Virus record (IMG/VR): IMGVR_UViG_3300035698_012088
Location: 1-64,000 of that record
From: a virus
Length of the DNA: 64,000 nucleotides
Reading direction: 5' to 3' (one strand)
Shown here: one piece after another, positions 1-64,000 of the stretch
Layout: each line of letters begins with the position of its first letter
How positions within the stretch are numbered: position 1 is the first letter of the stretch
Notes under the pieces: generated by a model
What the model saw: the letters and a program-made list of their open reading frames with translations, nothing else
Database searches by the model: none
What the model was told of the DNA's origin: nothing
Made by a program: the position numbers and the translations under genes

Positions 1-141
1 TTTAGAATGTCTGGCTGTAACGTGAATGCCAAGAGAAGTCAACTTATAGCTTGGGCAGAGGGAGCCCCTTATTCAGCAGATGTCTTTGATCATGTATGGG
101 GATACCTTTTGACTCCAGAAGCTAAAAAGAGATTACTATGA
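1..141 (+). CDS. 3' end of hypothetical protein (partial)
   Basis: Frame 1 is open from base 1 (FRMSGCNV...KKRLL) to TGA 139-141, with an ATGA overlap onto the next start. Confidence 0.6.
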   Translation, partial: FRMSGCNVNAKRSQLIAWAEGAPYSADVFDHVWGYLLTPEAKKRLL

Positions 142-842
142 AATTAGGCGGATACATTTTAGCATCATTAATAGAAACCCCAGGTAAAACATCTGCTGTG
201 ATCTTTACAGCTGGGTGTAACTTAAAATGTGGATACTGCCACGCTCCTGACTTACTCAATACCAATATAGATAAAGATATAGAAACAAGAATACACTCAG
301 ATATAGAGAAGAATATAAACTGGATAGACCATATAGTCATAACAGGTGGAGAACCGACCTTACAAGAAGACTTACCTAGATTTATCAAGAACTTTAGAAA
401 ATATAATAAACCTATAAAAATACATACTAATGGCACAGGCCCCTTTATGTTAAATACACTCATAGAAGATAACTTAATAGATACTATCAGCTTAGACTAT
501 AAAACAACCTTAGACCAAGATAGATACTCAGACATAGCTATTCAAAATATCCATATTACAGACATAAAGAAATCATTCAGCATAGTACAAAATAGTAGCA
601 TAGATCGCGAATATAGAACTACCTTGTGTCCTGCCTACATATCCTTACCTATACTTATTAAAATGGCCAAAACCTTAGATGATACTTACCCCTGGATACT
701 CCAGCAATATAGGCCTAAGAACATATTAGATATTGAGAGGGCAGGGCACAAGGTGTTCACTACAAAAGAAATTACTCCTACAGTTAAAGAGTTAAAAGAG
801 ATATATCCAAACATTAGACTATATGGTAAATTTGGGGACTGA
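138..842 (+). CDS. nrdG: Anaerobic ribonucleotide reductase activating radical SAM protein
   Basis: SLIETPGKTSAVIFTAGCNLKCGYCH (CxxxCxxC), ITGGEPTLQ, IHTNGT, EYRTT motifs. Confidence 0.88.
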   Translation: MKLGGYILASLIETPGKTSAVIFTAGCNLKCGYCHAPDLLNTNIDKDIETRIHSDIEKNINWIDHIVITGGEPTLQEDLPRFIKNFRKYNKPIKIHTNGTGPFMLNTLIEDNLIDTISLDYKTTLDQDRYSDIAIQNIHITDIKKSFSIVQNSSIDREYRTTLCPAYISLPILIKMAKTLDDTYPWILQQYRPKNILDIERAGHKVFTTKEITPTVKELKEIYPNIRLYGKFGD

Positions 843-1332
843 AATGACTGAAAGAGACTATTTTAAAAGCATGGCAGAGCAGATCTGTGAAGAGACCTTA
901 CAATTTAAATTACCTAAGATGATAAATGTTAGGTTACTAGGCTCACCCACATATAACCTACAAACCTTTTCTGGGGATATAAGTGTCAAAGAAGATAAAG
1001 TACATGCAGAGAATGCTGGAACCTTAGTAGAGGATGGTAAACTTAAGCCAGATGAAGCTAAAGATGCTTCAGGAGCCTTCCCTTTAATTAAGATACATAG
1101 TAGAACCCTAAACTGGGATTTACAGGATATGACTGAAACTAGACTTAGACCTATGTTTAAGATGATAGCAGAAGAACTAACAGAGATATGTGCTGATTAC
1201 TATGGACATATGAAAGAAAAAATAGGAGGCAACGTCATCTTTATAGTAGCTCCTGTAGAAGGACTTATAATGGAGAATACCACAAGATATAGCCTAACAT
1301 ATTTAGTAAAGGCCTGTGTAAAGCAAGCTTAA
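823..1332 (+). CDS. Hypothetical protein
   Basis: 169-aa ORF overlapping the nrdG stop and followed by a terminator. Confidence 0.7.
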   Translation: MVNLGTEMTERDYFKSMAEQICEETLQFKLPKMINVRLLGSPTYNLQTFSGDISVKEDKVHAENAGTLVEDGKLKPDEAKDASGAFPLIKIHSRTLNWDLQDMTETRLRPMFKMIAEELTEICADYYGHMKEKIGGNVIFIVAPVEGLIMENTTRYSLTYLVKACVKQA

Positions 1333-1350
1333 TAGATATACCTCATATGC

Positions 1351-1389
1351 AAAGGTGACCTGATTTAATTTGGGTCACCTTTTTCTTTT
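1351..1389 (+). terminator. Rho-independent terminator
   Basis: AAAGGTGACC...GGTCACCTTT stem followed by TTCTTTT. Confidence 0.85.
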
Positions 1390-1394
1390 GCAGG

Positions 1395-1410
1395 GTGCAT
1401 ACCTGTGCAC
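1395..1410. promoter_or_regulatory. Imperfect palindrome GTGCATACCTGTGCAC (copy 1)
   Basis: Identical intergenic 16-mer at 39431-39446. Confidence 0.55.
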
Positions 1411-1411
1411 T

Positions 1412-1444
1412 TTGTTTTTGTATAGTCAAGAAGTATAGTATGAT
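1412..1444 (+). promoter_or_regulatory. Probable sigma70-like promoter of the head module
   Basis: TTGTTT-16-TATAGT (1434-1439) upstream of an AGGAGA RBS and ATG 1469. Confidence 0.45.
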
Positions 1445-1468
1445 AAGTACTTGTAGGAGATTTTAATT

Positions 1469-1975
1469 ATGTCTAAACGATCCACTTATGAAATTTTGCA
1501 TATATTCAACAAAGTTGCAGCAGAGATGATGCCAGGACAACCCCAGGCACCTGAACAGGGACAAGAATTGGATAATCTTAACGAAGAGATTACCAAGGAA
1601 AAACTCACCTCAGCAGAGCTTAGTTACAAAGAGCAGATTTCAAAGATCAGAGCTGACAATCTTAACAGAAAGATTGATAAGCTAAACAAACTACAGAAAA
1701 AGAGAGATGCAGAAGACAAACTTAGAGAAAGAGAAGAAGACGCAGCAGAGAAAGCCCAGCAAAAGCAAAAAGAAGATGAGCAGAAACAGCGCCTTGAACT
1801 TCAGGAAAGAGCAGCGCCACCTGTACCTGCCATGGGAGGAGTACCATCAGGGCAGAACTTAGGAGCCCTTTCCCCAGAAGAACAAAGTACCATGATGAAG
1901 ACAGCGGGTATCTTTAGAAACCAAGCAAGACAACTAAAACATTACATTGTGAGCAGACATGGAAAAGTACGGTGA
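1469..1975 (+). CDS. Hypothetical coiled-coil head-module protein
   Basis: AGGAGA RBS; charged coiled coil; KVAA and KTAG motifs. Confidence 0.8.
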   Translation: MSKRSTYEILHIFNKVAAEMMPGQPQAPEQGQELDNLNEEITKEKLTSAELSYKEQISKIRADNLNRKIDKLNKLQKKRDAEDKLREREEDAAEKAQQKQKEDEQKQRLELQERAAPPVPAMGGVPSGQNLGALSPEEQSTMMKTAGIFRNQARQLKHYIVSRHGKVR

Positions 1976-2144
1976 ATATTTGGAAGGTCTTAGAGAGATC
2001 TCAGACAGATTCAAGCAGAGAATATTGAAAAGAAAAGAGGAACAGAAACTACATGGCATCATCAACTCGAAACTTAAGAGGGGTCTTCATAAGCAGAGAA
2101 GAAGTGGAAAATCCCAAGGGGACAAGGAAACACCCAAAGAATAG
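1959..2144 (+). CDS. Possible small basic protein
   Basis: 61 aa, overlaps both neighbours; uncertain. Confidence 0.35.
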   Translation: MEKYGEYLEGLREISDRFKQRILKRKEEQKLHGIINSKLKRGLHKQRRSGKSQGDKETPKE

Positions 2145-2763
2145 ACATTTTCAAATAGACGATGAAGAAGAGGCTGATAAAGGTGAATATAAGTTTGGTG
2201 CCATCAGAAACGGAATGCAGGGAACATTGATCCCTTTAACTGGTGACAGAGGCGGGCCTGAAGGAGAACAGTCTGTATATGGTAGAATAGTAATAGGTAA
2301 AGTTTATTCAGGAGAAGACTGGGATGTAGTAGAAGATCTATTACCGGACTGCCTCTTAGAAGACGCAGATATAGAGCTATCTGAAGAAGGCACTGCAACT
2401 CTCATAGACTCCCTAGAGGACGCTAAGGCAGTCCAGGATAGGGAAGTACAGGAAAAGGCCCTTGAGCAGCAGCTACAAGCCTTAGAAGAGCAGAAGAAAA
2501 AAGAAGACTGTAGTAAAAAGATCAAGATTACTACAAAGTATGGCACCTATAAAGGTAAATGTGTAGATATTGTTAGAGACGGAGAGTACGTCATTTTAGT
2601 ATACAGCGAAGACGCAGCCATATTCACCCCTCCTGTATCTGATGAGAAAATCTCATTATGTTGTGAGGGACACACCTGTGAAGTATATTATAAGGGAGTA
2701 GAAGTATCACTCTCCAGCTTCAACATCTGTTTACAGATTATGGAACTAGTTAAGGACAAGTAA
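2053..2763 (+). CDS. Hypothetical protein
   Basis: 236-aa ORF with a TAATG junction to the next gene. Confidence 0.75.
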   Translation: MASSTRNLRGVFISREEVENPKGTRKHPKNRHFQIDDEEEADKGEYKFGAIRNGMQGTLIPLTGDRGGPEGEQSVYGRIVIGKVYSGEDWDVVEDLLPDCLLEDADIELSEEGTATLIDSLEDAKAVQDREVQEKALEQQLQALEEQKKKEDCSKKIKITTKYGTYKGKCVDIVRDGEYVILVYSEDAAIFTPPVSDEKISLCCEGHTCEVYYKGVEVSLSSFNICLQIMELVKDK

Positions 2764-4661
2764 TGGCATATAACGCTGCATTTACAAATACCCCAGGCAC
2801 TGGGCAGGTAACATCCCCTTTCAAGACATTAACTAGATCCTTATTCCCAAGGACTATGAAAGACATCCTCAGTTGGGGTGAGGAATTATGGTTACATCAT
2901 GGCATTTATTCACAGGCTATTAAGAAAGCTGTGAGATACTTTATGACTGAGTTGGAAATAGAGGGTGATGCAGATCTCTCCTATGATACTAGAAAGAACT
3001 ATAGAGATGTCATTCAAAACAACTATGACATCATGACAGAGCTGTCCACTATAGGAGATGATTATATTGCATTTGGTAATTCTTTTACTTCTCTTTATAT
3101 ACCTTTCATTAGAAATATAGTGTGTCCAGACTGTGGATTCAGATTCCCATTTGAGAAGGGAAGAGAGTTTGTGCAGTGGAAAGAGTTTAAGTTTGTTGGG
3201 ACCTGTCCTAATGCAACATGTAACTTCAAAGGGCAGTTCAAGAGAAAAGATTTGAGAAAACCTGAAGAAGAGTTAAAGCCTACTATTATTAGATGGCCCC
3301 CTCAATACATGAGGATTAAACATCATCCTATCTCAGGTAAGTCAAAATACTACTTAGAAGTAACCAAGTATACAGAGCTTATAGAAGGACTAGAGTCTGG
3401 AGACTCAGTTTTTGTTAACGAGACTCCTTGGGAGATTATTGAAGCTCTCAGAGATGCTAAACACTTTGAATTTGCTGATGATGAGATCTATCACATGAGA
3501 AATCCTATTATTGCCTATACTAATCCAGAGATGAGAGGTTGGGGATTACCTAAGTTTATGTCTGAGTTTGAAACTGCAGTTCTTATTGTACTGTTAGATA
3601 AATACAATGAGTCAATTATAACAGACTATCTCATGCCATTTAGAGTTATTGCTCCACCACAAACAGGTTCAGGGGCAAATGGTAACTCTGCAGACCCCAT
3701 GCTTAATGTATCTTTAGGTAACTTTGTATCTAAAGCTAAGCAGATGCTTAATGCCCATAGAAAGAACCCTACTGGTTGGAACTTCTTCCCTTTCCCTCTA
3801 GAATATCAAATACTAGGTGGAGAGGCTAAAGACTTAACCCCAGTAGATTTAATGGAGCATTTTGAGAGCAGACTGTTGAACTCTATGGGCATCCCTCAAG
3901 AGTTTTATACAGGAACCGTAACTGACTCAGCAGGACCTATTATTGGTTTTAAGATGTTTGAGAGAACCTGGCAGCACTTTACCAAAGAGTTGGATAGATG
4001 GTTGGACTGGTTCATCAATAAGCAGGGTACACTAATGCAGTGGGAGAAGGTTACAGCTACTTTAGTTCCTGTATCCATCTATGAAGATCCAGAGATTAGA
4101 CAGTTAAAGTTAGACTTAGCTGCTTCTAAACAGATATCTAGAACTACGGCCTTTAGAAGTCTTGGTATTGATGTTGAATATGAAGACAAGAGAATTGAAG
4201 AAGAAGAGGATGAGTATAACAAGAGAATGGAAGAGAAGCAAATAAAAGACGCTGAGAAACAGAATGTTCTCGGTGCTACCTATGCTCCATCAGCAGCTGA
4301 AGAAATGCTTCAACAGCAAGAACAAGCTGCAGCAGCCCAACAAGGTGGAGCAGCCCCAGCACCAGCACCAGGAGGAGCAGGAGCAGGAGCAGGACCTCCC
4401 TCTTTGGGTGGGTCAGTGGACCAAGGAGCAGGATCAGGTGGCAGCTTAGATGAGATAATGAATCAAGCTGATCAAATAGCCCAGCAACTATTGACTATGG
4501 AGCCTTCTCAGAGGAAGAGTGAATTGATCAACCTTAAGAAGACCAATGAAGCTCTCCATGCACAGGTTAAGGCTAGATTAGAGACATTAGAACAACAAGC
4601 AGCCCAAACAGGAGTCCAGTTAACAAGAGCTGGAGAATTACCCCCTCCAGGACAAGGATAA
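2763..4661 (+). CDS. Probable portal protein with Zn-ribbon insertion
   Basis: Size, position at the start of the head module, and portal-like segments (DYIAFGNSF, EIYHMR, WGLP, ISRTT); CPDC...CPNATC insertion; Q/G/A-rich tail. Confidence 0.65.
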   Translation: MAYNAAFTNTPGTGQVTSPFKTLTRSLFPRTMKDILSWGEELWLHHGIYSQAIKKAVRYFMTELEIEGDADLSYDTRKNYRDVIQNNYDIMTELSTIGDDYIAFGNSFTSLYIPFIRNIVCPDCGFRFPFEKGREFVQWKEFKFVGTCPNATCNFKGQFKRKDLRKPEEELKPTIIRWPPQYMRIKHHPISGKSKYYLEVTKYTELIEGLESGDSVFVNETPWEIIEALRDAKHFEFADDEIYHMRNPIIAYTNPEMRGWGLPKFMSEFETAVLIVLLDKYNESIITDYLMPFRVIAPPQTGSGANGNSADPMLNVSLGNFVSKAKQMLNAHRKNPTGWNFFPFPLEYQILGGEAKDLTPVDLMEHFESRLLNSMGIPQEFYTGTVTDSAGPIIGFKMFERTWQHFTKELDRWLDWFINKQGTLMQWEKVTATLVPVSIYEDPEIRQLKLDLAASKQISRTTAFRSLGIDVEYEDKRIEEEEDEYNKRMEEKQIKDAEKQNVLGATYAPSAAEEMLQQQEQAAAAQQGGAAPAPAPGGAGAGAGPPSLGGSVDQGAGSGGSLDEIMNQADQIAQQLLTMEPSQRKSELINLKKTNEALHAQVKARLETLEQQAAQTGVQLTRAGELPPPGQG

Positions 4662-4665
4662 AATA

Positions 4666-5178
4666 ATGAGTCAAAAATATTTAGATAAAGACGCTTTCTT
4701 TGAAGGATACGGTCAAATGGAGAAGGAAGCTAAATATAAGATGTTGCTTGCAGGCTTAGCCGCAGCAGGTCTAGGTGGGGCAGCTTATGCAGGGCGAGAT
4801 CAAATTGGGAAAGGAGTGGGTAAAGCTCTCAACTCTGATATGGGAGCCGACCTAACAGGTAAGTTCCTTAATACACAATCTGGTCAAAAGGTAATGGGCT
4901 CTCTAGCCGAAATGGAAGGTGGAGGTAAAGCCTTAGGTACACCTGCTGGCCAAGATGCCATGAAGAAGTTTATTACTAACCCGGATAATGTTGGTTCTAT
5001 GTTTACAGCAGGAAAGAATATGGCCACTCAGGGAGCCAGTTCTCTTTGGGAGAAGCTTAAGACTATGCCTCAGGATCATCCATATGCTACTACTGCAGCT
5101 ATAGCTATTCCACTAATGCTTGCTATGTATAGAATGGGCCAAAGTGGACAGCAACAGCCTAGAGGATATTACAGATAA
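4666..5178 (+). CDS. Gly-zipper putative internal virion protein
   Basis: Leader AFFEGYGQMEKEA, then LLAGLAAAGLGGAAYAG; second hydrophobic segment near the C-terminus. Confidence 0.7.
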   Translation: MSQKYLDKDAFFEGYGQMEKEAKYKMLLAGLAAAGLGGAAYAGRDQIGKGVGKALNSDMGADLTGKFLNTQSGQKVMGSLAEMEGGGKALGTPAGQDAMKKFITNPDNVGSMFTAGKNMATQGASSLWEKLKTMPQDHPYATTAAIAIPLMLAMYRMGQSGQQQPRGYYR

Positions 5179-5954
5179 TGCCAGATCTTGAGAGGTTCGA
5201 TCCATTTAAACTCTACAGAAAACATATAGGCCAGGATCCTAGAATAGAGATCCCAGCCTTAGCTGTTGGTGGAGCAATGGCTGGTAGAGCCTTGTCAGGT
5301 GGAGTTACTAAATTAGCAATGAGGTTACTGTTTGCTGATCTAGCTCCTGAGAAAAGAGCAGACCTTATGTCAAGACTAGACCATAGTAAGATAAAGACTT
5401 TAGGTACAATAGCTGGAGCCCTCTTAGGTGGAGGATATGGTGCCATGAAACATATGGATACAGGTATGGGATTAAAAGGAATGTTTAAGAGTATTTCTGA
5501 CCCCGGCTACTATAATAAGAACCAAGATAGAGATATATTTAGAGATGAAGGTAGAAGAGAGAAATTAGATAATATGTCATATCAGTCTAAAGAGTCTCCC
5601 TTTGAGATGAACCCTTTAAAGAAGTTTGCTAGCTTAGGTACAGATCCTTTTGATAGAGAGGTTATTCCTATTAGACATAGTATGAGATTAATGGAGAATG
5701 ATAGATATCTTGATGCTGCGCAGAGGCAGTTTACTTCTGATATCATATATGGTGCAGACAATAGCAGCTCTGGCTTAACTAGTAAACATAACTTAGCTAG
5801 AAGTGCTGTGAAGATGGGCATAGGGTTTGGAGCAGCATATACTTTTGGACAAGCAGTTGGAGGTATTTTAGCAATGCCCCCCAGAATAACAAATAGAGTG
5901 AGTAAGATAGGTGGCATAGCAGCTGCCATAGGCAATTCAGGAATTTTTAACTAG
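5178..5954 (+). CDS. Gly-zipper putative internal virion protein
   Basis: GxxxG hydrophobic segments; KFAS motif. Confidence 0.7.
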   Translation: MPDLERFDPFKLYRKHIGQDPRIEIPALAVGGAMAGRALSGGVTKLAMRLLFADLAPEKRADLMSRLDHSKIKTLGTIAGALLGGGYGAMKHMDTGMGLKGMFKSISDPGYYNKNQDRDIFRDEGRREKLDNMSYQSKESPFEMNPLKKFASLGTDPFDREVIPIRHSMRLMENDRYLDAAQRQFTSDIIYGADNSSSGLTSKHNLARSAVKMGIGFGAAYTFGQAVGGILAMPPRITNRVSKIGGIAAAIGNSGIFN

Positions 5955-5964
5955 GGACTACACT

Positions 5965-6342
5965 ATGAATAATGAAGCTTTTATGTTAGGGTATATTGAG
6001 AAATACGGTGCTGCACCAATTGTTCCTGGAGGACCGGGAAGAGGTGGGGGTAACATTATTAGTAATATAGTCATGGGTGGAGCAGAGGTGTCTTTCCAGA
6101 TTTTGGATAGACTTAAAACTGCAGCTCTATTAGCTCCTATTTTAGCAGGAGCGGCTGGGGGCATGGCAGCTTCCATGGTAACAAGTCCTGGTAAGAGAGA
6201 TATGGACACACTAGGTCAAGAGATTGTGAATGCAGAATTGAAGCAGTCTTTAGCTCAAACTAAGAGAAGAAGATCGCTATCAATGGAAGAAGATAATGCC
6301 CCAGAGAAGGGCAAAGAAAGAGAGGTTTTTCTAGGTGCATGA
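5965..6342 (+). CDS. Gly-zipper putative internal virion protein
   Basis: Leader AFMLGYIEKYG; ILAGAAGGMAASM segment. Confidence 0.7.
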   Translation: MNNEAFMLGYIEKYGAAPIVPGGPGRGGGNIISNIVMGGAEVSFQILDRLKTAALLAPILAGAAGGMAASMVTSPGKRDMDTLGQEIVNAELKQSLAQTKRRRSLSMEEDNAPEKGKEREVFLGA

Positions 6343-6631
6343 CGGAATGATGTATGAAGGGCTTCCTTACAGAGGTCCCACAATATCCCTAAAGAAGGAT
6401 GATCCTGAATCCAGGCAACCTTTTTTAACATATACAGCTCATGCTAGGGTATTTGACCTTAGCGATGATCTGCAATTAAAAGATTACGAGCAGGTCTGGA
6501 CATCTATAGTTGTAGGCAACTGCGCTATGGGAATTGAAGAAGTTAACTTCAATGCTGTTACAGGAGTCTATTTAGTATTTATGAGATGGACAGAGCAGTT
6601 CTATACTGCCCCGCCTAAGCAGGAGATATAA
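6335..6631 (+). CDS. Hypothetical protein
   Basis: 98-aa ORF coupled to both neighbours. Confidence 0.7.
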   Translation: MHDGMMYEGLPYRGPTISLKKDDPESRQPFLTYTAHARVFDLSDDLQLKDYEQVWTSIVVGNCAMGIEEVNFNAVTGVYLVFMRWTEQFYTAPPKQEI

Positions 6632-7551
6632 TGAGTATTAGAGATACAGTAGAGAAGTGGGTAAGCCCTTTTGATACACAGGATATGCCAGATATTGGGT
6701 CTGACTTAACTGATTACCAGAAATGGGAGTCTAAGGTTGAGAACAAAAGAGCTGTAGGTAAAGCCGCTAAGGTTGGAGCCTCATGGGCTGCATTAGCATT
6801 TGCTGCTAAGTGGCTGATTAATCAGGGAAGCTCAGGAAAGAGAGACAAAGAGAGAGCAAACCTCCAATCTCTTATTAATGCTAAGTATCCCTCTATTACC
6901 CCTGATACTGATACCTCAGATTCTGAAGAAGAAGTAGAGAGAAGAGCTGTAGGTTTAGGTAAGACTGCTGAAGAAGAGTCTACCATTATAAGTCCCTTTA
7001 CTAAAGCCATGAAGTCTATAATGAGGACAGATGTAGCTCCTTGGCAATTAGCCTTAACAGTTGCTGCTATGGTTGGAGGAGCTAAAGGTGGATGGAGTTT
7101 AGCTAGTTCTTTAGGTGAATCCCAAGAAAAGAATGACCTAGAACAGAGCACTACAGACACCAGGAATGAGTTAGATAAGATCACAGCCCAGGAATATGAG
7201 AGATTACACAAGACTGGGGCAGAGAAGAAAGATGTTCCTACAAGTTTAGCAAGACTGCCTTTTGCTTTATATCCAGTTTATGTTGCTGCTGCTTTAGCAG
7301 TATCTTATGCTTCAGCCAAGAAGTACTCGGATAGTAAAGATCCTAATAGAATAGCTAAAAAAGAATTAGAGACCTATCTCAAGGATAAGGCTAAACTAGA
7401 GTCAACCCCTCAGATAATTAATCCAGAAAAGTTTAAGTTTATACCAAAAGAGATGGGAATAAAAGGCTCTACTAATAAAGGTAAAGCTTCTGTAGATGTT
7501 GGAGATAAACCCGCTTTTGCGGAGAATGACCCTTATGCTGGAATTATATAA
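6631..7551 (+). CDS. Hypothetical protein with three hydrophobic segments, putative internal virion protein
   Basis: Hydrophobic helices separated by KTAE and KTGA motifs. Confidence 0.7.
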   Translation: MSIRDTVEKWVSPFDTQDMPDIGSDLTDYQKWESKVENKRAVGKAAKVGASWAALAFAAKWLINQGSSGKRDKERANLQSLINAKYPSITPDTDTSDSEEEVERRAVGLGKTAEEESTIISPFTKAMKSIMRTDVAPWQLALTVAAMVGGAKGGWSLASSLGESQEKNDLEQSTTDTRNELDKITAQEYERLHKTGAEKKDVPTSLARLPFALYPVYVAAALAVSYASAKKYSDSKDPNRIAKKELETYLKDKAKLESTPQIINPEKFKFIPKEMGIKGSTNKGKASVDVGDKPAFAENDPYAGII

Positions 7552-7561
7552 GAGGTAGGTT

Positions 7562-10500
7562 ATGTCCCTATTAATGGAAGTCCTAAAAGAGGCAGGGATG
7601 CCAATTAAAGGATCTATACTCTCAGAGGTTTTAACTGCTCCTCAACCACCATCAGAAGAGATTGGTGTGTCTGAAGATCAGCTTTTGGACTTTGATGACT
7701 ATACTTCAGCTAGACTACAGCTCTTTGATAAGACTCAAATTGCTGTTCAAGAAGCATTCCCCTTAGAGAATGATCAGTATAGCTTATCTGTACAGGATGT
7801 AAAATATAGAGATCCTGACAAATACACCTTATCTGATGAGAAGAAGGCTGTTTCAGAGGGACAGACTTTAGGTAGAAGATTAGTAGGTAGATATGTCGTT
7901 ACAGATAAAGTTACGGGCAAAGTAGCTAATACCTCTGGACTCAGAACTCTTATCAATGTACCCTATTTTACACAGAGAGGGACTTTTATTAGAAATGGGA
8001 CTGAGTATGCTATTCCTAAGCAGCTTAGACTTATTCCTAATGTGTATACAAGACACACTGCTGATGGTAAAGTAGAATCCCAATTTAATGTAGCTCCTAG
8101 AACAGGACCCTCCTTTAGAATACAGATGGATCCTGCTACTTCTCTTTTCTATATGAAAGTATCTAATAGAAAGATTCCGCTATATCCTGTGTTAAGGAAG
8201 ATGGGTGTTTCAGATGAAGACCTTAAGAACACTTGGGGAGGGGGAGTCTTCAAAGTAAACCAGGCCCAGAGAGTATCCCCACATGCTATCAACTGGATGA
8301 GAGACTCCATTGAGAGAGGCGAAGCCATGTTGGAGAAGCAAGGAGAGGAGAATACAGAGCCTGATGAACAGGACAGTGCCAAATTAAGGGCTTACTTCAA
8401 TAATATGGGGTTAGACCCAGAGGCTACTACTTTAACTCTAGGAAAGCCTTATTCTAATGTTACACCGGAGACACTATTAGATTCTACTTCTAAGATCCTA
8501 AAGGTATCTAGAGGACAGGCAGAGACAGATGATAGAGATTCTTTAGCTTTCCAGACTGTACATGATGTTTCAGACTTCCTTCCAGAGAAGATACGACATG
8601 ACCAGAATAGAGTTATGAGAAATTACTTATGGAAGCTAACAGGTAAAGGAGGAGACCCTTCTGTTATTCCTTCTGCTGCCTTGGACAAACACTCAGCTCA
8701 TCTATTTAATACTGCTAAAATTGCACAAGCTATTGAGGAGATATCTCCTTTAGATATATACAATCAGAATCACAGAGTTGTGAGACTAGGAGAGGGAGCA
8801 CTACCCTCTATAGAATCTGCGCCAAGAGAGGCCAGAAATGTGCAACCAAGTTATCTTAACTTCATAGATCCAATCAGGTCACCTGAATCGCTTAGAATTG
8901 GACTGGATCTATTCTTCTCTAGACAGGTGAGAAAGGGCCCAAAGAATCTATTGTACTCTAAGTTTCTTGATCCTAAATCAGGAAAATTACAGTGGGTGAG
9001 TTCTAGGAAAGCAGCTAATGCTATTATAGGATTTCCCGATGCGTTAAAGACTAAAGACAGATATGTTCCAGCTATGTATAAATCTAAAGGTATCTACTAC
9101 GTTCCTAGGGAAAAGGTAGATATGTTTGTACATTCCGGGGATGACCTCTTAAGTGTTGGGGGTACAACAGTACCTTTAGCTTCTGGTATTAAGGGAATGA
9201 GATTCTTGATGGGATCTAAGTATCCCTCTCAATCTCTTCCTCTAGTAAATAGAGAAGCGCCCAATGTACAGAGTCTTGCTAAAAATGGACAGCCTCTATA
9301 CGAATACCTGAGTAAATTCATGGGAGTTAAGAGAGCAGAGGCAGCAGGTGTTGTGACTAAAGTGGGTAAAGAGTCTATGACCATAAAATATGACAACGGT
9401 GAGACTAAAAATGTAGATCTCTACAATACTTTCCCGTTTAGTAGAAAGACCTTCATGCATAATTATCCTACTGTAAAGCTAGGAGATAGGGTTGAGAAGG
9501 ATGGACTATTAGCTACAAGTAACTTCTCCACAGATACCGGAACTGGAGCCCCAGGCAGAAACCTTAGGGTTGCCTACATGGGATATAGAGGTAAGAACTT
9601 TGAAGACGCTACTGTAATCTCAGAAGAAGCCGCTAAGAAGTTAACCTCAGAGCAGATGTATGTAGAGAAAAAGGAAGAGCAAGAGGGACTTAGGTTTAGT
9701 AAGAATACTTTTAGAAATCTATTCCCAACTAAGTTTAAAAAAGACCAATTAGAGAACATTGGGGATAATGGAATAGTAAAACCGGGAACTGTATTAAACT
9801 ACGGTGATCCTATGATCTTAGCCTCCAAAGAGAGAATACCATCCTTGTCTACTCTAGGCAGAAGGGTAAGTACAGATGAATCAAAGGTATGGGAACATTA
9901 TTCTCCAGGAGTTGTGACCAGTGTATCTAAGACTAAGAAGGGCCATTCTGTCTTTGTTAGAAGTAACTCTCCTATGCAAGTTGGAGATAAACTAGCCTTA
10001 CCTTGGGGAGCCAAAGGGATTATCTCAGAGATAGTAAAACAAGAAGATATGCCCAGGGATGCTCAAGGAAAAGCCTTAGAGGTTCTATTAAGTCCTCTAG
10101 GCATTATCTCTAGAACAAATAGTGCTCAATTGGTTGCTGCAGCATTAGGTAAAGTAGCTGCTAAAACAGGTAAGCCTTATGTCCTCCCAGGATTCATGAA
10201 TGAGAACATGGTTGACTTTGCTATGAAAGAATTAGCAGACAATGGTTTAACTGATACAGAAGAATTATATGACCCTTTACTAAAGAAGAGTATACCTAAG
10301 GTTTTTGTAGGTAACACTTATGTGTATAAGCTACAACAAATAGCAGAGTCTAAAGGTAAAGCTAGATCAACAGGATCTTACTCACAAGATGAAGACCCAA
10401 GTAGAGGTGGAAAGTCAGGCTCTAAGCATGTAGGATCTCTGGATCTACAGGCACTACTATCTCATGGAGCTACAGAGGTTATCAAAGACCTTAAGCTCAT

Positions 10501-13500
10501 CAAGGGACAAAAGAATGATGACTTCTGGAGACAGGTTAAATTAGGGAAGACTCCAGTCTCTCCCAAGTCTACCTTTGTATATGACAAGTTTAAAGCACTA
10601 CTTAGGTCTGGAGGAATTAACCTACAAGAGACCTCAACAGCAGATTCTATATATGGTATGACTAATACCCAGATGGTTAAACTTAGTGGGAATAGACAGA
10701 TTAAGACAGGTCAAACTTTCTCAGCTAAGCATCTTAAACCTATCCCAGGTGGTTTATTTGATCCACAGGCAACAGGTTCCTTAGCTGGAGGAGATAGATT
10801 TTCTTATATCCAATTACCCGATCCTTTGCCTAACCCTATGATGGAGAATGCTTTAAGGGTTATCTTAAGTAAGACTCAGAAAGAGTTTGATGAAGTCCTA
10901 GAAGGTGGTTTATCAGTGGACGGTAAAACTGGTGGACAAGCTATGAAGGCCCTATTAGACAAGGTATCCTTACCTCAACTAAAAGCTCAAGCAGAAAATG
11001 AAATCAGATTTGGGTCAGCATCTAGAAAAGACGCTGCTGTTAAGAGATTTGGATTTCTCACTGCTATGGAGAAACATGGGGTGAAGCCTTCTGACTTTAT
11101 GATGGATAGAGTTCTTGTGCTACCTCCTAAATATAGACCAGTAACTAGACAAGGTGGGCTAACCATGTCTAATGATATGAATTATATGTATAAGGCTTTA
11201 ACTGAAGCTATAGAAGACTATAATGATTCTGAAGGATTACCTGAACCAGTAAGAAAAGAAGCTAGGTCCAATTTGGTAAACATCCATAGAGCCACTATTG
11301 GAATGATAGACCCAGCTCATCCTAAACTAGTACAAAAGAACATAGGTGGGATTTTAAAACAACTATTTGGTAAAGGCTCCCCAAAAGCTTCCTTTGTACA
11401 AAGAAAGGTTATGGAAACCAATATGGATATATCAGGTTTAGCTGTAGTATCTCCTAATCCTAATCTAAAGTTAAATGAAGTAGGGCTCCCTATAGAAAAA
11501 GCTTGGGAGTTATATGAACCTTGGATTATAAGACATATGGTTAGAAACAATACTCCAGCTACAGCAGCTGCTAAAGCAGTCAAGAATAAAGACAGGTCTG
11601 CTCTAGCCGCACTTCAAGAGGTAGTGAAGCAAAGACCTGTGATAGTAAACAGGGCTCCAACACTACATAAATATAGTATGATGGCCTTTAAACCTAAACT
11701 AGTTAAAGGGGAAACGCTACAAGTATCTCCTGCTATTGTAGGACCTTTTACTATGGACTTTGATGGGGATTCAATAAGTGGTTGCGTTGCAGTGAGTTAT
11801 GACTTTTTTATAGATAATATAGAAAAAACAGTTGAAAAAAGCAAAGGGGATAGTATAGTAGTTAATACGAAAAAGGAGGCAAATATGCCAATTTCAAAAA
11901 CTGCTAAGCTGTCAACAAATGTGAGTATTATTCCTATAGAGAATATGCCTAGAATAGAAGCGTCTAAAATAGAGAAATCAGATAATGTTTCAGAATGGGA
12001 TGTTCCATTAGGGGTGAATGTATGTGCTTTAGATAGAGAAACTAGAGAACTCAAACATTATGCTGTGACTAAGTTTTCAGAACACAGAAACCTAAAGATG
12101 TTTGATGTAACCTTAGGTAAATGGTACTCCAAGGTAATAACTGTATCTGAGGACCACTCCCTGGTTGGATATGTAGATGGAGTTTTAGAACTACTTAAGC
12201 CAGAAGAGGCCCTACATAAAATGGTACCTGTGTCTAAAGCTCTACAGCACTATTCCTCTGAAGACACTATATATAACATGTCTAATGGAGAAGTAGATAT
12301 CTATTTAAATAAAGAGTCGGGTATTGTTTTAGGTGCTCTTATAGGAGATGGTTGGGTGGATGTAGGGAATACCTGCTATTTAACTTCTGCTTATCCTGAA
12401 TTCATAGACTACATAGAAGGATGTTTAATTCAAGGAGCTATTCCTTTACACAATAAAGATAAAGTACTCTCCTCCCACTATTATGATAGAAAAAATATTG
12501 AAGGTGTGGTAAAACCTGTTAATAAGACTACTTTTTCTTTAACAGCTAAAGCAAAAGAACTAATAGGTCAAAAAATAGGAAAAGGGTTTGATAAGAAAGT
12601 TATTCCACAAGAGTGTTTAAGAGCACAAAGATCTCATCTTATAGGTTTACTCATAGGCCTTATGTCTACAGATGGTTCTATTTTCTGTAAGAAGGGATTA
12701 AAGAGAAATAAAGAATTTTGGAACTGCGGAGCTAGTTATTGTACTCTTTCTACTAATTTAAGAGATTCTTTTGTACATCTTTGTAAACTATTGGGTATTA
12801 GAACCACAGTGTCTATGTTTATAACTAAACTTAAAGGTAATACCGGGTATACAATTACTCTATGTAAGCCTGACTTTGTTAAGTTCTGTAGAGAGAATGA
12901 AGCTTTCCATATGCCTATTGCACATAAACAAGACGCACTAGAGTTATTCTTAAGTAAGGTAGATATGGAATCAAACACAGCCCTAGCTGTAGATAAAGTG
13001 CCGTATCCTAAAAATCTGCACTCTGTGTTTTTACAGTTAAATAAACAAGGTACTCCTGTGCTAAGCCCTTCTGGACTAAGTAAAGTCAATAAAGATGGAT
13101 TTATTTCTAGAATAAAGGCTTTAGAGTTTTCTAAAAAGCATTTACAGGATCTACCAGAAGATACTGTACATAGTTTTAAAGAATGGAGAACTTTAGTAAA
13201 AGATACAGAGGTTAATTGGGAGAGAGTAGAGAATGTATCAAAAAGAGAAGGACTAGAGACAGCTTATGATATAACAGTTCCAGGCCCTTTTACCTTTGCT
13301 ACTTCTGATGGAATAATTGTCCAAGATACTGCCTCTTATTCAGTTCCAGTATCTAAAGCAGCTGTTAAAGAGGCAATGGAAAAGATGTTACCGGAGAAGA
13401 ACTTATTATCAGTAAGAAATGACCTGCCTCACTATGTTCCGAGCCAAGAGTACATTCAGGGGCTATATTACAGTACTAAAGAGCCTACTAACAAAAAACC

Positions 13501-13591
13501 AGTTATATTCTTAACCAGAGCAGATGCTATGGCTGCATATAAGTCCGGTGAGATTAGAGTTGATGACCCTATTATTATAAAGGGCGAATAG
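7562..13591 (+). CDS. rpoBC: DNA-directed RNA polymerase: beta subunit fused to the N-terminal part of beta', intein-containing
   Basis: Beta motifs GTFIRNGTE, DPIRSPE, KNFEDATVISE, GDKL...KGIIS, SPLGIISR, ARSTGSYS; then beta' motifs GLFDP, VLPPKYRP, VGLP, NRAPTLH, DFDGD, PSQE. Confidence 0.93.
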   Translation: MSLLMEVLKEAGMPIKGSILSEVLTAPQPPSEEIGVSEDQLLDFDDYTSARLQLFDKTQIAVQEAFPLENDQYSLSVQDVKYRDPDKYTLSDEKKAVSEGQTLGRRLVGRYVVTDKVTGKVANTSGLRTLINVPYFTQRGTFIRNGTEYAIPKQLRLIPNVYTRHTADGKVESQFNVAPRTGPSFRIQMDPATSLFYMKVSNRKIPLYPVLRKMGVSDEDLKNTWGGGVFKVNQAQRVSPHAINWMRDSIERGEAMLEKQGEENTEPDEQDSAKLRAYFNNMGLDPEATTLTLGKPYSNVTPETLLDSTSKILKVSRGQAETDDRDSLAFQTVHDVSDFLPEKIRHDQNRVMRNYLWKLTGKGGDPSVIPSAALDKHSAHLFNTAKIAQAIEEISPLDIYNQNHRVVRLGEGALPSIESAPREARNVQPSYLNFIDPIRSPESLRIGLDLFFSRQVRKGPKNLLYSKFLDPKSGKLQWVSSRKAANAIIGFPDALKTKDRYVPAMYKSKGIYYVPREKVDMFVHSGDDLLSVGGTTVPLASGIKGMRFLMGSKYPSQSLPLVNREAPNVQSLAKNGQPLYEYLSKFMGVKRAEAAGVVTKVGKESMTIKYDNGETKNVDLYNTFPFSRKTFMHNYPTVKLGDRVEKDGLLATSNFSTDTGTGAPGRNLRVAYMGYRGKNFEDATVISEEAAKKLTSEQMYVEKKEEQEGLRFSKNTFRNLFPTKFKKDQLENIGDNGIVKPGTVLNYGDPMILASKERIPSLSTLGRRVSTDESKVWEHYSPGVVTSVSKTKKGHSVFVRSNSPMQVGDKLALPWGAKGIISEIVKQEDMPRDAQGKALEVLLSPLGIISRTNSAQLVAAALGKVAAKTGKPYVLPGFMNENMVDFAMKELADNGLTDTEELYDPLLKKSIPKVFVGNTYVYKLQQIAESKGKARSTGSYSQDEDPSRGGKSGSKHVGSLDLQALLSHGATEVIKDLKLIKGQKNDDFWRQVKLGKTPVSPKSTFVYDKFKALLRSGGINLQETSTADSIYGMTNTQMVKLSGNRQIKTGQTFSAKHLKPIPGGLFDPQATGSLAGGDRFSYIQLPDPLPNPMMENALRVILSKTQKEFDEVLEGGLSVDGKTGGQAMKALLDKVSLPQLKAQAENEIRFGSASRKDAAVKRFGFLTAMEKHGVKPSDFMMDRVLVLPPKYRPVTRQGGLTMSNDMNYMYKALTEAIEDYNDSEGLPEPVRKEARSNLVNIHRATIGMIDPAHPKLVQKNIGGILKQLFGKGSPKASFVQRKVMETNMDISGLAVVSPNPNLKLNEVGLPIEKAWELYEPWIIRHMVRNNTPATAAAKAVKNKDRSALAALQEVVKQRPVIVNRAPTLHKYSMMAFKPKLVKGETLQVSPAIVGPFTMDFDGDSISGCVAVSYDFFIDNIEKTVEKSKGDSIVVNTKKEANMPISKTAKLSTNVSIIPIENMPRIEASKIEKSDNVSEWDVPLGVNVCALDRETRELKHYAVTKFSEHRNLKMFDVTLGKWYSKVITVSEDHSLVGYVDGVLELLKPEEALHKMVPVSKALQHYSSEDTIYNMSNGEVDIYLNKESGIVLGALIGDGWVDVGNTCYLTSAYPEFIDYIEGCLIQGAIPLHNKDKVLSSHYYDRKNIEGVVKPVNKTTFSLTAKAKELIGQKIGKGFDKKVIPQECLRAQRSHLIGLLIGLMSTDGSIFCKKGLKRNKEFWNCGASYCTLSTNLRDSFVHLCKLLGIRTTVSMFITKLKGNTGYTITLCKPDFVKFCRENEAFHMPIAHKQDALELFLSKVDMESNTALAVDKVPYPKNLHSVFLQLNKQGTPVLSPSGLSKVNKDGFISRIKALEFSKKHLQDLPEDTVHSFKEWRTLVKDTEVNWERVENVSKREGLETAYDITVPGPFTFATSDGIIVQDTASYSVPVSKAAVKEAMEKMLPEKNLLSVRNDLPHYVPSQEYIQGLYYSTKEPTNKKPVIFLTRADAMAAYKSGEIRVDDPIIIKGE
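11771..13327 (+). mobile_element. LAGLIDADG intein (519 aa) immediately after catalytic DFDGD; Ser1, C-terminal Gln-Asp, Thr+1
   Basis: Removal restores DFDGD|TASYSVPVS (cf. DFDGDQMAVHVPLS). Block B VSEDHSL, endonuclease motifs LGALIGDG and IGLMSTDG, block F AYDITV. Confidence 0.88.
11832..11887 (+). promoter_or_regulatory. Putative internal promoter, RBS and in-frame ATG inside the intein
   Basis: TTGAAA(11832)-16-TATAGT(11854); AAGGAGG at 11873-11879; in-frame ATG 11885. Confidence 0.6.
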
Positions 13592-13613
13592 ATTAAACTA
13601 TTAGGAGTAGAAT

Positions 13614-14279
13614 ATGTTAGATAAAGAGAGTTTACTAAGTAGTATCAGAAGTGCCATGGAGAAAGAGGCATATGCTCCTCCAGCTCCTATGCCTATGGAC
13701 CCAGCAATGGGAGCAGCTCCCCCAATGGATCCTGCAATGATGGGAGCACCCCCTATGGATCCTGCAATGATGGGAGCACCCCCTATGGATCCTATGGCAG
13801 GAGGAATGCCTCCAATGGACCCAATGGCTGGTGGAATGCCTCCAATGGACCCAATGATGGATCCAGCTATGGGTGGAATGCCTCCTATGGACCCTGCTGC
13901 AGTAATGGATCCAGCTATGGGTGGAATGCCCCCAGTTGATCCCGCAGTTGCAGACCCTCTAACTCCTGGTTCAGAAGCTGAAGCAGCCTCTACAGAGGCC
14001 ATTGAAAAGCTTATTGATACAGTGGAAAAGTTGGATAAAAAGGTTGGCTCATTAGAAGAAGGTGTTGTTCAGGCTTTAGATGCTCAAGGTATTATGCCCC
14101 CAGAACAAGCTCTAAATGATCCTCAAGAAGTACCTGAAGAAGAAGTTACTCCTGAGGAAGTTGGCTTTTCCGATGAAGTTCAGAAGTTAGCATCAAACCA
14201 AGCCCTTTGGGAAAAAGATCTAGCCTCTAGGAGAGAACCTCTACTTAATACCTTAAGAGATATTAGAAAGATGCTCTAA
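13614..14279 (+). CDS. Pro/Met-rich repeat protein, putative internal head protein
   Basis: AGGAG RBS; PPMDP repeats; MEKEA and QKLAS motifs. Confidence 0.8.
   Translation: MLDKESLLSSIRSAMEKEAYAPPAPMPMDPAMGAAPPMDPAMMGAPPMDPAMMGAPPMDPMAGGMPPMDPMAGGMPPMDPMMDPAMGGMPPMDPAAVMDPAMGGMPPVDPAVADPLTPGSEAEAASTEAIEKLIDTVEKLDKKVGSLEEGVVQALDAQGIMPPEQALNDPQEVPEEEVTPEEVGFSDEVQKLASNQALWEKDLASRREPLLNTLRDIRKML
13690..13945 (+). repeat. Degenerate 24-36 nt tandem repeats encoding (G)GxPPMDP(A)M
   Basis: Repeated cc(t/a)atgga(t/c)cc units. Confidence 0.8.
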
Positions 14280-14289
14280 GGAGGGTATA

Positions 14290-14805
14290 ATGCCAGTAGA
14301 TTTTAATCAATTAAAAGATAGAGCCGGATCCTTCTTAGGAGATGTTGGAGAAAAGATTAAGAAGAATCCTGAATATGTCACCACTCCTGGTGGAGCAGCT
14401 ATTGCTCATTTACTAGGTGCTGGAGCAGGTGGAGTGGCTTTAGGGGCTGCAGGTGGATATGGAGCAGGTAAAGTACTTGGCTCTGCCATCAACCAAGAAC
14501 CTATTGGCCCCGCCCCAGATAAAGTTTTGAGTGATATGGGGGGCCGAAGTGATCTCAACCCTCTTATAGACAGCACTATTGATACTGGTGCTGGAATTAT
14601 GGGGGACGCTGCCAAAGGCGTAGCTAATCAAACACTACAACATCCTATTATTGCTACAATCTTAGCCATCCTTCTTTTTAAGAGTAAAGGTGGCAGAGCA
14701 GTAGGAAGAGGTTTACGCGGAGCAGCAGGTGGAGCCATGGATCTCGGTAAGAACATTCTTAAAAGAAAACCTAACCTACATGTTGCGCCACCCAAAGTAC
14801 CATAA
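14290..14805 (+). CDS. Gly-zipper hydrophobic protein
   Basis: GAGAGGVALGAAGGYGAG and IIATILAILLF segments. Confidence 0.75.
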   Translation: MPVDFNQLKDRAGSFLGDVGEKIKKNPEYVTTPGGAAIAHLLGAGAGGVALGAAGGYGAGKVLGSAINQEPIGPAPDKVLSDMGGRSDLNPLIDSTIDTGAGIMGDAAKGVANQTLQHPIIATILAILLFKSKGGRAVGRGLRGAAGGAMDLGKNILKRKPNLHVAPPKVP

Positions 14806-14808
14806 TAC

Positions 14809-17736
14809 ATGCCAAAAGTTCAGACAATAGGTCAAGTCTTAATAAAGAATGCCTTACCTGAAAATCTAAAGGAGTTTGAAGGCACCTTAGATAAGAAGGG
14901 TACCCAAAGGTTACTAGAGAGACTTGCTAAAGAAAACCCAGAAGAATATGTGGATACCTTGAAGAAGTTATCTGACATAGCTGCTGTGGTGTCTACTGAA
15001 TATGGAGGGGCAGCTTCTGTTGATTTAGCTTCACTTAGAACTCCCCCTTCTGTGGAAAGATATAAAGAGACAGTGAATGCAAAGGTTAGGTCTATATCCC
15101 AAAGCTCTAGTATCCCCATGGAAAAGAAGAGTGAGATGATTGTAACCTATCTTAGAAAGGTTAACCAAGAAGCACAGAAAAGAGTTTTAAATGCAGGAGC
15201 TGAGGTAGACAATATCTTCATCAATGCTATTAACCATGGATTTAGAGGTTCCCCCACTCAGGCTAAACAGCTTCTCTTTGGAGATGTCCTTAATGCTGAC
15301 CATAGAGGTAGAGCAATTCCTATTCCTGGGCTTAGTAGCTATGCTGGAGGAGTATCTCCCTTAGAATACTGGGCAGGGGCCTATGGTTCTAGAAAGGGAT
15401 ATGCTGATGTACAGTTTGCCACAGCAGATACTGGATACTTCGGTAAACAGATGGCCCTTATGGGTAATAGAGCTAGGATTACAGGAGAAGACTGCGGAGC
15501 AGATGATGTAGGTTTAGTAAGAGATGGGGATGATCCTGAGATTATAGGCACTATCCTCTCTAGAGATGTAGGGCCCTTTAAGAAAGGACATGAGCTAGAG
15601 AAACAAGATCTATCTGTTCTTAGAGATAAGAATGTAGTAACAAGATCCTTAGTAACTTGTCAACAAGATGAAGGTATTTGTCAGAAGTGTGCGGGCAAAA
15701 GAGAGAATAATGAGTATCCTCCTATGGGAGCCTTTGTAGGAATTACTGCAGCCAGAACAGTATCAGAACCAATGACCCAGGAGCTAGGGTTATGTCTTTG
15801 CGCCGCAACGACTTATGTAACAATGGCAGACCACAGCACCAAGCTTTTAAAGGACATCAAGTTAGGTGATTATGTACTTGGAGCTGATAAAAAAGGAAAC
15901 ACTTTTCCAACAAAAGTGCTTAATATTTTCAATCAGGGAGAGAAGGAAGTTTCAGAGATTGTATTTAAAGGGGCTTCTAGAGAAGAGAGGTCTATGGTAG
16001 CTACTTTAGATCATAAAATATTATCTAGAACTAGAAGTAACAGTAAAACAAAACTAGATATAAACCCCTGCGGATACAAAAATTCTAGATTTGGGGCGGT
16101 ACTCCCCTCTAAGTTTAAGGATAGTGGATTTACAGATAATAGCTATGATTTACTATTGGGGCTACTATTAGGAGATGGGGGATACTCTAAAGGAACACAT
16201 CAGGTAGCTTTTTCCTGCGACGACTCTACTCTATTAGAAGATATCAAAGACTATATGGGCTCTCTAGGACTGTACCTAAAGAAAAACAGCATCTGTAAAT
16301 ATATGGTAAACAGTTTAGAAGGCAAGGATAAAAAAGGCTGGAATAAACCTAATCCTTGTAAACAGTATTTACAGAAAACGGGACACTGGGGACAGATGTC
16401 TTATGAGAAATACATCCACCCCGAAGTATTAAATTCTTGGTCTAATGTTTCAGTAGCTAGACTTTTAAGTGGGCTATTTATAACTGATGGCAGTATTGGT
16501 TTCTCTAAACAAAGTGACTACCCTACTATAGAGTTCTGCAGCACTTCTGAAAGATTAGTGGAACAGGTTAAGCACTTATTGGAAAAGAGATTCGGTATCT
16601 ACAGTGGAGTGGTCTATGAGCAGGATAACACTAGAGGGTATGGAAAAAGAAATTTATATAGAGTAATTATAAGCAGAAAAGAATCCGTGTCTAAATTTAA
16701 AAATAATATTCCATTATTCGGCAAAAAGAAGAAACTATTGGATACTTGGAATAATTCTAACCTACAGGACGAGGCATATGTTATAAAAAGGGTATCTATG
16801 GAGAGTTTAGGAAAAAGACATACCATGGATATAGAAGTAGAACATCAGGATCACTTATTTGTTCTATCTAATGGTCTAATTGTATCAAATTCAGCTAAAC
16901 ATACTGGGGGTAATATTGGGAAAGATATTAAAGAGATAGAGGGGTTTGCAGAGATTAACCAATTCCTCCAAGTTCCTGAAAGATTTATTGGAGCTGCTAT
17001 ACTTGCCCCAGCAGATGGTAAAGTAACTAAAAAAGAGAAGGCCCCTCAGGGAGGGCAATATCTATATATTGGACAAGACAAAGTATATATTCCTCTGAGT
17101 AGGAAGTTGGATGTAGAAGTTGGAGATATGGTTGAAGCTGGGGACGCTATGACAGATGGAACACCTAACCCAGCAGAGATTGCCAGACATAAGGGATTAG
17201 GAGAGGGAAGGAAATACTTTGTACATAGATTCAGGAAGATGTTAGAAGATAATGGTATTCCACAGATGGTTAGAAATATAGAACCACTAGCTAGGAACTT
17301 CTTTGATAGAGTTAAAATAACAGATCCAGATGGAGTGGGAGGGTATGAGATAGGGGAAAGAATACCTTATTCTATGCTACAGAGAGAATATACTCCTAGG
17401 GTAGACTCTGAGACTATGTCTTTAAATAGAAGTGTGAACAAGTATCTAGAGAAACCAGTATTGCATTACACAATAGGCACAAAGATTACTCCTAAGATGG
17501 TTAAGTCCTTAAAAGAGATTGGATATGATAAGATATTAGTTAATGCTGAAGCTCCTGGTTTTGTTCCTGATGTAGTAAGATTGGCTGACAATACTTCTAC
17601 TGATCCAGATTGGAAAACAAGGTTGGCCAGTTTTGGACTAAAGAGATCCTTATTAGATTCAGTAACTCATGGCTCAACAAGTAAGCATGATTCTGCCTCA
17701 TTTGTCCCTAGTTTAATGAATCCGAGTACCCTATAA
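14809..17736 (+). CDS. rpoC: RNA polymerase beta' C-terminal part, intein-containing
   Basis: Bridge helix GSRKGYADVQFATADTGY; Zn site RSLVTC...GICQKC; trigger loop AARTVSEPMTQ...SAKHTGG. Confidence 0.92.
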   Translation: MPKVQTIGQVLIKNALPENLKEFEGTLDKKGTQRLLERLAKENPEEYVDTLKKLSDIAAVVSTEYGGAASVDLASLRTPPSVERYKETVNAKVRSISQSSSIPMEKKSEMIVTYLRKVNQEAQKRVLNAGAEVDNIFINAINHGFRGSPTQAKQLLFGDVLNADHRGRAIPIPGLSSYAGGVSPLEYWAGAYGSRKGYADVQFATADTGYFGKQMALMGNRARITGEDCGADDVGLVRDGDDPEIIGTILSRDVGPFKKGHELEKQDLSVLRDKNVVTRSLVTCQQDEGICQKCAGKRENNEYPPMGAFVGITAARTVSEPMTQELGLCLCAATTYVTMADHSTKLLKDIKLGDYVLGADKKGNTFPTKVLNIFNQGEKEVSEIVFKGASREERSMVATLDHKILSRTRSNSKTKLDINPCGYKNSRFGAVLPSKFKDSGFTDNSYDLLLGLLLGDGGYSKGTHQVAFSCDDSTLLEDIKDYMGSLGLYLKKNSICKYMVNSLEGKDKKGWNKPNPCKQYLQKTGHWGQMSYEKYIHPEVLNSWSNVSVARLLSGLFITDGSIGFSKQSDYPTIEFCSTSERLVEQVKHLLEKRFGIYSGVVYEQDNTRGYGKRNLYRVIISRKESVSKFKNNIPLFGKKKKLLDTWNNSNLQDEAYVIKRVSMESLGKRHTMDIEVEHQDHLFVLSNGLIVSNSAKHTGGNIGKDIKEIEGFAEINQFLQVPERFIGAAILAPADGKVTKKEKAPQGGQYLYIGQDKVYIPLSRKLDVEVGDMVEAGDAMTDGTPNPAEIARHKGLGEGRKYFVHRFRKMLEDNGIPQMVRNIEPLARNFFDRVKITDPDGVGGYEIGERIPYSMLQREYTPRVDSETMSLNRSVNKYLEKPVLHYTIGTKITPKMVKSLKEIGYDKILVNAEAPGFVPDVVRLADNTSTDPDWKTRLASFGLKRSLLDSVTHGSTSKHDSASFVPSLMNPSTL
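15793..16890 (+). mobile_element. LAGLIDADG intein (366 aa) in the trigger loop
   Basis: CLCAATT start, ATLDHK block B, LGLLLGDG and SGLFITDG, ends GLIVSN|S. Confidence 0.9.
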
Positions 17737-18465
17737 ATGCCAATAGATAAAAGACAAGATGATGATGGGCAGAGAAGGAAGAAAATGGCTCTTTGGGCTG
17801 TTGCTGGAATGGGGGCTGCAGCAGCTGGTGGCATTGGCTATATGATGTACAAGAACAAGGATAAGTTCCCTAAAGCCCAAGAAAACTTTAGTGCACCCTT
17901 TGGTATATCCTCAAAACAACAAAAATCTATTTTAGGTGGAAAAGATTTAAGTAAGAAGTTTAGTCCTGAGCAATGGGGATCCCTACAGGCTTGGAAAGGA
18001 CTCCACATCGCAGCATCTAAATTAAAATCTGGAGGTCATGATGTTCCTTTCCAGTCAGGCCTACACAGGAAGAAGGTTGCTTATAAAGACTTCTCCCCTA
18101 AGATATTAGAACAACTAGGATTTCAGAAGTCCATGATTGCTGTTCCAGAAAGGGGGCAAACTCAATGGACAACCTATAGACACCCCAAGACATTCCATCA
18201 CTTACACAAGCATAAGAAGGATTGGTATATGCATAGAGATAAATTCTTAGCACTTCAATTAGCTATGCAGAGGATTGTTGGAAGAGATATTGGAGCAGGA
18301 CTGGGGGCTGTAGGGTCAGGAATCCACCATCTTGCTACAGAAGGTATTCCTGGTGGAACGAGGTATATTAAGAATAAGTTGTCCGGTGCTCCCAATTTTG
18401 AGGATATAAGCAATGACCTTAAAGGGGACTATCCTTTGATCTTGAAGATAAAGAACCTATTATGA
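17737..18465 (+). CDS. Hypothetical protein with N-terminal hydrophobic Gly-rich segment
   Basis: ALWAVAGMGAAAAGGIGY segment; His-rich core. Confidence 0.7.
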   Translation: MPIDKRQDDDGQRRKKMALWAVAGMGAAAAGGIGYMMYKNKDKFPKAQENFSAPFGISSKQQKSILGGKDLSKKFSPEQWGSLQAWKGLHIAASKLKSGGHDVPFQSGLHRKKVAYKDFSPKILEQLGFQKSMIAVPERGQTQWTTYRHPKTFHHLHKHKKDWYMHRDKFLALQLAMQRIVGRDIGAGLGAVGSGIHHLATEGIPGGTRYIKNKLSGAPNFEDISNDLKGDYPLILKIKNLL

Positions 18466-18926
18466 ACAAAAGAGCTTATATAGAAGGATATTTGAGTAAG
18501 GAAGCTTCAGGGGATAACATGTTTACTGAAGATGCTGACATGACAAAACTGTTTGATGACTTCTCAAAGAACCCTAGAATCAAAATGTCTAAATTTATCC
18601 ACCCTATTTCTACTATACTTGGAGCAGGGCTGGGGACTTATGTAGGACATAGATGGAATAAACATGATCCCAGGAATGAAGATACTAAGAAAATGATTCT
18701 AGGAGGTACCGCTGGAGGTATGGCTGGATCATTTATAGGGTCCGTTGCCAAAGATAAAATGAGATGGCCCGAAGTAATAAACTTGATTAAGAATGTCAAG
18801 AACGTGCAGAAAAAGAGAAAACCTCTTAGAGCTATACTTGCTAGTCTGTTATCCGATGTAGCAGATTTAAAAGCAAGACCCGCTACTAAATTAACACCAG
18901 ATCCAGGTGATCTGTTGAATATATAG
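18462..18926 (+). CDS. Gly-zipper putative internal virion protein
   Basis: Leader AYIEGYLSKEAS; two GxxxG segments. Confidence 0.72.
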   Translation: MNKRAYIEGYLSKEASGDNMFTEDADMTKLFDDFSKNPRIKMSKFIHPISTILGAGLGTYVGHRWNKHDPRNEDTKKMILGGTAGGMAGSFIGSVAKDKMRWPEVINLIKNVKNVQKKRKPLRAILASLLSDVADLKARPATKLTPDPGDLLNI

Positions 18927-18971
18927 TGTTTAGCTTATAAATTAGTAAAGAAACTTTTATAGGAGATTAAA

Positions 18972-21128
18972 ATGCCTGAGAATTCCTTTGAACAAAAATT
19001 TGGGCAGCTTGTGGACAACCAGTTGAAGGAAAAAGTTCCTGGGCTGTTAGAATATCGTGTAGGCTTTCAAGTAATAGACAAGAATGAAGAAGAAACAAGA
19101 GCAGTAGGAGTCTCTGCTTTTATCGTTAATAATGTATGGGCATATATTCCTGTATTCTTCCTAGAGGGAGAGTTAAAAGGAATGGATCTCTTTTACCTTA
19201 AACAGAGCGATATCTTTGTTCCTTCTAGAGACAACTGGATTACTACCTTCAAAGAAAAGGGTTCCCAGACTTTAGGTAAATCTGTAGATATTGGTGAAGA
19301 CGATGAAGACGGAGAAAATATGGAGCAAGCATATGCTCCTGAATCTGTCTCTATTGAAGAAGGTCCCGATTCAAACATAGAGAAAGAATCTATGTCTGAT
19401 AGATTTGGGGCTAATGCTATAATCTCTATAGAAGATATGCAGAAGATGGCAGCAAGAGCTATGCAAGATGTAGACTTTGACTTTGCCTCTCAATTGACCA
19501 AATTGGGAGCAGATGCTCAGATTACTTTTGCGAACACTCTTATGCACAATGCAGAATTTGCCAATGCTGCCTTTTCAGTACATGATCCTTCAGAGTTACA
19601 AAAAATTGCTTCTGTAGTTAAAGAAGCTGCCATGTTACAAGAAGATGATGATATGGACGAGGTCTCAGTAACCTTTATTAGTAAGGTTGATTCAGCTGCG
19701 GCAAAGAGCCTAAAAGACTCAGAAAAGAAAGCTCTAGTCCAACAGGGAGTTTTTGTTAAGGATGAGAGGACTAACTTCTCAAAGGTCTTCCATACTCAAG
19801 TAGACTCAGATGTTGTAGAAAACCCCACTACTAGTGGAATCTATGATGTGTTTATGAGAGACGGGTCCTTTAGAACAATGCTAGTTCTTTTCATTGATAG
19901 TGGAGATGGTTCCTTCTGTTCCTATAAAAACAACACACCTGCCAAGAAGGTGGGCCTTGTTGATCTAAAGACACCCACCAAGTATTACAAGAGAGACAGT
20001 AACTCTGTATTCACTAGACCTCCAAGAGATCTAAAATCAGAAGTTGGTAAAAGTGTCAAAGCTGGAGTTAAAGCATCCAGAAGAGGAATTAGAGATAAGA
20101 AAGAATGGGATAGAGTTCTTTTATCTCAGGAAATGAAGTATTGTGTAGAAGCTAGAATAGATGACAAGTTTACTGATCCTGAAGGAAAGGTACAAGTTTA
20201 CTTAGCCAATGATAGTGTTTATACTCCCTATGATTCTCCTGCAATTATGGATGCCCCTACAAGTCTATATCTAGAGTTCACTGATGAAGAAGCAGGTAAA
20301 CTGTGTGTCTTCAGTGACAAGATTTATGTACCAAGTAATGCCAGAATGTTCTTCCCCTATGAGTGGAAAGAAGACAAGGACTTAGCTTTAGGTACTATAG
20401 AGACTGTATATAGAGTTATGTCTAAAGAAGCCTCTTTTGAACCAATGAGAATTTATGCTTCTGGGGGAACAGCTCAAATTGTTATTGGAGATTGTGATAC
20501 AGGCCTAGTAGAAAAAGAAGCTGCCCTAAAAACACTAGTCTTAGGTGCAGGTATCTATGCTGGCCAAGCACAACAACTTCTAAAGGAAGCTTCTAGAAAC
20601 AGCCACGGCGTTCTAGATATGTTCATTAAGTTAGCAGCTCCTTATGATGTAGATAAGTATCAAGGTTCACAGTTGAAGCCATTCCAAGGAGGTCCAGCAG
20701 CCAAAGAAGAAGACGCTGTATTGGAAGAAGAATCTACTACAGAAGGGAAGAAATTACTTCCTGCAGATGCTGTAGCTAAAGCAACTAAAGCCTCCAAGGC
20801 AGGAATCAAAGAAGTCTTTGACCTCTCTGTTTTACAAAGTCTAGTAGAAGTAGCTGATCTCTCCGAACTTAGAAAAGACTATATCTCTGATATGATTCAA
20901 GGTATGGATAAAGTTGGTAGAATGTTATTTCTATATTACTGGCACAATGATGAGTTCGAAGATAGATATGGAAAAGAGGACATGATACAGTTGGAAGAGA
21001 CATTGAAACAGGTATTTGTTAGTACTGGAGACTTAGTTCTATTCTTGAAAGAGAAGACAGCTTATAATCCAGATACAGCAGAGTCCCTCTTTGGTGATCT
21101 TTCAGAGGACGTCGCCGAGTCGGAATAA
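18972..21128 (+). CDS. Large head-module protein of unknown function (putative core/internal protein)
   Basis: AGGAGA RBS; about nine K-x-A/G/S motifs. Confidence 0.8.
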   Translation: MPENSFEQKFGQLVDNQLKEKVPGLLEYRVGFQVIDKNEEETRAVGVSAFIVNNVWAYIPVFFLEGELKGMDLFYLKQSDIFVPSRDNWITTFKEKGSQTLGKSVDIGEDDEDGENMEQAYAPESVSIEEGPDSNIEKESMSDRFGANAIISIEDMQKMAARAMQDVDFDFASQLTKLGADAQITFANTLMHNAEFANAAFSVHDPSELQKIASVVKEAAMLQEDDDMDEVSVTFISKVDSAAAKSLKDSEKKALVQQGVFVKDERTNFSKVFHTQVDSDVVENPTTSGIYDVFMRDGSFRTMLVLFIDSGDGSFCSYKNNTPAKKVGLVDLKTPTKYYKRDSNSVFTRPPRDLKSEVGKSVKAGVKASRRGIRDKKEWDRVLLSQEMKYCVEARIDDKFTDPEGKVQVYLANDSVYTPYDSPAIMDAPTSLYLEFTDEEAGKLCVFSDKIYVPSNARMFFPYEWKEDKDLALGTIETVYRVMSKEASFEPMRIYASGGTAQIVIGDCDTGLVEKEAALKTLVLGAGIYAGQAQQLLKEASRNSHGVLDMFIKLAAPYDVDKYQGSQLKPFQGGPAAKEEDAVLEEESTTEGKKLLPADAVAKATKASKAGIKEVFDLSVLQSLVEVADLSELRKDYISDMIQGMDKVGRMLFLYYWHNDEFEDRYGKEDMIQLEETLKQVFVSTGDLVLFLKEKTAYNPDTAESLFGDLSEDVAESE

Positions 21129-21973
21129 TGAACTTTACTCTACAGGACATAAGCCTGAAACCAGATTGGATGCAGTCTCCTTCTTGGAGATGGTGCACAT
21201 CTATGCACTTTTTGGCAGATCCCTCAACACCTTTAAAGAGTGTAAGTAAAGATAGATTTCTATTTACTGGTGCAAAGTTCTATAGAGATAGAAAGAAAGT
21301 TGATAAACAGTATACCTACTATAAGAGCAAGTTTCCTTATATAACTCCAGCCTTTGAGATCTATACACATAATAGAATGGATGGTTGGAGATGGTTTATT
21401 GAAGCTCTGTTGATGACACCTTTAACTGATGCTGAGATAGTTGATGCGTTGAAGATAAAGTGTTCACCAGAAGTGATCAAAGCTTATAGAAAACTGTTCT
21501 TCGATATAGATGCGTTTAGAGAATCCCCTGCAGCAGTGACAGCTAATATTTTAAGTACTAGTAGAGCAGCAGCAATGGACTTTAACAACTGCGACTATAC
21601 TTGGAAGATCTTTGCATATACCTGGGGAGCAGAAGCTTTCCTAGATCAGTTTAGTTGTAATAAGCAGAAGATCAATAAGAAATATAAGACTTGGTTTAAA
21701 GACTTAACTAATGATAGACTAACAGTTCACTCATTTCAGATAACCTCTGATTTGAGATTGATGTATAATAATCAAGCTATGGATGTTCTGAGACTAGCCA
21801 GAGAATACTGGACTATCCCCTCAGAGTCAATGGAAAAAGGCGAGAATATAGCTAAGCAAGATTTTGTGGATTCTATATTAGGACATGTAGATATGTGTCT
21901 AATGTCAGCATCAGAGAAACTGGGTTCAGTAGAAGCTAGACCAAACTTTAACTATGCTTTGTTAGATAAATGA
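21128..21973 (+). CDS. Hypothetical protein
   Basis: 281-aa coupled ORF. Confidence 0.8.
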   Translation: MNFTLQDISLKPDWMQSPSWRWCTSMHFLADPSTPLKSVSKDRFLFTGAKFYRDRKKVDKQYTYYKSKFPYITPAFEIYTHNRMDGWRWFIEALLMTPLTDAEIVDALKIKCSPEVIKAYRKLFFDIDAFRESPAAVTANILSTSRAAAMDFNNCDYTWKIFAYTWGAEAFLDQFSCNKQKINKKYKTWFKDLTNDRLTVHSFQITSDLRLMYNNQAMDVLRLAREYWTIPSESMEKGENIAKQDFVDSILGHVDMCLMSASEKLGSVEARPNFNYALLDK

Positions 21974-22002
21974 TTGTATACTTTTTAAAGTATAGGTATA
22001 TT
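21974..22002 (+). promoter_or_regulatory. Sigma70-like promoter
   Basis: Intergenic TTGTAT-17-TATATT. Confidence 0.55.
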
Positions 22003-22045
22003 ATTAGCAAAGGCATTTACTTTTAAGGATAGGTATTAACACATT

Positions 22046-23752
22046 ATGAATAAAATGACATCTAAAGAAGAAGCACAACTCATTAACGCAGTAGAGGAAT
22101 CTATTCTCGAAGCCAACAACGGTGCTTCTGCAAATGATGCAATTCAAAAGACAGCAGAGAAGTATGGACTAGGTCCTGCCCACATTGAAGCTATGGTTGG
22201 AGCATTTAATAAGTCTAAGTCTGTCCACATCATGAAAGAGGCTGAAGAAAAGGCCGCAACATTTGAGATAGCAGATGCTTCAGTAATTGTTAAAAATATC
22301 TATTCCCCTACAGAGCAGAAGGAAGCTTCCTTCTCTCTACCTTATAGAAACATGTCAACTATAGATATGGAATCTACAGGTACCCAAAAAGAAGCGATGC
22401 AGAAAGAAGCTGTTAGAAAGACTGTTAACTTAGTAGATAAACCTTGGAACCAACCTAAGACAAAAGCTTCTGTCCTCAGTATCCTAGACAAACAAGCTGC
22501 TTTCCAGAAGAGAGTGAAGATCGGTCTAGACAATGAAGCCAAGTATTCAAGACATAAGATGATTGAAGCTATAGACAAAGTAGCTGAAGAGTTACTCAGC
22601 TATTCTCCAAAACAATACAAGAAAACATGTCAGATGTTGGTTAATGGTTATTCAGGCACAGGTGCAACTCTTGTTAAATATGCTTCAGCCAAATGTAGAA
22701 AAGAACTCCCCAGCTTAGAGAAGACAGCTTCTGCTGTAGTGTTTCCTCCAAAGGAACCTTTCATTTCTGCTTTAGCTGCTCATGAGTTTGCTGAAAAGGT
22801 TGCCAAAGCAGAGAATGCTTTAAAGAGATTTGAGAAGGAGTCAGCAGATTCTTTTCTGCAAGACTTCTTAGCTAATGTATCAGCTGATTCACTGGCCAAG
22901 AAGAACCTATCTTACCAGGGCTTACATTCAATGCTTAGATCTGACCAACCTGATAAAAAAAAAATAGAAGATAATTTGAGTCCCGATATCTCTAACCAAT
23001 TAAGAGAGATTGAGACAACTAACCAATTCAGAGACTTAGCTCTCTACGACAACGATCTTAAAGAATACGACTTTGATTCACTTGTCACTGCCTTCAATAC
23101 CGCGAAGCAAGAAGTTCCCTCTGGTAATCAGCATATAGTCAAGAACCTTATGATGAGAAACCTAGAACAGGGTTCTGTTAGAGATCCATTTGAAATGGCT
23201 TCTTCAGCTACCTTAGAGAAGACCTTGAGTGAGATGCAGAACAAGAAGAAAGAATTTGCAATCAAGTCTCAAGAGCTAGGTAAACAAGCACCAACTGCCC
23301 CTTATACCTCTCCTGTTACTCCAGATGAAGGAATGGGAAGATCTATTTCTAAGATTCTTGGAAACAGAGCAGAAAATATTCTAAAGGGAGTACCCTCTGA
23401 TAAGGATAAACAAAGAGACGCTTTTGATAAAAAGAGAAATGACCCCGCACTTAAAGCAAAAGAAGACAGCATCAATGCTCAGTTTGCAGAAATGAACTTA
23501 AATGGCATGTCGGCCATTGGTGTAAGGCCAGATGAAGTTAGAGATATTATTGGGGCCGCATATGATGGTAAAGTAGACCCAGGGGTTCTAAAGACTGAAT
23601 TAGCGAATCACAAAAACGGTAGGGTAGAAGGTGGCTCTAAAATGGATAACGAATATAGGCCTAAACTAAGCAATGATGCGCTTCAGACTCCAGAAGGCCT
23701 GGCCATGGCATATGCAGCTATCTTAGAAATGAGTGATCAGAATCCTTACTAG
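22046..23752 (+). CDS. Head-module protein rich in K-x-A motifs (putative prohead core protein)
   Basis: Helical, with about 13 K-x-A/G/S motifs in the N-terminal half. Confidence 0.78.
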   Translation: MNKMTSKEEAQLINAVEESILEANNGASANDAIQKTAEKYGLGPAHIEAMVGAFNKSKSVHIMKEAEEKAATFEIADASVIVKNIYSPTEQKEASFSLPYRNMSTIDMESTGTQKEAMQKEAVRKTVNLVDKPWNQPKTKASVLSILDKQAAFQKRVKIGLDNEAKYSRHKMIEAIDKVAEELLSYSPKQYKKTCQMLVNGYSGTGATLVKYASAKCRKELPSLEKTASAVVFPPKEPFISALAAHEFAEKVAKAENALKRFEKESADSFLQDFLANVSADSLAKKNLSYQGLHSMLRSDQPDKKKIEDNLSPDISNQLREIETTNQFRDLALYDNDLKEYDFDSLVTAFNTAKQEVPSGNQHIVKNLMMRNLEQGSVRDPFEMASSATLEKTLSEMQNKKKEFAIKSQELGKQAPTAPYTSPVTPDEGMGRSISKILGNRAENILKGVPSDKDKQRDAFDKKRNDPALKAKEDSINAQFAEMNLNGMSAIGVRPDEVRDIIGAAYDGKVDPGVLKTELANHKNGRVEGGSKMDNEYRPKLSNDALQTPEGLAMAYAAILEMSDQNPY

Positions 23753-23760
23753 GAGAAATT

Positions 23761-25188
23761 ATGATATCCAAAAGAATAAGAGCAGGCTTCTGGAATAATG
23801 ATAGACCAGCTGCATCTCTGTTACATATCTATGCTAATAAAGGTTTTGATAAAGACCAACTGCAGAAGATAGCTTCAGCTATTAGTCTAACCTTTGAAGA
23901 TATTAAACCAGAGAAGGGTAGTTCATTTGTACACCTTATTACTACTGGTTCAGGAGAGTTCTACGGACCAAACAGTAATGCTGACTGGTTCAATGAATCT
24001 AACAGATCCTTTACTTTCTCTGAGGGGTTGTTCAAATCAGCTCAATTACAGGGAGGTTTGACTGGCTTCCATAAGACTTATAGAGAGTTTGGGGGAGTAT
24101 ATAGAAACCATAACAACAGTAAAAAAGGCTTTGATAAAGAAGGTGAGGTAGTCTGGGAAGGTTACAATGAACCTATGCATAGAGGGGAACTAGTAGTTAA
24201 ACTGAAGGATGACCTTTGGCATGATGACTTAGAGAAACTAGCCTCTGGTGAGCCAGTATTCTGGTCCCAAGGTTGTGGAGTACCTGAAGATATCTGTTCT
24301 ATCTGTGGCAATAGAGCCAAGACAAGGCAGAACTACTGTGAACATCTTAAGTATGCTAAGCTAGAAATGGATAAAGAGGGTCACCAGGTATTTGCCATCA
24401 ATGACAGACCCCACTTCCATGATATCTCTAGAGTTACAGTCCCTGCTGATAAGATTGCTTTTACTTTAGGAAAGATTGCTTCAGAAGGTGTAGATGAAAC
24501 TATCATGTTTGAGACAGATGATTCAGGGATGTACCTCCCCCTTAGTCTTATTAACAAGTTAGCATCTAGGAAAGAAGCTAGTAGAGCAGAGCTTATTTAT
24601 AAGTTAGCTAAGATAGAGAAAGAAGTAGACCTAAAACCTGAAGGGATGTTTAAAGACTTAGCAGAAGCCTTTGATCTTCCAGAAGGTACTGAGGATGAAA
24701 TTGTTGGAAAACTTAAGGATATTCCAGAAAATAAGCTGTTTTCTTCCCTTTCCAATAATAACAGCATGTTGACACCGAACAGTTTTATACGTATAGTAGT
24801 TAAAAGAGAACCTGAGGATTTCCCAGGTTTACCTAAAGAGTTAGAAAGTATCTTTTCAAACCTTAAGGATAATGGAGACCTAAACGAGTTAATGGAGGAT
24901 GGTAGTTATTCCTCTTGTGGTCGCGCAGATAGGAAGTCAGAAGAAAGTGTTAAAGGGTTGTCTGATAGCATCTCTCTTGATCCAGAGCCAGTAGAGCACA
25001 GAATCATAAAGATCTCTATAACTGGTGGAAAACAAAAAGAAATGGATAAAGAGTCTGCATCTTATGAACCTACTTCAGCAACTAGATACATAGCAAAAGA
25101 ATACGCTAAGTACCAGTTGTCGTTTTTAGCCAACAGTGGCAAAGAAGAAAATCTAAAGTATGCTGTGTTACAAAACAGAGTAGGCTAA
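23761..25188 (+). CDS. Prohead maturation protease
   Basis: NSNADWF, RNHN (candidate catalytic His), WSQGC (candidate catalytic Ser), CSICGN...YCEH Zn knuckle; lies upstream of scaffold and capsid. Confidence 0.78.
   Translation: MISKRIRAGFWNNDRPAASLLHIYANKGFDKDQLQKIASAISLTFEDIKPEKGSSFVHLITTGSGEFYGPNSNADWFNESNRSFTFSEGLFKSAQLQGGLTGFHKTYREFGGVYRNHNNSKKGFDKEGEVVWEGYNEPMHRGELVVKLKDDLWHDDLEKLASGEPVFWSQGCGVPEDICSICGNRAKTRQNYCEHLKYAKLEMDKEGHQVFAINDRPHFHDISRVTVPADKIAFTLGKIASEGVDETIMFETDDSGMYLPLSLINKLASRKEASRAELIYKLAKIEKEVDLKPEGMFKDLAEAFDLPEGTEDEIVGKLKDIPENKLFSSLSNNNSMLTPNSFIRIVVKREPEDFPGLPKELESIFSNLKDNGDLNELMEDGSYSSCGRADRKSEESVKGLSDSISLDPEPVEHRIIKISITGGKQKEMDKESASYEPTSATRYIAKEYAKYQLSFLANSGKEENLKYAVLQNRVG
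24769..24797 (+). promoter_or_regulatory. Near-consensus sigma70 promoter inside the protease gene
   Basis: TTGACA-17-TATAGT, about 400 nt upstream of the scaffold/capsid genes. Confidence 0.65.
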
Positions 25189-25195
25189 GGAGACA

Positions 25196-26335
25196 ATGAT
25201 GAGTAAGAAAATGAGTGTTGTAGACACCATGGAATTGATTGATCAGTTCCTCACACCTTTTTCAGAGAAAGAGGCTGCGGAGCAAGGAACCTCAAATCAG
25301 GATTCTGTCCAGATTAAAGACCTTGAAATGAATGATGATGTCTCTGCTGACCAGACTAATCTTGGTAAAGAGCAGAAGCAAGATGCCAAAGATGGTGGAA
25401 TGAACATCGAAGATCAGCCAGCTAACACTGATGCTGACAAAGAAGACGACTATGACAAAGAGACTCCCAAGAAATTGGATGTTGACCAAACTACAGTTGG
25501 TAACTCAGAGTCTATTGGTAATGTTCAAAAACAAGAGATCGGTATGGAACAGAAGACTGCAGAACTAGAAAAACTAGGTAATGCTGTACTCGCCTTCCTA
25601 GAGAAAGATCTCGTTCAGGAAAAAGAAGCTTCCCAATCAACAGACCCCGCAGATGAAATCCTTCAGAAATTAGCAGCTGTCTCAGCAGAGAAAGCCCAAG
25701 ATTTTTATGAAAGTCATTTACTAGGTCAGATTAAAAGACTTCAAGACACTGCAGAAGTTAGCTCTTTAGGTCTCGCACCTGAAGTCCTTAATAAGTATGG
25801 TGGAATTGATGGCCTTTTAGACAAAATGGCAATGGGAGAAGACCCCGCCATGCTGCCTGAAATGGGTTTAGAAGAAGGTCTCCCTCCAGCAGCTCCAGCT
25901 GAAGAAGCTCTAGGTCTCCCAGCTGAAGGCGCAATGCCAGCAGGTCCAGAAATGGGTGGAGAAATGGGTGGAGAAATGGGTGGAGAAATGGGTGGTGGAG
26001 AAGATCTTGAAGGTTTAGCAGCTCAGCTTGAAGAAGCTGGTGTTACTCCAGAAGACCTCCAGCAAGCTTTTGAAGATGTTGCAGCACTAGAAGAAGCAGG
26101 AGTTAATCCTGAAGAACTAGCCGCAGCTCTTGAAGAACTCAATGCAGAGGGTGGTGGAATGGAAGCAGGACCTGAAATGGTCGGTGCACCAGAAGCAATG
26201 CCTGAACCTGCCCCAGAAGAAGCTCCTATGGAATATCCAGAACCTGCCCCAGAAGCAGCTCCAGAAGAAATTCCTAAGCTTGCTGCTGACAGATCTAGAA
26301 TTGAAGCCATTAAGCAATACTTAAAGGACGTTTAA
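25196..26335 (+). CDS. Probable scaffolding protein
   Basis: Acidic, low complexity, between protease and capsid; several K-x-A motifs. Confidence 0.65.
   Translation: MMSKKMSVVDTMELIDQFLTPFSEKEAAEQGTSNQDSVQIKDLEMNDDVSADQTNLGKEQKQDAKDGGMNIEDQPANTDADKEDDYDKETPKKLDVDQTTVGNSESIGNVQKQEIGMEQKTAELEKLGNAVLAFLEKDLVQEKEASQSTDPADEILQKLAAVSAEKAQDFYESHLLGQIKRLQDTAEVSSLGLAPEVLNKYGGIDGLLDKMAMGEDPAMLPEMGLEEGLPPAAPAEEALGLPAEGAMPAGPEMGGEMGGEMGGEMGGGEDLEGLAAQLEEAGVTPEDLQQAFEDVAALEEAGVNPEELAAALEELNAEGGGMEAGPEMVGAPEAMPEPAPEEAPMEYPEPAPEAAPEEIPKLAADRSRIEAIKQYLKDV
25949..25996 (+). repeat. 4x 12-nt tandem repeat GAAATGGGTGG(A/T) encoding EMGG
   Basis: Directly visible. Confidence 0.85.
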
Positions 26336-26347
26336 GGAGAACTTATT

Positions 26348-26776
26348 ATGAGTACAGAAAATACTAAAAACGTTGCAGAATATGTTCAGAAAAGTGCTGC
26401 CCTGATTGATAGCCTCCAGAATCAAGTGACTGCTCTAGCCGCTGAAAAAGAAAATCTAGAGAAGTTGGCTGTTCAGGAAAAGGAAGCTTCGGCTCCCTCT
26501 ACCTTAGATACTGAGAAGGTTACTAAGACAGTTAGTGCATTAGTAAAAGCCGGTTTTGTTAAAGAAGCGGAGCAGGAGTTAGCAGTAGAGAAATTTACTA
26601 AAGACCCATCAACTGTTCTAAACTTTCTTAGCAAGGTGGCAGAGAGAGAAATAGAGGCTGCGGATCTCGCACCACTAGGACGTGCCAGTGATATGTCACA
26701 GAGTCCTGTTGCAGGTGTCCGTGAGTCAGATGAGGTTTTTGAAAGAACCTTTAGCAATTTAGCTACAAGAATTTAA
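26348..26776 (+). CDS. Small scaffold-like head protein
   Basis: AAGGAG RBS; coiled coil; five K-x-A motifs. Confidence 0.7.
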   Translation: MSTENTKNVAEYVQKSAALIDSLQNQVTALAAEKENLEKLAVQEKEASAPSTLDTEKVTKTVSALVKAGFVKEAEQELAVEKFTKDPSTVLNFLSKVAEREIEAADLAPLGRASDMSQSPVAGVRESDEVFERTFSNLATRI

Positions 26777-26788
26777 AGGAGATATACA

Positions 26789-27298
26789 ATGGGAACACTC
26801 ACTCCAGCACAATACTACGACAATGTTATCACTATTGTTAGTGGTAGTAATGGAATGCACGACCTTCAGTACAGAGCCGCTCCAGCAACTGGTGAAACAT
26901 TTGACAGAGGAAGTCTTGTTTCATTAGATGGTAGCGGAAACCTAATTGCAGGCTGTGCCGGTACCGCAATGCCAATGTGGGCATTAAACTCAGTAGATGA
27001 CTTCGATGTCAACGCAGATGTCGGAAACTTTTCAGGTGGGTTCATCGCCACTATTCCAGCCACAGGGGGCTATGAGATCTTTACTACCGAGTTTGACACT
27101 GGTGGTACTTATACTTATAACACACTGTTGACTGCCGCACTAACCACTGATGTTGGTTTAGTTACACCCGCCGCTGGCGCAAACTATAATGATTTGATCA
27201 TTGTTGGTATTGTAAGTCAAGGCGAGACCACAGGGATCTATGACCAAGCAATTCTTTATTTCTGGCCATTATTCATCCCAGCAATTGACATCACATAA
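26789..27298 (+). CDS. Probable head decoration/capsid stabilising protein
   Basis: Beta-rich 169-aa protein directly upstream of the capsid gene. Confidence 0.6.
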   Translation: MGTLTPAQYYDNVITIVSGSNGMHDLQYRAAPATGETFDRGSLVSLDGSGNLIAGCAGTAMPMWALNSVDDFDVNADVGNFSGGFIATIPATGGYEIFTTEFDTGGTYTYNTLLTAALTTDVGLVTPAAGANYNDLIIVGIVSQGETTGIYDQAILYFWPLFIPAIDIT

Positions 27299-27321
27299 AC
27301 AAGATATAAGGAGATTATACA

Positions 27322-28272
27322 ATGATAGAACCTAAAGTTAGGGCAATGAATGAAGCCGTCATAAACGGTCTCACATCAGACGATCCTTATATCCAGAAAG
27401 AAGCACAGAATGGAGTCAATGACTTCCTCCGCATTAGAGCCCGTGAAGACGGTTTCTGCAGAAGAATTCAGCCTCCTGTCCCTGTGACTCCTGCTGATCT
27501 AGACCGTCAAGTTGATACTGTTAAGCCAGTTATCGTTAAGGACATGGAGCCAAACACTCCTAGTGCTTATACGGTTCCCTTTGGTGCAGTGCCAATGAAC
27601 CATTATATGGACGCACCTAGATACCGTGTCATGTTTGACCGTATTCTCAGTCATAGATTTACTGCAGATGTGGCCAACCTTTTGACATATGATCTGGATA
27701 TCAGACAAGTCTTTAACGACCTCATGCTTAAAGACATTCTCGCAGAAGAAGACAGAAAGTATATCGCAGTTGTGGATACTGTCTGTGGAACACTTAATGC
27801 AGCTGTCCGTAGTGAAGTTGCATCCAAAGGCTATGTTACTGTTGGTGGCTTGGACAGACAAGCTCTTGCTGAAGCAATGAAGGGTATTCCTTCAACTAAC
27901 CGTCACCTCAGCCCTGCTGTTGCACTTATCAATAACATTACCATCTGGGACGTTGTTGCATTAGTCAGAGAGCAAGTTGGTGGAGACCTATCTGAAGAAC
28001 TCTTCGTTAATGGCTTCGCTGAGAGACAGATCATGGGTCTTAAGTGGTTTATCACCATCAAGACTGATCTAGTCGCAACCAATGACCTCTATATGTTTGC
28101 AGCTCCTAAGTTCCTCGGGGACTTCTACGTCCTTGAAGACGTGACTGTAAGCACAAAACATGAGAACTATATGTTTGAAATGTTTGCTTATGAGATGATT
28201 GGCGGAACCGTCAAGAACACTGCTGCTGCTGCCAAAGCCGCATTCAGTGGTTCACTAGTTGCTTGGGTGTAA
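27322..28272 (+). CDS. Major capsid protein (probable HK97 fold)
   Basis: Position, strong RBS, codon-usage shift, downstream terminator; REDGFCRRI and DILAEEDRK segments. Confidence 0.8.
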   Translation: MIEPKVRAMNEAVINGLTSDDPYIQKEAQNGVNDFLRIRAREDGFCRRIQPPVPVTPADLDRQVDTVKPVIVKDMEPNTPSAYTVPFGAVPMNHYMDAPRYRVMFDRILSHRFTADVANLLTYDLDIRQVFNDLMLKDILAEEDRKYIAVVDTVCGTLNAAVRSEVASKGYVTVGGLDRQALAEAMKGIPSTNRHLSPAVALINNITIWDVVALVREQVGGDLSEELFVNGFAERQIMGLKWFITIKTDLVATNDLYMFAAPKFLGDFYVLEDVTVSTKHENYMFEMFAYEMIGGTVKNTAAAAKAAFSGSLVAWV

Positions 28273-28295
28273 ACCTTAGTCGATTAGTTTAATTA

Positions 28296-28334
28296 GAAAA
28301 GAGGAAGGCCTAAACCACCTTCCTCTTTTCTTTT
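28296..28334 (+). terminator. Rho-independent terminator after the capsid gene
   Basis: GAAAAGAGGAAGG / CCTTCCTCTTTTC stem followed by TTTT. Confidence 0.9.
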
Positions 28335-28387
28335 GTATATACCGGGTTATATTGTAATTATGGATTCTACCCATAAAAAGGACATAA

Positions 28388-28546
28388 ATGCAACTACATC
28401 TCCCCGGTAAAACAGTAGAAATAGAGACAGCATCGGAGCACTTATCAAAGCATCTATTTCACTTTACTGCTTTTGAAGAAATAGGGACGGTCTCATTGAA
28501 CAGAAGATGCTTCAATGTAAAGCAAAAACAAGGAAAAAGAAAATGA
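28388..28546 (+). CDS. Small hypothetical protein (52 aa, not in ORF track)
   Basis: AAGGA RBS; MQLHLPGK...GKRK; stop overlaps ATG 28543. Confidence 0.5.
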   Translation: MQLHLPGKTVEIETASEHLSKHLFHFTAFEEIGTVSLNRRCFNVKQKQGKRK

Positions 28547-29064
28547 TTCTCAAGACTAAAGTAATGAATCTAAAAGAAGAGACAATCAAGTGTAAGTGGA
28601 TTGGTATTGCAGGGATGGAAATCCCAGCAGGAGAATTTGTTATATTAGAGGGAGCTTATCCAACAGCTTGTACTAATAAGAGACAGATCGAGAAAATGAA
28701 TGTAGAGATTGGTATGGGTATGGTAAAGGTTTCACTTGTCACAGATATGAATGTGGAATGCCCAGAAGAAGAAGTTCCCAAGCAGACACCTAAAGCCAAA
28801 GCTAAAAGAGGCAGACCTAAGAAGTCAAAGTCCAAGTCGACAATGATGGAAACTGTTAGAGTAGGGGACAAGAAGTCAAAGGCTACAGCTCAACTAGATA
28901 AAGATATCTTAGCTGTTGGCCCCATAGAGTCTTTTAGACCAGAGGCCAAATCTATTGATGGAGAGGCTACTCCACAACCTGAAGTTGTTGAAATCTTTAA
29001 AGATTCCATGGGTACAGGTGTAGAAAAGGGTGTCAAACTGGAAGATGTGTTTAAGAGAGTGTAG
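28543..29064 (+). CDS. Hypothetical protein
   Basis: Same frame as ORF 28507; ATG 28543 has an AAGGA RBS; KRGRPKK motif. Confidence 0.7.
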   Translation: MILKTKVMNLKEETIKCKWIGIAGMEIPAGEFVILEGAYPTACTNKRQIEKMNVEIGMGMVKVSLVTDMNVECPEEEVPKQTPKAKAKRGRPKKSKSKSTMMETVRVGDKKSKATAQLDKDILAVGPIESFRPEAKSIDGEATPQPEVVEIFKDSMGTGVEKGVKLEDVFKRV

Positions 29065-29097
29065 TTATCGTGTATATTACATATAGAGGAATAGATA

Positions 29098-29397
29098 ATG
29101 GCTAATTTTGATATTGTTTTTGGTGGTGGTTCAGTAGATAACGCTGTTGTAGGAGACACAAGTACTCAAGTCCAGGCTGAGGATGCTCCTAGGAAGTATC
29201 TTATTTTAAGAAACTTAAGTACTACTGCTACTGTGTTTTTAGCCATTGGTGCCACTGCCGAGTTGAATAAGGGAATCCCTGTGTATCCTAGAGAGTTCTA
29301 TGAGATCACTTTGGACAACCTGTCTTCAGCAGCAATTAATGGTATTTGTGAGGCAGGAAAGACTGCCATTGTAGCTATACAGATCGGTTACAAGTAA
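29098..29397 (+). CDS. Small beta-sandwich virion-type protein
   Basis: GAGGA RBS; RKYLILRNLSTTATVFL pattern typical of small phage structural proteins. Confidence 0.6.
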   Translation: MANFDIVFGGGSVDNAVVGDTSTQVQAEDAPRKYLILRNLSTTATVFLAIGATAELNKGIPVYPREFYEITLDNLSSAAINGICEAGKTAIVAIQIGYK

Positions 29398-29438
29398 TAC
29401 ATAGAGTTATAGCTTACTTTAAATAGAGGAATAGTATT

Positions 29439-32066
29439 ATGCCTTTAGGCGGTTCAACCCTATATTCGTTTATAGATGCAGTCAACGCTGCACTAGAGAT
29501 TCAAGCATCAGATGACCATTGGGCTTTTTCAGAAGATACTGGAGTAGTTCTAGGTAAGGTGATAAACGCCAAAACCTTGTCTATTTCAGAACCAGATACT
29601 CAATTTGCAGTATCTCCCTATATCACTCTATTAACAACTGATGCCCATCTATTCCCTAATGGTATAGTGTTGGACGAGCTTATTGTTAAAGCCACTGCAG
29701 ATATCACAGAAGATGTTATACTGGAGATCTGGACAGACCCTCAGAACTTCCTCTCTACTGTTGTCACAGCCTCCTTTTTAGCTTCTGATGAGACATCTGC
29801 TTTAATTACAGGAAGTCTAGGAAGGGTTCCTCCTAATGCAGTAGTTAAAATAAGTATTCCTAATGTTAATATAGATGAAATGCATGTTGCTATTCTATAC
29901 CATGAAGAATTGGCTTATTCTTCTAGTGCATCTAGCTCAAGTATTAGCTCTAGCTCAAGTATTAGTTCTTCTTCCAGCTCAATCTCCAGTAGTAGTTCTA
30001 TCTCAAGTAGTGCAACTTCATCTGGATCATCTGGGTCAAGTGGATCTTCAGGGTCCTCTAAGAGTTCAGAGTCTAGTAGTTCTAGTTTCTCAAGCAGTAG
30101 TTCTGAGAGTAGTTCTGTAAGTTCTAGTGTCTCTAGTAGCTCTGTAAGTTCAAGCAGTATTTCAAGTAGTATCTCAAGTTCAAGCAGTATCTCAAGTTCT
30201 ATATCTAGTTCTAGTAGCATTTCTAGTTCTATATCCAGTTCTAGCAGTATCTCAAGTTCTATAAGCAGCTCAAGTATTAGTTCTAGTTCTAGCATAAGCT
30301 CTAGTTCTATATCTAGTTCTAGCATAAGCTCTAGTTCTATTAGCAGTTCTAGCATCTCTAGTAGTTCAATATCTAGTTCAGTTTCTAGTAGTAGTTCAGA
30401 ATCTAGTTCTGTAAGTTCTAGTTCTGAATCCAGTTCAATATCTAGTGCTTCAAGTTCAATCTCTAGTAGCAGTTCAGGGAGCAGTTCTGTTTCTAGTTCT
30501 ATTACTTCTTCTAATTCCTCTGGGTCTAGTGGGTCAAGTGGATCAAGTGGGTCATCTGCCAGTTCTGAATCTAGTAGCTCTAGTTACTCTAGTTCCAGTA
30601 TTTCCAGTTCTTCAATTAGTTCCATATCTAGTTCAATTTCTAGCATAAGTTCTGGGTCTAGTTCTGTGAGTTCTAGTTCAGTATCTAGTTCAATATCTAG
30701 TGCTTCAAGTTCTATCACATCTTCTAATTCCTCAGGATCTTCAGGATCTTCAGGATCTTCTGCTAGAGTATCCTCTGTGAGTAGCAGTAGTATTTCTAGT
30801 AGTAGTTCTATTTCAAGCAGTTCAAGTATAAGTTCTTCTGTTTCTAGCTCTTCAAGTATCTCTAGTTCTATAAGTAGTTCTTCCTCTGTTAGTTCAGTAT
30901 CTAGTTCTGTTTCAAGTAGCTCTATCAGTTCTAGTTCTATAAGTAGTTCTTCTTCTACTAGTTCTTCAGTATCTAGCATAAGCAGTTCTGTTTCAAGCAG
31001 TTCCAGCATAAGCAGTTCTAGCATAAGCTCTTCAAGTTCTAGCAGCATAAGCAGTTCTGTTTCAAGTAGCTCTATCAGTTCTAGTTCTATAAGTAGTTCT
31101 TCTTCTATAAGTTCAGTATCTAGCTCAAGTATCTCTAGTAGCTCTATAAGCAGCTCAAGTATTTCTAGTAGCTCTATAAGCAGCTCAAGTATTTCTAGTA
31201 GCTCTATAAGCAGTTCTGTTTCTAGTAGTAGTTCAGAATCTAGTTCTGTGAGTTCTAGTTCTAGTTCTGTTTCAAGTAGCTCTACAAGCTCTAGTTCTAT
31301 AAGTAGTTCTTCAATAAGCAGTGCGTCAAGCAGTTCTGTTTCTAGCTCTAGTTCAGTATCTAGTTCTAGTTCTGTTTCAAGCAGCTCTATCAGTTCTAGC
31401 ATCTCTAGTAGTTCTGTTTCTAGCTCTAGTGTTTCAAGTAGTTCTATAAGTAGTTCTGTAAGCTCTAGTGTCTCTAGCAGTTCAGTATCTAGCTCAAGTA
31501 TTTCAAGTAGTTCTGTTTCTAGCTCAAGTATTTCTAGTAGTTCCATTTCTTCATCAATAAACAGCAGCTCTTCTATATCTAGTTCTATAAGTTCGAGTTC
31601 TTCTATATCTAGTTCCAGTTCTATTTCTAGTTCAACATCAAGTTCAAGTACATCAAGTGACTCCAGTTCATCAAGTTCTATTTCTTCAGAGAGCAGCGCT
31701 TCATCAAGTGCCACCTCTAGTGGATCTTCTGGGTCTAGTGGATCAAGTGGATCTTCTGCAAGAGTCTCTTCTGTGAGTAGCTCTAGTGTTTCAAGTAGCT
31801 ATAGCAGTTCAGTATCTAGCTCAAGTATTTCTAGTGTATCTAGCAGTAGTTCCTCTGTGTCTAGTACTAGTTCAGCAAGTTCTATCAGTTCTTCAGTCTC
31901 TAGTTCTAGTTCAGACTCTAGCTCTATAAGCTCTAGTTCAAGCAATTCATCTTCTATAAGCTCCAGTTCTTCAGAATCTAGTTCTAGAAGTTCTGTTTCA
32001 AGTAGTACTAGTAGTGCAAGTAGTAAAAGTTCCTCTAGCTCAAGTGGTGAAGTTCAGCCCGATTAA
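29439..32066 (+). CDS. Poly-serine protein (N-terminal beta domain plus ~709-aa Ser tract)
   Basis: GAGGA RBS; uninterrupted ORF. Confidence 0.85.
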   Translation: MPLGGSTLYSFIDAVNAALEIQASDDHWAFSEDTGVVLGKVINAKTLSISEPDTQFAVSPYITLLTTDAHLFPNGIVLDELIVKATADITEDVILEIWTDPQNFLSTVVTASFLASDETSALITGSLGRVPPNAVVKISIPNVNIDEMHVAILYHEELAYSSSASSSSISSSSSISSSSSSISSSSSISSSATSSGSSGSSGSSGSSKSSESSSSSFSSSSSESSSVSSSVSSSSVSSSSISSSISSSSSISSSISSSSSISSSISSSSSISSSISSSSISSSSSISSSSISSSSISSSSISSSSISSSSISSSVSSSSSESSSVSSSSESSSISSASSSISSSSSGSSSVSSSITSSNSSGSSGSSGSSGSSASSESSSSSYSSSSISSSSISSISSSISSISSGSSSVSSSSVSSSISSASSSITSSNSSGSSGSSGSSARVSSVSSSSISSSSSISSSSSISSSVSSSSSISSSISSSSSVSSVSSSVSSSSISSSSISSSSSTSSSVSSISSSVSSSSSISSSSISSSSSSSISSSVSSSSISSSSISSSSSISSVSSSSISSSSISSSSISSSSISSSSISSSSISSSVSSSSSESSSVSSSSSSVSSSSTSSSSISSSSISSASSSSVSSSSSVSSSSSVSSSSISSSISSSSVSSSSVSSSSISSSVSSSVSSSSVSSSSISSSSVSSSSISSSSISSSINSSSSISSSISSSSSISSSSSISSSTSSSSTSSDSSSSSSISSESSASSSATSSGSSGSSGSSGSSARVSSVSSSSVSSSYSSSVSSSSISSVSSSSSSVSSTSSASSISSSVSSSSSDSSSISSSSSNSSSISSSSSESSSRSSVSSSTSSASSKSSSSSSGEVQPD
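29919..32045 (+). repeat. Ser low-complexity tract
   Basis: Mixed TCN/AGY codons; SSSSI periodicity; four (SSG)n blocks. Confidence 0.9.
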
Positions 32067-32082
32067 TTTTGAGGATATATAA

Positions 32083-32535
32083 ATGGCAATAAAACAACCC
32101 ATAGGCACAGATCCCCTAAGTAATCCAGATCATGGTCTATCACATAGAATCATAGCTGTTGATGAAGCTGCCCCAGTTAAAACAGTCACTGTAGATGAGA
32201 ATGGAACCACAAGGATTGGGGATCAATCTGGCCCAGACTATCTAAAAATAGACTCTGCAGGTAATGTTACCTTTTTAGGAGATGCTACTATAGCGCTACC
32301 CTATGCTAATATTCTCATGGTAGCCACTGCAGGAGCACCCTTTTCCAGTATCAAAGCTGCTAATGACTCTATTGGGGATGCCTCAGTGTCTAATAGATAC
32401 TGCATTCTTGTGAATCCAGGTACTTATGTCGAAGATCCTATTATTATGCAAGACTATGTAGACATTAAAGCTATTGGGAGTGCTTGGTCCACTGTAGTTA
32501 CTCCAACTGCAATAGGCGATACGTATGTCTTCTAG
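32083..32535 (+). CDS. Virion fibre-like protein ending in the start of a beta-helix domain
   Basis: GAGGA RBS; FSSIKAA...ILVNPGTYVE pectin-lyase-like cap, then an abrupt stop. Confidence 0.65.
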   Translation: MAIKQPIGTDPLSNPDHGLSHRIIAVDEAAPVKTVTVDENGTTRIGDQSGPDYLKIDSAGNVTFLGDATIALPYANILMVATAGAPFSSIKAANDSIGDASVSNRYCILVNPGTYVEDPIIMQDYVDIKAIGSAWSTVVTPTAIGDTYVF

Positions 32536-33553
32536 TACTTCCTCCAGTAGTTCCATATCCAGTTCTAGTTCTACTTCTTCTAGCTCTTCCTCAGTATCTT
32601 CTTCTGTAAGTTCTTCTAGTTCTATATCTAGTAGTTCTGAGTCTAGTTCTAGTAGTGATAGCAGTTCTAGTAGTATCTCTAGCTCCAGTAGTATTTCCAG
32701 CAGCAGTTCAGTATCTTCTAGTTCTAGCAGCAGCTCTATATCCAGTTCTAGTTCTATATCTAGTAGTTCTTCTGAGTCCAGCAGTTCCTCTACATCTAGT
32801 AGCTCTATATCTAGCAGTTCCTCTATATCTAGTTCAGCATTTAGTAGTCACTCTAGTGCATCTAGCTCTATATCTAGTAGCTCTTCTATATCTAGTTCTG
32901 TTTCTAGTAGTAGTTCTAATTCATCCTCAAGTTCAGAGTCCAGTAGTTCTATATCTTCTTCTGTAAGTTCTTCTAGTTCTATATCTAGTAGTTCTATATC
33001 TTCTTCTGTAAGTTCTTCTAGTAGTAGTTCTACTTCTTCTAGCTCTTCCTCAAGATCTTCTAGTTCTACTTCTAGTTCTTCTGAATCATCCTCTAGTATC
33101 AGCAGTAGGAGCAGTAGTTCTACTAGTTCTTCTAAGTCCAGTAGTTCTAGTTCATCTGCCAATGACTGGGGGTCTGTTTCTATAAAAGTTACAAGAAGAG
33201 TAAGCCAAGTAGGAGAGGAATTTAGACTTCAGGCCTGGGTGACTTCAACAAGTCTAAACATCCCTGGAGAGGTTTTCTTGTTTAGGGATACTCCTAATTA
33301 CCCAGAGAACAGTCCTCTACCTTTCTATGTATTCCTTAAAACATGCTCTTATGCAGACATGATAAACTATCCTACTATAGATTCAACTTATGACACTATC
33401 TTCTATAGACAAAGAGGTCTAGATCTAACCTTTAAATCTCTAAATCAATTAAACACAGATTGGGAAGTCATAGATACTGCGCTACAGGCCCTTATAGAAG
33501 ATATAGTAGAGACAAATGGAGCTACACCTACAACAACAGTGTATAATTACTAA
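32525..33553 (+). CDS. Poly-serine protein (N-terminal ~210-aa Ser tract plus C-terminal globular domain)
   Basis: Open frame; the domain resembles that of the next gene. Confidence 0.75.
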   Translation: MSSSTSSSSSISSSSSTSSSSSSVSSSVSSSSSISSSSESSSSSDSSSSSISSSSSISSSSSVSSSSSSSSISSSSSISSSSSESSSSSTSSSSISSSSSISSSAFSSHSSASSSISSSSSISSSVSSSSSNSSSSSESSSSISSSVSSSSSISSSSISSSVSSSSSSSTSSSSSSRSSSSTSSSSESSSSISSRSSSSTSSSKSSSSSSSANDWGSVSIKVTRRVSQVGEEFRLQAWVTSTSLNIPGEVFLFRDTPNYPENSPLPFYVFLKTCSYADMINYPTIDSTYDTIFYRQRGLDLTFKSLNQLNTDWEVIDTALQALIEDIVETNGATPTTTVYNY

Positions 33554-34116
33554 TGCTACAAACCACAGTACAAAAATTTAATGTAGGAGCTGCTTATAGT
33601 ACTAAGCTAGTTCTCACAGTAGTAGCAACTGCTGGAGAGGACCCTAATGTATTTGTGGTAAGTAAAGTACAGATAGCGGGGTCATCCTCTTATGAGGAGA
33701 CTTTTGAAAGTGTTGCATCTAAGGCAGACTATATAGAATATGGGACTACTCCCTCCACAACTGTCTTTTATAGAAAAGCCACTATAACTTTACTATTCAC
33801 TCCAGGTACCGATGAGACTGAAGTATTAACTGAGATCTTATCTGAGATTGAAATCACCTCAACCCTACAAGATACAGATATAGTTATAGGGACTAGTTCA
33901 TATACGTACACAGCTTCTGGGCATATTCCTTCCAGTTTTTACTTCCCCAATTTTGCATCATCAAGTGCTTCTTCTGTATCTAGCTCCAGTAGATCCAGTA
34001 GTTCTTCTAGAAGTAGCAGCTCCTCTATAAGCAGTAGCTCATCTAGTACTTCTAGTTCTAGCTCAAGTATTAGTTCAAGATCTAGTTCTAGTAGCTCTAG
34101 CTCTAGTTCTACATAG
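33553..34116 (+). CDS. Globular domain plus C-terminal Ser tract
   Basis: TAATG coupling; AD..Y...FYR motif shared with the previous gene. Confidence 0.75.
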   Translation: MLQTTVQKFNVGAAYSTKLVLTVVATAGEDPNVFVVSKVQIAGSSSYEETFESVASKADYIEYGTTPSTTVFYRKATITLLFTPGTDETEVLTEILSEIEITSTLQDTDIVIGTSSYTYTASGHIPSSFYFPNFASSSASSVSSSSRSSSSSRSSSSSISSSSSSTSSSSSSISSRSSSSSSSSSST

Positions 34117-34126
34117 GAATAAGACA

Positions 34127-34825
34127 ATGAGATATTTAATAGCAGTAGCTTTGGTTTGTTTAGTAGGATGTACCTCAACTAATAGGAACCTTTTTGGGGA
34201 TAATATAGCAGGACAGAACGCTGAACTAGGAAAGAAGTCTGTAGAAGCCTCTATGCTGCTCTATAGGGACGCTGTAGCGACCTCTGAGGCCTCACAGCAT
34301 ATCCAAACAGCCACACAGTGTTTAAACCAGTCAGGCACCCTCCTAGGCTCTCTAGAGCAGACTGTACAAGTAGAAGCTCCTCAGACACATGAGAAGATAG
34401 TTCCACAGATAAGGCAAATAGATGCCTTATTAGGTAATACATCAGAAGAACTAGATCTTTTGGGTATAAAATTAGAAGCTCATAAACAGGCTATGGAGGA
34501 ATTGGCTGCGTTCACACAGTTCACTGCAAAGGCAGCTCAAGGTAAAACTTATAGAAGTAAGACCAAGATCTTGATGTACCAGATCCTAGGTATTTCCATT
34601 ATTCTATTCATCGCGGCTATAGCTTTAGCAGCATTTGGTCTCTTAGCTCCAGTTAGGACATTCCTTGGAGGACTTTTTGGCCTAGCCGCTAATCTCTCTA
34701 ATGGAGGATTTAAAGCTATGCAAGAAACAGTAGCTGAGATGGCACATAAGGATGACTCAATTCCTTCTGAGAAATTGCATCCCTCTCTTAAGGCAGCTAT
34801 AGTAAGCAAGAATTTGAAAAGTTAG
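34127..34825 (+). CDS. Lipoprotein with coiled coil and C-terminal TM helix (unimolecular spanin-like)
   Basis: Lipobox LVG-C15; TM segment ILGISIILFIAAIALAAFGLL. Confidence 0.6.
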   Translation: MRYLIAVALVCLVGCTSTNRNLFGDNIAGQNAELGKKSVEASMLLYRDAVATSEASQHIQTATQCLNQSGTLLGSLEQTVQVEAPQTHEKIVPQIRQIDALLGNTSEELDLLGIKLEAHKQAMEELAAFTQFTAKAAQGKTYRSKTKILMYQILGISIILFIAAIALAAFGLLAPVRTFLGGLFGLAANLSNGGFKAMQETVAEMAHKDDSIPSEKLHPSLKAAIVSKNLKS

Positions 34826-34843
34826 TCGGTACCTAAGAGTGAG

Positions 34844-35536
34844 ATGTTTATGAAACTCTCTATTGTAATGCCTTGTGAAAAAGATAGAGTGCCTCTATTA
34901 GAAAAAACCTTACAGAGATATTCTGAAATCATTGAATCAACAGAAGTAGAATTTATTCTTCCCTCCAGATCCCTTACAGAGATGTCCGCCCCTGGCTTTA
35001 ATATAAAAGTTATACCATATATTTATGATGAGGGTGTGTTCAATTGTTCTATGGCTCTGAACCTGGGGGTTAAAAACAGTTCCTATGAGAATATAATTAT
35101 TACTTGTCCTGAAGTAATACCTGCTCCAAATGTGTTAAAGGTTTTCAAAGAGAAGGGAAGAGGCAATTATCTCTGTACTGCATATGATTTAATGCCAGAT
35201 GGCTCTATAGGGCCTTTACTTGTATCTAAGGACTTTAGGGGAGAGACTCCAGGATTATACTTCTTAGCTTTGTTTAAAAAGGAAGATATAGAATTTATAA
35301 ATGGATGGGATGAGGGGTTCATGGGAGGGTATGCTTGGGAGGATAGTGAATATGGGGATAGATTTATCAGGGCCGGCCTATCCTTTGAGATATTAGAAGA
35401 GGCCTTGGCTTACCATCAGTATCACAAAAGAGGTATAGGGGATACTAAAATGTACTATGTAAATGAAACAAAGAAGCTGAAAAACGATTACAACGAGATT
35501 ATAAGACCTAAGAAAGGACTACATTATGAAAAGTAA
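34844..35536 (+). CDS. Glycosyltransferase, GT-A (GT2/GT7C-like)
   Basis: LSIVMP, FNCSMALNLG, GWDEGF.GYAWED motifs. Confidence 0.8.
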   Translation: MFMKLSIVMPCEKDRVPLLEKTLQRYSEIIESTEVEFILPSRSLTEMSAPGFNIKVIPYIYDEGVFNCSMALNLGVKNSSYENIIITCPEVIPAPNVLKVFKEKGRGNYLCTAYDLMPDGSIGPLLVSKDFRGETPGLYFLALFKKEDIEFINGWDEGFMGGYAWEDSEYGDRFIRAGLSFEILEEALAYHQYHKRGIGDTKMYYVNETKKLKNDYNEIIRPKKGLHYEK

Positions 35537-37715
35537 AGATGTATACAGCCCCTATAAATTTGCTCATTTTTTACCTAAGCTAAAAAGTATAAAAAAGGGA
35601 GAGATAGCCTCTCCTGTGAATATGCAGATAGATTTAACTAATAAATGCACCAACAAGTGTATTTGGTGTTATTACTTGATTCATGAACACTTAGATGACT
35701 TTAGTACACAGGACATTATACCATATAAAGATGCCATAAGAATCCTATCTCAATTTAAAGGTGCTGGAGGAAAGAGTGTGGAGTTTAGTCTTAAAGGGGA
35801 TGAGTTAATACCTCTCTATACAGATCAAGATGGATTAACCCTAAAACCTATACAAGAAGTCATAGAGAATAAAATTGAGAAAAACTCTTTTACAATCCAA
35901 GATAATGGAAATGTTTCACAAGACGCCATAACCGATTTTATAAAACATAAACAAACAGAGCCGTTATGGAAAGTGACTTTAGATAGTGGTAGACATATAA
36001 CAGTTACAAAATCTCACAGTATCTTTTTCTGGGAAAAGGGTAAAATTACATATAAGCCTCTAAAAGAAGCAAAGATAGGAGATAAAGTAGTATTATCTAA
36101 TGAAAAATACCCTACTAAACATATCTCTATAAACTCAGATTGGGCCAGACTACTGGGATATTTTGTAGCAGAAGGGTGTTTTTCATTTCAAAGAAAGCAT
36201 GTTCCACATGGCATACATTTTACTTTTGGATTTAATGCCCAGGAGCAAAAATATATCTCTGATGTGGCCAACATACTGACCACTAATGGATATAAAGCAG
36301 TAATTAGAAAATTTGATAATAAGACTAAGATTTCTGTTTGCAATAAAGAACTTACTGAAGATTTTTTAAAATTAGGTATAGGGGAAGGATCTAGGAACAA
36401 AAGAGTACCAGATTGTATTTTTAATGCAAATAAATCTGCTCAAATCAATTTTCTTACAGGGTTGTTTGCAGGAGATGGTAATTTTAGAGACACTCTGTAT
36501 AGACAGTGTTCTAGAAACTCTTTGCATTTAAAAACCTCTTCTGTCCTTCTACAGAGAACTGTAGAATTTTTGTTATCTCAATTAGATATCTGGTGTACCC
36601 TATATGAAGGTATAAATTGTCCTAGAAGTATTGAGGGAAGATCTTTACCCGAAACTACATATTGTACCGTTAACATTCAAGGGAAAGATGAATTATTAAA
36701 ATTAGAATCAATAATTAAATTTATGGGCAAAGAGCTTAAGTACAAAGACAGTAAGTATTCTCATACAACAAAACATAAAAAAATAGAACATATTAGTGAG
36801 AATGTTATTGTCTTGCCCATTAAAAAAATAGAAGAGGTAGATAAAGAAAAGTATGTCTATGATATAAGTGTAGGAGAGTCTCATAGATTTATCTCTAGTT
36901 TTGGGATTCTATGTCATAACACAGGAGGAGGGGAGCCTTTACTACATCCTAATTTCATAGATATAAGCTCCCATGCTAGAGATCTAAACCTAGAGAGAGC
37001 TTTAGTTACTAATGGCCAATTATTGACAGAGCCTTATGCAGAAGAAGTTTCAGATTATGCATGGGTTAGGGTATCTCTTGACTCTGCTACAGAAGAGTCA
37101 TATGCTAAAATACACTGTTCCCCTAAAGAAAACTTTCATAAAGTACTAAGGAACATTAAATTATACATGACGAAGAAGCAGCCAGATTGTGTGTTTGGTA
37201 TCTCAGCTATTGCAGATGAGAACAATGCCGGTGAGTTATCTCAAATTGCAGAGATAGCTAAAGATCTAGGTGCTGATAATTTAAGGATTAGTTTAGCCCA
37301 CACTCCAAAGAAGGGATCAATCTTTGAGAACTGTTGGGATACTTTATTAGAGGAGATAGATAAAGCTAAGTCTCTAGAAGATGATAGTTTTAAAGTGTTC
37401 TCTTTTTCAAATAGAATAGCGGAGATAGAAAGGAAATCAAAAGGTGGTTTTTGTTATTATCATCACCTAACAACAGCAGTAGGAGCCAATGGAGCTGTTT
37501 ACCCCTGCTGCTACTTTAAATACATCAACAAGTATAACTTGGGAAATCTACACGAGAACTCTTTTGAAGAGATCTGGAATGGAGATACAAGAAAAGACTT
37601 TATTGATAATGTAGCTTGTGATTGTACAGGGAGTTGTTGGATGGTTGAGAAGAATGCATTTTGCAGATATTTAATGCTAGATGAGACAGAGATACCACAT
37701 TTGAATTTTCCATAA
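35526..37715 (+). CDS. Radical SAM protein with SPASM/twitch domain, intein-containing
   Basis: CTNKCIWC, TGGGEPLLHP, VTNG, RVSLDS, VYPCC, LGNL...FEEIW motifs. Confidence 0.88.
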   Translation: MKSKDVYSPYKFAHFLPKLKSIKKGEIASPVNMQIDLTNKCTNKCIWCYYLIHEHLDDFSTQDIIPYKDAIRILSQFKGAGGKSVEFSLKGDELIPLYTDQDGLTLKPIQEVIENKIEKNSFTIQDNGNVSQDAITDFIKHKQTEPLWKVTLDSGRHITVTKSHSIFFWEKGKITYKPLKEAKIGDKVVLSNEKYPTKHISINSDWARLLGYFVAEGCFSFQRKHVPHGIHFTFGFNAQEQKYISDVANILTTNGYKAVIRKFDNKTKISVCNKELTEDFLKLGIGEGSRNKRVPDCIFNANKSAQINFLTGLFAGDGNFRDTLYRQCSRNSLHLKTSSVLLQRTVEFLLSQLDIWCTLYEGINCPRSIEGRSLPETTYCTVNIQGKDELLKLESIIKFMGKELKYKDSKYSHTTKHKKIEHISENVIVLPIKKIEEVDKEKYVYDISVGESHRFISSFGILCHNTGGGEPLLHPNFIDISSHARDLNLERALVTNGQLLTEPYAEEVSDYAWVRVSLDSATEESYAKIHCSPKENFHKVLRNIKLYMTKKQPDCVFGISAIADENNAGELSQIAEIAKDLGADNLRISLAHTPKKGSIFENCWDTLLEEIDKAKSLEDDSFKVFSFSNRIAEIERKSKGGFCYYHHLTTAVGANGAVYPCCYFKYINKYNLGNLHENSFEEIWNGDTRKDFIDNVACDCTGSCWMVEKNAFCRYLMLDETEIPHLNFP
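35787..36920 (+). mobile_element. LAGLIDADG intein (378 aa)
   Basis: SLKGDE start, VTKSHS, LGYFVAEG and GLFAGDG, ends ILCHN|T; removal restores KSVEF|TGGGEP. Confidence 0.92.
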
Positions 37716-37724
37716 GGAGTTAAA

Positions 37725-38567
37725 ATGGCTTTACCAGACACATGTGTTTTAGTTGATACAGATACTTCAGCAGCATCAGGAGGATACGTTCATACACCTA
37801 ATGAGTGGCCAACTATATTCTTTAGTGAGTCAACAGAGGGTTCAGCCACTGTTACACTTAAAGATAGAAGTGGGGATGACTATGATTTAACAGCAGGTAC
37901 CTATACCGTTACCTTAAATGTTAAAGAATTCTGTACAGATGCCGGTCCACAAATAACCAAAGAATGTACTATTACACCTCCAAGTACTGTTTCTGTAACT
38001 CTAGAGGCCGATGACTTACCCTTTGCAGGAGTATGGATTGGAGAATTTACTGTTACAGATGATGATTCCTCAGATAAAGTGATTGCCAGATTTAGAATGT
38101 ATTTAGATGTATCTTTAAATTACACATCTACAAATGCTAGTTACTGCCCCTTAACTGTGGCTGAGATCCGACTTCTAATAAGAGATAGACATCCTGAAGA
38201 GAATACCTTCCTAGAAGAAGTAGAGTTCTCGGATACAGAGATAGCTTTCTCTATCAGGAGACCTGTTGATATCTGGAATGAATCCCTTCCCCCTATTATG
38301 AAAACATATACACCTTTGACTTTTCCCTATAGATATCACTGGTCTGAGGGAGTAATTGGAGAACTATATAGAATGGCCTCCTTTAATCTGAATAGAAATG
38401 ATGTAGATGTAGCAACAGGGGGAGTAACAGTAGATGACAAAAGAGCTGATATCTATCTAAAGCTCTCTGAAGAATATATTAGTAGGTATAAACAATGGGT
38501 CATGAGTACTAAGTATTCTGTTAACATAGGAGAAGGCTTTGGGAGAACTTCCATAGGTTATTTTTAA
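37725..38567 (+). CDS. Probable head-tail adaptor/neck protein with N-terminal Ig-like domain
   Basis: Position; beta-rich N-domain plus helical adaptor-like C-domain (EFSDTEI...WNESLPP). Confidence 0.55.
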   Translation: MALPDTCVLVDTDTSAASGGYVHTPNEWPTIFFSESTEGSATVTLKDRSGDDYDLTAGTYTVTLNVKEFCTDAGPQITKECTITPPSTVSVTLEADDLPFAGVWIGEFTVTDDDSSDKVIARFRMYLDVSLNYTSTNASYCPLTVAEIRLLIRDRHPEENTFLEEVEFSDTEIAFSIRRPVDIWNESLPPIMKTYTPLTFPYRYHWSEGVIGELYRMASFNLNRNDVDVATGGVTVDDKRADIYLKLSEEYISRYKQWVMSTKYSVNIGEGFGRTSIGYF

Positions 38568-39430
38568 TGAGCACCAACCCTATTACAAAAGTATATGTCA
38601 CAGAATCTCCAACAGATAGGTCTAAACTTATACAATGGAAACTGGATCCTTCTTTCCCTGAGCTTACTAGTTATAGTTTCTATATAGAGACTGCTAGGGC
38701 AACTGATCCAAGTTGGACTAGGTTAAATCCTTCAGCGCCTATTGTAGATATGTGTTGGTATAGTGACCCTACTGTGTATAGATACAACTATAGACATGAC
38801 CTCTACTATAGAGTTGTCTTGGATGATGGAGGAACAGAGTACATCTCAGAGGCCAGTAATGTGAGAGGTACTTTGGATAAAACAGAGAGAAGAATGGTTA
38901 GAGCTGCTCTTGTTAATGAATATGAGAGATTTACTAAGTGGCATGTAGGAACTATAGGCTGGCTTCTAAAGAAGAGGATATATGGTACTGCTTGTACAGT
39001 ATGTGCAGATTTTGATCTACCCAATGATGGAGGATTAGCTTCTTGCTCTACCTGTTATGGTACTGGGATTGTAGGAGGGTACTACCAAGGTTATCCTTAT
39101 TATGTAGACTTCACAAAACTAGATGTACATGACAAAGATATAGTGATCCCTTTTGGTACAGAGGATAATCCTGAACTATTGGGTAGATGTATAGCGTATC
39201 CTATATTGTCATCTCAAGACCTATGGGTAGAAAAAGACACCAACAAGAGATACGTTATAAGGCAAATCCAGACACTGGCAAGAATAAGAGATACTGTTAT
39301 ATCTTATACAGCAGTTTTTAAAGAGTTGCCTGGAACAAGAGTGGAATATGACGTACCCGTTTATGGAGATACAGCTCTGGTAAGCGATGTAGAAACAGAG
39401 TGGCGAAATGCAGTAGACTATAATCTGTAA
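38567..39430 (+). CDS. Probable neck/head-closure protein
   Basis: CTVC...CSTCYGTGIVGGY Zn motif; position after the adaptor. Confidence 0.55.
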   Translation: MSTNPITKVYVTESPTDRSKLIQWKLDPSFPELTSYSFYIETARATDPSWTRLNPSAPIVDMCWYSDPTVYRYNYRHDLYYRVVLDDGGTEYISEASNVRGTLDKTERRMVRAALVNEYERFTKWHVGTIGWLLKKRIYGTACTVCADFDLPNDGGLASCSTCYGTGIVGGYYQGYPYYVDFTKLDVHDKDIVIPFGTEDNPELLGRCIAYPILSSQDLWVEKDTNKRYVIRQIQTLARIRDTVISYTAVFKELPGTRVEYDVPVYGDTALVSDVETEWRNAVDYNL

Positions 39431-39446
39431 GTGCATACCTGTGCAC
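39431..39446. promoter_or_regulatory. Imperfect palindrome GTGCATACCTGTGCAC (copy 2)
   Basis: Identical to 1395-1410. Confidence 0.55.
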
Positions 39447-39459
39447 CTGAAAGGATAAT

Positions 39460-41481
39460 ATGAAAAACTTCCCAAAAGTAACTGTGGTTACTTTAGTAAA
39501 AGACAACACTGAACTGACCTTTAACTTCCTAGACTCTCTTAACAAATACACAAAGTATCCCAACTTCAATGTACTTTTAGGAGATACCGGGTCTACTAAA
39601 GAGAATCTAGAAGCCCTCAAGGGCACTGTCTCTATTTCAGAAGCCTTAGATATTTCTATAGTTGAACTAGGGGAATACTCTTATGGCAAAAACATGAACA
39701 AGCTGGTAAGAAACCATTTGCCCGATGACACTCAGTATGTGTGTTTCATGGATAATGATATAGACTTATGTAATGACTGTATCTCAATTTTCATGGATGT
39801 GGAGAGAAGGGAAGAGAAAGTGGCTACATACACCCCTTGTCTTCTATTTAAAACAGGAGAGGTGCAGTGTACCGGTTATATGGTAGAAGCCTATGAAGAT
39901 AAATCTCATAGACTTATGTTCCAAAATTTCAATGTACATAACTCAGATGTCCACACTCAATTTGAAGTATTATCTGGTTGTGGTTCTTTGATGATGGTGA
40001 ATAGAGACATCTTTGAAGACCTTGGTGGTTTTAACCTAGGGTATAAACACTGCTTATACGATGTAGATCTATGTATTAGAGCTGCAATAGCAGGATATAA
40101 GAACTTATGTCCGGGATATGCCTCGGCAAAACATTTCTTAGCTCAAACCAGAGGTAAAGAGAATCTGGAGGAAGAGTTCTCATTTGATATGACAAGGCTG
40201 TCTAATCTAATATATGCTTTTCCTGATGAATTAAATCCATTACTAACACATAAAGAGAGAGTTCTAAATAAAGCTGATTGGGGCATTTATAATACTTCAG
40301 AGTTAAGCTCTAATTATGAGGGACCTCAAATCTTCCATTTCCAAGATATCTCTATTGCAGAGAATATGGAAAAACAAATGGACTTTGAAACACGGTATAA
40401 TTTAAAGAGTAATGATGGGAAATTACATATAGTAGGATTTGGACATGATAATGGATGCGGGTATGTGAGACTAGATCTCCCAGCCAAGTATATCAATAGA
40501 AGACCAGATATGGAAATGTTCACTACACAAAAGATGTGTCCTGAATTAGCAAACTGGGGACATGTGTTTGTATGGGAAGCTCCTCCACCAAATGACTTCT
40601 CTCCTATGAGAGATATCTTTGCAGAGTATAGTGTCCCGCAGATGGTGGAGATTGATGACAATTACCTAGAGATAGATAAGTTTAATAAAGCTAAATATAT
40701 GATTCCAGAGGAACTAGTTTCAGAATGGTTCAATAAGTGTGGAGTATTTACAACTACTAGAGATAGTCTAAGAGACTTCTATATTTCTAAGTATCCTGAT
40801 ATGGAAGGACATACTCTACCAAACTGTGTAGACCATGAAGTGTTCTTGAATGCCTTGTATGACACTTCGGACACAGGCCCTCTCAAATTGGGATGGATGG
40901 GATGTGATTCTCACTTCTCTGATTTATTAGTAGTAACCCCTGTCTTAAAGAGACTACAAGAAGAGTATGGTAGAGAGTTAGATATTACCTTATTTGGCTG
41001 GGATGGTAAATTACCCAACAATGTACCTTTCAAATATAATGGTACTGATAATGTTATGGATGGAATAAGATTTACACATATCCCTTATGTACCTATTCAA
41101 GAGTATCATAGTTTTATCCAGACTCTAGGCTTAGATGTAATGTTTCTCCCCTTAGCAGATATAAACTTCAACAACAATGGTAAAAGCCCTGTTAAGTTCT
41201 TAGAAGCCGCATCAGCTAAGATGCCATGTGTTGTCTCAGATAGCTCTGTATTTAACTTCTTAACCCATGGAGAAGATGCTTTACTTTGTAAAACAGAAGA
41301 AGATTGGTATACTAATATTAAAGCTATGCTGGATAATGCAGAGCTAAGAAGAAAGATCAGTGCTAATGGATATAACACAGTCATGAATAAGTTCTCTATG
41401 GAGAATAATGTAGACAAGTGGGTAGATGTTTATACTCAATTAGCTACAAGTAAGTACAAACAATATAAGAGAGAAGACTAA
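39460..41481 (+). CDS. Bifunctional glycosyltransferase (GT2 N-domain plus GT4-like GT-B C-domain)
   Basis: GDTGST, FMDND, GGFN...DVDLC; C-half GCGYVR, EIDD, GWMG, KSPVKFLEA. Confidence 0.85.
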   Translation: MKNFPKVTVVTLVKDNTELTFNFLDSLNKYTKYPNFNVLLGDTGSTKENLEALKGTVSISEALDISIVELGEYSYGKNMNKLVRNHLPDDTQYVCFMDNDIDLCNDCISIFMDVERREEKVATYTPCLLFKTGEVQCTGYMVEAYEDKSHRLMFQNFNVHNSDVHTQFEVLSGCGSLMMVNRDIFEDLGGFNLGYKHCLYDVDLCIRAAIAGYKNLCPGYASAKHFLAQTRGKENLEEEFSFDMTRLSNLIYAFPDELNPLLTHKERVLNKADWGIYNTSELSSNYEGPQIFHFQDISIAENMEKQMDFETRYNLKSNDGKLHIVGFGHDNGCGYVRLDLPAKYINRRPDMEMFTTQKMCPELANWGHVFVWEAPPPNDFSPMRDIFAEYSVPQMVEIDDNYLEIDKFNKAKYMIPEELVSEWFNKCGVFTTTRDSLRDFYISKYPDMEGHTLPNCVDHEVFLNALYDTSDTGPLKLGWMGCDSHFSDLLVVTPVLKRLQEEYGRELDITLFGWDGKLPNNVPFKYNGTDNVMDGIRFTHIPYVPIQEYHSFIQTLGLDVMFLPLADINFNNNGKSPVKFLEAASAKMPCVVSDSSVFNFLTHGEDALLCKTEEDWYTNIKAMLDNAELRRKISANGYNTVMNKFSMENNVDKWVDVYTQLATSKYKQYKRED

Positions 41482-42110
41482 TGCCTTTATTCGCAGAACC
41501 AACATGGTCAGGAAGTATACAAGCCTATCCTGAGAGTTTTTTTGATAATGAGGATATAACTCCGTTTCAGATAACTGGAGCTATAGTGAGATTACTTCAA
41601 TATCAGTTTGGATATGTAGATAATATAGATAACCCCTTACTTAAGGGATATATATGGACAAATAATGGAGCAACTTCAAAGATACTAATAGGCCCTTCCT
41701 TTATGCGCAACGACGAGACTACTTCTGCTAAACCTGGAATCTTTGTAGAAAGACAGGATCTAGAGGCTACTACTATAGGGGTAAGGTATTTGAATGTTCA
41801 AGCAGAGTCCTTATCTACTCCTTTTGCAACAGGAAACTACAATAAGCATTTAACAGGAAAACATCTTATACTATGTGAAGGCATCTCAGGCACAGAAGCA
41901 GAGTTATTAGCTGAAGAGGTATTTACTAGGTTTATGCTAATGTCTCCTATATTAACATCTGATTTCAATTTAGACACAATAGATGTCAAGGGATTGGGGA
42001 AACAAGTGCCTAAGCCTAAACAAGCTTCTACCACTTTTGTCTCTTCAGTAGTTATAGCCTGGCAGAAGACATATAACTGGTCTATTGTAAATGAAGAACC
42101 GGAGCAATAA
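41481..42110 (+). CDS. Probable tail completion/terminator protein
   Basis: Position and EAELLAEEV helix pattern. Confidence 0.5.
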   Translation: MPLFAEPTWSGSIQAYPESFFDNEDITPFQITGAIVRLLQYQFGYVDNIDNPLLKGYIWTNNGATSKILIGPSFMRNDETTSAKPGIFVERQDLEATTIGVRYLNVQAESLSTPFATGNYNKHLTGKHLILCEGISGTEAELLAEEVFTRFMLMSPILTSDFNLDTIDVKGLGKQVPKPKQASTTFVSSVVIAWQKTYNWSIVNEEPEQ

Positions 42111-42115
42111 AGTTG

Positions 42116-42144
42116 TTGAATAGTTCAACTAAAGAATATATAGT
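42116..42144 (+). promoter_or_regulatory. Sigma70-like promoter overlapped by palindrome GTTGAA-TAG-TTCAAC
   Basis: TTGAAT-17-TATAGT. Confidence 0.6.
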
Positions 42145-42191
42145 ATAGGTAGATAGTCTGAAATATAGACTAAACAATAGGAGATTACATT

Positions 42192-42617
42192 ATGGCTTTA
42201 TCAGTTGAAGGATATTGCGGCGTTCAAATTGAATTTGATCAAGATGGCGCTGGAGCAAAAGACGTGGCCACTGCTTCCTCAGTAGAGGCTAGTTGGCAAA
42301 CACCTGCATCTCTATGGGATGATGGGGTATCAAAGTATATTTTCTGGGGAGACACCACAGGGCAATTCCAGGCATTTGACTTACAAACTACTGCTGAATA
42401 TGGAACTGCTTCTACAGTCTATTCAGCATTCAGTTCTGGAGCAACAGGGGGAACAGGTACTGTTTTCTTCCCCAAGGGAGCAGCAAAGATTGTCTGGCAT
42501 TTCGTAGCCAACTTATTTGACATGAATGTTAAAGCACGGAGACTTAAACAGCTTGGTGACATTTATGCTATGGAAGGTGCTTGGCAGTGGCAGATCTTAG
42601 AAGCTAATGCAGGCTAA
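42192..42617 (+). CDS. Putative tail structural protein (tube-like)
   Basis: Own promoter, AGGAGA RBS, beta-rich. Confidence 0.5.
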   Translation: MALSVEGYCGVQIEFDQDGAGAKDVATASSVEASWQTPASLWDDGVSKYIFWGDTTGQFQAFDLQTTAEYGTASTVYSAFSSGATGGTGTVFFPKGAAKIVWHFVANLFDMNVKARRLKQLGDIYAMEGAWQWQILEANAG

Positions 42618-42643
42618 TACTGGACAATAAGGAGATTATTTAA

Positions 42644-43018
42644 ATGGCATATACAATTGTTAGTTCAAATCCATCAGTCACTAGTGATGACTTTCCACAG
42701 ACTGGATATATTGTTGGTGTAAACCTTCAGTGGTCTAATAACCTGAGAAAGATCCCTACACTTGGTGGATCTAAAAATGTACCCGACATTCCAAAGGGTC
42801 AGATTTCTGTTACTTTCCTAGTACCCCCAACAGGGCTATGGTCAGGATATACAGATCTCTGCGTCACCGGCTCAACCAAAGTCGTGGATATTAATGGAGC
42901 TAAATACAACAACACCTATAGAACAGGTGGGTCTTTAGCTACCCAGGAATTCGGAGAAGGTCTTAAAACAGTTGCTGTTACACTAGTTTATAGTGTATTC
43001 GGTGAGTGCTCTGGCTAA
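42644..43018 (+). CDS. Putative tail structural protein (tube-like)
   Basis: AAGGAGA RBS; beta-rich. Confidence 0.5.
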   Translation: MAYTIVSSNPSVTSDDFPQTGYIVGVNLQWSNNLRKIPTLGGSKNVPDIPKGQISVTFLVPPTGLWSGYTDLCVTGSTKVVDINGAKYNNTYRTGGSLATQEFGEGLKTVAVTLVYSVFGECSG

Positions 43019-43042
43019 TAGCTAGAAAATTAAATGAGGAAT

Positions 43043-43080
43043 AGTGAGGTTGTTATTTGTAATATAGTAGCAACCTCACT
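43043..43080. other. Strong intergenic hairpin without U-tract
   Basis: AGTGAGGTTGTTA ... TAGCAACCTCACT. Confidence 0.65.
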
Positions 43081-43097
43081 TCCACATAAGGGAAAGC

Positions 43098-43652
43098 ATG
43101 GCATTATATACAGGTACTTTAGGATTCACTTTAGCAAATGTAGAAGGACCTACTGCTGATCCCACTCCCTTTAGCGTAGTAATTCCTATTTTTTTAGAAT
43201 CATTAGCTATTAAAAGTGACATTTCTTTTAGATCTATTCCTTATGTGGAAAAGGTAGGATCTTATGCTCCATCCTTAGAGTTTTATCAGGCAGCAGTCCC
43301 TGGAGGGGGTTCTATAGCTTTATCGGGACTATTTGCAGCAGATCCAACTACAGCATCCCCAGCTACAGCAGCAGGAGCCAAGAAGGAATCTAGAGCTAGG
43401 GCTTTTGCTGCCTTAAAAATAGTAGGGCAGGAATATACTCCGCACCCAACCTCAAAACCAGCTGGTATGTATAAGATGACTTTAACAGTAACAGATTCTA
43501 CAGGGGAATCTGGAGCCCAAACTCTTACAAAAAACATGTATGGAGCCTTTTGTACTGGAGCTACTTTAGTGGCAGAGCAATTTGGTGGATGTATGTTATA
43601 CAGAGGAACTTTAGTATATAAGTTCAAGTTTATGAGAAATGTAGCAATCTAG
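43098..43652 (+). CDS. Putative tail tube-like protein
   Basis: Directly upstream of the chaperone/frameshift pair. Confidence 0.5.
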   Translation: MALYTGTLGFTLANVEGPTADPTPFSVVIPIFLESLAIKSDISFRSIPYVEKVGSYAPSLEFYQAAVPGGGSIALSGLFAADPTTASPATAAGAKKESRARAFAALKIVGQEYTPHPTSKPAGMYKMTLTVTDSTGESGAQTLTKNMYGAFCTGATLVAEQFGGCMLYRGTLVYKFKFMRNVAI

Positions 43653-43661
43653 GAGAATTAA

Positions 43662-44180
43662 ATGGAAACAGAAGAAGAAGAAGTGGAAAAAGAGATCAAG
43701 TGTGAAATTTGTGAGCATGTATTAGGTAAAGATACTGTGGTAGATGAAGACGATGTTAAAGAGTATGTGAGGAGCATATTAGGAAATACTACATTTACAA
43801 AGAAGTATTCTGTTTTCAAGGGAACACTGGATGTTACTTTTAAATCCTTAACAGCTATGCAGACAGAGAATCTTAATTCAGCTTTATCTTCTATATTCAA
43901 AAATACAGAAGCTGGAGATGAGGCTATACATATAGACAAAGGTGCCAAGTATAAGCTAGTTTATTACTTAGCTGAATATGGTGACAAGAAGTTTGAACCT
44001 GTGCCCCCTAGTATTAAGGTGGAAGATTTAGAGAAGTTATACCAAGAGAGACTTGGAGGAGTCAACTCTAATCTTGTAGAGCTTTTTATAAAGGTGCTTA
44101 TAGAATTTGTTAGATTACAGAAACTCTTAGTAGAGACTGGACTTGACTCAAATTTTTGGAAGGGCGCTGGACTTCATTAG
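43662..44180 (+). CDS. Tail assembly chaperone (gpG-like)
   Basis: VTFKSLT motif; slippery site near the 3' end. Confidence 0.65.
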   Translation: METEEEEVEKEIKCEICEHVLGKDTVVDEDDVKEYVRSILGNTTFTKKYSVFKGTLDVTFKSLTAMQTENLNSALSSIFKNTEAGDEAIHIDKGAKYKLVYYLAEYGDKKFEPVPPSIKVEDLEKLYQERLGGVNSNLVELFIKVLIEFVRLQKLLVETGLDSNFWKGAGLH

Positions 44181-44193
44181 TTTTAGGCGCCCT
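44150..44193 (+). promoter_or_regulatory. Programmed -1 frameshift signal
   Basis: In-frame A_AAT_TTT heptamer (44150-44156) plus GC-rich stem AGGGCGC/GCGCCCT (44161-44193). Confidence 0.72.
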
Positions 44194-44521
44194 GTCTCGC
44201 AATATGATTGACTTTTCCAGTATAACTAGAGACGATCCATCTAGTATACTAAGAGAGTCTCTAATATTGAAGTCTACAGAGATAGAGAAGAGATTGGCTT
44301 TTAAGCAATTTAAGATGTCATGTCAGATAGCTAATTTTTTGGACTCTTCTTCTAATTTAACGGATAGTGAAGTAGATACAGCTTGTAATGAGTATTTGGA
44401 TTTACAGCTTCCTTGGCAACATGAGCTAAGAGAGGCTTCTCTAGAGCAGAAGAATCCAGGATTGGCATCGTTTCTAGATCAATTTAAACAGGTTCAAAAT
44501 GAAGAATCTCCTGAAGGATAG
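44153..44521 (+). CDS. gpT-like -1 frame extension of the chaperone
   Basis: ORF in the -1 frame starting exactly at the slippery site, with no evident RBS of its own. Confidence 0.65.
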   Translation, partial: FLEGRWTSLVLGALSRNMIDFSSITRDDPSSILRESLILKSTEIEKRLAFKQFKMSCQIANFLDSSSNLTDSEVDTACNEYLDLQLPWQHELREASLEQKNPGLASFLDQFKQVQNEESPEG

Positions 44522-46502
44522 TTTAAAGTTTTTGTTCTCTGAGCAGGAACTTGCTTTATTCATCCTACTTTTAGCAGAATCACTTTTGTCCTCTACCTTA
44601 TCTGAAGATGCTGAATTACTTAGGGCTAAGAAACAGCTTTTAACAGAAGAGTTTGAAGAGTCCCTCCCTTTAGAGGACTACATCCTATCTAGTAGGAAGA
44701 ATTTAACTTCTCAGAGAATCCCCCAGCTTACAACTGTCCTTCCATTCATAGAAGATGACATAACTACCCATAGCATCTTCACAGAGATGCCAGAGAGATC
44801 TTTACAGAAGGTTAAGGAGCTTTATAGAGGCTTGAGCCCCACTGGTAAGAAAAACTCCTTAGAGGCCTTTAAAACAAGGCTCACCAGAACTCCCTTATCA
44901 AAAGACTCTACCAAGATAAAAATAGATACATCTATTACAAATGTGGATCTTTTTTCAGCTCTATTAGATCCTACAGAAGATAGTTCTCTTTTTGATAGAT
45001 ATAAATCTGCAAAAGAATTCTCAAAAAGCCCTTACTATGCTTTATTTGATGAGAGAGAGTTAGAGTCTAGTAAGATAAGTGTCCCAGCATTTCATCCACA
45101 AGTATCTGTAGCTGGGGAGTTACCTTTGTTTTCTCAGAGTGAGCAGCAGATCAAAAGAGAGGTACTACTTATGGAAGTTATTGCTGCATCTTTTGTACAG
45201 GCTATATCAATACCTCCTATAAACACTACCCCTATAGAGGACATAGTTCCAGATCTAGATATATTTACATTTGATGAAGCAGAAAACTATGAATCTCTAA
45301 TTCCTGAAATTTCTAAAAGAGTTGATATAGAGGATACTGAAGATATAGAGTTTGTAGAAGAAGAATCTCTGTATCTTCCAGAGTATATAGAAATAGAGAA
45401 TTATAAGAAAGATATCTACAAAGCCTCTGAAAGAAAAGATAAGCAGCCTAGAAAAAACTTAGATCTTCAAAAAGAGATAGTATCTGATACTTTCTTTGAA
45501 GACCTCCTTGTGGAAGGTTCTGAGTTAATGGACTTAGACGAGAATTTAACAGATAGCTCTAGACTCCTAAGGGAAGGATTAAGAACTTTATCTCCAGAAC
45601 CTACTGTGTATAAGGTACCTTTCTTAGCTAAGATTGTTCCAGAAGATGAATACCTGCTACTGAAGTCTGTTGAATATATGGGAAAGAAAACAGATTTGAA
45701 TAGACTTCCTAATCCTGACTATTTAGATATAGCTACTCCAGAAACAGTGTTTACTTCTACACAGATGTCTTCTATTCTATCTTCAACCGGTCCCTCAACA
45801 ATCTCTAATATACCTATTACTAGTAGAGATCCTAAAAAGACATATAAAGGTATTGCTGGTGTAGCAGCAGAGAAAGAAGTAGTTATTGGAGAGAGTAAAA
45901 GAGAAGTTGTTATTCCCTTTGGGATCTCTAAGCAGCAGACAAGAGAAATTCTAAAACTCGCCAATTCAAGAGTTGAGGCTAAATTATTCCAGACAGCCAT
46001 TAATACAGGTAGAGTAGGGGGAGTAGATATAGTTGATGTGGGAACCTCAGGTCTAACAAAAAAAGATCTATTAGACAATTCCAATAAGGAAGCCAGGAAA
46101 CTATTAAATGATAAAGTAGAAAAGGCTCAAGTTTCCACTTTAAGTTCTTTATCCAAAGAAGATCTGGCCTCTGCAGTAAATATAAATCAATTAGAAGATA
46201 TAAAGAAAGGTATCCCAAAGAAACCTTCCCCAGAAGAACAACTACTAGCCACGGAGATCTCGGATATTCAAGAAATTGTAGAGAAGAATCCCCAATTGTC
46301 TTATGATCAGGCTGTGGATGAGAACTTTGAAGATAGACCTAGAGCTAAGCTACAATATGAAGAAGAGATACAAGAGAGAGCCACTAAGAAGCAAACCGTG
46401 AATGCAACTGCAGTTTTGTCAGATGGTTCTGAAGAAGGAGTAATTGAGAGCAGATTAGCAATGGTTGAAAAGAAGATAGAAAGATTAGCAGGTAACGAAT
46501 AA
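44499..46502 (+). CDS. Atypical tape-measure-position protein
   Basis: Follows the G/GT pair; VIGESKREVVIP resembles the GExGPExVxP tape-measure motif. Confidence 0.45.
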   Translation: MKNLLKDSLKFLFSEQELALFILLLAESLLSSTLSEDAELLRAKKQLLTEEFEESLPLEDYILSSRKNLTSQRIPQLTTVLPFIEDDITTHSIFTEMPERSLQKVKELYRGLSPTGKKNSLEAFKTRLTRTPLSKDSTKIKIDTSITNVDLFSALLDPTEDSSLFDRYKSAKEFSKSPYYALFDERELESSKISVPAFHPQVSVAGELPLFSQSEQQIKREVLLMEVIAASFVQAISIPPINTTPIEDIVPDLDIFTFDEAENYESLIPEISKRVDIEDTEDIEFVEEESLYLPEYIEIENYKKDIYKASERKDKQPRKNLDLQKEIVSDTFFEDLLVEGSELMDLDENLTDSSRLLREGLRTLSPEPTVYKVPFLAKIVPEDEYLLLKSVEYMGKKTDLNRLPNPDYLDIATPETVFTSTQMSSILSSTGPSTISNIPITSRDPKKTYKGIAGVAAEKEVVIGESKREVVIPFGISKQQTREILKLANSRVEAKLFQTAINTGRVGGVDIVDVGTSGLTKKDLLDNSNKEARKLLNDKVEKAQVSTLSSLSKEDLASAVNINQLEDIKKGIPKKPSPEEQLLATEISDIQEIVEKNPQLSYDQAVDENFEDRPRAKLQYEEEIQERATKKQTVNATAVLSDGSEEGVIESRLAMVEKKIERLAGNE

Positions 46503-46957
46503 TGGGATGGTCATTAAAACAATCCGGTAAGAAGTGGATACTTAAGTATTTAACAGCTGAGTATAAATACGAAGATGTAGACCTGGTCCCCTCTTCTCCA
46601 GATGGTAAAACTAAACTAGTGGCAAGGTATCTTAGAATGGCGTATACTATGACTTTATATTTAGATGAGGAGAATACTGATGTGGCCCCAGGAAAGGTAG
46701 GAAAAGATCTTGCAGATAACATATGTATAGTAGATGCCAAAGGAAATATAAAAGCAACAAAGAAACCGGGCTTAAGACCTATAATTAGACCTACTGATGT
46801 AACTATAGATTATGAAGAGGGTGGAGAGTGGTACGTGGACTCTGTAAGTATAGACTATGATTTATTTAGAGATGGTTGGACAACTACAATGGTATTATAT
46901 GGTTCCTGGAACAAGAAGATAAGAAAAGGCATCTATACAAAGATAAGGGGTATATAA
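46502..46957 (+). CDS. Putative tail tip/hub protein
   Basis: Coupled ORF; resembles the next gene. Confidence 0.55.
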   Translation: MGWSLKQSGKKWILKYLTAEYKYEDVDLVPSSPDGKTKLVARYLRMAYTMTLYLDEENTDVAPGKVGKDLADNICIVDAKGNIKATKKPGLRPIIRPTDVTIDYEEGGEWYVDSVSIDYDLFRDGWTTTMVLYGSWNKKIRKGIYTKIRGI

Positions 46958-47343
46958 TGGCTTCAGCAGAGTTTACAGGAGATTGGTATTTGATCAAAAC
47001 AGAAAAAGAGTATGAATATGATCAAAGAACCACACATAGAAAAAATGAATATAGATCTCGGGTAGCTAGAAGAAAACTAACAAAGTATACCTGGTTTAGA
47101 AGAACAGATGCTTTTGTACTAGCCGGAACTAAAGAAGAAGGGATCATGATAGAGGCTTTAAAAGGTCTAGTTAATGATACCTCCCCCTCTGAGGAATATG
47201 GGGCTAGAATAGAAGATTTAAGAATTGGATTTGATGCAGCAACAGGTGTTACAGAAATGTTAGCTGTGATAAAAGAAAGAGGTGGAACTTGGCAACCTTA
47301 TGGGGAAGAGACGGTTACAATTATAGGGGCTCCTAATGGCTGA
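46957..47343 (+). CDS. Putative tail tip/hub protein
   Basis: TAATG-coupled start at 46957 (ORF track starts at 46876). Confidence 0.55.
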   Translation: MASAEFTGDWYLIKTEKEYEYDQRTTHRKNEYRSRVARRKLTKYTWFRRTDAFVLAGTKEEGIMIEALKGLVNDTSPSEEYGARIEDLRIGFDAATGVTEMLAVIKERGGTWQPYGEETVTIIGAPNG

Positions 47344-48286
47344 GATACCCAAACCAGATGGTCTAAATGTAGGAAAAGGCTATGGAGGAAGAGTAGCTCC
47401 TGAGATAGACTGGATAAAAAGAATGGATGGGCTTGTTAATAAGGCACATTCTAAAACTTTATCTATGACTATTCCTGAAGACCCCGCTCAAGGACTTCAA
47501 ATAGAAGATACAGAATCTGACTTTAATGGAGGTCCTTTTTATCCTTTTGTTAGAACAACAGCGGGATGGGGTACTAATGATATGCTATGGATTGGTGATT
47601 CAGGTTTAGAAGCTCCAGAAGATTCTAAAGTTAGAGTTTCTAAAAGAAGCGCTACTTCTCCTGGAGTTCTTATGATTAACAAAGCTGTAAGAACCTTTAC
47701 TGAGAAAGATATAGTGGATATAACTAGTGACGCTGTTTGGGCACCAGATGGACCTGCACCAGGAGTTCCTGAAGATCCTGGTCCGCCTATAGTCCCGGCA
47801 ATCTCAGCTGACTTAACCAGATTACTTCTCATGAGAGTAGATTCTGTTGATCCTGGGGCTGCCTTAGAAGTTAATAGAGTTGTCATATCCTTTCATGCAA
47901 TTCTCCCAGCAAGTTTAGCAGTTATGCCTGATTGGAAAGATACTTCTAGTAGAATTCATTTTCCTTTAGGGTGGATAACAATTGGATCAGCCAGTAGTGG
48001 GGAAGACTCTAAATTAGTTGTTGAGGATATAACTTGGGGGAATGAGTCTTGGATACTACAGGGAGGAAGTAGCCCCAATCAAGCTATAGTCCAAATCACA
48101 AGTGGTACAGGAGATACCTATGAAGGAAATGTTTTTGGGGATGGACCTGATGAAACAGCTACAATAACAGGTGTAGTTATAAAAGTTGTTCAAATAAGTG
48201 CTTCAGACACACTACCAGTAGGTGCTTGGGGATCTGCTCTCTTGATAGATGACGTATATTGGATGGAGGCTCCAATATGCCTCTAG
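47336..48286 (+). CDS. Putative tail tip structural protein
   Basis: Beta-rich; position in the tail module. Confidence 0.55.
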   Translation: MAEIPKPDGLNVGKGYGGRVAPEIDWIKRMDGLVNKAHSKTLSMTIPEDPAQGLQIEDTESDFNGGPFYPFVRTTAGWGTNDMLWIGDSGLEAPEDSKVRVSKRSATSPGVLMINKAVRTFTEKDIVDITSDAVWAPDGPAPGVPEDPGPPIVPAISADLTRLLLMRVDSVDPGAALEVNRVVISFHAILPASLAVMPDWKDTSSRIHFPLGWITIGSASSGEDSKLVVEDITWGNESWILQGGSSPNQAIVQITSGTGDTYEGNVFGDGPDETATITGVVIKVVQISASDTLPVGAWGSALLIDDVYWMEAPICL

Positions 48287-49878
48287 AAACCAGTATGAGA
48301 TGGGAGTTTAGTGATTGGGAGACATATGAAGAGTTTGCCTTTGATGCAGATCCGACCCCAGTAACAAAGACTATGTCTTGGGCAAGTTCTTCTGTATTAA
48401 AGGGTAAGTTAAGAGGTATAGTTTTTACGGCATTACTTCAGGCACTACGGGAAAGAGATGCTGTTACTGACCTTACAAACTTTGCCCTCCCAGATGCCGG
48501 TATTATCCCATCTATTTTAGGAGATATAACATATCCTACAAATTCTGGTGCAACTATAATTGCAGACTGGGTAGAAGCATTTGATACATTCTTTTTTAAT
48601 CTAGTAGGTAGTTATATAAACCACACAGATGAGGGAGGAGATTGGGATGGAAAGATTGACATTGACTATACTTGGAGGCCTCCTGTATGGACACCGGAAA
48701 CCTTATTAGTAGAACTAGGTGATTCTGAATGGGTAGATACTGATCTCCCCTTAGCCTCTTGGGCTCACCAGAGATATAGGGCTATAAATCTTTTAAGATG
48801 GGGGTATGATACCAGTTCTATACACTTTAGGAAACAGAATGAAGAACTTTTTGGAGAGCTTTATCTGCCTTGGGCTACAGGGGAAGGAATTGGTGAGTTC
48901 AGAGATGACAAACCCCCCACACTCACAGACCCTCTGGTCTACCCTTTTGCTGGGCCAGGATCAGCTGCAGCAGAATTTGAATATGCTGATGTCTTACATG
49001 AAATTGAGGATGTTGGTGGGACATCTAGTTGGTGGCTTGCTAGTTTCTCTTGTGGTACAGCCTTAGGCGAGCCGGCCAACAACTCAATTGCTACTCTAAC
49101 CACCTCCGTTGACTATACTGGAAATACAAATATTTATGTTGGTGCATCAATAAAGATAAATAATAACCCTGCCTGGGTGCCCCCACCAGGTCAGTTGATG
49201 CCCTTCCCGGATATACGTGGACATATTATTGAAGTAACCCCTACTAAAATAACTTTTGTAAGGAGATCCGGGAACGGAACGTATCTAGACCCTAACTATT
49301 TATCAGGTACTTTCCAAACACTTGTATATACTTATCCCTGGGAAGAGATGCTTGATTGGAGGAATGATGACCTAGTAACATACCCTGACCCAGACCTTAC
49401 TCTTGGAGGAGAGACAGCTTCATCTACTATGGAGAATCTGGCGGCAAAGCAAGTCAGAAGGTGGAATGATAATGCCCCTATAAAGAGCTGGCACCACTCT
49501 ACACCTACTACTTGGTTAAAAGACCAGGCCGCTGAGTTATCTGAGACCATCCAGTATACCTCAGGTTTTACTTTTAAAGTCTGTGTGGGGTTTGTTCCAG
49601 AAACGCTAACACCAGGAAGTCAAGCCACACTGCCAGAAAGATATGATGAAGGAGTACTTAGAATAACCTCTTCCGACACAACCTTGACAGTTCCTGCAGT
49701 TCTCCCTACAGATCTTGTTCCATATATAGGTATATCGAATTTCTCTGAACCCTCTCTCCCTTTTCAACCCCCTCTTTTAGCAACTACTTATGCATATACT
49801 GGATACAGGAATTGGGGCCTTAGGAATATTCTAGTCTATTACAAGTTTAATGTTCCAGATGGATTTAAGTTTCAATAA
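48277..49878 (+). CDS. Putative tail/baseplate structural protein
   Basis: GGAGG RBS before ATG 48277; W/T/P-rich. Confidence 0.55.
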   Translation: MPLETSMRWEFSDWETYEEFAFDADPTPVTKTMSWASSSVLKGKLRGIVFTALLQALRERDAVTDLTNFALPDAGIIPSILGDITYPTNSGATIIADWVEAFDTFFFNLVGSYINHTDEGGDWDGKIDIDYTWRPPVWTPETLLVELGDSEWVDTDLPLASWAHQRYRAINLLRWGYDTSSIHFRKQNEELFGELYLPWATGEGIGEFRDDKPPTLTDPLVYPFAGPGSAAAEFEYADVLHEIEDVGGTSSWWLASFSCGTALGEPANNSIATLTTSVDYTGNTNIYVGASIKINNNPAWVPPPGQLMPFPDIRGHIIEVTPTKITFVRRSGNGTYLDPNYLSGTFQTLVYTYPWEEMLDWRNDDLVTYPDPDLTLGGETASSTMENLAAKQVRRWNDNAPIKSWHHSTPTTWLKDQAAELSETIQYTSGFTFKVCVGFVPETLTPGSQATLPERYDEGVLRITSSDTTLTVPAVLPTDLVPYIGISNFSEPSLPFQPPLLATTYAYTGYRNWGLRNILVYYKFNVPDGFKFQ

Positions 49879-49953
49879 CCCTCTGAAAAAAGCCTTTAAC
49901 TATTTTTAAGTAGAATTGGAGATATATTATTAGAATAACAGGACTATATACTT

Positions 49954-50772
49954 ATGGCTAGACGAAATGTAGATATACATTACAGCTTAACAGAAAAGAA
50001 AATCATTTCAGATTCTCTAGAGCCTTACTCTGATGGATCGACCCCCTCTATTTCTTATAAAGAGGAAGTTCTATTCAGACTATATCTATATAATCTGTCA
50101 GACACGGGATACATTGCTGTTACAGATTTTGACTCTACAGATGCTTATTCTGTGGCTGCAGATGATGACTATGATGCAGTGAGCCCAGTTTGGCTAAGAA
50201 CTCCTAATTCTGAGATAAACCAGGTAGCTGATTGGGCAGCTGTTGACCCGGCTAATGGTAAATTCTGTTTTGTTATAGATGCTAACTCAAATGATTTAAA
50301 CACTGCACTAGGTACCTTATCTAGTATTGAAGGTGTTGTTGAAATGCAGATATTGGCAGGGGGATTGGGGTATGTAATTGGAGCCTTTTCTTTTCCAGCT
50401 ATATTCACAAACCTAATAGACTCTGTTGCCTATACTACTATTGATCCCGCTAACTACAGCGACACAGCTTTAAATGCTACAACAATTCAAATGTTGCTTG
50501 ATTTTACAAGCTCTATCCAAGTGGGGGCGATAATAGGAGTAGACATAAGTGGAACCTGGGCCTATGGGTATGCAACTTCAGTAACAGCTGGAACCTTAGT
50601 GGTCTCTGGGATTACACTTACCTTAGGGGCTGGGGATATACAGGGATTAAAGTTTGAACAACTACCTCCAAATGTAGGTAGTCTATTTTATCAAAAAATA
50701 GAAGTTGATGCCTTGGTAGCAGATAAAGCTACATATGAGGCTGCAGTTAAATATGCAATGGCATACAGTTAA
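49954..50772 (+). CDS. Putative fibre/baseplate connector protein
   Basis: N-terminal beta-sandwich-like domain; FYQKIEVDAL fibre-like segment. Confidence 0.5.
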   Translation: MARRNVDIHYSLTEKKIISDSLEPYSDGSTPSISYKEEVLFRLYLYNLSDTGYIAVTDFDSTDAYSVAADDDYDAVSPVWLRTPNSEINQVADWAAVDPANGKFCFVIDANSNDLNTALGTLSSIEGVVEMQILAGGLGYVIGAFSFPAIFTNLIDSVAYTTIDPANYSDTALNATTIQMLLDFTSSIQVGAIIGVDISGTWAYGYATSVTAGTLVVSGITLTLGAGDIQGLKFEQLPPNVGSLFYQKIEVDALVADKATYEAAVKYAMAYS

Positions 50773-50782
50773 GGAGTTTTAG

Positions 50783-51130
50783 ATGGCAGTACCAGAGATG
50801 TCCAGATTAGTTGAAATTAGAGCTATACCTAGTGCTAACACAACATTATACACACATGGGGCTTCAGAGACAAGGTCTTTAAGGCTTATCACCTTGACCA
50901 GTACTTCAGTTTCTGCGGTTACAGTGTCTTTGTGGAAAGTCCCTGATGGGGATGCAGCAGCAGATGTGAATAGAATATTTAATAGCTCGATCCCAGCTGG
51001 AGATTTTATAATTATAGAGTTTGCAACCCCAGGTCTTTTATTCATAGATTCAGGAGAGACATTGGTTTCTCTAGCTACAGTTAACAATGAGGTAAATATA
51101 GAAGTCACGGGGTTTAAGGAGACTCTCTAA
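50783..51130 (+). CDS. Small fibre-associated beta-sandwich protein
   Basis: AAGGAG RBS; TTLYT...IPAG...SGETL pattern. Confidence 0.55.
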   Translation: MAVPEMSRLVEIRAIPSANTTLYTHGASETRSLRLITLTSTSVSAVTVSLWKVPDGDAAADVNRIFNSSIPAGDFIIIEFATPGLLFIDSGETLVSLATVNNEVNIEVTGFKETL

Positions 51131-54100
51131 TGGTCCTAAGAGCCGGAGCCCTTACACAAGCTAAGGGTCTCAGATCTTTTACTAAACTTTCAAGTACTGC
51201 GGTTTATAAGAAGATGAGAAGGTATAGTAACCTTACTGATCTTTTTGCTAGTAGTTCTTCTACTGTGTCTTCTGCCTCCAGCTCAGCTTCTTCTGTTTCT
51301 AGTTCTAGTAGTAGTATTAGTTCTAGATCTAGTAGTTCAAGCTCTATAAGCAGTAGAAGTAGTATAAGCTCTAGTATAAGTAGCTCTTCTTCTACAAGCT
51401 CTAGTGTTAGTAGCTCTTCCTCTACAAGCTCAAGTATAAGTAGTTCTTCCTCTATAAGCTCTAGTTCTATTAGTTCTATAAGTAGCAGTAGTAGCAGCAG
51501 CTCTAGATCTAGTAGTGATAGTTCTTGGAGTTCCCAGTCTTCTATATCTTCTTCAATCTCTTCTATATCTAGTAGCAGTTCTAGTGAGAGTAGTCTATCT
51601 AGTAGTTCAGAATCTAGCTCTAGTAGTAGTGTAAGTTCAAGTAGTTCTATTAGTTCTAGTAGTAGTGTAAGTTCTATAAGTTCTAGTTCTTCTCAGAGCA
51701 GTTCTTCTTCTTCTATCAGCTCCAGTTCTATATCCTCTAGCAGTTCTAGTATAAGTTCAGGAAGTTCTTCTACAAGCTCCACATCTTCTAGTATAACTTC
51801 TTCCAGTATCTCCTCTAGTAGCTCTTCTATATCTAGTTCTAGTTCTATTAGCTCTAGCTCTTCTATATCTAGTTCTAGTTCTTCTATATCTAGTTCAAGT
51901 TCATCTGTATCAAGTAGCTCATCTAATAGTTCTTCTGCTACTTCTTCAAGTACCAGTTCTTCTGCTAGCTCAACTAGTTCTAGTATAAGCTCTATATCTA
52001 GTAGTTCTTCTATATCTAGTTCTTCTATAAGCTCTAGTTCTTCTATATCTAGCTCTAGTATAAGCTCAAGTTCTTCTATATCTAGCTCAGTATCGAGTTC
52101 CACGAGTTCTAGTTCTAGTTCAGCACCCCCTGGGGTTTTAACCTATATAGACACCGATGACCAAGGCGATGCTTATTATGCTGTTGAAGCTGATGGAACA
52201 TTTATTTATGTAGCCTGTCAAGATAGTGGTCTGAGATCCTATAGTGTAGATGGATCAGGAAATTTAACCTATATAGATACTGATGACCAAGGGGATCAGT
52301 ATAATGATGTTTGGGGCGATGGAACATTTATTTATGCAGCCTGTGGGGCAGGGGGTCTGAGATCCTATAGTGTAGATGGATCAGGTAATTTAACTTATAT
52401 AGATTCCGATGACCAAGGTGAGGATTATCTGGGTGTTTGGGGTGATGGAACATTTATTTATGCAGCCTGCCAGGGCGGCGGACTAAGATCCTATAGTGTA
52501 GATGGATCAGGAAATTTAACCTATATAAACACTGATGACCAAGGGGGTAATTATCGGCGTGTTTGGGGCGATGGAACATTTATTTATGCAGCTTGTCTAT
52601 TGGATGGCCTTAGATCGTATAGTGTAGACGGAGCAGGTGTCTTAACCTATATAGACGCTGATGACCAAGATGGTAATTATTATGATGTTTGGGGGGATGG
52701 AACATTTATTTATGCAGTCTGTCAGGGTAGTGGTCTGAGATCCTATAGTGTAGATGGAGTAGGCGCTTTAACCTATATAGACACTGATGACCAAGGTGAT
52801 AATTATTTGGGTGTTTGGGGGGATGGAACATTTATTTATGTAGCCTGTCAAGATAGTGGTCTGAGATCGTATAGTGTAGATGGAGCAGGAAATTTAACCT
52901 ATATAGATTCCGATGACAGAGGCGGTATTTATTATGGTGTTGAAGGTGATGGAACATTTATTTATGCAGCCTGTGGTTTGAGCGGCCTCAGATCCTATAG
53001 TGTTTCGCCCCCCCAACCAAGTAGTTCTTCTGGTTCTTCTATAAGCTCTAGTTCTATATCTAGTTCTTCTCAATCCAGCACGTCAAGTTCTAGCTCTACA
53101 TCTAGTAGTTCAATATCAAGTAGTATATCTAGTTCTGTTTCTAGCTCTAGCTATAGTAGTTCTATCAGCTCTAGTTCTTCAGACTCTAGTTCCTCTATAT
53201 CTAGCTCTTCTATATCTAGTAGTTCAATATCAAGTAGTCTATCCAGCTCAGTATCTAGTTCTAGCTATAGTAGCTCTATAAGCTCTAGTTCTTCAGTATC
53301 TAGTTCTTCTGTAAGCTCTAGTTCTTCTATATCTAGTTCTTCTATAAGCTCTAGTTCTTCTATATCTAGTAGTTCTATAAGCTCCTCTAGTAGTTCAACT
53401 AGCAGCTCAATATCTTCTAGTTCCAGTTCAGTATCTAGTTCTATATCTAGCATCAGTAGTTCTTCAGAGTCTAGTAGTTCTTCTGTATCCTCTAGTTCAA
53501 GTTCTTCTGTATCCTCTAGTTCAAGTTCTGACTCAAGTTCTAGCTCTAGTTATTCTAGTTCTATGAGTTCGAGTTTGAGTTCTTCCTCTGAATCCAGCAG
53601 TTCTGAGTCTAGCAGTAGCTCCTCTATGTCTAGTTCTTCATCAGAGTCAAGTAGCTCTAGTAGTTCTGTTTCTTCCTCTATAAGCTCTAGTAGTTCCAGT
53701 ATGAGTAGTTCAAGTAGCTCAGAATCAAGTAGCTCTTCAAATTCCTCTAGCAGCTCAGAGTCAAGTTCAGACACTTCTTCCAGCAGTGTAAGTAGTTCTA
53801 GTAGTGTAAGTAGTTCAAACAGCTCTGAGTCCAGTTCTTCTAGTGTATCGAGTAGCTCTGAGTCCAGTTCTAGCTCAAGCAGTATAAGTTCTTCTAGTTC
53901 TTCAATATCAAGCTCCTCAAGTGAATCTAGTAGTTCTAGGAGTAGTTCTTCTTCTTCTGAATCAAGCAGTTCTAACAGTTCAGTATCTAGCTCTAGTAGT
54001 TCTTCAGAGTCCAGTTCTTCTATATCTAGCTCCTCTATATCTAGTTCTTCTACATCTAGTTCTAGTTCAGAATCTGCTAGCTCAAGTATTAGTTCCAGTT

Positions 54101-54969
54101 CCTCTACATCTAGTTCTTCTGTATCTAGTTCAAGCTCTATATCCTCTAGTTCTTCTATCTCTAGCTCTTCTACAAGTTCTAGTTCTATATCTAGCTCTAG
54201 TTCAGAATCTAGTAGTTCTAGTGCCTCTAGTAGTTCTGTAAGCAGTTCTTCTATATCTAGTTCTAGTTCCATATCATCTAGTTCTTCTAGTTCTACATCT
54301 AGTTCTTCAGAATCCTCTAGCTCCTCTGCATCTAGTTCTTCTATATCTAGTTCTTCTATATCTAGTTCTTCTAGCTCTACCTCTAGTTCTTCTATTTCTA
54401 GTTCTATTTCTAGTTCTTCTACTTCTAGTTCCAGTTCTACATCTAGTACCAGCTCCTCTGCATCTAGTTCTTCTGCAGCTGGATATACAGGGGATAACCC
54501 TGCTATTAATATCACCTTATCTGGTTGGGGAGGAGGAACAAAGAGTTACCTTGGGGAGACCTTTACAGATGGAGAGACTAAATCTATAGAGAGTGATTAT
54601 AGTACTAATAATGGTGGTGAACAGGCAGGGATCTCTATATCTAGTTTTAGTCGTATCCTCTTATCTGCCAATACAGCAACTTCCCAGAACAGGGCCTTGT
54701 TGATCTATGGCGATTCCTTCAGATGGACAGGGTTCATGACCACAGCCTCTAATTATGGGTATACTTTCAACTCTAGCTGTGCTTATGACATTGATAGCAC
54801 ATATATATCTGACAATTGGGCTCCAGGTGCAGCTACAGCAATAACCGATGCCCAGTTTGGATTAGGATTAGGTGGAGGGACTGTGACTCCTACTGCTGGA
54901 TCATTAAGTGGCGTAACTATTAAATGGGAACGTGGACCTGATGGCACTGTGAATCAATGGAAGGCTTAG
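51130..54969 (+). CDS. Ser-stalked putative adhesin: Ser tract, 7-blade beta-propeller, Ser tract, C-terminal domain
   Basis: Ser tracts at 51250-52122 and 53020-54474 flank seven 42-aa LVIVD-like repeats. Confidence 0.82.
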   Translation: MVLRAGALTQAKGLRSFTKLSSTAVYKKMRRYSNLTDLFASSSSTVSSASSSASSVSSSSSSISSRSSSSSSISSRSSISSSISSSSSTSSSVSSSSSTSSSISSSSSISSSSISSISSSSSSSSRSSSDSSWSSQSSISSSISSISSSSSSESSLSSSSESSSSSSVSSSSSISSSSSVSSISSSSSQSSSSSSISSSSISSSSSSISSGSSSTSSTSSSITSSSISSSSSSISSSSSISSSSSISSSSSSISSSSSSVSSSSSNSSSATSSSTSSSASSTSSSISSISSSSSISSSSISSSSSISSSSISSSSSISSSVSSSTSSSSSSAPPGVLTYIDTDDQGDAYYAVEADGTFIYVACQDSGLRSYSVDGSGNLTYIDTDDQGDQYNDVWGDGTFIYAACGAGGLRSYSVDGSGNLTYIDSDDQGEDYLGVWGDGTFIYAACQGGGLRSYSVDGSGNLTYINTDDQGGNYRRVWGDGTFIYAACLLDGLRSYSVDGAGVLTYIDADDQDGNYYDVWGDGTFIYAVCQGSGLRSYSVDGVGALTYIDTDDQGDNYLGVWGDGTFIYVACQDSGLRSYSVDGAGNLTYIDSDDRGGIYYGVEGDGTFIYAACGLSGLRSYSVSPPQPSSSSGSSISSSSISSSSQSSTSSSSSTSSSSISSSISSSVSSSSYSSSISSSSSDSSSSISSSSISSSSISSSLSSSVSSSSYSSSISSSSSVSSSSVSSSSSISSSSISSSSSISSSSISSSSSSTSSSISSSSSSVSSSISSISSSSESSSSSVSSSSSSSVSSSSSSDSSSSSSYSSSMSSSLSSSSESSSSESSSSSSMSSSSSESSSSSSSVSSSISSSSSSMSSSSSSESSSSSNSSSSSESSSDTSSSSVSSSSSVSSSNSSESSSSSVSSSSESSSSSSSISSSSSSISSSSSESSSSRSSSSSSESSSSNSSVSSSSSSSESSSSISSSSISSSSTSSSSSESASSSISSSSSTSSSSVSSSSSISSSSSISSSSTSSSSISSSSSESSSSSASSSSVSSSSISSSSSISSSSSSSTSSSSESSSSSASSSSISSSSISSSSSSTSSSSISSSISSSSTSSSSSTSSTSSSASSSSAAGYTGDNPAINITLSGWGGGTKSYLGETFTDGETKSIESDYSTNNGGEQAGISISSFSRILLSANTATSQNRALLIYGDSFRWTGFMTTASNYGYTFNSSCAYDIDSTYISDNWAPGAATAITDAQFGLGLGGGTVTPTAGSLSGVTIKWERGPDGTVNQWKA
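52132..53004 (+). repeat. 7x 126-nt tandem repeat (beta-propeller blades)
   Basis: Invariant GATGGAACATTTATTTATG in all seven copies. Confidence 0.95.
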
Positions 54970-55011
54970 TGATTCTAAAGGGTAACCTATAATATTTAAT
55001 ACAATAACAAG

Positions 55012-55040
55012 TTGACTTTTCTAGGTTAGGCAGATATCTT
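55012..55040 (+). promoter_or_regulatory. Sigma70-like promoter of the glyco cluster
   Basis: TTGACT-17-TATCTT. Confidence 0.6.
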
Positions 55041-55066
55041 ACTTCTACCTAAATGAAAGGATTTTT

Positions 55067-56119
55067 ATGATTGTTGTAACAGGTTGCCCAAGAAGCGGCA
55101 CAAGTCTCATGATGGATTGCTTAAGACACGCCCTAGGGGATGAGAGAATCTTAGGATTTAAATTCCCCCAAGAAGCTCGATTTGAAGCTGCCCAGAAAAA
55201 AGGGGAAGATGAGACAGACATCCACTTTGAGTCTAGACAATATGCTTTGGAGAAATTTAGACCTTCCCATGAAAAAAAGATTAAGTTATCTAAAGAAATG
55301 AACCCCAATGGCTTTTGGGAGTGTGGCTATACTGTCAGAGGTATGTCTTGGCATTTAGGAATGGAACACAAGAGTAACCAAGTTGTAAAGATTGTTTCTC
55401 AAGGTCTTATAAGGACAGATCCTAAATATGTAGATAAGATGATCTGTATGTGTAGACATCCCAGGGCAGTTGCTAAGTCCCAAGAGAACCTTAGAAGACT
55501 GCCTTTTATGAAACAAGAGGAAGAGAGGAAACTTAAGGTACATACTCCAGAGCAGTTTCTTAGAGTGACTGCTAGAGCAGCTAAATGGCTCATAGAGAAT
55601 CCTAATACAGAGCTTCTACTTGTTCAATTTGATAATCTTATCTCAGCACCTCAGGCTACACTCAAAAGTGTGGCCGATTTTATTGGGGAAGGAGACTTCT
55701 CTGACAACCCCGTAGACGCTAAATTAAAAAGATCTTATCCAAACATCAAGATTGATAGTCTCTTGTGGGAGCCCTCAGAAGAAATCTACGAGGCTTTACT
55801 TAATAAAGATTGGGAAAAGCTCTGGACTACTTTTGAAGCTGCCCAGGACGCATTAATTAAAGAGAACTCCAGGTCTGTTTGTTTTCGGACAGGCAAGAGA
55901 ATGGCGTATAAAGAATGTATTAGCTGTAAAACCAGGGCAGTTACAAGAGATAACTTCAGAACTACAGCTTCTAAGGATGAAGTAGACTGGTGGAATGAAC
56001 CCTGTATGTTTGAATGCCTCTATGATAAAGACAATGAATCTATCACTATTAAGGAATCTATTAAGAATAATTTCTGGAAAGAGAATACGAGTTCAATAAA
56101 ACCTAGAAGGAATAAGTAA
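55067..56119 (+). CDS. Sulfotransferase-like P-loop protein
   Basis: VVTGCPRSGTSLMM (5'-PSB loop), NPNGFWE, MCRHPRAVAKS. Confidence 0.7.
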   Translation: MIVVTGCPRSGTSLMMDCLRHALGDERILGFKFPQEARFEAAQKKGEDETDIHFESRQYALEKFRPSHEKKIKLSKEMNPNGFWECGYTVRGMSWHLGMEHKSNQVVKIVSQGLIRTDPKYVDKMICMCRHPRAVAKSQENLRRLPFMKQEEERKLKVHTPEQFLRVTARAAKWLIENPNTELLLVQFDNLISAPQATLKSVADFIGEGDFSDNPVDAKLKRSYPNIKIDSLLWEPSEEIYEALLNKDWEKLWTTFEAAQDALIKENSRSVCFRTGKRMAYKECISCKTRAVTRDNFRTTASKDEVDWWNEPCMFECLYDKDNESITIKESIKNNFWKENTSSIKPRRNK

Positions 56120-57144
56120 TGCAAAAACTAATCTTAACACATCATCTATCTCCAGGAGATGTTTTAATGTTAACCGCCGCTATAAGAGATCTTCATGAAA
56201 ACTACCCAGACCAATTCATTACCGATGTTAGGACTTCTTGTGGAGAACTTTGGGAAAACAATCCATTCATCACCCCTTTAGATGAAAATGATCCCGATGT
56301 AGAAGTTATGAAATGTCAATATGAATTAGTGCACCATAGTAATCAAGGCTCCCATCACTTTATTCACGGCTTTGTGGATTTCTTAAATGATGCCTTAGAC
56401 CTTAAGATTAAACCTGGGAAGTTCAAAGCCGAGATCTACTTAAGCAACGATGAGAAGTGTTGGCTATCTCAGATATATGAAGAGAATAAAAAAGATATTC
56501 CATATTGGTTAGTCAATGCAGGAACTAAATCAGACTATACTGCAAAGGGATGGGGACTACATAATTACCAAGCAGTAGTAGATGCCTTACCGGATATCAC
56601 TTTTGTTCAAGTAGGAGCAGGAGATCATAGACATAAAGACTTAACAGGAAAGAATGTAATAAACTTAGTAGGTAAAACTGAGATGAGACAATACATAAGA
56701 CTCTTCTATCATGCAGCAGGAGTATTAACAGGTGTTTCCTTACCTATGCATTTAGCAGCAGCAGTTCCTATGAAACCCTGTTACTTTAGAGCTAATAGAC
56801 CGTGTATAGTTATGGCAGGAGGAAGGGAACCTAGTGTATGGGAAGCCTATACTAATCATGCTTATATGCACACTTGTGGAATGATGGACTGTTGCGATGA
56901 TGGGGGATGCTGGAAGAGTAGAGCCTATCCTATTGGGGACGGTGATGACAAAGACAAAGATCTATGTGAAAGAACAGTAATTAGAGGTGGAGTAAAGATA
57001 CCTAAGTGTATGGATATGATTACACCTGAGGCAGTGGTACAGAAGATAGATGATTATCTAAGTACCTATGATTACTATGAAAACTGGGATCTAGATAAAG
57101 ACGGTATTGTAAGAGGAAGAAAGGAAAATCATGCAATTTTTTGA
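56119..57144 (+). CDS. GT9 (heptosyltransferase-like) glycosyltransferase
   Basis: SPGDVLML, NLVGKT, SLPMHLAAA motifs. Confidence 0.82.
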   Translation: MQKLILTHHLSPGDVLMLTAAIRDLHENYPDQFITDVRTSCGELWENNPFITPLDENDPDVEVMKCQYELVHHSNQGSHHFIHGFVDFLNDALDLKIKPGKFKAEIYLSNDEKCWLSQIYEENKKDIPYWLVNAGTKSDYTAKGWGLHNYQAVVDALPDITFVQVGAGDHRHKDLTGKNVINLVGKTEMRQYIRLFYHAAGVLTGVSLPMHLAAAVPMKPCYFRANRPCIVMAGGREPSVWEAYTNHAYMHTCGMMDCCDDGGCWKSRAYPIGDGDDKDKDLCERTVIRGGVKIPKCMDMITPEAVVQKIDDYLSTYDYYENWDLDKDGIVRGRKENHAIF

Positions 57145-57739
57145 CCCGACAAATGACTATTTACCAGATGAGATGGGTAGCTTTATAGCCCATTTTGAAA
57201 CAGAAAGTGTAAATGAATACATTAATAGGACTCTAATCCCCACCAGTGGGTGTAGTCTTACAAGTAGTAATACAAGTAGTAGTAGTAGCTCAATGAGTAC
57301 CTGTAGCACCAGTAGTGGGGGGAGCCTCTCTAGTAGGAGTTACAATGGAGGGAAGTTGATCAAGGAGTTTCCAATAGAGTGCTTAAGAGTATACATGCCT
57401 AATGGGTACACTTGGACCAGGGGCTTTAATATGGATGTGAAGTTTACTGTTTTAGAAAATGGTTTTGTCTTTGCACAACTAATAGAAGATAACTATGATC
57501 TTGAGGTGCAGTGGAATGAGAAACTAACTAAACCTCCCCTATTAACTACATTTACAGATATGTCAATTGCTTATGGAGTAGGGATAAACTCTTCTCCAAA
57601 ATACATAGGACCTTTTCAACAAGAAGTAATAAATGGATATGGAGATAGCTTTAAAGTAGAAGCCACCTTATCTGAAGTTTCTTTAGACGAAGAAGTGATT
57701 GAGCAGTTGGAGGTTATATATACAGTGGAGAACTTATAA
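57131..57739 (+). CDS. Hypothetical protein with short Ser tract
   Basis: AAGGA RBS; SSNTSSSSSS tract. Confidence 0.7.
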   Translation: MQFFDPTNDYLPDEMGSFIAHFETESVNEYINRTLIPTSGCSLTSSNTSSSSSSMSTCSTSSGGSLSSRSYNGGKLIKEFPIECLRVYMPNGYTWTRGFNMDVKFTVLENGFVFAQLIEDNYDLEVQWNEKLTKPPLLTTFTDMSIAYGVGINSSPKYIGPFQQEVINGYGDSFKVEATLSEVSLDEEVIEQLEVIYTVENL

Positions 57740-57741
57740 GA

Positions 57742-58098
57742 ATGAATACATTTCTTGACGTTGACTCATTATGCAAAGAAGCAATAGGGCAGTTCAACTA
57801 CTATGAAGTAAGATCTGCTAGAGAGATGGTAGCAAATGGCAAATCTATCCCAGTGATTATAGATAGTAATAGATTTAGATGTCTTTTATTCAAACTGGGT
57901 GAAAAATACTTCGGAGCTAAGTGGAAATTTCAAGAAGAAGCATTAGAGTTTATAAGTGAGAAGGAACTTTCTTCTTGTTATGTAAAAGGTTTAAAAGGTA
58001 CAGACACCCAAGGGTGGACTTACTTCCTAACTGAAATATCATTAACAGAAGATCAAAAGGAATATCTCATACTAAGTGCAACAATAGACAACTTGTAA
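57742..58098 (+). CDS. Hypothetical protein
   Basis: 118-aa ORF in the operon. Confidence 0.65.
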   Translation: MNTFLDVDSLCKEAIGQFNYYEVRSAREMVANGKSIPVIIDSNRFRCLLFKLGEKYFGAKWKFQEEALEFISEKELSSCYVKGLKGTDTQGWTYFLTEISLTEDQKEYLILSATIDNL

Positions 58099-58117
58099 AT
58101 GAAGGAGTAAATGTAAA

Positions 58118-58441
58118 GTGTCGTATCACAGCAGTTTTGAATGGAAATTTGAAGATGGCCTAGTAGAGGGCCTAGTAGAAGAACTTGTTACTGGCCTGGA
58201 GTCCAACAGGAGCTATAACAAAGGTTCCTGCAATGAAGACAAGTACATGTCTTGTTATGGCTGTTTCTGCCATATGGACCAACTCATGTATAACATAGGT
58301 ATAGCTTTAGATGCTGGAAAAGACCTATCCGATCCTGAGATAGCTGATGCCCATCTGACTAAGGCCCCAGAGGAATATAAGGAAGGACTTAAGGCTATTC
58401 TTTTAGGTGTAGGGACAGCAATGAAAAAGGAGACAGAGTAA
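58118..58441 (+). CDS. Hypothetical protein
   Basis: GTG start with AAGGAG RBS; CYGCFC motif. Confidence 0.65.
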   Translation: MSYHSSFEWKFEDGLVEGLVEELVTGLESNRSYNKGSCNEDKYMSCYGCFCHMDQLMYNIGIALDAGKDLSDPEIADAHLTKAPEEYKEGLKAILLGVGTAMKKETE

Positions 58442-58758
58442 TGTTTGTGAAAATCGGAAATGAAATATATGACTCAGCAGATGAGATCATTACTATCCAG
58501 CTGGACTCAGGGTTAAAGGCCCATGTAAAGAAAATGGGACCTCAGGATGACCTATTAACTGTAGCTCCAAAGGGAACTTCCAGAGTAAAACTAGAGAAGT
58601 TCAACAGAATCTTCAGATCAGTCTCTAAATTAGCTCCTGTAGATGTAGAACAAAAGGTTCCCCTACAGATGCCTCCAGCAGATATTGAGGATATGGCTAA
58701 AGGTGCCTCTAAACTCTTTGAGGAAGATATCCCTGATTCCTTACTACCTGGAGACTGA
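58441..58758 (+). CDS. Hypothetical protein
   Basis: TAATG-coupled ORF. Confidence 0.65.
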   Translation: MFVKIGNEIYDSADEIITIQLDSGLKAHVKKMGPQDDLLTVAPKGTSRVKLEKFNRIFRSVSKLAPVDVEQKVPLQMPPADIEDMAKGASKLFEEDIPDSLLPGD

Positions 58759-58760
58759 TA

Positions 58761-59819
58761 ATGAAAATTGGTGTATTCAGCAAGTTTAATATGGCTGGGG
58801 GCTCTGAGTTTAGATGTGTAACAATGGCTAATGCTATTGCAAGACATTCAGAGCATGATGCTTATATCCTAACAGAGAGAGGTTTTGCAGATAAGCTCAT
58901 AGAGCATGTAGATCCTGGAGTCTCTCTCATTAGAAGTGTTTTTGCAGAACCCTCTATTTTATATGAAATGGATCATATACTTGTTGTTAACACTGACTCC
59001 AAAGAGTTTACAACAGCCCAATATTGGAAAGACAAGAGAGTAGACTTAAATAAGATAGGTGGATTTACCTTCCTCTTTAACTTCATAGTCTCTCCTGCAA
59101 AGACCTTATATGAAATAGAAAAGTGCACAGGTGTGCGTATTATCACTACTAATAAGAGGTTCTTCGATGAGCTCTCTTATAAAGAAAAGCATGAAAAAGT
59201 TAGACATATAAGAAGAATGATTCTAGAGAGTCCTATAGACCCTACTAAAGTTTCTTCTAAGAAAATAGATACCGGGATCATTAGAATAGGTAAACATTCC
59301 CATCCACTAGGTAATAAATTCAATGAAGAACACTTAGAACTAATACATAGAATAAATAAGAAATATAAAGATAAGGTTATATGGGATTTTATGGGTGTAC
59401 CTAAAGATAGAGAGAAAGAGTTAGAAGGGGTACCCAATATAATTCTAAGGAAGGTATTCTCCATAGATGTAAAAGATTACTTAGAGGGCATACATATTTT
59501 CTTATTCTACCCTAGTTGGAAAAGACAAGAACCTTGGGCAAGAGCAGTAGCAGAAGGACTTATGTCTGGATCTCCTGTAGTAGCAGCAAAGATTGATGGA
59601 GGTACTATTATGCAAGTCATACATGGAAACAACGGATACCTCTGTGAAAACGTAGATGATTTTGAAAAGTACCTGAGCGAACTGATTGAAAACCCTGAGC
59701 TGATTCAGAAGCTAGGAGACAATGCAAGATTCTATGCAAGACAGTTTACTCCTGAAAAAGTAATAGGTAGATTTCTAGATTTCATACAAGAGGAGGATGT
59801 AAAATGGACACTGGCATAA
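58761..59819 (+). CDS. GT4 (GT-B) glycosyltransferase
   Basis: AGGSE; EPWARAVAEGLMSGSPVV (EX7E); GNNGYL. Confidence 0.85.
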   Translation: MKIGVFSKFNMAGGSEFRCVTMANAIARHSEHDAYILTERGFADKLIEHVDPGVSLIRSVFAEPSILYEMDHILVVNTDSKEFTTAQYWKDKRVDLNKIGGFTFLFNFIVSPAKTLYEIEKCTGVRIITTNKRFFDELSYKEKHEKVRHIRRMILESPIDPTKVSSKKIDTGIIRIGKHSHPLGNKFNEEHLELIHRINKKYKDKVIWDFMGVPKDREKELEGVPNIILRKVFSIDVKDYLEGIHIFLFYPSWKRQEPWARAVAEGLMSGSPVVAAKIDGGTIMQVIHGNNGYLCENVDDFEKYLSELIENPELIQKLGDNARFYARQFTPEKVIGRFLDFIQEEDVKWTLA

Positions 59820-59959
59820 CTGAAGAAAAGAAGAATATAACAATACAAGATGATTGGTATAAAATTGATGGTGAGTGGTATCACTGTGTTACCTTAAATC
59901 ACCATAGATATGTAAATGGAGTGCTACAGGAGGAGTCTAGAGATGGGCAAATGGGATAA
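59804..59959 (+). CDS. Small hypothetical protein (51 aa, not in ORF track)
   Basis: GAGGAGG RBS; MDTGITEE...DGEWYH...; fills the gap between two glycosyltransferases. Confidence 0.55.
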   Translation: MDTGITEEKKNITIQDDWYKIDGEWYHCVTLNHHRYVNGVLQEESRDGQMG

Positions 59960-60740
59960 ATGGAATTTTTGGGATGGCATAACTTGGAAGAAACCTGTAA
60001 CAGAGTTCAAGAGAATCTCTCTATGTACTACAGTTATGAATAGGCTTCATACCCTTAAAGAGGTATTGCCTAAAAATATAGAAGATAACCTGGACTACCC
60101 CAATGTGGAATTCCTCATTTTAGACTACAATAGTACAGATGGCTTAGAAGACTGGATGAGGGATAACATGGTATCCCATATGGCCACAGGTCTTGTTAGA
60201 TATGTTAGGACAACAGATCCGGAGTTCTATTCTATGACACATTCTAGAAACTTAGCTTTTAAATGTGCAACAGGAGAGATAGTGAACAATGTCGATGCTG
60301 ATAACTATGTCAATAAGAGCTTTGCTTCATTCCTTAATATGTTAGCACATGAACAGCCCAGTAATGCAGTGTTCTGTAAAGGCAAGAGAATGATGCATGG
60401 AAGATGTGGGTTCTACAAAGATGACTTCATTAACCTCTTAGGAGGATATGATGAGGACATAGAAGGATATGGACATGATGACCATGACCTGGTAGAAAGA
60501 GCTATGCTACAGAAGTTCAAGATGATGTGGTATGGATCTAGGTTTTGTGAAAGAATTAAAACCTCAGGTAAAGAAAAAACAGTTAACATGAAAAACAAGA
60601 ATTGGAAAGAGACAGAAACTATCAACAAAAAGATCTCTGCAGATAAGATTGAAAAAGGGATACTTAAGGCTAATGAGGGAAAGATCTGGGGTAGTGCAAA
60701 TGTCACTGTTAACTTTATAAAGGAAATGTTGATCAAATGA
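59943..60740 (+). CDS. GT2/GT7C-like glycosyltransferase
   Basis: GGAGG RBS at ATG 59943; LDYNSTD, NVDAD, GGYDEDIEGYGHDD motifs. Confidence 0.85.
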   Translation: MGKWDKWNFWDGITWKKPVTEFKRISLCTTVMNRLHTLKEVLPKNIEDNLDYPNVEFLILDYNSTDGLEDWMRDNMVSHMATGLVRYVRTTDPEFYSMTHSRNLAFKCATGEIVNNVDADNYVNKSFASFLNMLAHEQPSNAVFCKGKRMMHGRCGFYKDDFINLLGGYDEDIEGYGHDDHDLVERAMLQKFKMMWYGSRFCERIKTSGKEKTVNMKNKNWKETETINKKISADKIEKGILKANEGKIWGSANVTVNFIKEMLIK

Positions 60741-61549
60741 AAAATCTAATGGTTGCAAACTTTGTTCCCGGCTCAAGAGCCTCCTTTAAAGATCTAGAGA
60801 CTGCCATGCTAGCTCAAGTGGAGAACTCTCTACAGTTTGGATGGAAGGAAGAGGATATAATCTTACTGACTAACTTTGCATATAAGATAGAAGATACTGA
60901 GATCAAAGCTATACCTATACCTATGAATAACTTTTGTCTAACAGGCTCTAAGATGTTTGCTATGCAGTGGTACTATTCACAACCTGATGCTACAGATGAA
61001 GTAATCTGGGCACATGACTTAGATCTCTGGCAAAACCATGAGATGGAAGAACCTAAGTTTAAAGATGTAGGTATTGCTACCTATTCTAGACCTAAGTTCA
61101 ATGGAGGCTGTGTCTTCTATAGGAAAGCAGCAATTGATATGATTGATGCTGTAGTTGAAGATATCAGTGCCAATAAAGAAGCTAAAGAAGAGCCTACTAT
61201 TAATAAGCTTTGGAGAACAGGGGAGTATAAAGATAGAGTCACTGTTGTAGACCAGACCTATAATGTAGGATGTTCAGGATACAAAGTTAGATATGATAAG
61301 AGTAAGAAACCCTTAAGAGGTCTTCACTTCCACCCTACTAATAGAATAGCTTGGGACACTCATGCTAGAAATAGAAACGGTATCTCTAAGGACGCTACTA
61401 TATCAGATAGACTAAGAGACCTTTTCAAGAAGTACTATGATGATAGAATTAGTAAATATGTCTATGAGGACAAAGAGGACAGAACTCCTTATGAAGTCAG
61501 ACCTGGAGGTATTGACAGGAAGAAGTCGGAAAAGATGGGAATAAACTAA
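60737..61549 (+). CDS. GT-A nucleotide-diphospho-sugar transferase (GT8-like)
   Basis: HDLD (DxD), FNGGCVF, YNVG, LHFHP motifs. Confidence 0.65.
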   Translation: MKNLMVANFVPGSRASFKDLETAMLAQVENSLQFGWKEEDIILLTNFAYKIEDTEIKAIPIPMNNFCLTGSKMFAMQWYYSQPDATDEVIWAHDLDLWQNHEMEEPKFKDVGIATYSRPKFNGGCVFYRKAAIDMIDAVVEDISANKEAKEEPTINKLWRTGEYKDRVTVVDQTYNVGCSGYKVRYDKSKKPLRGLHFHPTNRIAWDTHARNRNGISKDATISDRLRDLFKKYYDDRISKYVYEDKEDRTPYEVRPGGIDRKKSEKMGIN

Positions 61550-61857
61550 TGAGCTTATCTCCTAGAAACTTTGCAGAAGCGGCAGGAACAGCTGAAGCAG
61601 CCAGAGGTTCCTGCCTAGTGTATAGAAATCATATAACAGGACTTGGACCTTCTGGGTGTGATGGTTGGACTTTACAAATAAGAGGTAATTTTATGTACGC
61701 CAATGATATGATATTTCCACCCCCACATGATTATAAAGAAGAAACAGATCTAGAGTATAGAAAAGAATGCTCCAAGGACCTAGTAGTGCAAGTTAAAAAG
61801 ATACAAGAAGAAATACATTTAAAAGATATTCTTGAGAATATAGTGGTGGTTAAATGA
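61549..61857 (+). CDS. Hypothetical protein
   Basis: Coupled 102-aa ORF. Confidence 0.55.
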   Translation: MSLSPRNFAEAAGTAEAARGSCLVYRNHITGLGPSGCDGWTLQIRGNFMYANDMIFPPPHDYKEETDLEYRKECSKDLVVQVKKIQEEIHLKDILENIVVVK

Positions 61858-61903
61858 TTTATGTACCTTGTAGAAGAAGTCAGAAAAGACGGGAATAAAT
61901 TAA

Positions 61904-62536
61904 ATGCCTAGACTTCTAAATTCATCTTTATTCTTAATACACATCCCTAAGACTGCGGGAACATCCTTAGTTAATAAATTTGGAAAAGATACCCATGTAA
62001 ACTGGAATAGACTGTCCAGGTCCCATAAAACTCTTCCCGAGATGTGGGATACTGAATGGTTTAAGTATTATAAGAACCAAGATTTAACATATATTACTGT
62101 AGTTAGGAATCCTTGGGATAGGCTTGTATCTGTCTATAAATTTAGCTTCATACATAAGTGGTATAAAAATACTTCTTTGACTTTTAAAGAATGGGTAGAA
62201 AAAGAACCTTTGGATAGATTAGAGGAATACTACCCAAAAGAGGAGTACGTTCTAAAAAGCAAAAAGCTAGGTCAGAGAGGAGACATACTACATCTATATA
62301 GCCCTCAGTACAGATTTGTTTACGACGAAAACATGAACACCCATATGGACCATATACTTAGATATGAAACTTTAGATAGGGATTTGGAGAAAATAGACAC
62401 GACCTTCCTCCCCTTACCTAAAAGCAATATAAGTAAAGATAAAACGCCATATCAGGAATTTTACACAGATGAGTTGAGAGAAAGAGTAGGAGAGATATAC
62501 TCAAAGGATATAGAGGTATTTGACTATGAGTTCTAG
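61904..62536 (+). CDS. Carbohydrate sulfotransferase (Sulfotransfer_2-like)
   Basis: HIPKTAGTS, VRNPWDRLVSVY, RYETL motifs. Confidence 0.85.
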   Translation: MPRLLNSSLFLIHIPKTAGTSLVNKFGKDTHVNWNRLSRSHKTLPEMWDTEWFKYYKNQDLTYITVVRNPWDRLVSVYKFSFIHKWYKNTSLTFKEWVEKEPLDRLEEYYPKEEYVLKSKKLGQRGDILHLYSPQYRFVYDENMNTHMDHILRYETLDRDLEKIDTTFLPLPKSNISKDKTPYQEFYTDELRERVGEIYSKDIEVFDYEF

Positions 62537-63179
62537 TATTTACGCACCATGTGGAAAAGGCTTAGGAGACTGTTGGGCATCTATTAGTTATGCACTGTTG
62601 GAGTCAGAGAAACTAGGAGAACCAGTTAAGTTTTCAGATCACTACTTTAATAGAAAGGGTAAGAGGAGAAATATATCCTATAAGTTACATGAGATAATCC
62701 CTTTATTTGACACTACAGGGGAGATTCTAATAACCCCCCAAGATCCAGATAGATACCTCCTATGGAGTGAGGTATATGCTAGACCTTATCTTCCAACTAA
62801 AAAGAAATGGAATAGAGGCTCTATAGTCACATATCAGTTCGACGGGAAATCACATTCCTGTAAGAACCTACCTAGCTTTGCTATGGAGGAGAGGGTATTG
62901 GGAGTAATAGAAAACATTGGACACAAAGTATATAAACTAGGTGGAGATATGTCTTTAAAAGATGCAATTGTCCTCTTAGCAGGATCAGCCTATTTTGTAG
63001 GAGTAGATTCTGGATTTGCACATATGGCACATAGTGTAAGAGTACCTGTGTATATGATTAGAAATGGAAGAACAGTAGATAACATTACTATGGAATCTCA
63101 TAAGTATAAACCTATGGTCCTAGTAGAAACACCAGAGGAATTCATAGAAGTGATTGGAGACAGTAGATATGGGGTATGA
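62526..63179 (+). CDS. GT9-like glycosyltransferase
   Basis: GLGD and FVGVDSGFAHMA motifs. Confidence 0.75.
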   Translation: MSSSIYAPCGKGLGDCWASISYALLESEKLGEPVKFSDHYFNRKGKRRNISYKLHEIIPLFDTTGEILITPQDPDRYLLWSEVYARPYLPTKKKWNRGSIVTYQFDGKSHSCKNLPSFAMEERVLGVIENIGHKVYKLGGDMSLKDAIVLLAGSAYFVGVDSGFAHMAHSVRVPVYMIRNGRTVDNITMESHKYKPMVLVETPEEFIEVIGDSRYGV

Positions 63180-63762
63180 TAGAAAATACTACAAGAGACA
63201 CTTAGACCAGTATCATGAGTGGGAGCAAGCTTTAGCCTTGGATTACTTTGTTCACTACGCCCCCAACTCAGTATTAGATCTAGGCTGTGGCATAGGCTCC
63301 TACCTATTAGGATTTAAGAAGTGTGGGCTGGAAGAAGTTAAGGGTATAGAGTATAACTATGAAATAGCTAAAGAGTTTATGGATAAAGACATCATAGACC
63401 ATATAGTCCAAGGGGATGTTACAGAAGATGATGTTATGCATCCCTATAGATGGATACAGTGTATATGGTGTATAGAAGTAGCAGAGCATATTAAGCCAGA
63501 ATCAACAGATAGTTTCTTAGATGTATTAACTAGCCACGCTTTACAGAAGATAGTATTATCCGCAGCGCCTCCTGGACAGAAAGGAACGGGACATATTAAT
63601 TGTAGACCTCGGAACTTCTGGATAAATGAATTAGACAAGAGAGACTTCATATATCTTAAGGATGAGTCAAGGCTTATGGCACTAAGATGGGAAATTCTTG
63701 GAGCACCAGAATATATAGTAGACAATATCATGCTATTTAAAAGGAACATTCATGTCAACTAG
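63169..63762 (+). CDS. Class I SAM-dependent methyltransferase
   Basis: VLDLGCGIG, CIEVAEHI, GTGHINC; GGAG RBS before ATG 63169. Confidence 0.85.
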   Translation: MGYDRKYYKRHLDQYHEWEQALALDYFVHYAPNSVLDLGCGIGSYLLGFKKCGLEEVKGIEYNYEIAKEFMDKDIIDHIVQGDVTEDDVMHPYRWIQCIWCIEVAEHIKPESTDSFLDVLTSHALQKIVLSAAPPGQKGTGHINCRPRNFWINELDKRDFIYLKDESRLMALRWEILGAPEYIVDNIMLFKRNIHVN

Positions 63763-64000
63763 TTTAATTTACATGTCAGGGTTTGGGCCTACACATGCTT
63801 CTATGTGTAATACTTTAGTAAAGTCACTTAGGGTCTTTGGAGAGTATAGTGGAGATATTTTAGTCTTTACAGATATCCCAGATATCTTTGATAAGGACAC
63901 TAGGTTACATGTTAAGAATATACCAGGACTGACCACTAGACATGAGAGAGGTAATTTAAGACTTAAATGTACAGAGCTGTTTCCCTTTGAGAACTATAGA
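63752..64000 (+). CDS. Probable glycosyltransferase (partial, runs off the window)
   Basis: AAGGA RBS; SLRVFGEYSGDILVFTD, a GT-A-like N-terminus. Confidence 0.5.
   Translation, partial: MSTSLIYMSGFGPTHASMCNTLVKSLRVFGEYSGDILVFTDIPDIFDKDTRLHVKNIPGLTTRHERGNLRLKCTELFPFENYR

Follow-up and report, generated by a model that had tools for sequence, protein, structure and literature searches.

A hydrophobic-x-Lys-x-Ala motif in the head proteins of an uncultured salt-lake phage behaves like the substrate code of its capsid-maturation protease

The head proteins of an uncultured phage with a 159-kb genome from a salt lake (G000 in our comparisons) share a short motif, hydrophobic-x-Lys-x-Ala (Φ-x-K-x-A), which we consider, with a probability of about 75%, to be the code by which a capsid-maturation protease encoded by the phage itself, in ORF 23761-25188, recognises its substrates. 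The window, that is, the whole stretch of DNA that was analysed, comprises 64,000 nucleotides of this genome; positions refer to it, and ORFs are named by their first nucleotide. A preliminary description of this DNA had proposed a maturation-protease code built around [E/Q]-K-x-[A/G/S]. The motif does behave like the recognition or cleavage code of a prohead protease, while the Glu or Gln ahead of the Lys, which had been taken as part of the core, is a local preference only, the core across the family being hydrophobic-x-K-x-A in the sequences compared.

Two forms of the motif were counted, a loose one, [EQD]-K-x-[AGS], and a strict one, [LIVMF]-[EQD]-K-x-[AGS], and the expected counts were obtained from per-protein shuffles that keep the composition (1000 shuffles for the strict motif). 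In the ORFs of 1469-28272, the loose motif is found 61 times against 28.8 ± 4.9 expected (z 6.6), in line with the 50-60 copies first estimated, and the strict motif 36 times against 7.5 ± 2.7 (z 10.7), the highest count in any of the shuffles being 18. The density of the strict motif is 4.09 per 1000 aa in these ORFs vs 0.93 in the remaining genome. At least one loose match is present in 15 of the 22 ORFs, which agrees with the claim that most, but not all, of the proteins carry it, and seven ORFs are individually significant (p<0.01). When the RNA polymerase (RNAP) genes are removed from the head module, 28 strict matches remain vs 4.4 expected (z 11.5). The tail/glyco genes (28507-63762), said to be poor in the motif, have it at chance (6 vs 5.5 expected). 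ORFs 1469-4661, which include the putative portal, have no strict match (0.9 expected), and the enriched block therefore begins at 4666 and not at 1469, where it had been placed. All the examples originally quoted are present: MEKEA (residue 18 of ORF 4666 and residue 15 of ORF 13614), IEKYG (residue 11 of ORF 5965), LQKIAS (residue 209 of ORF 18972 and residue 34 of ORF 23761), LEKLAS (residue 157 of ORF 23761), EQKTA (residue 118 of ORF 25196), LEKTAS and LDKQA (residues 224 and 147 of ORF 22046), IQKEA in the capsid protein, and VLKEAG (residues 7-12) and LEKQG (residue 257) in the RNAP.

The signal is specific in its letters and in its spacing. Control motifs with reversed order, Lys replaced by Arg, Glu and Lys swapped, or altered spacing are flat in the head module relative to shuffles; K..A (dots indicate any residue) is flat and KA is depleted in the head proteins. 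When some 80,000 gapped three-residue patterns are counted without prior choice, KEA, K.A..E, L.K.A, QK.A and K.AS rank highest, and Lys is the most conserved position of the motif. Other protease codes, namely [LI].E (40 vs 44.8 expected, z -0.8 by sequence statistics), [AGS].E, [VLI].AS and Φ.K[SAG] (19 vs 24.0 expected), are not enriched in the head proteins (all z<=0). The extended form K.[AGS][AS] occurs 35 times vs 15.5 expected (z 5.0), and the residue after the small residue is Ala or Ser at 43% of the sites. Synonymous codons vary at the motif sites, which places the signal in the protein and not in the DNA.

The same distribution is found in related genomes. Summed over 33 related contigs, some of them near-duplicates, the strict motif occurs 320 times upstream of the capsid gene vs about 73 expected, and 40 times downstream of it vs about 30. 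Homologs of the protease are present in cultured phages: Salmonella phage Arash (OQ632216; gp222, E 8e-26), Vibrio phages D69 (0270, 1e-25), D148 and D181, and Bacillus phage G (gp19, 3e-6). They are annotated as "structural protein" in Arash, "hypothetical" in D69 and "gp19" in phage G. On the head side, Φ-x-K-x-A is found 36 times in D69 and 38 times in Arash, vs 5.8 expected in each (z 13-14), and it is at chance on the tail side of both. The capsid proteins of Arash and D69 are homologous to the product of ORF 27322 (26-28% identical) and have the same site at residue 25. In phage G, the motif is present only in the protease and a few N-termini and is absent from the capsid protein. Our literature search found no paper describing a hydrophobic-x-Lys-x-Ala rule.

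Table 1. Features of the head module that bear on the motif. Res, residues; roles are predictions unless a database match is given.
Feature	Position	Strand	Basis
Small Gly-zipper protein, leader MSQKYLDKDAFFEGYGQMEKEA, Tyr-rich, AFxxGY-Φ-x-K-x-A type	4666..5178	+	
Small Gly-rich protein, leader MNNEAFMLGYIEKYG	5965..6342	+	
RNA polymerase beta fused to beta' N-part, with intein	7562..13591	+	Pfam Rpb2_6 (E 4e-46), Rpb1_2, intein
Pro/Met-rich repeat protein, leader MLDKESLLSSIRSAMEKEA then YAPPAP	13614..14279	+	
RNA polymerase beta' C-part with Hint/LAGLIDADG intein	14809..17736	+	Pfam
Small Gly-zipper protein, leader MNKRAYIEGYLSKEAS	18462..18926	+	Pfam glycine-zipper match, weak
Conserved head-module protein, 718 aa	18972..21128	+	Arash gp218 homolog (E 2.8e-9)
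Candidate head-internal protein, 568 aa	22046..23752	+	Motif density, conserved islands
Prohead (capsid-maturation) protease, 475 aa	23761..25188	+	Invariant residues, predicted fold
Protease layout: disordered leader, res 1-41; catalytic domain, ~res 42-237; disordered linker, 238-259; helical C-terminal domain			Predicted
Protease site LQKIA, res 34-38; predicted N-terminal propeptide end	23860..23874	+	Ortholog column
Candidate catalytic His117 codon	24109-24111	+	Invariant in alignments A2, A3
Candidate catalytic Ser169 codon (in FWSQGC)	24265..24267	+	Invariant in alignments A2, A3
Protease site LGKIA, res 236-240, C-terminal end of catalytic domain; predicted self-release site	24466..24480	+	Ortholog column
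Putative scaffold/core protein, 379 aa	25196..26335	+	Role inferred from position only (between protease and capsid)
Small head-module protein, 142 aa; VQKSA at 13, LEKLA at 37, QEKEA at 43	26348..26776	+	p 0.009
Major capsid protein, 316 aa	27322..28272	+	PHROG major head protein, weak (E 4e-4); Arash gp226 homology
Capsid N-arm site IQKEA, res 24-28	27391-27405	+	K.A kept among homologs

The candidate protease is encoded at the start of the order 23761 (protease), 25196, 26348, 26789 and 27322 (capsid). Residues N71, D75, H104, H117, S169, C179, C182, C193, D221 and S223, and likewise H58, are invariant in its homologs (sets of 40 and 22). The protein is probably a His/Ser enzyme, with the active-site residues as candidates chosen from this conservation. 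Its AF2 model has a pLDDT of 80 over the full length and of 85 over the catalytic domain (domain pTM 0.80). Among 48,161 chains, the best fold match of the domain model is T4 gp21 (5jbl_A; Z 9.2, rmsd 2.9, 127 of 165 residues aligned), followed by the VZV protease (1vzv_A, Z 8.9), with HCMV at 6.2 and KSHV at 5.4; the best unrelated match is MCE (Z 7.3, 87 aligned). Since Foldseek with the protease model gave no significant match, the assignment to the gp21/assemblin fold has moderate support. No Pfam peptidase family matches ORF 23761 at E<=0.01 or any of the 40 homologs at E<=1, and when the profile of these 40 sequences was compared with T4 gp21 by hhalign, no match resulted (probability 0.2%). 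An HK97-type protease is absent among the fold matches listed, and ORF 23761 has no Pfam match to this type either. The preliminary description had already named this ORF as the protease and the Ser of WSQG as the residue to mutate; the fold match supports the former, and this Ser (S169) is invariant.

Copies of the motif also stand at both ends of the protease's catalytic domain, in or next to segments with predicted disorder. The LQKIA column reads K-x-[AGS] in 29 of the 30 orthologs and lies inside the segment 1-41, where pLDDT is below 50, while LGKIA, where the linker with predicted disorder begins, is present in 28 of the 30; its K238 and A240 are invariant in the 40 homologs. Its equivalents are LEKVA at residue 216 of Arash gp222, LQKVA at residue 212 of the D69 protein and LEKVA at residue 246 of phage G gp19.

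The capsid protein, which is 26% identical to the annotated major capsid protein of Arash (gp226), has the N-arm site that had been pointed out. K.A is found within the first 40 residues in 117 of the 118 capsid homologs and is depleted 2.6-fold in their bodies (42 vs 110 expected), with the reservation that homologous sequences are not independent and that the separate events are therefore fewer than the counts of conservation and depletion suggest. The site is retained despite one-residue shifts in register.

Several proteins encoded between and ahead of these two genes are dense in sites. The product of ORF 25196 has six loose sites, all in residues 23-212 (strict, 3 vs 0.44 expected, p 0.0085), and its positional equivalents in the relatives are motif-rich. 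In the product of ORF 22046, eleven loose sites all fall in residues 33-266 and the C-terminal half is free of them (strict, 6 vs 0.66 expected, p<0.0005); at an ortholog identity of 21-38%, sites at residue 35 (24 of 24 orthologs), residue 115 (20 of 24) and LEKTA (K226, 18 of 24) are conserved as islands flanked by gaps. The product of ORF 18972 has nine loose sites (strict, 5 vs 0.82 expected, p 0.0015), and K515 of its VEKEA (residues 513-517) is kept in 17 of 26 orthologs. Overall, single sites are conserved although the proteins are only 21-46% identical, and many of them form islands with alignment gaps on either side.

A third group of carriers consists of small proteins with the motif near the N-terminus. 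The products of ORFs 4666, 5965 and 18462 share A-[FY]-x-x-G-Y-x(1-4)-K-x-[AG] in their first 22 residues, and leaders of this type are present in five to six small proteins of the relative G004 and in two of the L007/L009 relative. By analogy with the capsid-targeting sequence (CTS) of T4, these AFxxGY-Φ-x-K-x-A leaders probably double as capsid-targeting signals. The Pro/Met-rich product of ORF 13614 has three strict sites vs 0.12 expected, and the junction is kept in proteins encoded at the corresponding position in relatives: LTKEA/YAPPAP in G001, LQKEG/FVPPTPP in G004 and LKKNA/FNP in G003.

From the enrichment, the conservation, the positions of the sites and the fold of the protease, we infer that the sites are cut and where. 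Within the procapsid, a set of internal proteins and the scaffold or core proteins would assemble together with the protease, which would then cut at hydrophobic-x-Lys-x-(Ala>Gly,Ser). The capsid N-arm would lose about 26-28 residues, and cuts near residues 38 and 240 would free the catalytic domain of the protease. The site-dense parts of the core (residues 33-266 of the 22046 product, the products of ORFs 25196 and 26348, and parts of the 18972 product) would be chopped to short peptides, as might the product of a distant ORF of the same genome (G000, 71652-72677), and the short leaders would be clipped off the small Gly-zipper and Pro-rich proteins. The conserved motif positions i, i+2 and i+4 fit one face of an extended strand. 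The register would fit either Φ(P3)-x-K(P1)↓x-A(P2') or Φ(P5)-x-K(P3)-x-A(P1)↓, where the arrow marks the cut; the second would match the x-Ala↓Ser rule of assemblin, given the frequency of Ala or Ser in the next position.

The preliminary description had extended the code to the RNAP (7562-13591 and 14809-17736), which would be tagged as head cargo and processed by the same protease. The RNAP is probably carried in the virion: its genes are located within the head module, and mass spectrometry (MS) of Arash virions places the RNAP subunits gp206 and gp216 in the top ranks by abundance (PMC10585845). The strict motif is moreover found eight times in the two genes vs 2.4 expected (z 3.6), VLKEAG stands seven residues from the start of the large subunit, and the separate N-terminal piece of G004 begins MTSLSHLLEKDA. 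However, Φ-x-K-x-A in these genes is not significant (7 vs 4.5 expected), none of the five strict sites of the large subunit (257, 374, 644, 1132 and 1169) is kept in the four orthologs, and the matches that are conserved belong to motifs found in RNAPs universally, for example APTLHKYS. Only one of the four relatives has the N-terminal VLKEA as well, three of the four orthologs being without an N-terminal site. LDKKG at residue 27 of the 14809 product has counterparts (LDKKG or LDKNG) in G004, G005 and Arash gp216; its flanks appear to be conserved too, so it may be structural instead of a cut site. In SPN3US, the analogue studied in most detail, 42 head proteins, the virion RNAP beta subunit included, are packaged uncleaved (PMC10052503, PMC5694885). 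These comparisons do not make a convincing case for the RNAP as a conserved substrate, and we consider its tagging and processing unlikely. Nor can the motif list all the packaged proteins, as had been suggested, since the putative portal and several proteins of the module do not have it and SPN3US packages so many head proteins uncleaved.

The motif could also be bound and not cut, as a docking or targeting signal that would tether cargo and core proteins to the inside of the procapsid, to the scaffold or to the helical C-terminal domain of the protease. Enrichment and conservation would fit a binding motif equally well, the leader family resembles a targeting sequence, and one conserved copy, LEKLAS at residues 157-162 of the protease, is within a helix of the folded catalytic domain in the AF2 model, so that some of the conserved matches may not be cut. 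Against this reading, the sites are found where processing is expected, about 15-35 residues from N-termini, at the borders of the protease domain and in dense arrays in the core; the depletion in capsid bodies is expected of a cut site and not obviously of a docking site; and the characterised relatives of the fold all use such motifs as cut sites. We therefore regard docking as improbable, at about a tenth of the weight of all readings.

An even smaller chance is given to a reader other than ORF 23761, either a host protease or an enzyme that modifies the lysines, even though Lys is the most conserved position and the protease is assigned at the fold level only. In all the genomes tested, G000 through Arash and D69 and, in part, phage G, the motif is found together with the ORF 23761 family, and the protease itself bears it at the borders of its catalytic domain. 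A host enzyme is further opposed by the spread of the hosts, which include a salt-lake organism, Salmonella and Vibrio. The least credible reading, in which the pattern has no specific function and follows from a helical composition rich in Lys, Glu and Ala or from ancestral repeats within scaffold-like proteins, can appeal to several probably helical, E/K/A-rich carriers and to words of the LEKLA type being common in coiled coils, but it is largely refuted by the flat control motifs and further opposed by the z of 10.7 against composition-keeping shuffles, by the unrelated non-helical contexts (Gly-zipper and Pro-rich proteins, capsid N-arm) and by conservation of the motif where its flanks are not conserved.

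A cleavage code has one of its closest parallels in T4. Besides the fold of gp21 (PDB 5jbl), the likeness includes the gene order portal ... protease-scaffold-capsid, the many head proteins with a short motif in which two positions, separated by one residue, are fixed, the loss of an N-terminal piece of the capsid protein (here predicted), the site-dense core proteins and, in the CTS, a short leader common to otherwise unrelated proteins that ends at a site, as in ORFs 4666, 5965 and 18462. The catalytic order of gp21 is His then Ser, as for the candidate residues H117 and S169. The differences are that no sequence or profile similarity to gp21 is detectable (PF03420 Peptidase_S77 / MEROPS S77 unmatched), that gp21 has 212 aa vs 475 aa here, where the protein includes an insert rich in Cys and a large helical domain at the C-terminus, and that the code of gp21 is (L/I)-x-E↓ and not Φ-x-K-x-A. 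Herpesvirus assemblin (MEROPS S21), which cuts at (V/L/I)-x-A↓S sites, resembles our candidate in its fold, the second-best match, and in self-release sites flanking the catalytic domain (here predicted). If the cut fell after the small residue, P1 = Ala and P1' = Ala/Ser would match its Ala↓Ser rule, whereas P3 would be Lys and not Val or Leu, [VLI].AS is at chance here, sequence similarity is absent, and assemblin belongs to a eukaryotic virus and not to a phage. The HK97 gp4-type proteases (Peptidase_S78) cut after Lys in Φ-x-K↓S/A/G, a pattern without enrichment in our head proteins.

Like T4 gp21, the proteases of the giant phages phiKZ (gp175) and SPN3US (gp245) auto-cleave and cut many head proteins at short motifs. 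In the giant phages, ejection proteins are processed too, auto-cleavage releases the catalytic domain, the SPN3US propeptides carry several sites, and the head also contains a multisubunit RNAP (PMC5694885, PMC10052503). Their code is A/S/G-x-E↓, and [AGS].E is at chance here; their RNAP has five split subunits vs a beta/beta' fusion in two genes here, and our search of cultured phages found no sequence match to their proteases.

To our knowledge, prohead-protease codes are known for few phages only, and the characterised phage proteases with the gp21 fold, such as that of T4, all cut after Glu. Those of SPN3US and the phiKZ type also cut after Glu (PMC5694885, PMC10052503). It is possible, although we hold it only tentatively, that the gp21/assemblin-fold protease of this clade switched from cutting after Glu to a Lys/Ala rule. 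If the code is true, a Lys/Ala rule across a large clade would mean that the specificity of an ancient fold is plastic, and a cut at K-x-A↓A/S would bring the herpesvirus Ala↓Ser geometry into a phage. The rule, together with the portable Tyr-rich leader, would then constitute a readable address-and-trim system for head cargo, from which the mature head proteome and the loading of engineered cargo could be predicted from sequence. Mature termini could be annotated in these "dark-matter" genomes, Arash gp222, so far a "structural protein", and its homologs would gain a function, and the small leader-bearing proteins would be likely injected cargo.

The code can be tested directly, because Arash (Salmonella) and D69 (Vibrio) are cultured and virion MS data exist for Arash. 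The published Arash data give coverage at the protein level only, and the paper mentions neither the protease nor cleavage (PMC10585845). The clade with the proposed Lys/Ala rule is large and mostly uncultured, with Arash and D69 in it and the phage G protease more distant, and over 1,000 members of the capsid family alone are found in public data.

The preliminary description proposed that a K-x-[A/G/S] tag, spread through the head module at 1469-28272, is a maturation-protease code. All the motif examples that it quoted were found in the sequence, and its copy count was borne out, as ORFs 1469-28272 contain 61 copies of the loose form, [EQD]-K-x-[AGS], where per-protein shuffles give 28.8 +/- 4.9. 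For the strict form, [LIVMF]-[EQD]-K-x-[AGS], the same composition-matched shuffling predicts 7.5 +/- 2.7 copies, and 36 are present (z 10.7; the highest of 1000 shuffles gave 18); the density of this form is 4.09 per 1000 aa in these ORFs and 0.93 elsewhere. Control motifs with reversed order, Lys replaced by Arg, Glu and Lys swapped, or altered spacing were at chance in the shuffles of these ORFs, as were K..A, R.A, and E.A, while KA is depleted. When about 80,000 gapped three-residue patterns were counted without preselection, KEA, K.A..E, L.K.A, QK.A, and K.AS stood at or near the top; the remaining top-ranked patterns bear no relation to the motif and many are rich in Pro and Met, with MDP and DPA arising from the repeats of 13614-14279. 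Codons vary at the motif sites, so the constraint acts on the protein. Two details refine the extent of the signal: the enrichment holds from 4666 onwards and not for the first ORFs of the block (1469-4661, 0 strict copies against 0.9 expected), and the tail and glyco genes, described as sparser in the motif, are indeed at chance level (6 strict copies against 5.5 expected).

The full IMG/VR virus record, G000, is linear, 159,412 bp long and about 82% complete; the window covers its first 64 kb, and almost every gene is on the + strand. Pfam and PHROG searches of the head module gave nothing beyond RNAP and intein domains and weak portal and capsid matches, and blastn found no nucleotide match to the module in cultured phages.

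Features located by domain, profile, or alignment matches in G000 and in loci of related genomes (L-numbers)
Feature	Coordinates	Source
beta/beta' RNA polymerase with inteins	7562-13591, 14809-17736	Pfam
portal, weak match	2763-4661	PHROG
major head protein, weak match	27322-28272	PHROG
longer protease segment	L002:5334-7100, L003:5447-7231, L005:5288-7075, L017:4266-6821, L026:2195-3979	alignment to catalytic domain

The motif is conserved well beyond G000. More than 1,000 metagenomic proteins make up the family of the capsid protein, and 117 of 118 full-length homologs, taken from the 120 best matches, carry K-x-A within their first 40 residues, a few of them keeping it despite a one-residue register shift. 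The capsid bodies are depleted in the motif (K.A, 42 against 110 expected; Phi-x-K-x-[AGS], where Phi is a hydrophobic residue, 24 against 76). In 33 related viral contigs with capsid identities of 33-67%, some of them near-duplicates, the strict motif is enriched in nearly all of the 10 kb regions upstream of the capsid gene and never clearly enriched downstream, the sums being about 320 copies upstream, where 73 are expected, and about 40 downstream, where 30 are expected. Pooling 18 relatives with G000 gives K.A densities of 15.1 per 1000 aa for head modules and 4.05 for tail genes. Ortholog alignments (21-46% identity) contain conserved K-x-A islands, often flanked by gaps: the 22046 ORF keeps the motif at residue 35 in 24/24 sequences, at 115 in 20/24, and at 226 in 18/24, and the residue 515 site of the 18972 ORF, for which the ESM Atlas yielded no usable lead, is kept in 17/26 orthologs. 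In the pooled logo, L/I/F/M/V account for 56% at position -2 and Ala/Ser for 43% at +3, with Glu at just 20% at -1. The Glu or Gln that had been placed before the Lys thus stands as a preference and not as part of the family-wide core, which is hydrophobic-x-K-x-A.

The candidate protease, ORF 23761-25188, matched no Pfam family, no named PHROG, and, by phmmer and profile search, no PDB sequence. Its homologs share invariant N71, D75, H104, H117, S169, three Cys, D221, and S223; S169 is the serine of the WSQG motif named in the preliminary description. An AF2 model (pLDDT 80) places a folded domain at approximately residues 42-237 between disordered segments (1-41 and 238-259), followed by a helical C-terminal domain; the catalytic domain modelled alone reached pLDDT 85 and pTM 0.80. 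Among 48,161 chains searched with this domain, T4 gp21 ranked first (Z 9.2, rmsd 2.9, 127/165 residues) and the VZV protease second (Z 8.9), with the HCMV and KSHV proteases lower and the top unrelated fold at Z 7.3 over 87 residues; the whole-protein model returned the identical top two fold matches. Since Foldseek against the PDB with both models and hhalign of the family against T4 gp21 gave nothing significant, the assignment to the gp21 fold is at the fold level and of moderate strength.

The best-conserved copies of the motif in the protease, LQKIA (residues 34-38, kept in 29/30 orthologs) and LGKIA (236-240, kept in 28/30, with K238 and A240 invariant), lie inside or just bordering the two disordered segments of the model, an arrangement that matches that of a maturation protease which releases itself. 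Within the folded domain, a helix contains a third conserved copy, LEKLAS (157-162), which may have a role in self-inactivation or be structural. The invariant C179, C182, and C193 (window 24295-24339), with a His next in G000, form a zinc-ribbon-like insert right after the candidate catalytic Ser169; gp21 (212 aa) is not known to have a comparable Cys-rich motif. The segment that aligns with the catalytic domain has about 380-640 additional residues in five relatives, giving ORFs of 863-864 aa in L002 and L003. This extra length is probably an intein; one long homolog, P0191, has a LAGLIDADG domain, and inteins are present in both RNAP genes of G000.

By tblastn, Salmonella phage Arash and Vibrio phages D69, D148, and D181 have the capsid protein at 26-28% identity and the protease at E about 1e-25. 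On the head side, Phi-x-K-x-A occurs 38 times in Arash (5.8 expected, z 13.8) and 36 times in D69 (5.8 expected, z 12.6), and on the tail side of both it is at chance; both have a capsid site at residue 25 and protease sites near residues 25-28 and 212-216. In Arash the capsid site is LVKEA (residues 25-29 of gp226), the protease homolog is gp222, and gp220, gp223, and gp225 have site-dense parts. The Arash paper mentions neither a protease nor cleavage, and its supplement is a gene table only, with no peptide lists (PMC10585845). A more distant protease homolog (tblastn E 3e-6) is gp19 of Bacillus phage G, which has been termed a head maturation protease (PMC12484599). Phage G differs in that the motif is found only in the protease and a few N-termini: gp19 has 7 copies of Phi-x-K-x-[AGS] against 2.1 expected, including LVKTA at 41 and LEKVA at 246 (locus L049, G 5176-29676), and N-terminal copies occur in the portal gp14 (MAKQA at 16), gp20 (LKKTA at 8), and gp9 (LSKVA at 18). 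The N-terminal region of its capsid protein gp27 has no copy, and the two matches of that protein are at residues 72 and 276.

The best reading of these results, to which we give a probability of roughly three in four, is that the ORF 23761 protease uses the motif as its cleavage code. Candidate substrates would be the capsid N-arm, the protease itself, the core proteins with their dense sites, and the small proteins that carry leaders. Conservation falls on positions i, i+2, and i+4, a spacing that would fit a single face of an extended strand. These positions could correspond to P3-P1-P2', with a cut after Lys that retains the hydrophobic P3 of T4, or to P5-P3-P1, with a cut after Ala in assemblin geometry and a small P1'. 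For Arash gp226, the first reading would give a mature start at E28 and the second at G30. Tryptic mass spectrometry (MS) cannot reveal a cut after Lys. No description of the K-x-A rule was found in the literature searched, whose coverage left out most subscription journals. The Lys-x-Ala rule would be a prohead-protease code, a known type, and is testable in the cultured phages.

The tag had also been said to mark the RNAP and to predict which proteins are packaged, and neither part is well supported. Strict copies number 8 in the two RNAP genes against 2.4 expected (z 3.6), and copies of Phi-x-K-x-A just 7 against 4.5. A related-locus search with RNAP as the lone query gave no match, and orthologs were obtained by searching the relatives' records; in the alignment with four of these, none of the strict sites of the large subunit is conserved. 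The N-terminal VLKEA is present as described, and among the four orthologs it is common to G004 only. The matches that are conserved, IVKPG, LGKVA, FGKGS, and LHKYS, seem to be motifs that polymerases share universally. Packaging of the RNAP in the virion is nonetheless plausible, given that its genes lie within the head module and that the Arash subunits gp206 and gp216 rank high in virion MS spectral counts, beta first and beta' fifth, where carry-over is possible since that study counts 116 'virion' proteins (PMC10585845). SPN3US packages the beta subunit of its virion RNAP unprocessed, and 42 of its head proteins are uncleaved (PMC10052503, PMC5694885), so the tag would mark substrates and not all cargo.

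The pattern A-[FY]-x-x-G-Y-x(1-4)-K-x-[AG] opens three small Gly-rich proteins (4666, 5965, and 18462), and the same type of leader is found in five or six proteins of the relative G004 and in one or two of other relatives. In the Pro-rich protein 13614 the junction reads MEKEA/YAPPAP, and it is kept at the corresponding position as LTKEA/YAPPAP in G001, LQKEG/FVPPTPP in G004, and LKKNA/FNP in G003; after its leader, 13614-14279 consists mostly of Pro/Met-rich, MDPAMMGAPP-like repeats. T4 capsid-targeting sequences end at a gp21 site, and the G000 leaders may, by analogy, resemble them. This comparison also draws on PMC5694885. Of the module proteins, 11/22 have a loose Phi-x-K-x-[AGS] among their N-terminal 40 residues, as do 46/196 others, and this form is too common outside the module to serve as a cargo predictor. 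A candidate sigma factor (G000 67417-68139, weak Sigma70_r2 match) has no leader.

One gene far outside the window shares the motif density of the module. G000 71652-72677 (-), 7.6 kb past the window end in a three-gene minus-strand cluster (69070-72677), encodes 341 aa with 7 strict copies against 0.37 expected, spread over residues 86-326 at a density like that of the core proteins. This ORF (L048:2653-3678:-) had no Pfam match and no homolog among the fetched head-module loci, and it may encode a core or internal head protein.

Two further ORFs deserve mention. A radical-SAM/4Fe-4S protein is encoded at 138-842, at the start of the record and 5' of the head module (Pfam E 8e-14). Directly upstream of the capsid gene, 26789-27298 encodes 169 aa with no Lys in G000; avoidance of the protease was rejected as the reason, as the orthologs have 2-10 Lys, and by its position the product might be a decoration protein.

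Follow-up and report, generated by a model that had tools for sequence, protein, structure and literature searches.

Two genes of this uncultured phage almost certainly encode the two-chain core of a bacterial-type multisubunit RNA polymerase belonging to the same family as that of the cultured Salmonella phage Arash. Both lie on the plus strand of the window, by which we mean the whole stretch of 64,000 nucleotides that was analysed (positions 1 to 64,000 of IMG/VR record IMGVR_UViG_3300035698_012088). Our best explanation as a whole, which runs from this core to its packaging in the virion and its use of a phage sigma factor, is a likely one. Chain 1 consists of a whole, compact beta, a link of a few residues and beta' up to about E. 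coli residue 565, with both catalytic barrels in one polypeptide, and chain 2 supplies the rest of beta', namely the bridge helix, the second zinc site and the trigger loop.

Organization of the two polymerase genes

The polymerase features of the window are the following.

7562..13591, plus strand: chain 1 gene (P0001), beta and the N-terminal part of beta' with intein 1 inside; 2009 aa unspliced, 1490 aa spliced
7562..10636, plus strand: beta-like part, aa 1-1025; Pfam Rpb2_6, PDB beta chains (E about 1e-55) and alignment with E. coli beta
10637..10648, plus strand: fusion joint of about four residues (TADS), between the last beta-alignable and the first beta'-alignable residue
10649..11770, plus strand: N-terminal part of beta' to DFDGD, aa 1030-1403; Pfam Rpb1_2 and PDB beta' chains (E about 1e-40)
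11771..13327, plus strand: intein 1, 519 aa (aa 1404-1922), with two LAGLIDADG motifs, directly after DFDGD
13328..13591, plus strand: last 87 residues of chain 1 and stop codon; Pfam Rpb1_3 positions 1-57, beta' to about E. coli residue 565
13614..14805, plus strand: two small ORFs between the polymerase genes, one of 221 aa and a Gly-rich one of 171 aa
14809..17736, plus strand: chain 2 gene (P0002), C-terminal part of beta'; 975 aa unspliced, 609 aa spliced; Pfam Rpb1_5 and PDB beta' chains (E about 1e-31)
15793..16890, plus strand: intein 2, 366 aa (aa 329-694), with a LAGLIDADG endonuclease, in the trigger loop; Pfam LAGLIDADG_3 (E 1.5e-18) and weak Hint matches

The original prediction, made from the letters of the window, held that a single polypeptide of 1490 aa after splicing carries RpoB motifs and then RpoC motifs through DFDGD, and the Pfam matches, PDB matches and alignments all bore this out. 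The chain 1 product matched Rpb2_6 at aa 594-942 (E 4e-46), Rpb1_2 at aa 1350-1406 (E 3e-20) and positions 1-57 of Rpb1_3 at aa 1947-2006, and it also gave an intein-splicing match. Its beta part contains the fork-loop/Rif-pocket region (aa 395-414), NFEDA (aa 679-683), GDKLALPWGAKG (aa 808-819) and the beta C-terminal GINLQETS (aa 1018-1025), and the beta barrel has its two active-site lysines (GDK...KG, GDKLALPWGAKG) and its ED loop (NFEDA). Alignment with E. coli beta showed that the E. coli lineage-specific insertions are missing and that the Rif pocket carries the substitutions D516E, H526Q and S531V. The beta' part retains the clamp helices and NRAPTLHK (aa 1363-1370), and the first beta' zinc-binding cluster (E. 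coli C70-C88) is deleted in the alignment. As to the K-x-A tags of the original prediction, all that chain 1 has in common with its Arash and Vibrio phage D69 homologues is a short N-terminal motif, MP-x-K-[GA]-S. Translation of chain 1 may begin at 7598 instead of 7562; the homologues and the database gene call (1997 aa) begin at 7598, and an AGAGG ribosome-binding site precedes each of the two ATGs.

Chain 1 stops at 13589-13591, and 1.2 kb separate it from the downstream gene for the C-terminal part of beta'. Pfam Rpb1_5, the alignments and the ORF coordinates agreed with the earlier placement of the bridge helix and trigger loop in a separate gene of about 609 aa, two ORFs further on. Chain 2 has the bridge helix at aa 192-214, the cysteines of the second zinc site at 229 and 284-294, and the trigger loop, and its Rpb1_5 match is broken by a LAGLIDADG_3/Hint module. 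Over the two chains, the beta' barrel (NRAPTLH, DFDGD), the bridge helix and the trigger loop are colinear with cellular beta'. The two intervening ORFs were considered as conserved extra subunits and were ruled out, having no family match and not being kept in 80 related loci.

Position of the break and comparison with known enzymes

Chain 1 breaks at about E. coli beta' residue 565, and the N-terminus of chain 2, MPKVQTIGQ, aligns to E. coli KDTTVGR. The cyanobacterial comparison used the C-terminal part of Arash gp206, the end of which aligns to about residue 556-559 of the cyanobacterial gamma chains, and these extend 65-70 residues beyond it. The break had been placed near the cyanobacterial rpoC1/rpoC2 split though not at it, and the alignment is in line with this, putting it about 65 residues earlier. 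The first 144 residues of chain 2, used as a PDB query, were too weak to map the cyanobacterial break.

Full beta-beta' fusions exist in Helicobacter and Wolbachia, where the two subunits are joined head-to-tail via a short linker and still use alpha and omega. Those fusions hold the whole of beta', whereas here beta' is cut again; among the relatives of the window protein, a whole beta' in the fused chain was found only in a sister group of proteins of about 2000 aa (P0118-P0122), in which one chain contains all of beta and beta'. The cyanobacterial and plastid rpoC1/rpoC2 enzymes resemble this one in that beta' is cut in two between the catalytic barrel and the bridge helix, but in cyanobacteria gamma has 624-626 aa (PMC10895346) and the cut falls just ahead of conserved region E, beta is separate, and alpha and omega are present.

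The polymerases of the phiKZ/AR9 type are likewise encoded by phages, have two barrels and lack alpha and omega, and one set of them is found in virions, but their beta is made of two to three chains, they come in two paralogous sets and they have no sigma-70-type factor (PMC7598289, PMC7824862). In this phage beta is unsplit and fused, there is one set, and a sigma-70-family gene is present. The enzyme had been described as unlike the phiKZ-type polymerases, which have more pieces, and the Pfam matches confirmed that beta is single and joined to the N-terminal part of beta'. The best 60 PDB matches were all cellular enzymes and included no chain of phiKZ or AR9. Ralstonia phage RP13, which we presume to be of the phiKZ type, has its beta' cut in the same loop as here, beyond the catalytic barrel, but it retains the first beta' zinc site.

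A large family of fused polymerases

The fused layout, in which beta continues into the N-terminal part of beta', recurs in over 100 protein clusters and on no fewer than 583 IMG/VR contigs, as well as in Arash (gp206 of 1525 aa and gp216 of 606 aa) and D69 (1527 aa and 609 aa), the chains of which are intein-free and colinear with those of the window. Nearly all of the 120 listed homologous clusters terminate at one and the same residue, and in 62 of the 80 related loci, the neighbourhoods of which were drawn from IMG/VR, the gene for the C-terminal part of beta' is codirectional and lies 0.5-6 kb downstream. This phage shows the following features of the family: one frame for beta and beta' ending at about E. 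coli beta' residue 565, a separate C-terminal part starting at the TTVGR equivalent, and loss of the first beta' zinc site with retention of the second. One beta-type barrel (Rpb2_6 match) was detected in each of this genome, four complete relatives and D69, so that these genomes have no polymerase set besides the fused one.

Arash (OQ632216; PMC10585845) and the Vibrio phages D69, D148 and D181 (OZ195729 and others) are the closest relatives. Arash and D69 resemble this phage in the fusion, in where beta' breaks, in lacking the first beta' zinc site, and in having the downstream gene for the rest of beta', the portal gene just upstream, a homologous sigma (gp10 in Arash) and the single polymerase set; they differ in that identity is about 29%, that the cultured phages are intein-free and that nine ORFs separate the two polymerase genes in Arash, against two in the window. 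The Arash deposit and paper name the proteins beta and beta' without mention of a fusion (PMC10585845), the annotation of the Arash and D69 genes goes no further than beta and beta', and our literature search found no paper describing this layout, so that the family as such is undescribed in the papers found. The proposal of a distinct two-chain polymerase was right about the two-chain core, but the enzyme is no stand-alone oddity: it is one of a large family, including Arash and D69, with the same break.

A phylogeny against cellular polymerases had been called for. In a tree of the N-terminal part of beta', a quick IQ-TREE search with 18 cellular sequences and no outgroup, the family formed one side of a branch with 100% SH-aLRT and all 18 sampled bacteria fell on the opposite side. 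Identity to cellular rpoBC is 24-27%. These values and the position of the family apart from all sampled bacteria argue against a recent capture of host rpoB-rpoC, and the same fused frame in more than 100 independent clusters and in isolate genomes, together with the 100% peptide coverage of Arash gp206 (PMC10585845), contradicts an assembly or frameshift artefact, a case that the original prediction had named among its possible refutations; we regard the chance of either as negligible. A scan of GTDB genome contigs yielded one family member, on a 3.8-kb MAG contig, while the other 79 loci kept were cellular rpoBC, and it gave no host clue. A megablast of the polymerase region against GenBank phages gave no match.

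Two inteins at active-site positions

The limits of both inteins were set by alignment with the intein-free homologues, intein 1 being missing from Arash gp206 and its D69 counterpart and intein 2 from Arash gp216 and its D69 counterpart, and the spliced sizes of 1490 and 609 aa were exactly those given before. Both are homing-endonuclease inteins at active-site positions; they would have to splice at the protein level to give chains of these sizes, and we infer that they do. Intein 2 is a recognisable intein with canonical ends (Cys1 at the start and LIVSN at the end, followed by Ser). Intein 1 begins with Ser (SISGC...) and ends with ...IIVQD, followed by Thr. Its splicing is not assured, because its last residue is Asp and not the usual Asn, its penultimate residue is Gln and its Pfam Intein_splicing match (E 4e-6) is under the curated cut-off.

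If intein 1 stayed in place, the polymerase of this phage would carry a 519-aa insert at the magnesium site and might be decaying or inactive. The end and the weak score of intein 1 are compatible with this, as is the replacement of near-invariant residues: the last position of GDKxxxR is Pro in the window protein, a window-specific change, versus Arg in 37/43 relatives, and the Arg position of the beta' D-x-S-G-R is Leu versus Arg in 30/43. However, both reading frames run uninterrupted, one for 6 kb and the other for 2.9 kb, an end of the form ...QD before Thr or Ser, or ...YD before Thr, is kept in seven separate clusters, and all three DFDGD aspartates and both GDK...KG lysines, which are invariant in the 43-sequence alignment, are kept in what is the only polymerase set of the genome. 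We consider inactivity very improbable and favour an active enzyme from which both inteins are removed. With one insertion directly at the motif that binds magnesium and another in the trigger loop, the polymerase genes are an unusual intein hot-spot, of interest for intein biology and possibly for the conditional control of polymerase maturation.

A phage sigma factor and the absence of alpha and omega matches

The original prediction recognised no alpha, omega or sigma in the window, which holds within these limits; a sigma-70-family gene lies outside, 3.4 kb past the window end.

67417-68139 of the contig: sigma-70-family gene

The encoded protein gave weak Pfam matches to regions 2 and 4, in order, and a tblastn match to Arash gp10 (E 4e-9), the homologous sigma of that phage. 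Among its homologues, 20/38 matched Pfam Sigma70_r3 and 11/38 matched r4. Its AlphaFold2 model had a pLDDT of 86.6, and the best PDB matches of the model by Foldseek were sigma B, S and A, with a probability of 1.00 over about 250 columns. The gene is present in one copy in each of five family genomes tested.

The search of the rest of the genome that had been proposed for alpha and sigma was successful for sigma and gave no alpha. Searching this genome with Pfam PF01193, PF01000, PF03118 and PF01192 gave no match, in a search that very divergent alpha-like or omega-like proteins could slip past and on a contig (159 kb) whose estimated completeness of 82% means that a subunit may be missed. 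The alpha dimerisation domain (PF01193) gave no match in four CheckV-complete relatives or in D69. The covalent link between beta and beta' would stand in for the alpha dimer in assembly, and the holoenzyme probably has at least three chains, since a sigma-70-type factor is encoded by the phage and kept in the family.

Promoters would most likely be recognised by the phage sigma, and on balance we favour its use by the two-chain polymerase. The predicted complex of sigma with residues 1060-1391 of the beta' part of chain 1 scored 0.67, compared with 0.40 for the best of three controls, and passed a mark reached by 58/80 solved complexes and 2/110 mismatched pairs, a pass that may only reflect likeness because sigma-clamp-helix complexes have already been solved. 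The model runs agreed in at least 63% of contacts, with a partner pLDDT of at least 74 and the interface on the clamp helices. It is also conceivable that the sigma-like protein redirects the host core and that the phage polymerase uses another, unrecognised initiation factor. This would be consistent with the generic sigma-clamp-helix nature of the modelled interface and with reviews that find no sigma in phages which have a multisubunit polymerase of their own, and no polymerase in large phages which encode sigma (PMC7824862, PMC7598289). However, sigma and the fused polymerase occur together in 6/6 family genomes checked (the five above and Arash with gp10), both are present in Arash virion preparations, and the beta' clamp helices are retained, which makes redirection of the host core an unlikely role compared with service to the phage polymerase.

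Between 2 and 22 kb, a scan for sigma-70-type promoters gave 46 sites versus 45 expected, and the plus strand intergenic gaps contained no terminator-like sites. K-mer enrichment in 71 upstream regions revealed no conserved promoter word and only ribosome-binding-site-like words.

Genomic setting and packaging in the virion

A portal gene and a major capsid gene flank the polymerase genes, as tblastn to Arash showed, in agreement with their earlier placement among head genes.

2763..4661, plus strand: portal protein gene; tblastn to Arash gp204 (annotated portal) E 5e-63, weak PHROG portal match
18972..21128, plus strand: 718-aa protein of no known family, next after the gene for the C-terminal part of beta' in 56/80 related loci
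27322..28272, plus strand: major capsid protein gene; tblastn to Arash gp226 (annotated major capsid protein) E 1e-25, weak PHROG major head match

PHROGs and Pfam searches on 20 neighbouring ORFs gave almost nothing except the weak portal and capsid matches, and an ESM Atlas look-up of the 718-aa neighbour gave no usable lead.

As for the term virion polymerase used in the original prediction, packaging is suggested by the mass spectrometry of Arash and by synteny, and by this analogy we find it somewhat more probable than its opposite. No protein in the virion preparations of Arash gave more spectra than gp206 (3516); gp216 had 1210 and the sigma gp10 had 467 (PMC10585845). The virion list of 116 proteins includes ribonucleotide reductases, primase and ligases (PMC10585845), which means that the preparation may carry abundant non-structural proteins. 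The polymerase could accordingly be made after infection for middle and late genes only, its signal in Arash virions being lysate carry-over, and the single polymerase set fits this, as phages of the phiKZ type keep separate virion and non-virion sets. Against such carry-over, the spectrum count of gp206 was above that of the major capsid protein (PMC10585845), and in this phage, as in Arash and D69, the polymerase genes are codirectional with the portal and capsid genes that enclose them; we think it improbable that the enzyme is left out of the virion. If packaged, as we suppose, it would probably be delivered from the capsid with the DNA and would carry out phage transcription without the host enzyme, probably in a rifampicin-insensitive manner.

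Implications

The assembly of phage polymerases that lack alpha is an open question (PMC7598289), and an enzyme with two barrels in one chain, re-cut elsewhere, offers a simple natural system in which to study it. The family holds both a sigma and a polymerase, against the published rule (PMC7824862). The predictions made here lend themselves to bench work, given the size of the family (at least 583 viral contigs) and the existence of cultures of Arash and D69. More tentatively, and with less confidence than we place in packaging or in sigma use, the family may represent a minimal bacterial-type transcription machine, a two-chain core that would manage without alpha and omega thanks to the covalent beta-beta' link, with its sigma, wholly packed in the capsid and injected, which would belong to a lineage apart from all sampled bacterial polymerases, not to a recent capture from a host, and would be the first phage multisubunit polymerase known to work with its own sigma-70-type factor. 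If this is true, such a machine would free the phage from the host polymerase from the first minute of infection.

Domain organization of the two polymerase chains

The IMG/VR virus contig comprises 159,412 bases and is about 82% complete (CheckV estimate); the window is its first 64 kb. The original prediction of a two-chain polymerase was borne out as an observation, with both open reading frames (ORFs) found on the + strand at the coordinates given and matching Pfam domains.

Polymerase chains and associated genes (record numbering)
2763-4661, same strand as the polymerase genes: portal gene, match to Arash gp204 (E 5e-63)
7562-13591, + strand: chain 1 gene (beta fused to beta'N), long ORF, 2009 aa
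Chain 1 residues 1-1025: beta part, by alignment with E. coli beta
Chain 1 residues 594-942: RNA_pol_Rpb2_6, Pfam match (E 4e-46)
Chain 1 residues 1350-1406: Rpb1_2, Pfam match (E 3e-20)
Chain 1: intein-splicing domain, Pfam match
Chain 1 residues 1404-1922 (nt 11771-13327): intein 1, 519 aa, directly after DFDGD
Chain 1 residues 1947-2006: first 57 positions of Rpb1_3, Pfam match
14809-17736, + strand: chain 2 gene (beta'C), long ORF, 975 aa
Chain 2: Rpb1_5, split by a LAGLIDADG/Hint module, Pfam match
Chain 2 residues 329-694 (nt 15793-16890): intein 2, 366 aa, in the trigger loop between ...SEPMTQELGL and SAKHTGG...
27322-28272, same strand as the polymerase genes: major capsid gene, match to Arash gp226 (E 1e-25)
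67417-68139 of the contig, 3.4 kb past the window end: sigma gene, sigma-70-family matches

The top solved-structure matches of both chains were cellular bacterial beta and beta' (E about 1e-55, 1e-40 and 1e-31), and no phiKZ or AR9 chain was found among the best 60. Chain 1 may start at either of two codons, 7562 or 7598, both preceded by an AGAGG ribosome-binding site; the latter is favoured by homologues and by a database gene call. Its N-terminal MP-x-K-[GA]-S is common to Salmonella phage Arash and Vibrio phage D69.

Alignment with E. coli showed that the beta part retains NFEDA, GDK...KG (both lysines) and the C-terminal GINLQE motif, while the E. coli lineage-specific insertions are missing. 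The fusion joint consists of about four residues between the last beta-alignable and the first beta'-alignable residue. The beta' part retains the clamp helices, NRAPTLH, DFDGD, the bridge helix, the second zinc site cysteines and the trigger loop, and SI3 is absent from it in this alignment. The first beta' zinc cluster (C70-C88) is deleted in the window phage, Arash and D69, whereas it is present in Ralstonia phage RP13, Rhizobium phage RHph_TM30 and Cobetia phage Carin-5. The window protein and its relatives all keep the catalytic Asp and Lys; the arginine of GDKxxxR (37 of 43 relatives) is a proline in the window protein and that of D-x-S-G-R (30 of 43) is a leucine. The rifampicin pocket reads D516E, H526Q and S531V by alignment; from the established positions of rifampicin resistance, the polymerase is predicted to be insensitive to the drug.

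Chain 1 extends to about residue 565 of E. coli beta', and chain 2 resumes at QTIGQ, the counterpart of TTVGR. The C-terminal 226 residues of Arash gp206, the chain 1 homologue, align to cyanobacterial gamma chains only to about residue 552-556 of 624-626, which places the cyanobacterial break 65-70 residues beyond that of the phage (PMC10895346); its description as near but not identical to the cyanobacterial split was thus correct. The beta' of RP13 is also split (517 + 486 aa) in the same loop, with the intervening segment deleted. In a review, phiKZ-type enzymes are said to break "following the DPBB domain" (PMC7598289).

Inteins in both chains

Intein limits were set by aligning both chains with the intein-free homologues of Arash and D69, and removal of both inteins reproduced the predicted spliced sizes of 1490 and 609 aa. 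The ends of intein 2 are canonical (Cys1 and ...SN↓S, where ↓ marks the junction), with a LAGLIDADG_3 match (Pfam, E 1.5e-18). Intein 1 scores below the curated Pfam cut-off, begins with Ser and ends in ...IIVQD↓T, its last residue being Asp rather than Asn. Since a ...QD↓T/S or ...YD↓T end recurs in seven separate clusters, the sequences argue for a working variant rather than decay.

The fused gene is an intein hot-spot in relatives (e.g. protein clusters P0104, 3257 aa, and P0006, 3082 aa), with up to six inteins in a single fused protein and about nine insertion sites (P1s numbering: about 443, 530-552, 630, 812, 852, 952-971, 1064-1076, 1277 and 1403). Junctions of DFDGD-site inteins were compared in P0012, P0019, P0024, P0036, P0037, P0038, P0084, P0087 and P0104. 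One group has D-x-D-G-N↓C at the N-junction and [Y/W]-D↓T/S at the C-junction (cf. 11756-11794 and 13310-13351 in the window), as though the terminal Asn of the intein and the third catalytic Asp had been swapped; with canonical splicing the product would read DFDGN, and its magnesium site would be damaged. In a second group the first residue is Gln, Leu or Glu, so that an N-terminal nucleophile is lacking.

Family and phylogeny

The same fused frame was found by tblastn in Arash (gp206, 1525 aa, annotated "subunit beta"), D69, D148 and D181; in all of them another chain, of 606-609 aa, is encoded separately further downstream. Searching 5.8 billion clustered proteins identified 193 clusters (E <= 1e-10); of the 120 listed, nearly all combine Rpb2_6 with Rpb1_2 and stop at the residue where chain 1 does. 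Relatives are encoded on at least 583 IMG/VR contigs. An assembly artefact as the source of the fusion was ruled out by its presence in these four phages, more than 100 clusters and these contigs. Among the 80 loci kept, 62 have the beta'C gene on the same strand, 0.5-6 kb downstream, and 56 have after it a gene homologous to the 718-aa ORF (18972-21128). A sister group of five clusters (P0118-P0122, about 2000 aa) has all three parts, beta, beta'N and beta'C, in a single chain; the joint coincides exactly with the end of chain 1 and the start of chain 2. Only one family member was found among 185,579 species genomes. GenBank "phage" records OR844998, OR846602, CAKLQH020000005 and others contain ordinary bacterial rpoB-rpoC operons, probably host DNA in the assemblies.

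A quick IQ-TREE of the beta'N region (about 500 columns, no outgroup, thin sampling of 18 cellular bacteria) placed all 33 family sequences on one side of a branch (SH-aLRT 100%) and all 18 bacteria on the other, with RP13, RHph_TM30 and Carin-5 outside both groups on long branches. This shows the family's separateness from the sampled bacteria; such a quick tree without an outgroup does not indicate its age. The window phage falls in a derived clade, and Arash, D69 and the single-chain forms in a poorly resolved basal group. The single-chain forms occupy two places there, which may mean that chains were fused or split on more than one occasion. The window polymerase belongs to an extensive variant of phage multisubunit RNA polymerase that has yet to be described; the literature searched, including reviews up to 2026, gave no account of phages with a beta::beta'N fusion and a separate beta'C.

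Alpha, omega and sigma

Neither alpha (PF01193, PF01000, PF03118) nor omega (PF01192) was matched in the 82% of this genome at hand, and PF01193 was not found in D69 or four CheckV-complete relatives (205-225 kb). These five genomes each hold exactly one beta-type barrel and therefore one polymerase set, unlike phiKZ, which has two.

The sigma protein matches sigma regions 2 and 4 weakly, in the correct order, and Arash gp10 (E 4e-9), a protein whose own Sigma70_r3 match exceeds the Pfam cut-off. Among 38 sigma homologues, 20 match Sigma70_r3 and 11 match r4. Its AlphaFold2 model (pLDDT 86.6) best matched sigma B, S and A in the PDB (probability 1.00), and the gene is present in one copy in each of five family genomes tested. 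The predicted complex of sigma with beta'N (residues 1060-1391) passed a mark met by 58 of 80 solved complexes and 2 of 110 mismatched pairs, scoring 0.67 versus 0.40 for the best of three controls; runs agreed in at least 63% of contacts, partner pLDDT was at least 74, and the modelled interface lies on the clamp helices. Because sigma-clamp-helix complexes have already been solved, the model shows likeness to known sigma complexes, not proof of binding.

According to a review, sigma is absent from phages that encode a polymerase of their own (PMC7824862); this family, with both, contradicts that. Carin-5 and RHph_TM30 are other cultured phages, with unsplit beta' chains of 1083 and 1127 aa respectively. 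The Carin-5 beta' gene adjoins a gene annotated as sigma and another for beta alone; in view of these genes, sigma-bearing phage polymerases may be more varied than reviews state.

Gene neighbourhood and proposed mechanism

The polymerase genes lie between the portal and major capsid genes on one strand with small gaps, likewise in Arash and D69. Two small Gly-rich ORFs (14290-14805 and 18462-18926) flank the beta'C gene; weak glycine-zipper matches of the latter suggest membrane or inner-capsid proteins. The 718-aa protein gave no Pfam, PHROG or Atlas lead; it could be another part of the virion or be linked to transcription. An ORF at 138-842 matches a QueE-like radical SAM family (PHROG 2076, E 3e-17), a possible hint of 7-deazaguanine DNA modification.

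Of all proteins detected in virion preparations of Arash, gp206 ranked first (3516 spectra), with 1210 spectra for the chain 2 homologue gp216 and 467 for sigma gp10; the list also holds non-structural enzymes, so carry-over is possible (PMC10585845). The interpretation as a distinct virion polymerase was, as a whole, supported in part. Packaging in the window phage's virion we infer by analogy with Arash, at 29% identity. The mechanism considered most likely is a core of two chains in which the covalent beta-beta' link replaces alpha in keeping the enzyme together; this core would act with the phage's own sigma-70-type factor and would probably travel in the capsid.

Follow-up and report, generated by a model that had tools for sequence, protein, structure and literature searches.

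The question raised by this locus is whether a tailed phage encodes both the carriers and the enzymes for a modified coat on its own particle, since giant poly-Ser proteins are found here next to glycosyltransferase and sulfotransferase genes. The window analysed (64,000 nucleotides) covers the initial 64 kb of a 159-kb contig that comes from a salt lake and belongs to an uncultured phage, a distant relative of the Salmonella phage Arash; at 159 kb the genome is approximately 82% complete. The original prediction had read the Ser tracts as dense acceptors of O-glycans forming bristles on the virion.

Four genes on the same strand carry Ser tracts of 711, 213, 52 and 293+487 aa, lengths whose exact values still depend on assembly from short reads, as no tract is spanned in full by one contig; they amount to 1,756 residues, or 5,268 nt, in agreement with the ~709, 210, 50 and 291+485 aa (~5 kb) first proposed. 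Ser represents 1,379 of the 1,756 residues (78.5%), with Ile at 8%, Val at 4% and one Pro; the interruptions are nearly always single residues, and the prevailing pattern is of runs of 2-6 Ser split by a single Ile or Val, S(2-6)-I/V. In 729 kb of control phage DNA, one ORF had at least 20 Ser per 30-residue window. The tracts use four Ser codons (TCT, AGT, TCA and AGC), the tandem repeats of their DNA are imperfect, with periods of 15-30 nt, and they are in frame with folded domains; on these three grounds, they are coding and not a simple DNA repeat. AGY codons make up 41-49% of the Ser codons in the tracts versus 28% in the other genes, and the phage encodes a tRNA-Ser(GCU). Logan contigs of the source run tiled most of the region 28,433-35,600, differing by at most 1 letter and leaving short gaps in the tract of the first gene; exact pieces of the same region were also present in other salt-lake samples, and the Ser-tract indels between samples (3, 3 and 12 nt) were all in-frame, as in sequence under frame constraint.

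The folded parts of these proteins give some indication of their nature. P0001 (29439..32066, +; 875 aa) has a predicted N-terminal jelly-roll (~residues 40-160) followed by the 711-aa tract (residues 161-871, 76% Ser). The AF2 model of this head (pLDDT 80.6) found its best PDB matches in XepA (Z 10.3), the phage 7-7-1 tail fibre (Z 9.9) and the KHP40 cement protein (Z 9.2), and the model thus identifies it as a jelly-roll of the phage fibre-tip or capsid cement protein kind; its relatives belong to a domain family that closes collagen-like or beta-helix fibre proteins at their C-terminal end, one of them within a tail module. P0002 (32525..33553, +) starts with its 213-aa tract (residues 1-213, 80% Ser) and ends with a conserved 129-aa domain, of which stand-alone homologues are encoded by two sister genomes (G001 and G002) and by 10 contigs from metagenomes; in one 76%-identical relative the Ser tract is 37 aa long. 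P0003 (33553..34116, +) consists of a 135-aa N-terminal domain and a 52-aa Ser tail (residues 136-187); homologues of the domain are the product of the gene that follows the homologue of the P0002 C-terminal domain in G002 and in the metagenome locus L033 and, in G001, the N-terminal part of a Ser-rich protein of 1,031 aa. The 150-aa protein encoded between P0001 and P0002 (32083..32535, +) had no match in Pfam or PHROG. P0004 (51130..54969, +) is the most elaborate, with a 40-aa basic N-terminus, the 293-aa tract (41-333), a propeller, the 487-aa tract (631-1117) and a 162-aa C-terminal domain for which the homologue search found none. Seven 42-aa blades compose the propeller (Pfam Lactonase-type 7-bladed propeller, 33 bits), encoded by a 126-nt repeat in 6.9 copies.

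The genomic position of these genes was evaluated by comparison with Arash and the sister genomes. The major capsid protein (27322..28272, +), with 3% Ser and no Ser extension, is 26% identical to that of Arash over 93% of its length and 63-69% identical to those of G001 and G002, with a weak PHROG major head match. Further downstream, two core virion genes (37725..39430, +) are homologues of Arash gp233 and gp234 (hhalign probabilities 96% and 97%), and a third (41481..42110, +) of gp235 (probability 92%); all are kept in G001 and G002. In Arash, gp233-gp235 were detected in a virion preparation by mass spectrometry, within a broad virion proteome listing 116 proteins (PMC10585845). P0001-P0003 lie between the capsid gene and these homologues, and an enzyme island is bounded by P0004 and another gene conserved in the sister genomes, the next core gene being at 67417-68139. 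This synteny supports a position of the Ser genes and the enzyme island in the late/structural block, as predicted; the three enzymes claimed to be inside the structural operon were likewise found, at 34844, 35526 and 39460, between the capsid gene at 27322 and the gp233-gp235 homologues.

We considered that the Ser proteins might instead be late products that do not enter the particle; modified or unmodified, they could serve within the infected cell or beyond it, for example as adhesive or matrix proteins that are released, as decoys or as cargo. Neither P0002 and P0003 nor the C-terminal domain of P0004 has a recognisable virion fold, and no gene from 41481 to 50772 matches a PHROG structural family, as would suit such products. 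However, the Ser genes are closely packed on the same strand in the capsid-to-tail block, the P0001 head comes from a fibre-tip domain family and the predictions gave none of the four Ser proteins a signal peptide, a hydrophobic N-terminus or a membrane segment, which leaves them without an export signal; we therefore regard this explanation as improbable.

The enzymes are numerous. By Pfam, the glycosyltransferases amount to seven genes with eight domains, matching the minimum of seven GT2-, GT4-, GT9- and GT8-like genes proposed earlier. A GT-A enzyme (34844..35536, +; Glyco_transf_7C, 26.3 bits, cut-off 23) and a GT2 + GT4 fusion (39460..41481, +), the latter inserted between core virion genes, are both absent from G001 and G002. 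The radical SAM/SPASM enzyme (35526..37715, +) is split by an intein that carries a LAGLIDADG endonuclease; its extein has no homologue in G001 and G002, where only the intein was matched. After P0004 come a PAPS-type sulfotransferase (55067..56119, +), a GT9 heptosyltransferase-like enzyme (56119..57144, +), a 202-aa protein with a 33-aa Ser/Thr linker and the ending ...YTVENL (57131..57739, +), a GT4 (58761-59819, +), a GT2+Glyco_transf_7C enzyme (59916-60740, +), a Sulfotransfer_2 enzyme (61904-62536, +; PF03567, 50 bits, cut-off 22), a GT9-like protein (62520-63179, +), a class I methyltransferase (63154-63762, +) and the start of a GT8-like gene (63752..64000, +), which extends to 64576 in the genome and scored 23.4 bits, just under the Pfam cut-off of 24.3. 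The two sulfotransferases, the methyltransferase and the radical SAM enzyme expected alongside were all recovered; a third sulfotransferase lies elsewhere in the genome, and an FkbM-type and one further methyltransferase follow the GT8-like gene just past the window. No membrane segment was predicted in any of these enzymes.

The substrate of these enzymes could in principle be the phage DNA, with the glycosyltransferases acting on hydroxymethyl bases and not on protein, and the hypermodification of DNA with glycans by phage glycosyltransferases is well documented (Pyle 2024, as cited in PMC12619734). We find this very improbable, as there is no gene of the thymidylate-synthase/hydroxymethylase family in the 159 kb (genome ~82% complete), the genes are in the structural and not in the replication block, and eight glycosyltransferase domains alongside sulfotransferases and methyltransferases of the sugar type (FkbM) do not resemble the known pattern of DNA modification.

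Judged by family, the enzymes are generic representatives of their superfamilies. None of them matched a known protein O-glycosyltransferase at the level of a family: among GtfA/GtfB- and SdgA/B-type priming enzymes, the sole NCBIfam match was that of the SdgA model to the GT4 at 58761 (25.5 bits, cut-off 800), and the Aah/TibC model TIGR04414 matched only the protein at 62520 (20.1 bits, cut-off 200). For the GT4 at 58761 and the GT2/7C enzyme at 59916, NCBIfam matches were generic only and far under the cut-offs. The GT9 at 56119 is the sole island enzyme kept in the sister genomes (53% identity to G001, 47% to G002); its family has five invariant Cys in the C-terminal part, and a family profile searched against solved structures did not match TibC. 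An orthologue is also present in G003 and G004, which lack real Ser tracts and include a complete phage genome of 329 kb.

These observations bear on a different explanation, in which the Ser stretches stay unmodified and serve as flexible spacers, acting as entropic bristles or tethers, in rapidly evolving proteins of host interaction, and the island alters a polysaccharide of the host envelope (LPS, capsule or EPS) in the course of infection, for instance to keep out superinfecting phages. The GT9 family is one of LPS-core enzymes, and the orthologue of the GT9 at 56119 occurs in a phage lacking tracts; among named proteins, those closest to the GT2-GT4 fusion, only 21-27% identical, are O-antigen or cell-wall glycosyltransferases. 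Moreover, relatives and metagenome contigs encode Ser-rich linkers (SSV, SSE, SEAP and SxSPS repeats) joining small Cys domains to variable C-terminal domains, including matrixin-like and LamG-like ones, with no glycosyltransferase gene among the scanned flanks; where relatives carry such linkers, glycosyltransferase genes are scarce or lacking close by, so that the tracts might be simple spacers. Polyserine linkers are known to play a mere spacer role in enzymes secreted by marine bacteria that degrade polysaccharides. The CAZyme linkers of Saccharophagus, Teredinibacter and Cellvibrio, thought to be flexible extended spacers, resemble P0004 and P0002 in that Ser runs join folded modules; however, those enzymes are secreted and their linkers measure tens of residues, whereas here tracts of up to 711 residues occur in phage late genes beside modifying enzymes, and the folded parts of the Ser proteins had no CAZyme or CBM match in Pfam.

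We consider the spacer explanation rather unlikely. The membrane-segment prediction, negative for every island protein, counts somewhat against it, and it leaves several facts unexplained: the three enzymes wedged among core virion genes, the recurrence of a sulfotransferase beside poly-Ser genes in several unrelated phages, described below, and the joint rise of tract length and enzyme number in one genome. As to the latter, G001 and G002 encode modest Ser-rich linker proteins and one or two glycosyltransferases, and no sulfotransferase was found in them, whereas the genome studied here has the extreme tracts, eight glycosyltransferase domains, three sulfotransferases and the radical SAM enzyme. 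By this comparison of the gene contents, the extreme tracts and the enzyme set are a joint gain of this genome.

The link between enzymes and tracts is best evaluated for the sulfotransferase at 55067, encoded directly after P0004 and provided with a Cys-rich C-terminal extension. It matches Pfam Sulfotransfer_3 (PF13469, 36.5 bits, cut-off 27) and Sulfotransfer_1, among solved structures it is most closely related to the CurM sulfotransferase, cytosolic SULTs and HS 3-OST, and the residues G-x-x-R-S-G-T-S (5'-PSB loop) and R-x-P-x-x-V-A-x-S-Q (3'-PB) are invariant in ten of its orthologues. By these matches, the 55067 and 61904 proteins are assigned to the PAPS-dependent sulfotransferase superfamily, a membership from which the acceptor is not readable. 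Full-length orthologues of 55067 were found at 11 other loci, and poly-Ser or Ser-rich proteins are encoded within ~1.5 kb of the orthologue in L033, L061/62, L063 and L066, four independent loci of which three are on contigs of 231-476 kb; a Ser-rich gene within 10 kb is missing at 6 of the 11. L063 also encodes a radical SAM enzyme 24% identical to that at 35526 and, just downstream of the sulfotransferase orthologue, an ORF 39% identical to the N-terminal 61 aa of the 32083 protein. Among the island enzymes tested, 55067 is thus the one with the best-supported link to poly-Ser proteins, and gene neighbourhoods support the view that it travels with them in unrelated phages. Across genomes, co-occurrence with poly-Ser genes was seen for the sulfotransferase, at four further places; the GT9 has an orthologue in a phage without real tracts.

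The explanation that we prefer, tentatively and just short of an even chance, is that the four Ser proteins are appendage or decoration proteins whose tracts are modified in the cytoplasm by the neighbouring enzymes to give a brush on the particle; the virion location, the modification, the order of the reactions and the role are what we infer. Folded modules, namely a jelly-roll of fibre-tip/cement type, a propeller of seven blades and small domains particular to the lineage, would be borne on very long, uncharged, flexible Ser tracts. Being without signal peptides, the proteins would be synthesised in the host cytoplasm, where their Ser hydroxyls would be modified by adjacent-encoded enzymes with no predicted membrane segment. 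The 55067 enzyme might sulfate either sugars placed on Ser by the glycosyltransferases, in a proteoglycan-like model, or the tract directly, and the outcome would be a hydrated, probably anionic brush around the particle. The original reading of glycan-acceptor bristles is thus supported in part: it is favoured by the structural-block position, the P0001 jelly-roll, the joint gain and the 55067 link, and weakened by the GT9 found without tracts and by the missing family-level match to an O-glycosyltransferase; the shielding, adhesion or host mimicry proposed as roles are guesses.

Several known systems resemble the proposed one in part. In the mycobacteriophages Che8, Corndog and Myrna, the C-termini of capsid and tail-tube proteins are O-glycosylated by phage-encoded enzymes (Freeman et al. 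2023, as presented in PMC12619734 and PMC11256854). Phage-encoded glycosyltransferases are common to both, and so would be the proposed cytoplasmic action on the phage's own structural proteins and a glycan coat. There, the described acceptors are short C-terminal extensions of the subunits, and the enzymes number two to four; in the present genome, tracts of 50-710 aa on proteins of their own are the candidate acceptors, the capsid protein has no extension, and sulfotransferases, methyltransferases and a radical-SAM enzyme go beyond the toolkit described in those sources. Gram-positive SRRPs have Ser-rich regions O-glycosylated intracellularly by adjacent-encoded GtfA/GtfB, and are exported by accessory Sec (PMC6973325, PMC7948813). 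They are similar in their very long Ser-rich regions bearing folded modules, as the P0004 propeller between tracts and the P0001 jelly-roll, and in the adjacent enzyme genes, but show alternating Ser-X dipeptides, a signal peptide, an LPXTG anchor and aSec export, in contrast to the S(2-6)-I/V runs, the lack of signal peptide and of any GtfA/GtfB-level match observed here. TibC and AAH are cytoplasmic, GT9-related autotransporter heptosyltransferases that hyperglycosylate Ser of a repetitive protein (PMC4358343); the window has two GT9-like genes, one (56119) with the five invariant C-terminal Cys, but the TibC/AAH acceptor is a folded beta-helix and not a Ser tract, and a family match was not reached. 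Finally, Mimivirus and its relatives surround the capsid with a layer of fibrils glycosylated by virus-encoded machinery (PMC8456856, PMC10117803), in effect a viral 'glycocalyx'; Mimivirus is, however, a giant virus of eukaryotes with fibril proteins that are not poly-Ser and with sugars produced by viral pathways, and sulfation is not reported. Our literature search found no paper describing pairs of poly-Ser and glycosyltransferase genes in phage genomes.

The poly-Ser/enzyme pattern appears to be widespread in uncultured large phages. Since the 55067-type sulfotransferase also adjoins poly-Ser proteins in unrelated giant phages, such phages probably build a chemically modified "fur". A more specific proposal, which we regard as doubtful, is a mobile module common to unrelated large phages, in which poly-Ser appendage proteins are combined with a dedicated PAPS sulfotransferase that sulfates the tract, or a minimal sugar on it, to give poly-sulfoserine or proteoglycan-like polyanionic bristles; if true, both the protein modification and the surface chemistry of the virion would be undescribed for any phage. 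The 55067 link also hints that bacterial-type sulfotransferases may have a new class of acceptors. Modified tracts would mean that tailed phages can assemble a dense polymer coat, tailored by enzymes, on carriers devoted to it, much as giant viruses and animal cells do; such a coat would bear on adsorption, on how the particles behave as colloids in brine, on their resistance to proteases and grazers, and on host recognition.

The parent record of the window is a 159,412-bp IMG/VR virus, estimated to be ~82% complete, and nearly all the long ORFs of the window lie on the + strand. Sampled sequence words of the window were found in salt-lake metagenomes of 13 studies, with 99% of them present in one run and 30–44% in five others; no RNA dataset was among the runs listed as containing them. 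The portal (2763–4661), two large RNA-polymerase genes (7562–13591 and 14809–17736), a head protein (23761–25188) and the major capsid protein (27322–28272) are identical in the range of 26–30% to their counterparts in Arash, an orphan Salmonella myovirus, and in three Vibrio phages. Closer relatives in IMG/VR are the sister genomes G001 (164,893 bp, terminal repeats, 53% GC) and G002 (160,705 bp, 39% GC), whose capsid proteins show 63–69% identity to that of the window. Compared with Arash gp216, the product of the second RNA-polymerase gene is longer by an insert of ~380 aa (residues 324–708), probably an intein in addition to that of the radical-SAM gene described below.

Four + strand genes, P0001 (29439–32066), P0002 (32525–33553), P0003 (33553–34116) and P0004 (51130–54969), carry Ser tracts of 711, 213, 52 and 293 + 487 residues, respectively, for a sum of 1,756 residues and 5,268 nt; no comparable gene was found elsewhere in the 159 kb. 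The tracts consist of 1,379 Ser (78.5%), with Ile at 8%, Val at 4%, one Pro and hardly any charged residues, and are built of Ser runs 2–6 long, separated by single residues at 343 of 359 interruptions. A simple DNA repeat does not account for the tracts, which draw on four different Ser codons and repeat only imperfectly, with periods of 15–30 nt. They are enriched in AGY codons, and the phage carries a tRNA-Ser(GCU) gene reading AGY (158844–158932 of the parent record, outside the window). Logan contigs of the source run cover most of the Ser region with at most one differing letter and short gaps within the P0001 tract; the exact tract lengths depend on the original short-read assembly, as no Logan contig spans a whole tract. 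Exact pieces of the region are present in independent salt-lake samples, between which in-frame indels of 3, 3 and 12 nt were observed at 31355, 31582 and 34091–34097. This is the pattern expected of coding sequence, and it follows that tract length is polymorphic in nature. Thus, the four genes with long Ser tracts of the original prediction were borne out, while an assembly artefact or a non-coding repeat was excluded by the codon mix, the in-frame junctions with folded domains, the exact pieces in other samples and the indels in multiples of three.

The position of these genes was evaluated against the backbone kept in both sister genomes, namely the genes at 28507, 37725, 38567, 41481, 43662 and 67417. 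Profile comparison paired three of them with homologues in Arash, 37725 with gp233 (96% probability), 38567 with gp234 (97%) and 41481 with gp235 (92%); all three Arash proteins were found by mass spectrometry in Arash particles, the proteome of which is generous, amounting to 116 proteins (PMC10585845). Three insertions interrupt the backbone: (i) P0001, the 32083 gene, P0002, P0003, a lipoprotein gene, a GT-A glycosyltransferase and the radical-SAM enzyme, bounded by the capsid-adjacent gene on one side and the gp233 homologue on the other; (ii) a GT2-GT4 fusion, between the gp234 and gp235 homologues; (iii) P0004 and the entire enzyme island, ahead of the gene at 67417. Therefore, the claim that three enzymes lie inside the structural operon was correct, these being the GT-A, the radical-SAM enzyme and the GT2-GT4 fusion. 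None of the genes between 41481 and 50772 matched PHROGs, and upstream of them the PHROG matches were limited to weak ones with head families; a sigma-70 scan found fewer promoter-like sites than in shuffles, a terminator scan no convincing intergenic terminators, and inspection by eye no shared intergenic motif. The lipoprotein gene (34127–34825, between P0003 and the GT-A) encodes 232 aa, in which a lipoprotein signal (MRYLIAVALVCLVGC; the lipobox is LVGC) and, around residue 156, a strongly hydrophobic segment were recognised; BLAST found no counterpart in G001 or G002, and from its sequence the product is a candidate spanin-like or superinfection-exclusion lipoprotein.

The folded parts of the Ser proteins, none of which has a predicted signal peptide, were analysed separately. 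Residues 40–160 of P0001 belong to a family that makes up the C-terminus of fibre-like proteins; collagen repeats or a beta-helix are present in some of these proteins, and in one unrelated viral contig such a protein sits between baseplate-wedge-like and tail-fibre-like genes. Its AF2 model is a jelly-roll (pLDDT 80.6), for which the best solved matches were PBSX XepA (Z 10.3) and the tail-fibre C-terminus of Agrobacterium phage 7-7-1 (Z 9.9), followed by the KHP40 capsid cement protein (Z 9.2) and capsid decoration chains of Pam1 and GP4; the specificity of these matches is limited, given that small jelly-rolls resemble many things. The modelled fold supports, but does not prove, that P0001 is a particle-surface protein. 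P0004 contains a propeller of seven blades, each of 42 residues, and its C-terminal domain is an orphan, for which an ESM Atlas look-up gave best scores of at most 0.85 and a word-index search zero homologues. The blades (52137–53003) are encoded by a 126-nt tandem repeat of 6.9 copies, 80% identical, a sign of recent duplication or homogenisation within the gene. P0002C, the C-terminal domain of P0002, and P0003N, the N-terminal domain of P0003, are lineage-specific; the P0002C model was poor (pLDDT 59), with fold searches at chance level, and hhalign compared the two domains at 23% probability.

In both sister genomes P0002C and P0003N occur without long tracts. They lie at the distal end of a structural block that covers 50 kb on one strand, beside proteins in which moderate Ser-rich repeats (SSESSIS, SSPVDV and similar) join small Cys-containing domains. 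Homologues of P0002C were found on ten metagenome contigs, with Ser-rich repeat proteins within a few kb at six of the eight usable loci; some of these proteins terminate with a matrixin-like or a LamG-like domain. The module has therefore long made use of Ser-rich linkers, which the window phage took to an extreme, with its enzyme set in parallel. In some metagenomic relatives (L025:5619–7610, L029:2321–4165, L025:9355–11046), Hint/intein-like domains were seen in the gene after the P0002C homologue, and nearby Ser-rich proteins have matrixin-like HExxH metalloprotease ends.

By Pfam, the enzymes of the window are the GT-A (34844), the radical-SAM/SPASM enzyme (35526–37715), interrupted by an intein that carries a LAGLIDADG endonuclease, the GT2-GT4 fusion (39460), a sulfotransferase (55067–56119), a GT9 (56119), a GT4 (58761), a GT2+7C (59916), a Sulfotransfer_2 enzyme (61904), a GT9-like protein (62520) and a methyltransferase (63154). 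The island extends beyond the window to 66,215 with a GT8-like gene (23.4 bits, below the Pfam cut-off of 24.3), an FkbM-type methyltransferase and one more methyltransferase, and a third sulfotransferase, of the Sulfotransfer_2 type, lies far from it (151527–152159 of the parent record). No membrane segment was predicted in any of the enzymes. NCBIfam and solved-structure searches placed them at superfamily level only: the NCBIfam scan of ten enzymes gave just generic sub-threshold matches, and sequence searches of solved structures with three glycosyltransferases and a GT9 profile gave no information on the acceptor. Viral-contig scans found no relatives of the GT2-GT4 fusion. DNA glycosylation as the role of the glycosyltransferases is unlikely, since a thymidylate-synthase family gene was not found in the 159 kb of this ~82% complete genome. 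The gene at 57131–57739, which overlaps the GT9 gene at its end, encodes a small protein with a 33-aa Ser/Thr linker and the C-terminus ...VIYTVENL.

Two enzymes, GT9 56119 and sulfotransferase 55067, were tested for a tie to the tracts. Of the island enzymes, only the GT9 is retained by the sister genomes (53% and 47% identity), G001 having one GT9 and a weak GT2 match and G002 a single member of each family; sulfotransferases and homologues of the radical-SAM extein are missing from both, and the radical-SAM intein alone was matched, by inserts within other genes of the two. GT9 orthologues are also encoded by a contig of 27% completeness and by a complete phage genome of 329 kb, both of which lack real Ser tracts, their few Ser-rich ORFs resembling antisense artefacts; thus, a GT9-serine link is not general for the 56119 subfamily. 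The proposed pairing of Ser tracts with glycosyltransferases across relatives stands only in part: its direction agrees in three genomes only, and the GT9 orthologue occurs without tracts as well. This counter-example, like the generic glycosyltransferase families, is accounted for by the main rival explanation, according to which the tracts serve only as flexible spacers and a host polysaccharide is remodelled by the island.

Sulfotransferase 55067 begins 98 nt past P0004. Full-length orthologues (35–49% identity, Cys-rich C-terminal extension included) were found at ten IMG/VR loci and on the metagenome contig L033, where the gene is directly upstream of a P0002C-like/P0003N-like pair and 1.4 kb from a Ser-rich protein. 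On the 476- and 296-kb contigs L061/L062 it is flanked by five same-strand poly-Ser proteins; on L063, a contig of 231 kb, 22 nt separate it from the end of a preceding poly-Ser ORF, and a protein of 652 aa (47% Ser) showing the same SSSS-I/V pattern comes after it; in L066 it is followed by a 682-aa poly-Ser protein. The six remaining, more distant orthologues (35–41% identity) have no Ser-rich genes within 10 kb. At a threshold of at least 20 Ser per 30-residue window, one ORF qualified in 729 kb of control phage DNA picked irrespective of serine content, while 3 distinct orthologue loci out of 10 did, far above the control rate, in a small test on loci that are not phylogenetically independent. 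A capsid-protein scan returned only G001 and G002, none of the orthologue contigs, and beyond the sulfotransferase only two window genes matched these contigs, both weakly in L063 (the 32083 protein and the radical-SAM enzyme); the sulfotransferase-poly-Ser pairing therefore appears, from these comparisons, to cross phage lineages. Both near-complete poly-Ser-positive genomes have 5–7 glycosyltransferase matches, as does one genome without Ser tracts.

The 55067 profile matches enzymes acting on acyl-chain hydroxyls, small-molecule hydroxyls and glycans, and weakly those acting on tyrosine. In the family alignment C272, C284, C287 and C313 of the extension are invariant and C317 nearly so; the extension is absent from the sequence-matched solved sulfotransferases, and may be a zinc-binding substrate-recognition module.

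The reading that fits best is that the four Ser proteins are particle appendage or decoration proteins and that their tracts are substrates of the adjoining enzymes, which have no predicted membrane segment; among these, as judged from sequence, sulfotransferase 55067 would be the best-supported partner. The spacer explanation leaves unexplained both the recurring sulfotransferase-poly-Ser adjacency and the insertion of enzymes between core virion genes. If the neighbouring enzymes modify the tracts, sugars could be placed first and then sulfated, giving a proteoglycan-like coat as in the original prediction, or the serines could be sulfated directly, two routes between which sequence cannot discriminate.

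Serine-rich carriers with dedicated enzymes are known in bacterial adhesins (PMC6973325, PMC7948813), and glycosylated fibrils in giant viruses (PMC8456856, PMC10117803). For mycobacteriophages, phage-encoded virion glycosylation is described, with short extensions at the C-termini of capsid and tail-tube subunits as the acceptors (PMC12619734, PMC11256854), whereas the candidate acceptors here are long tracts on separate proteins. In our literature search, neither poly-serine phage proteins nor their pairing with glycosyltransferases turned up in any paper, and the same was true of phage sulfotransferases tied to them. The mechanism proposed for the poly-Ser proteins and their enzymes would be open to direct testing.
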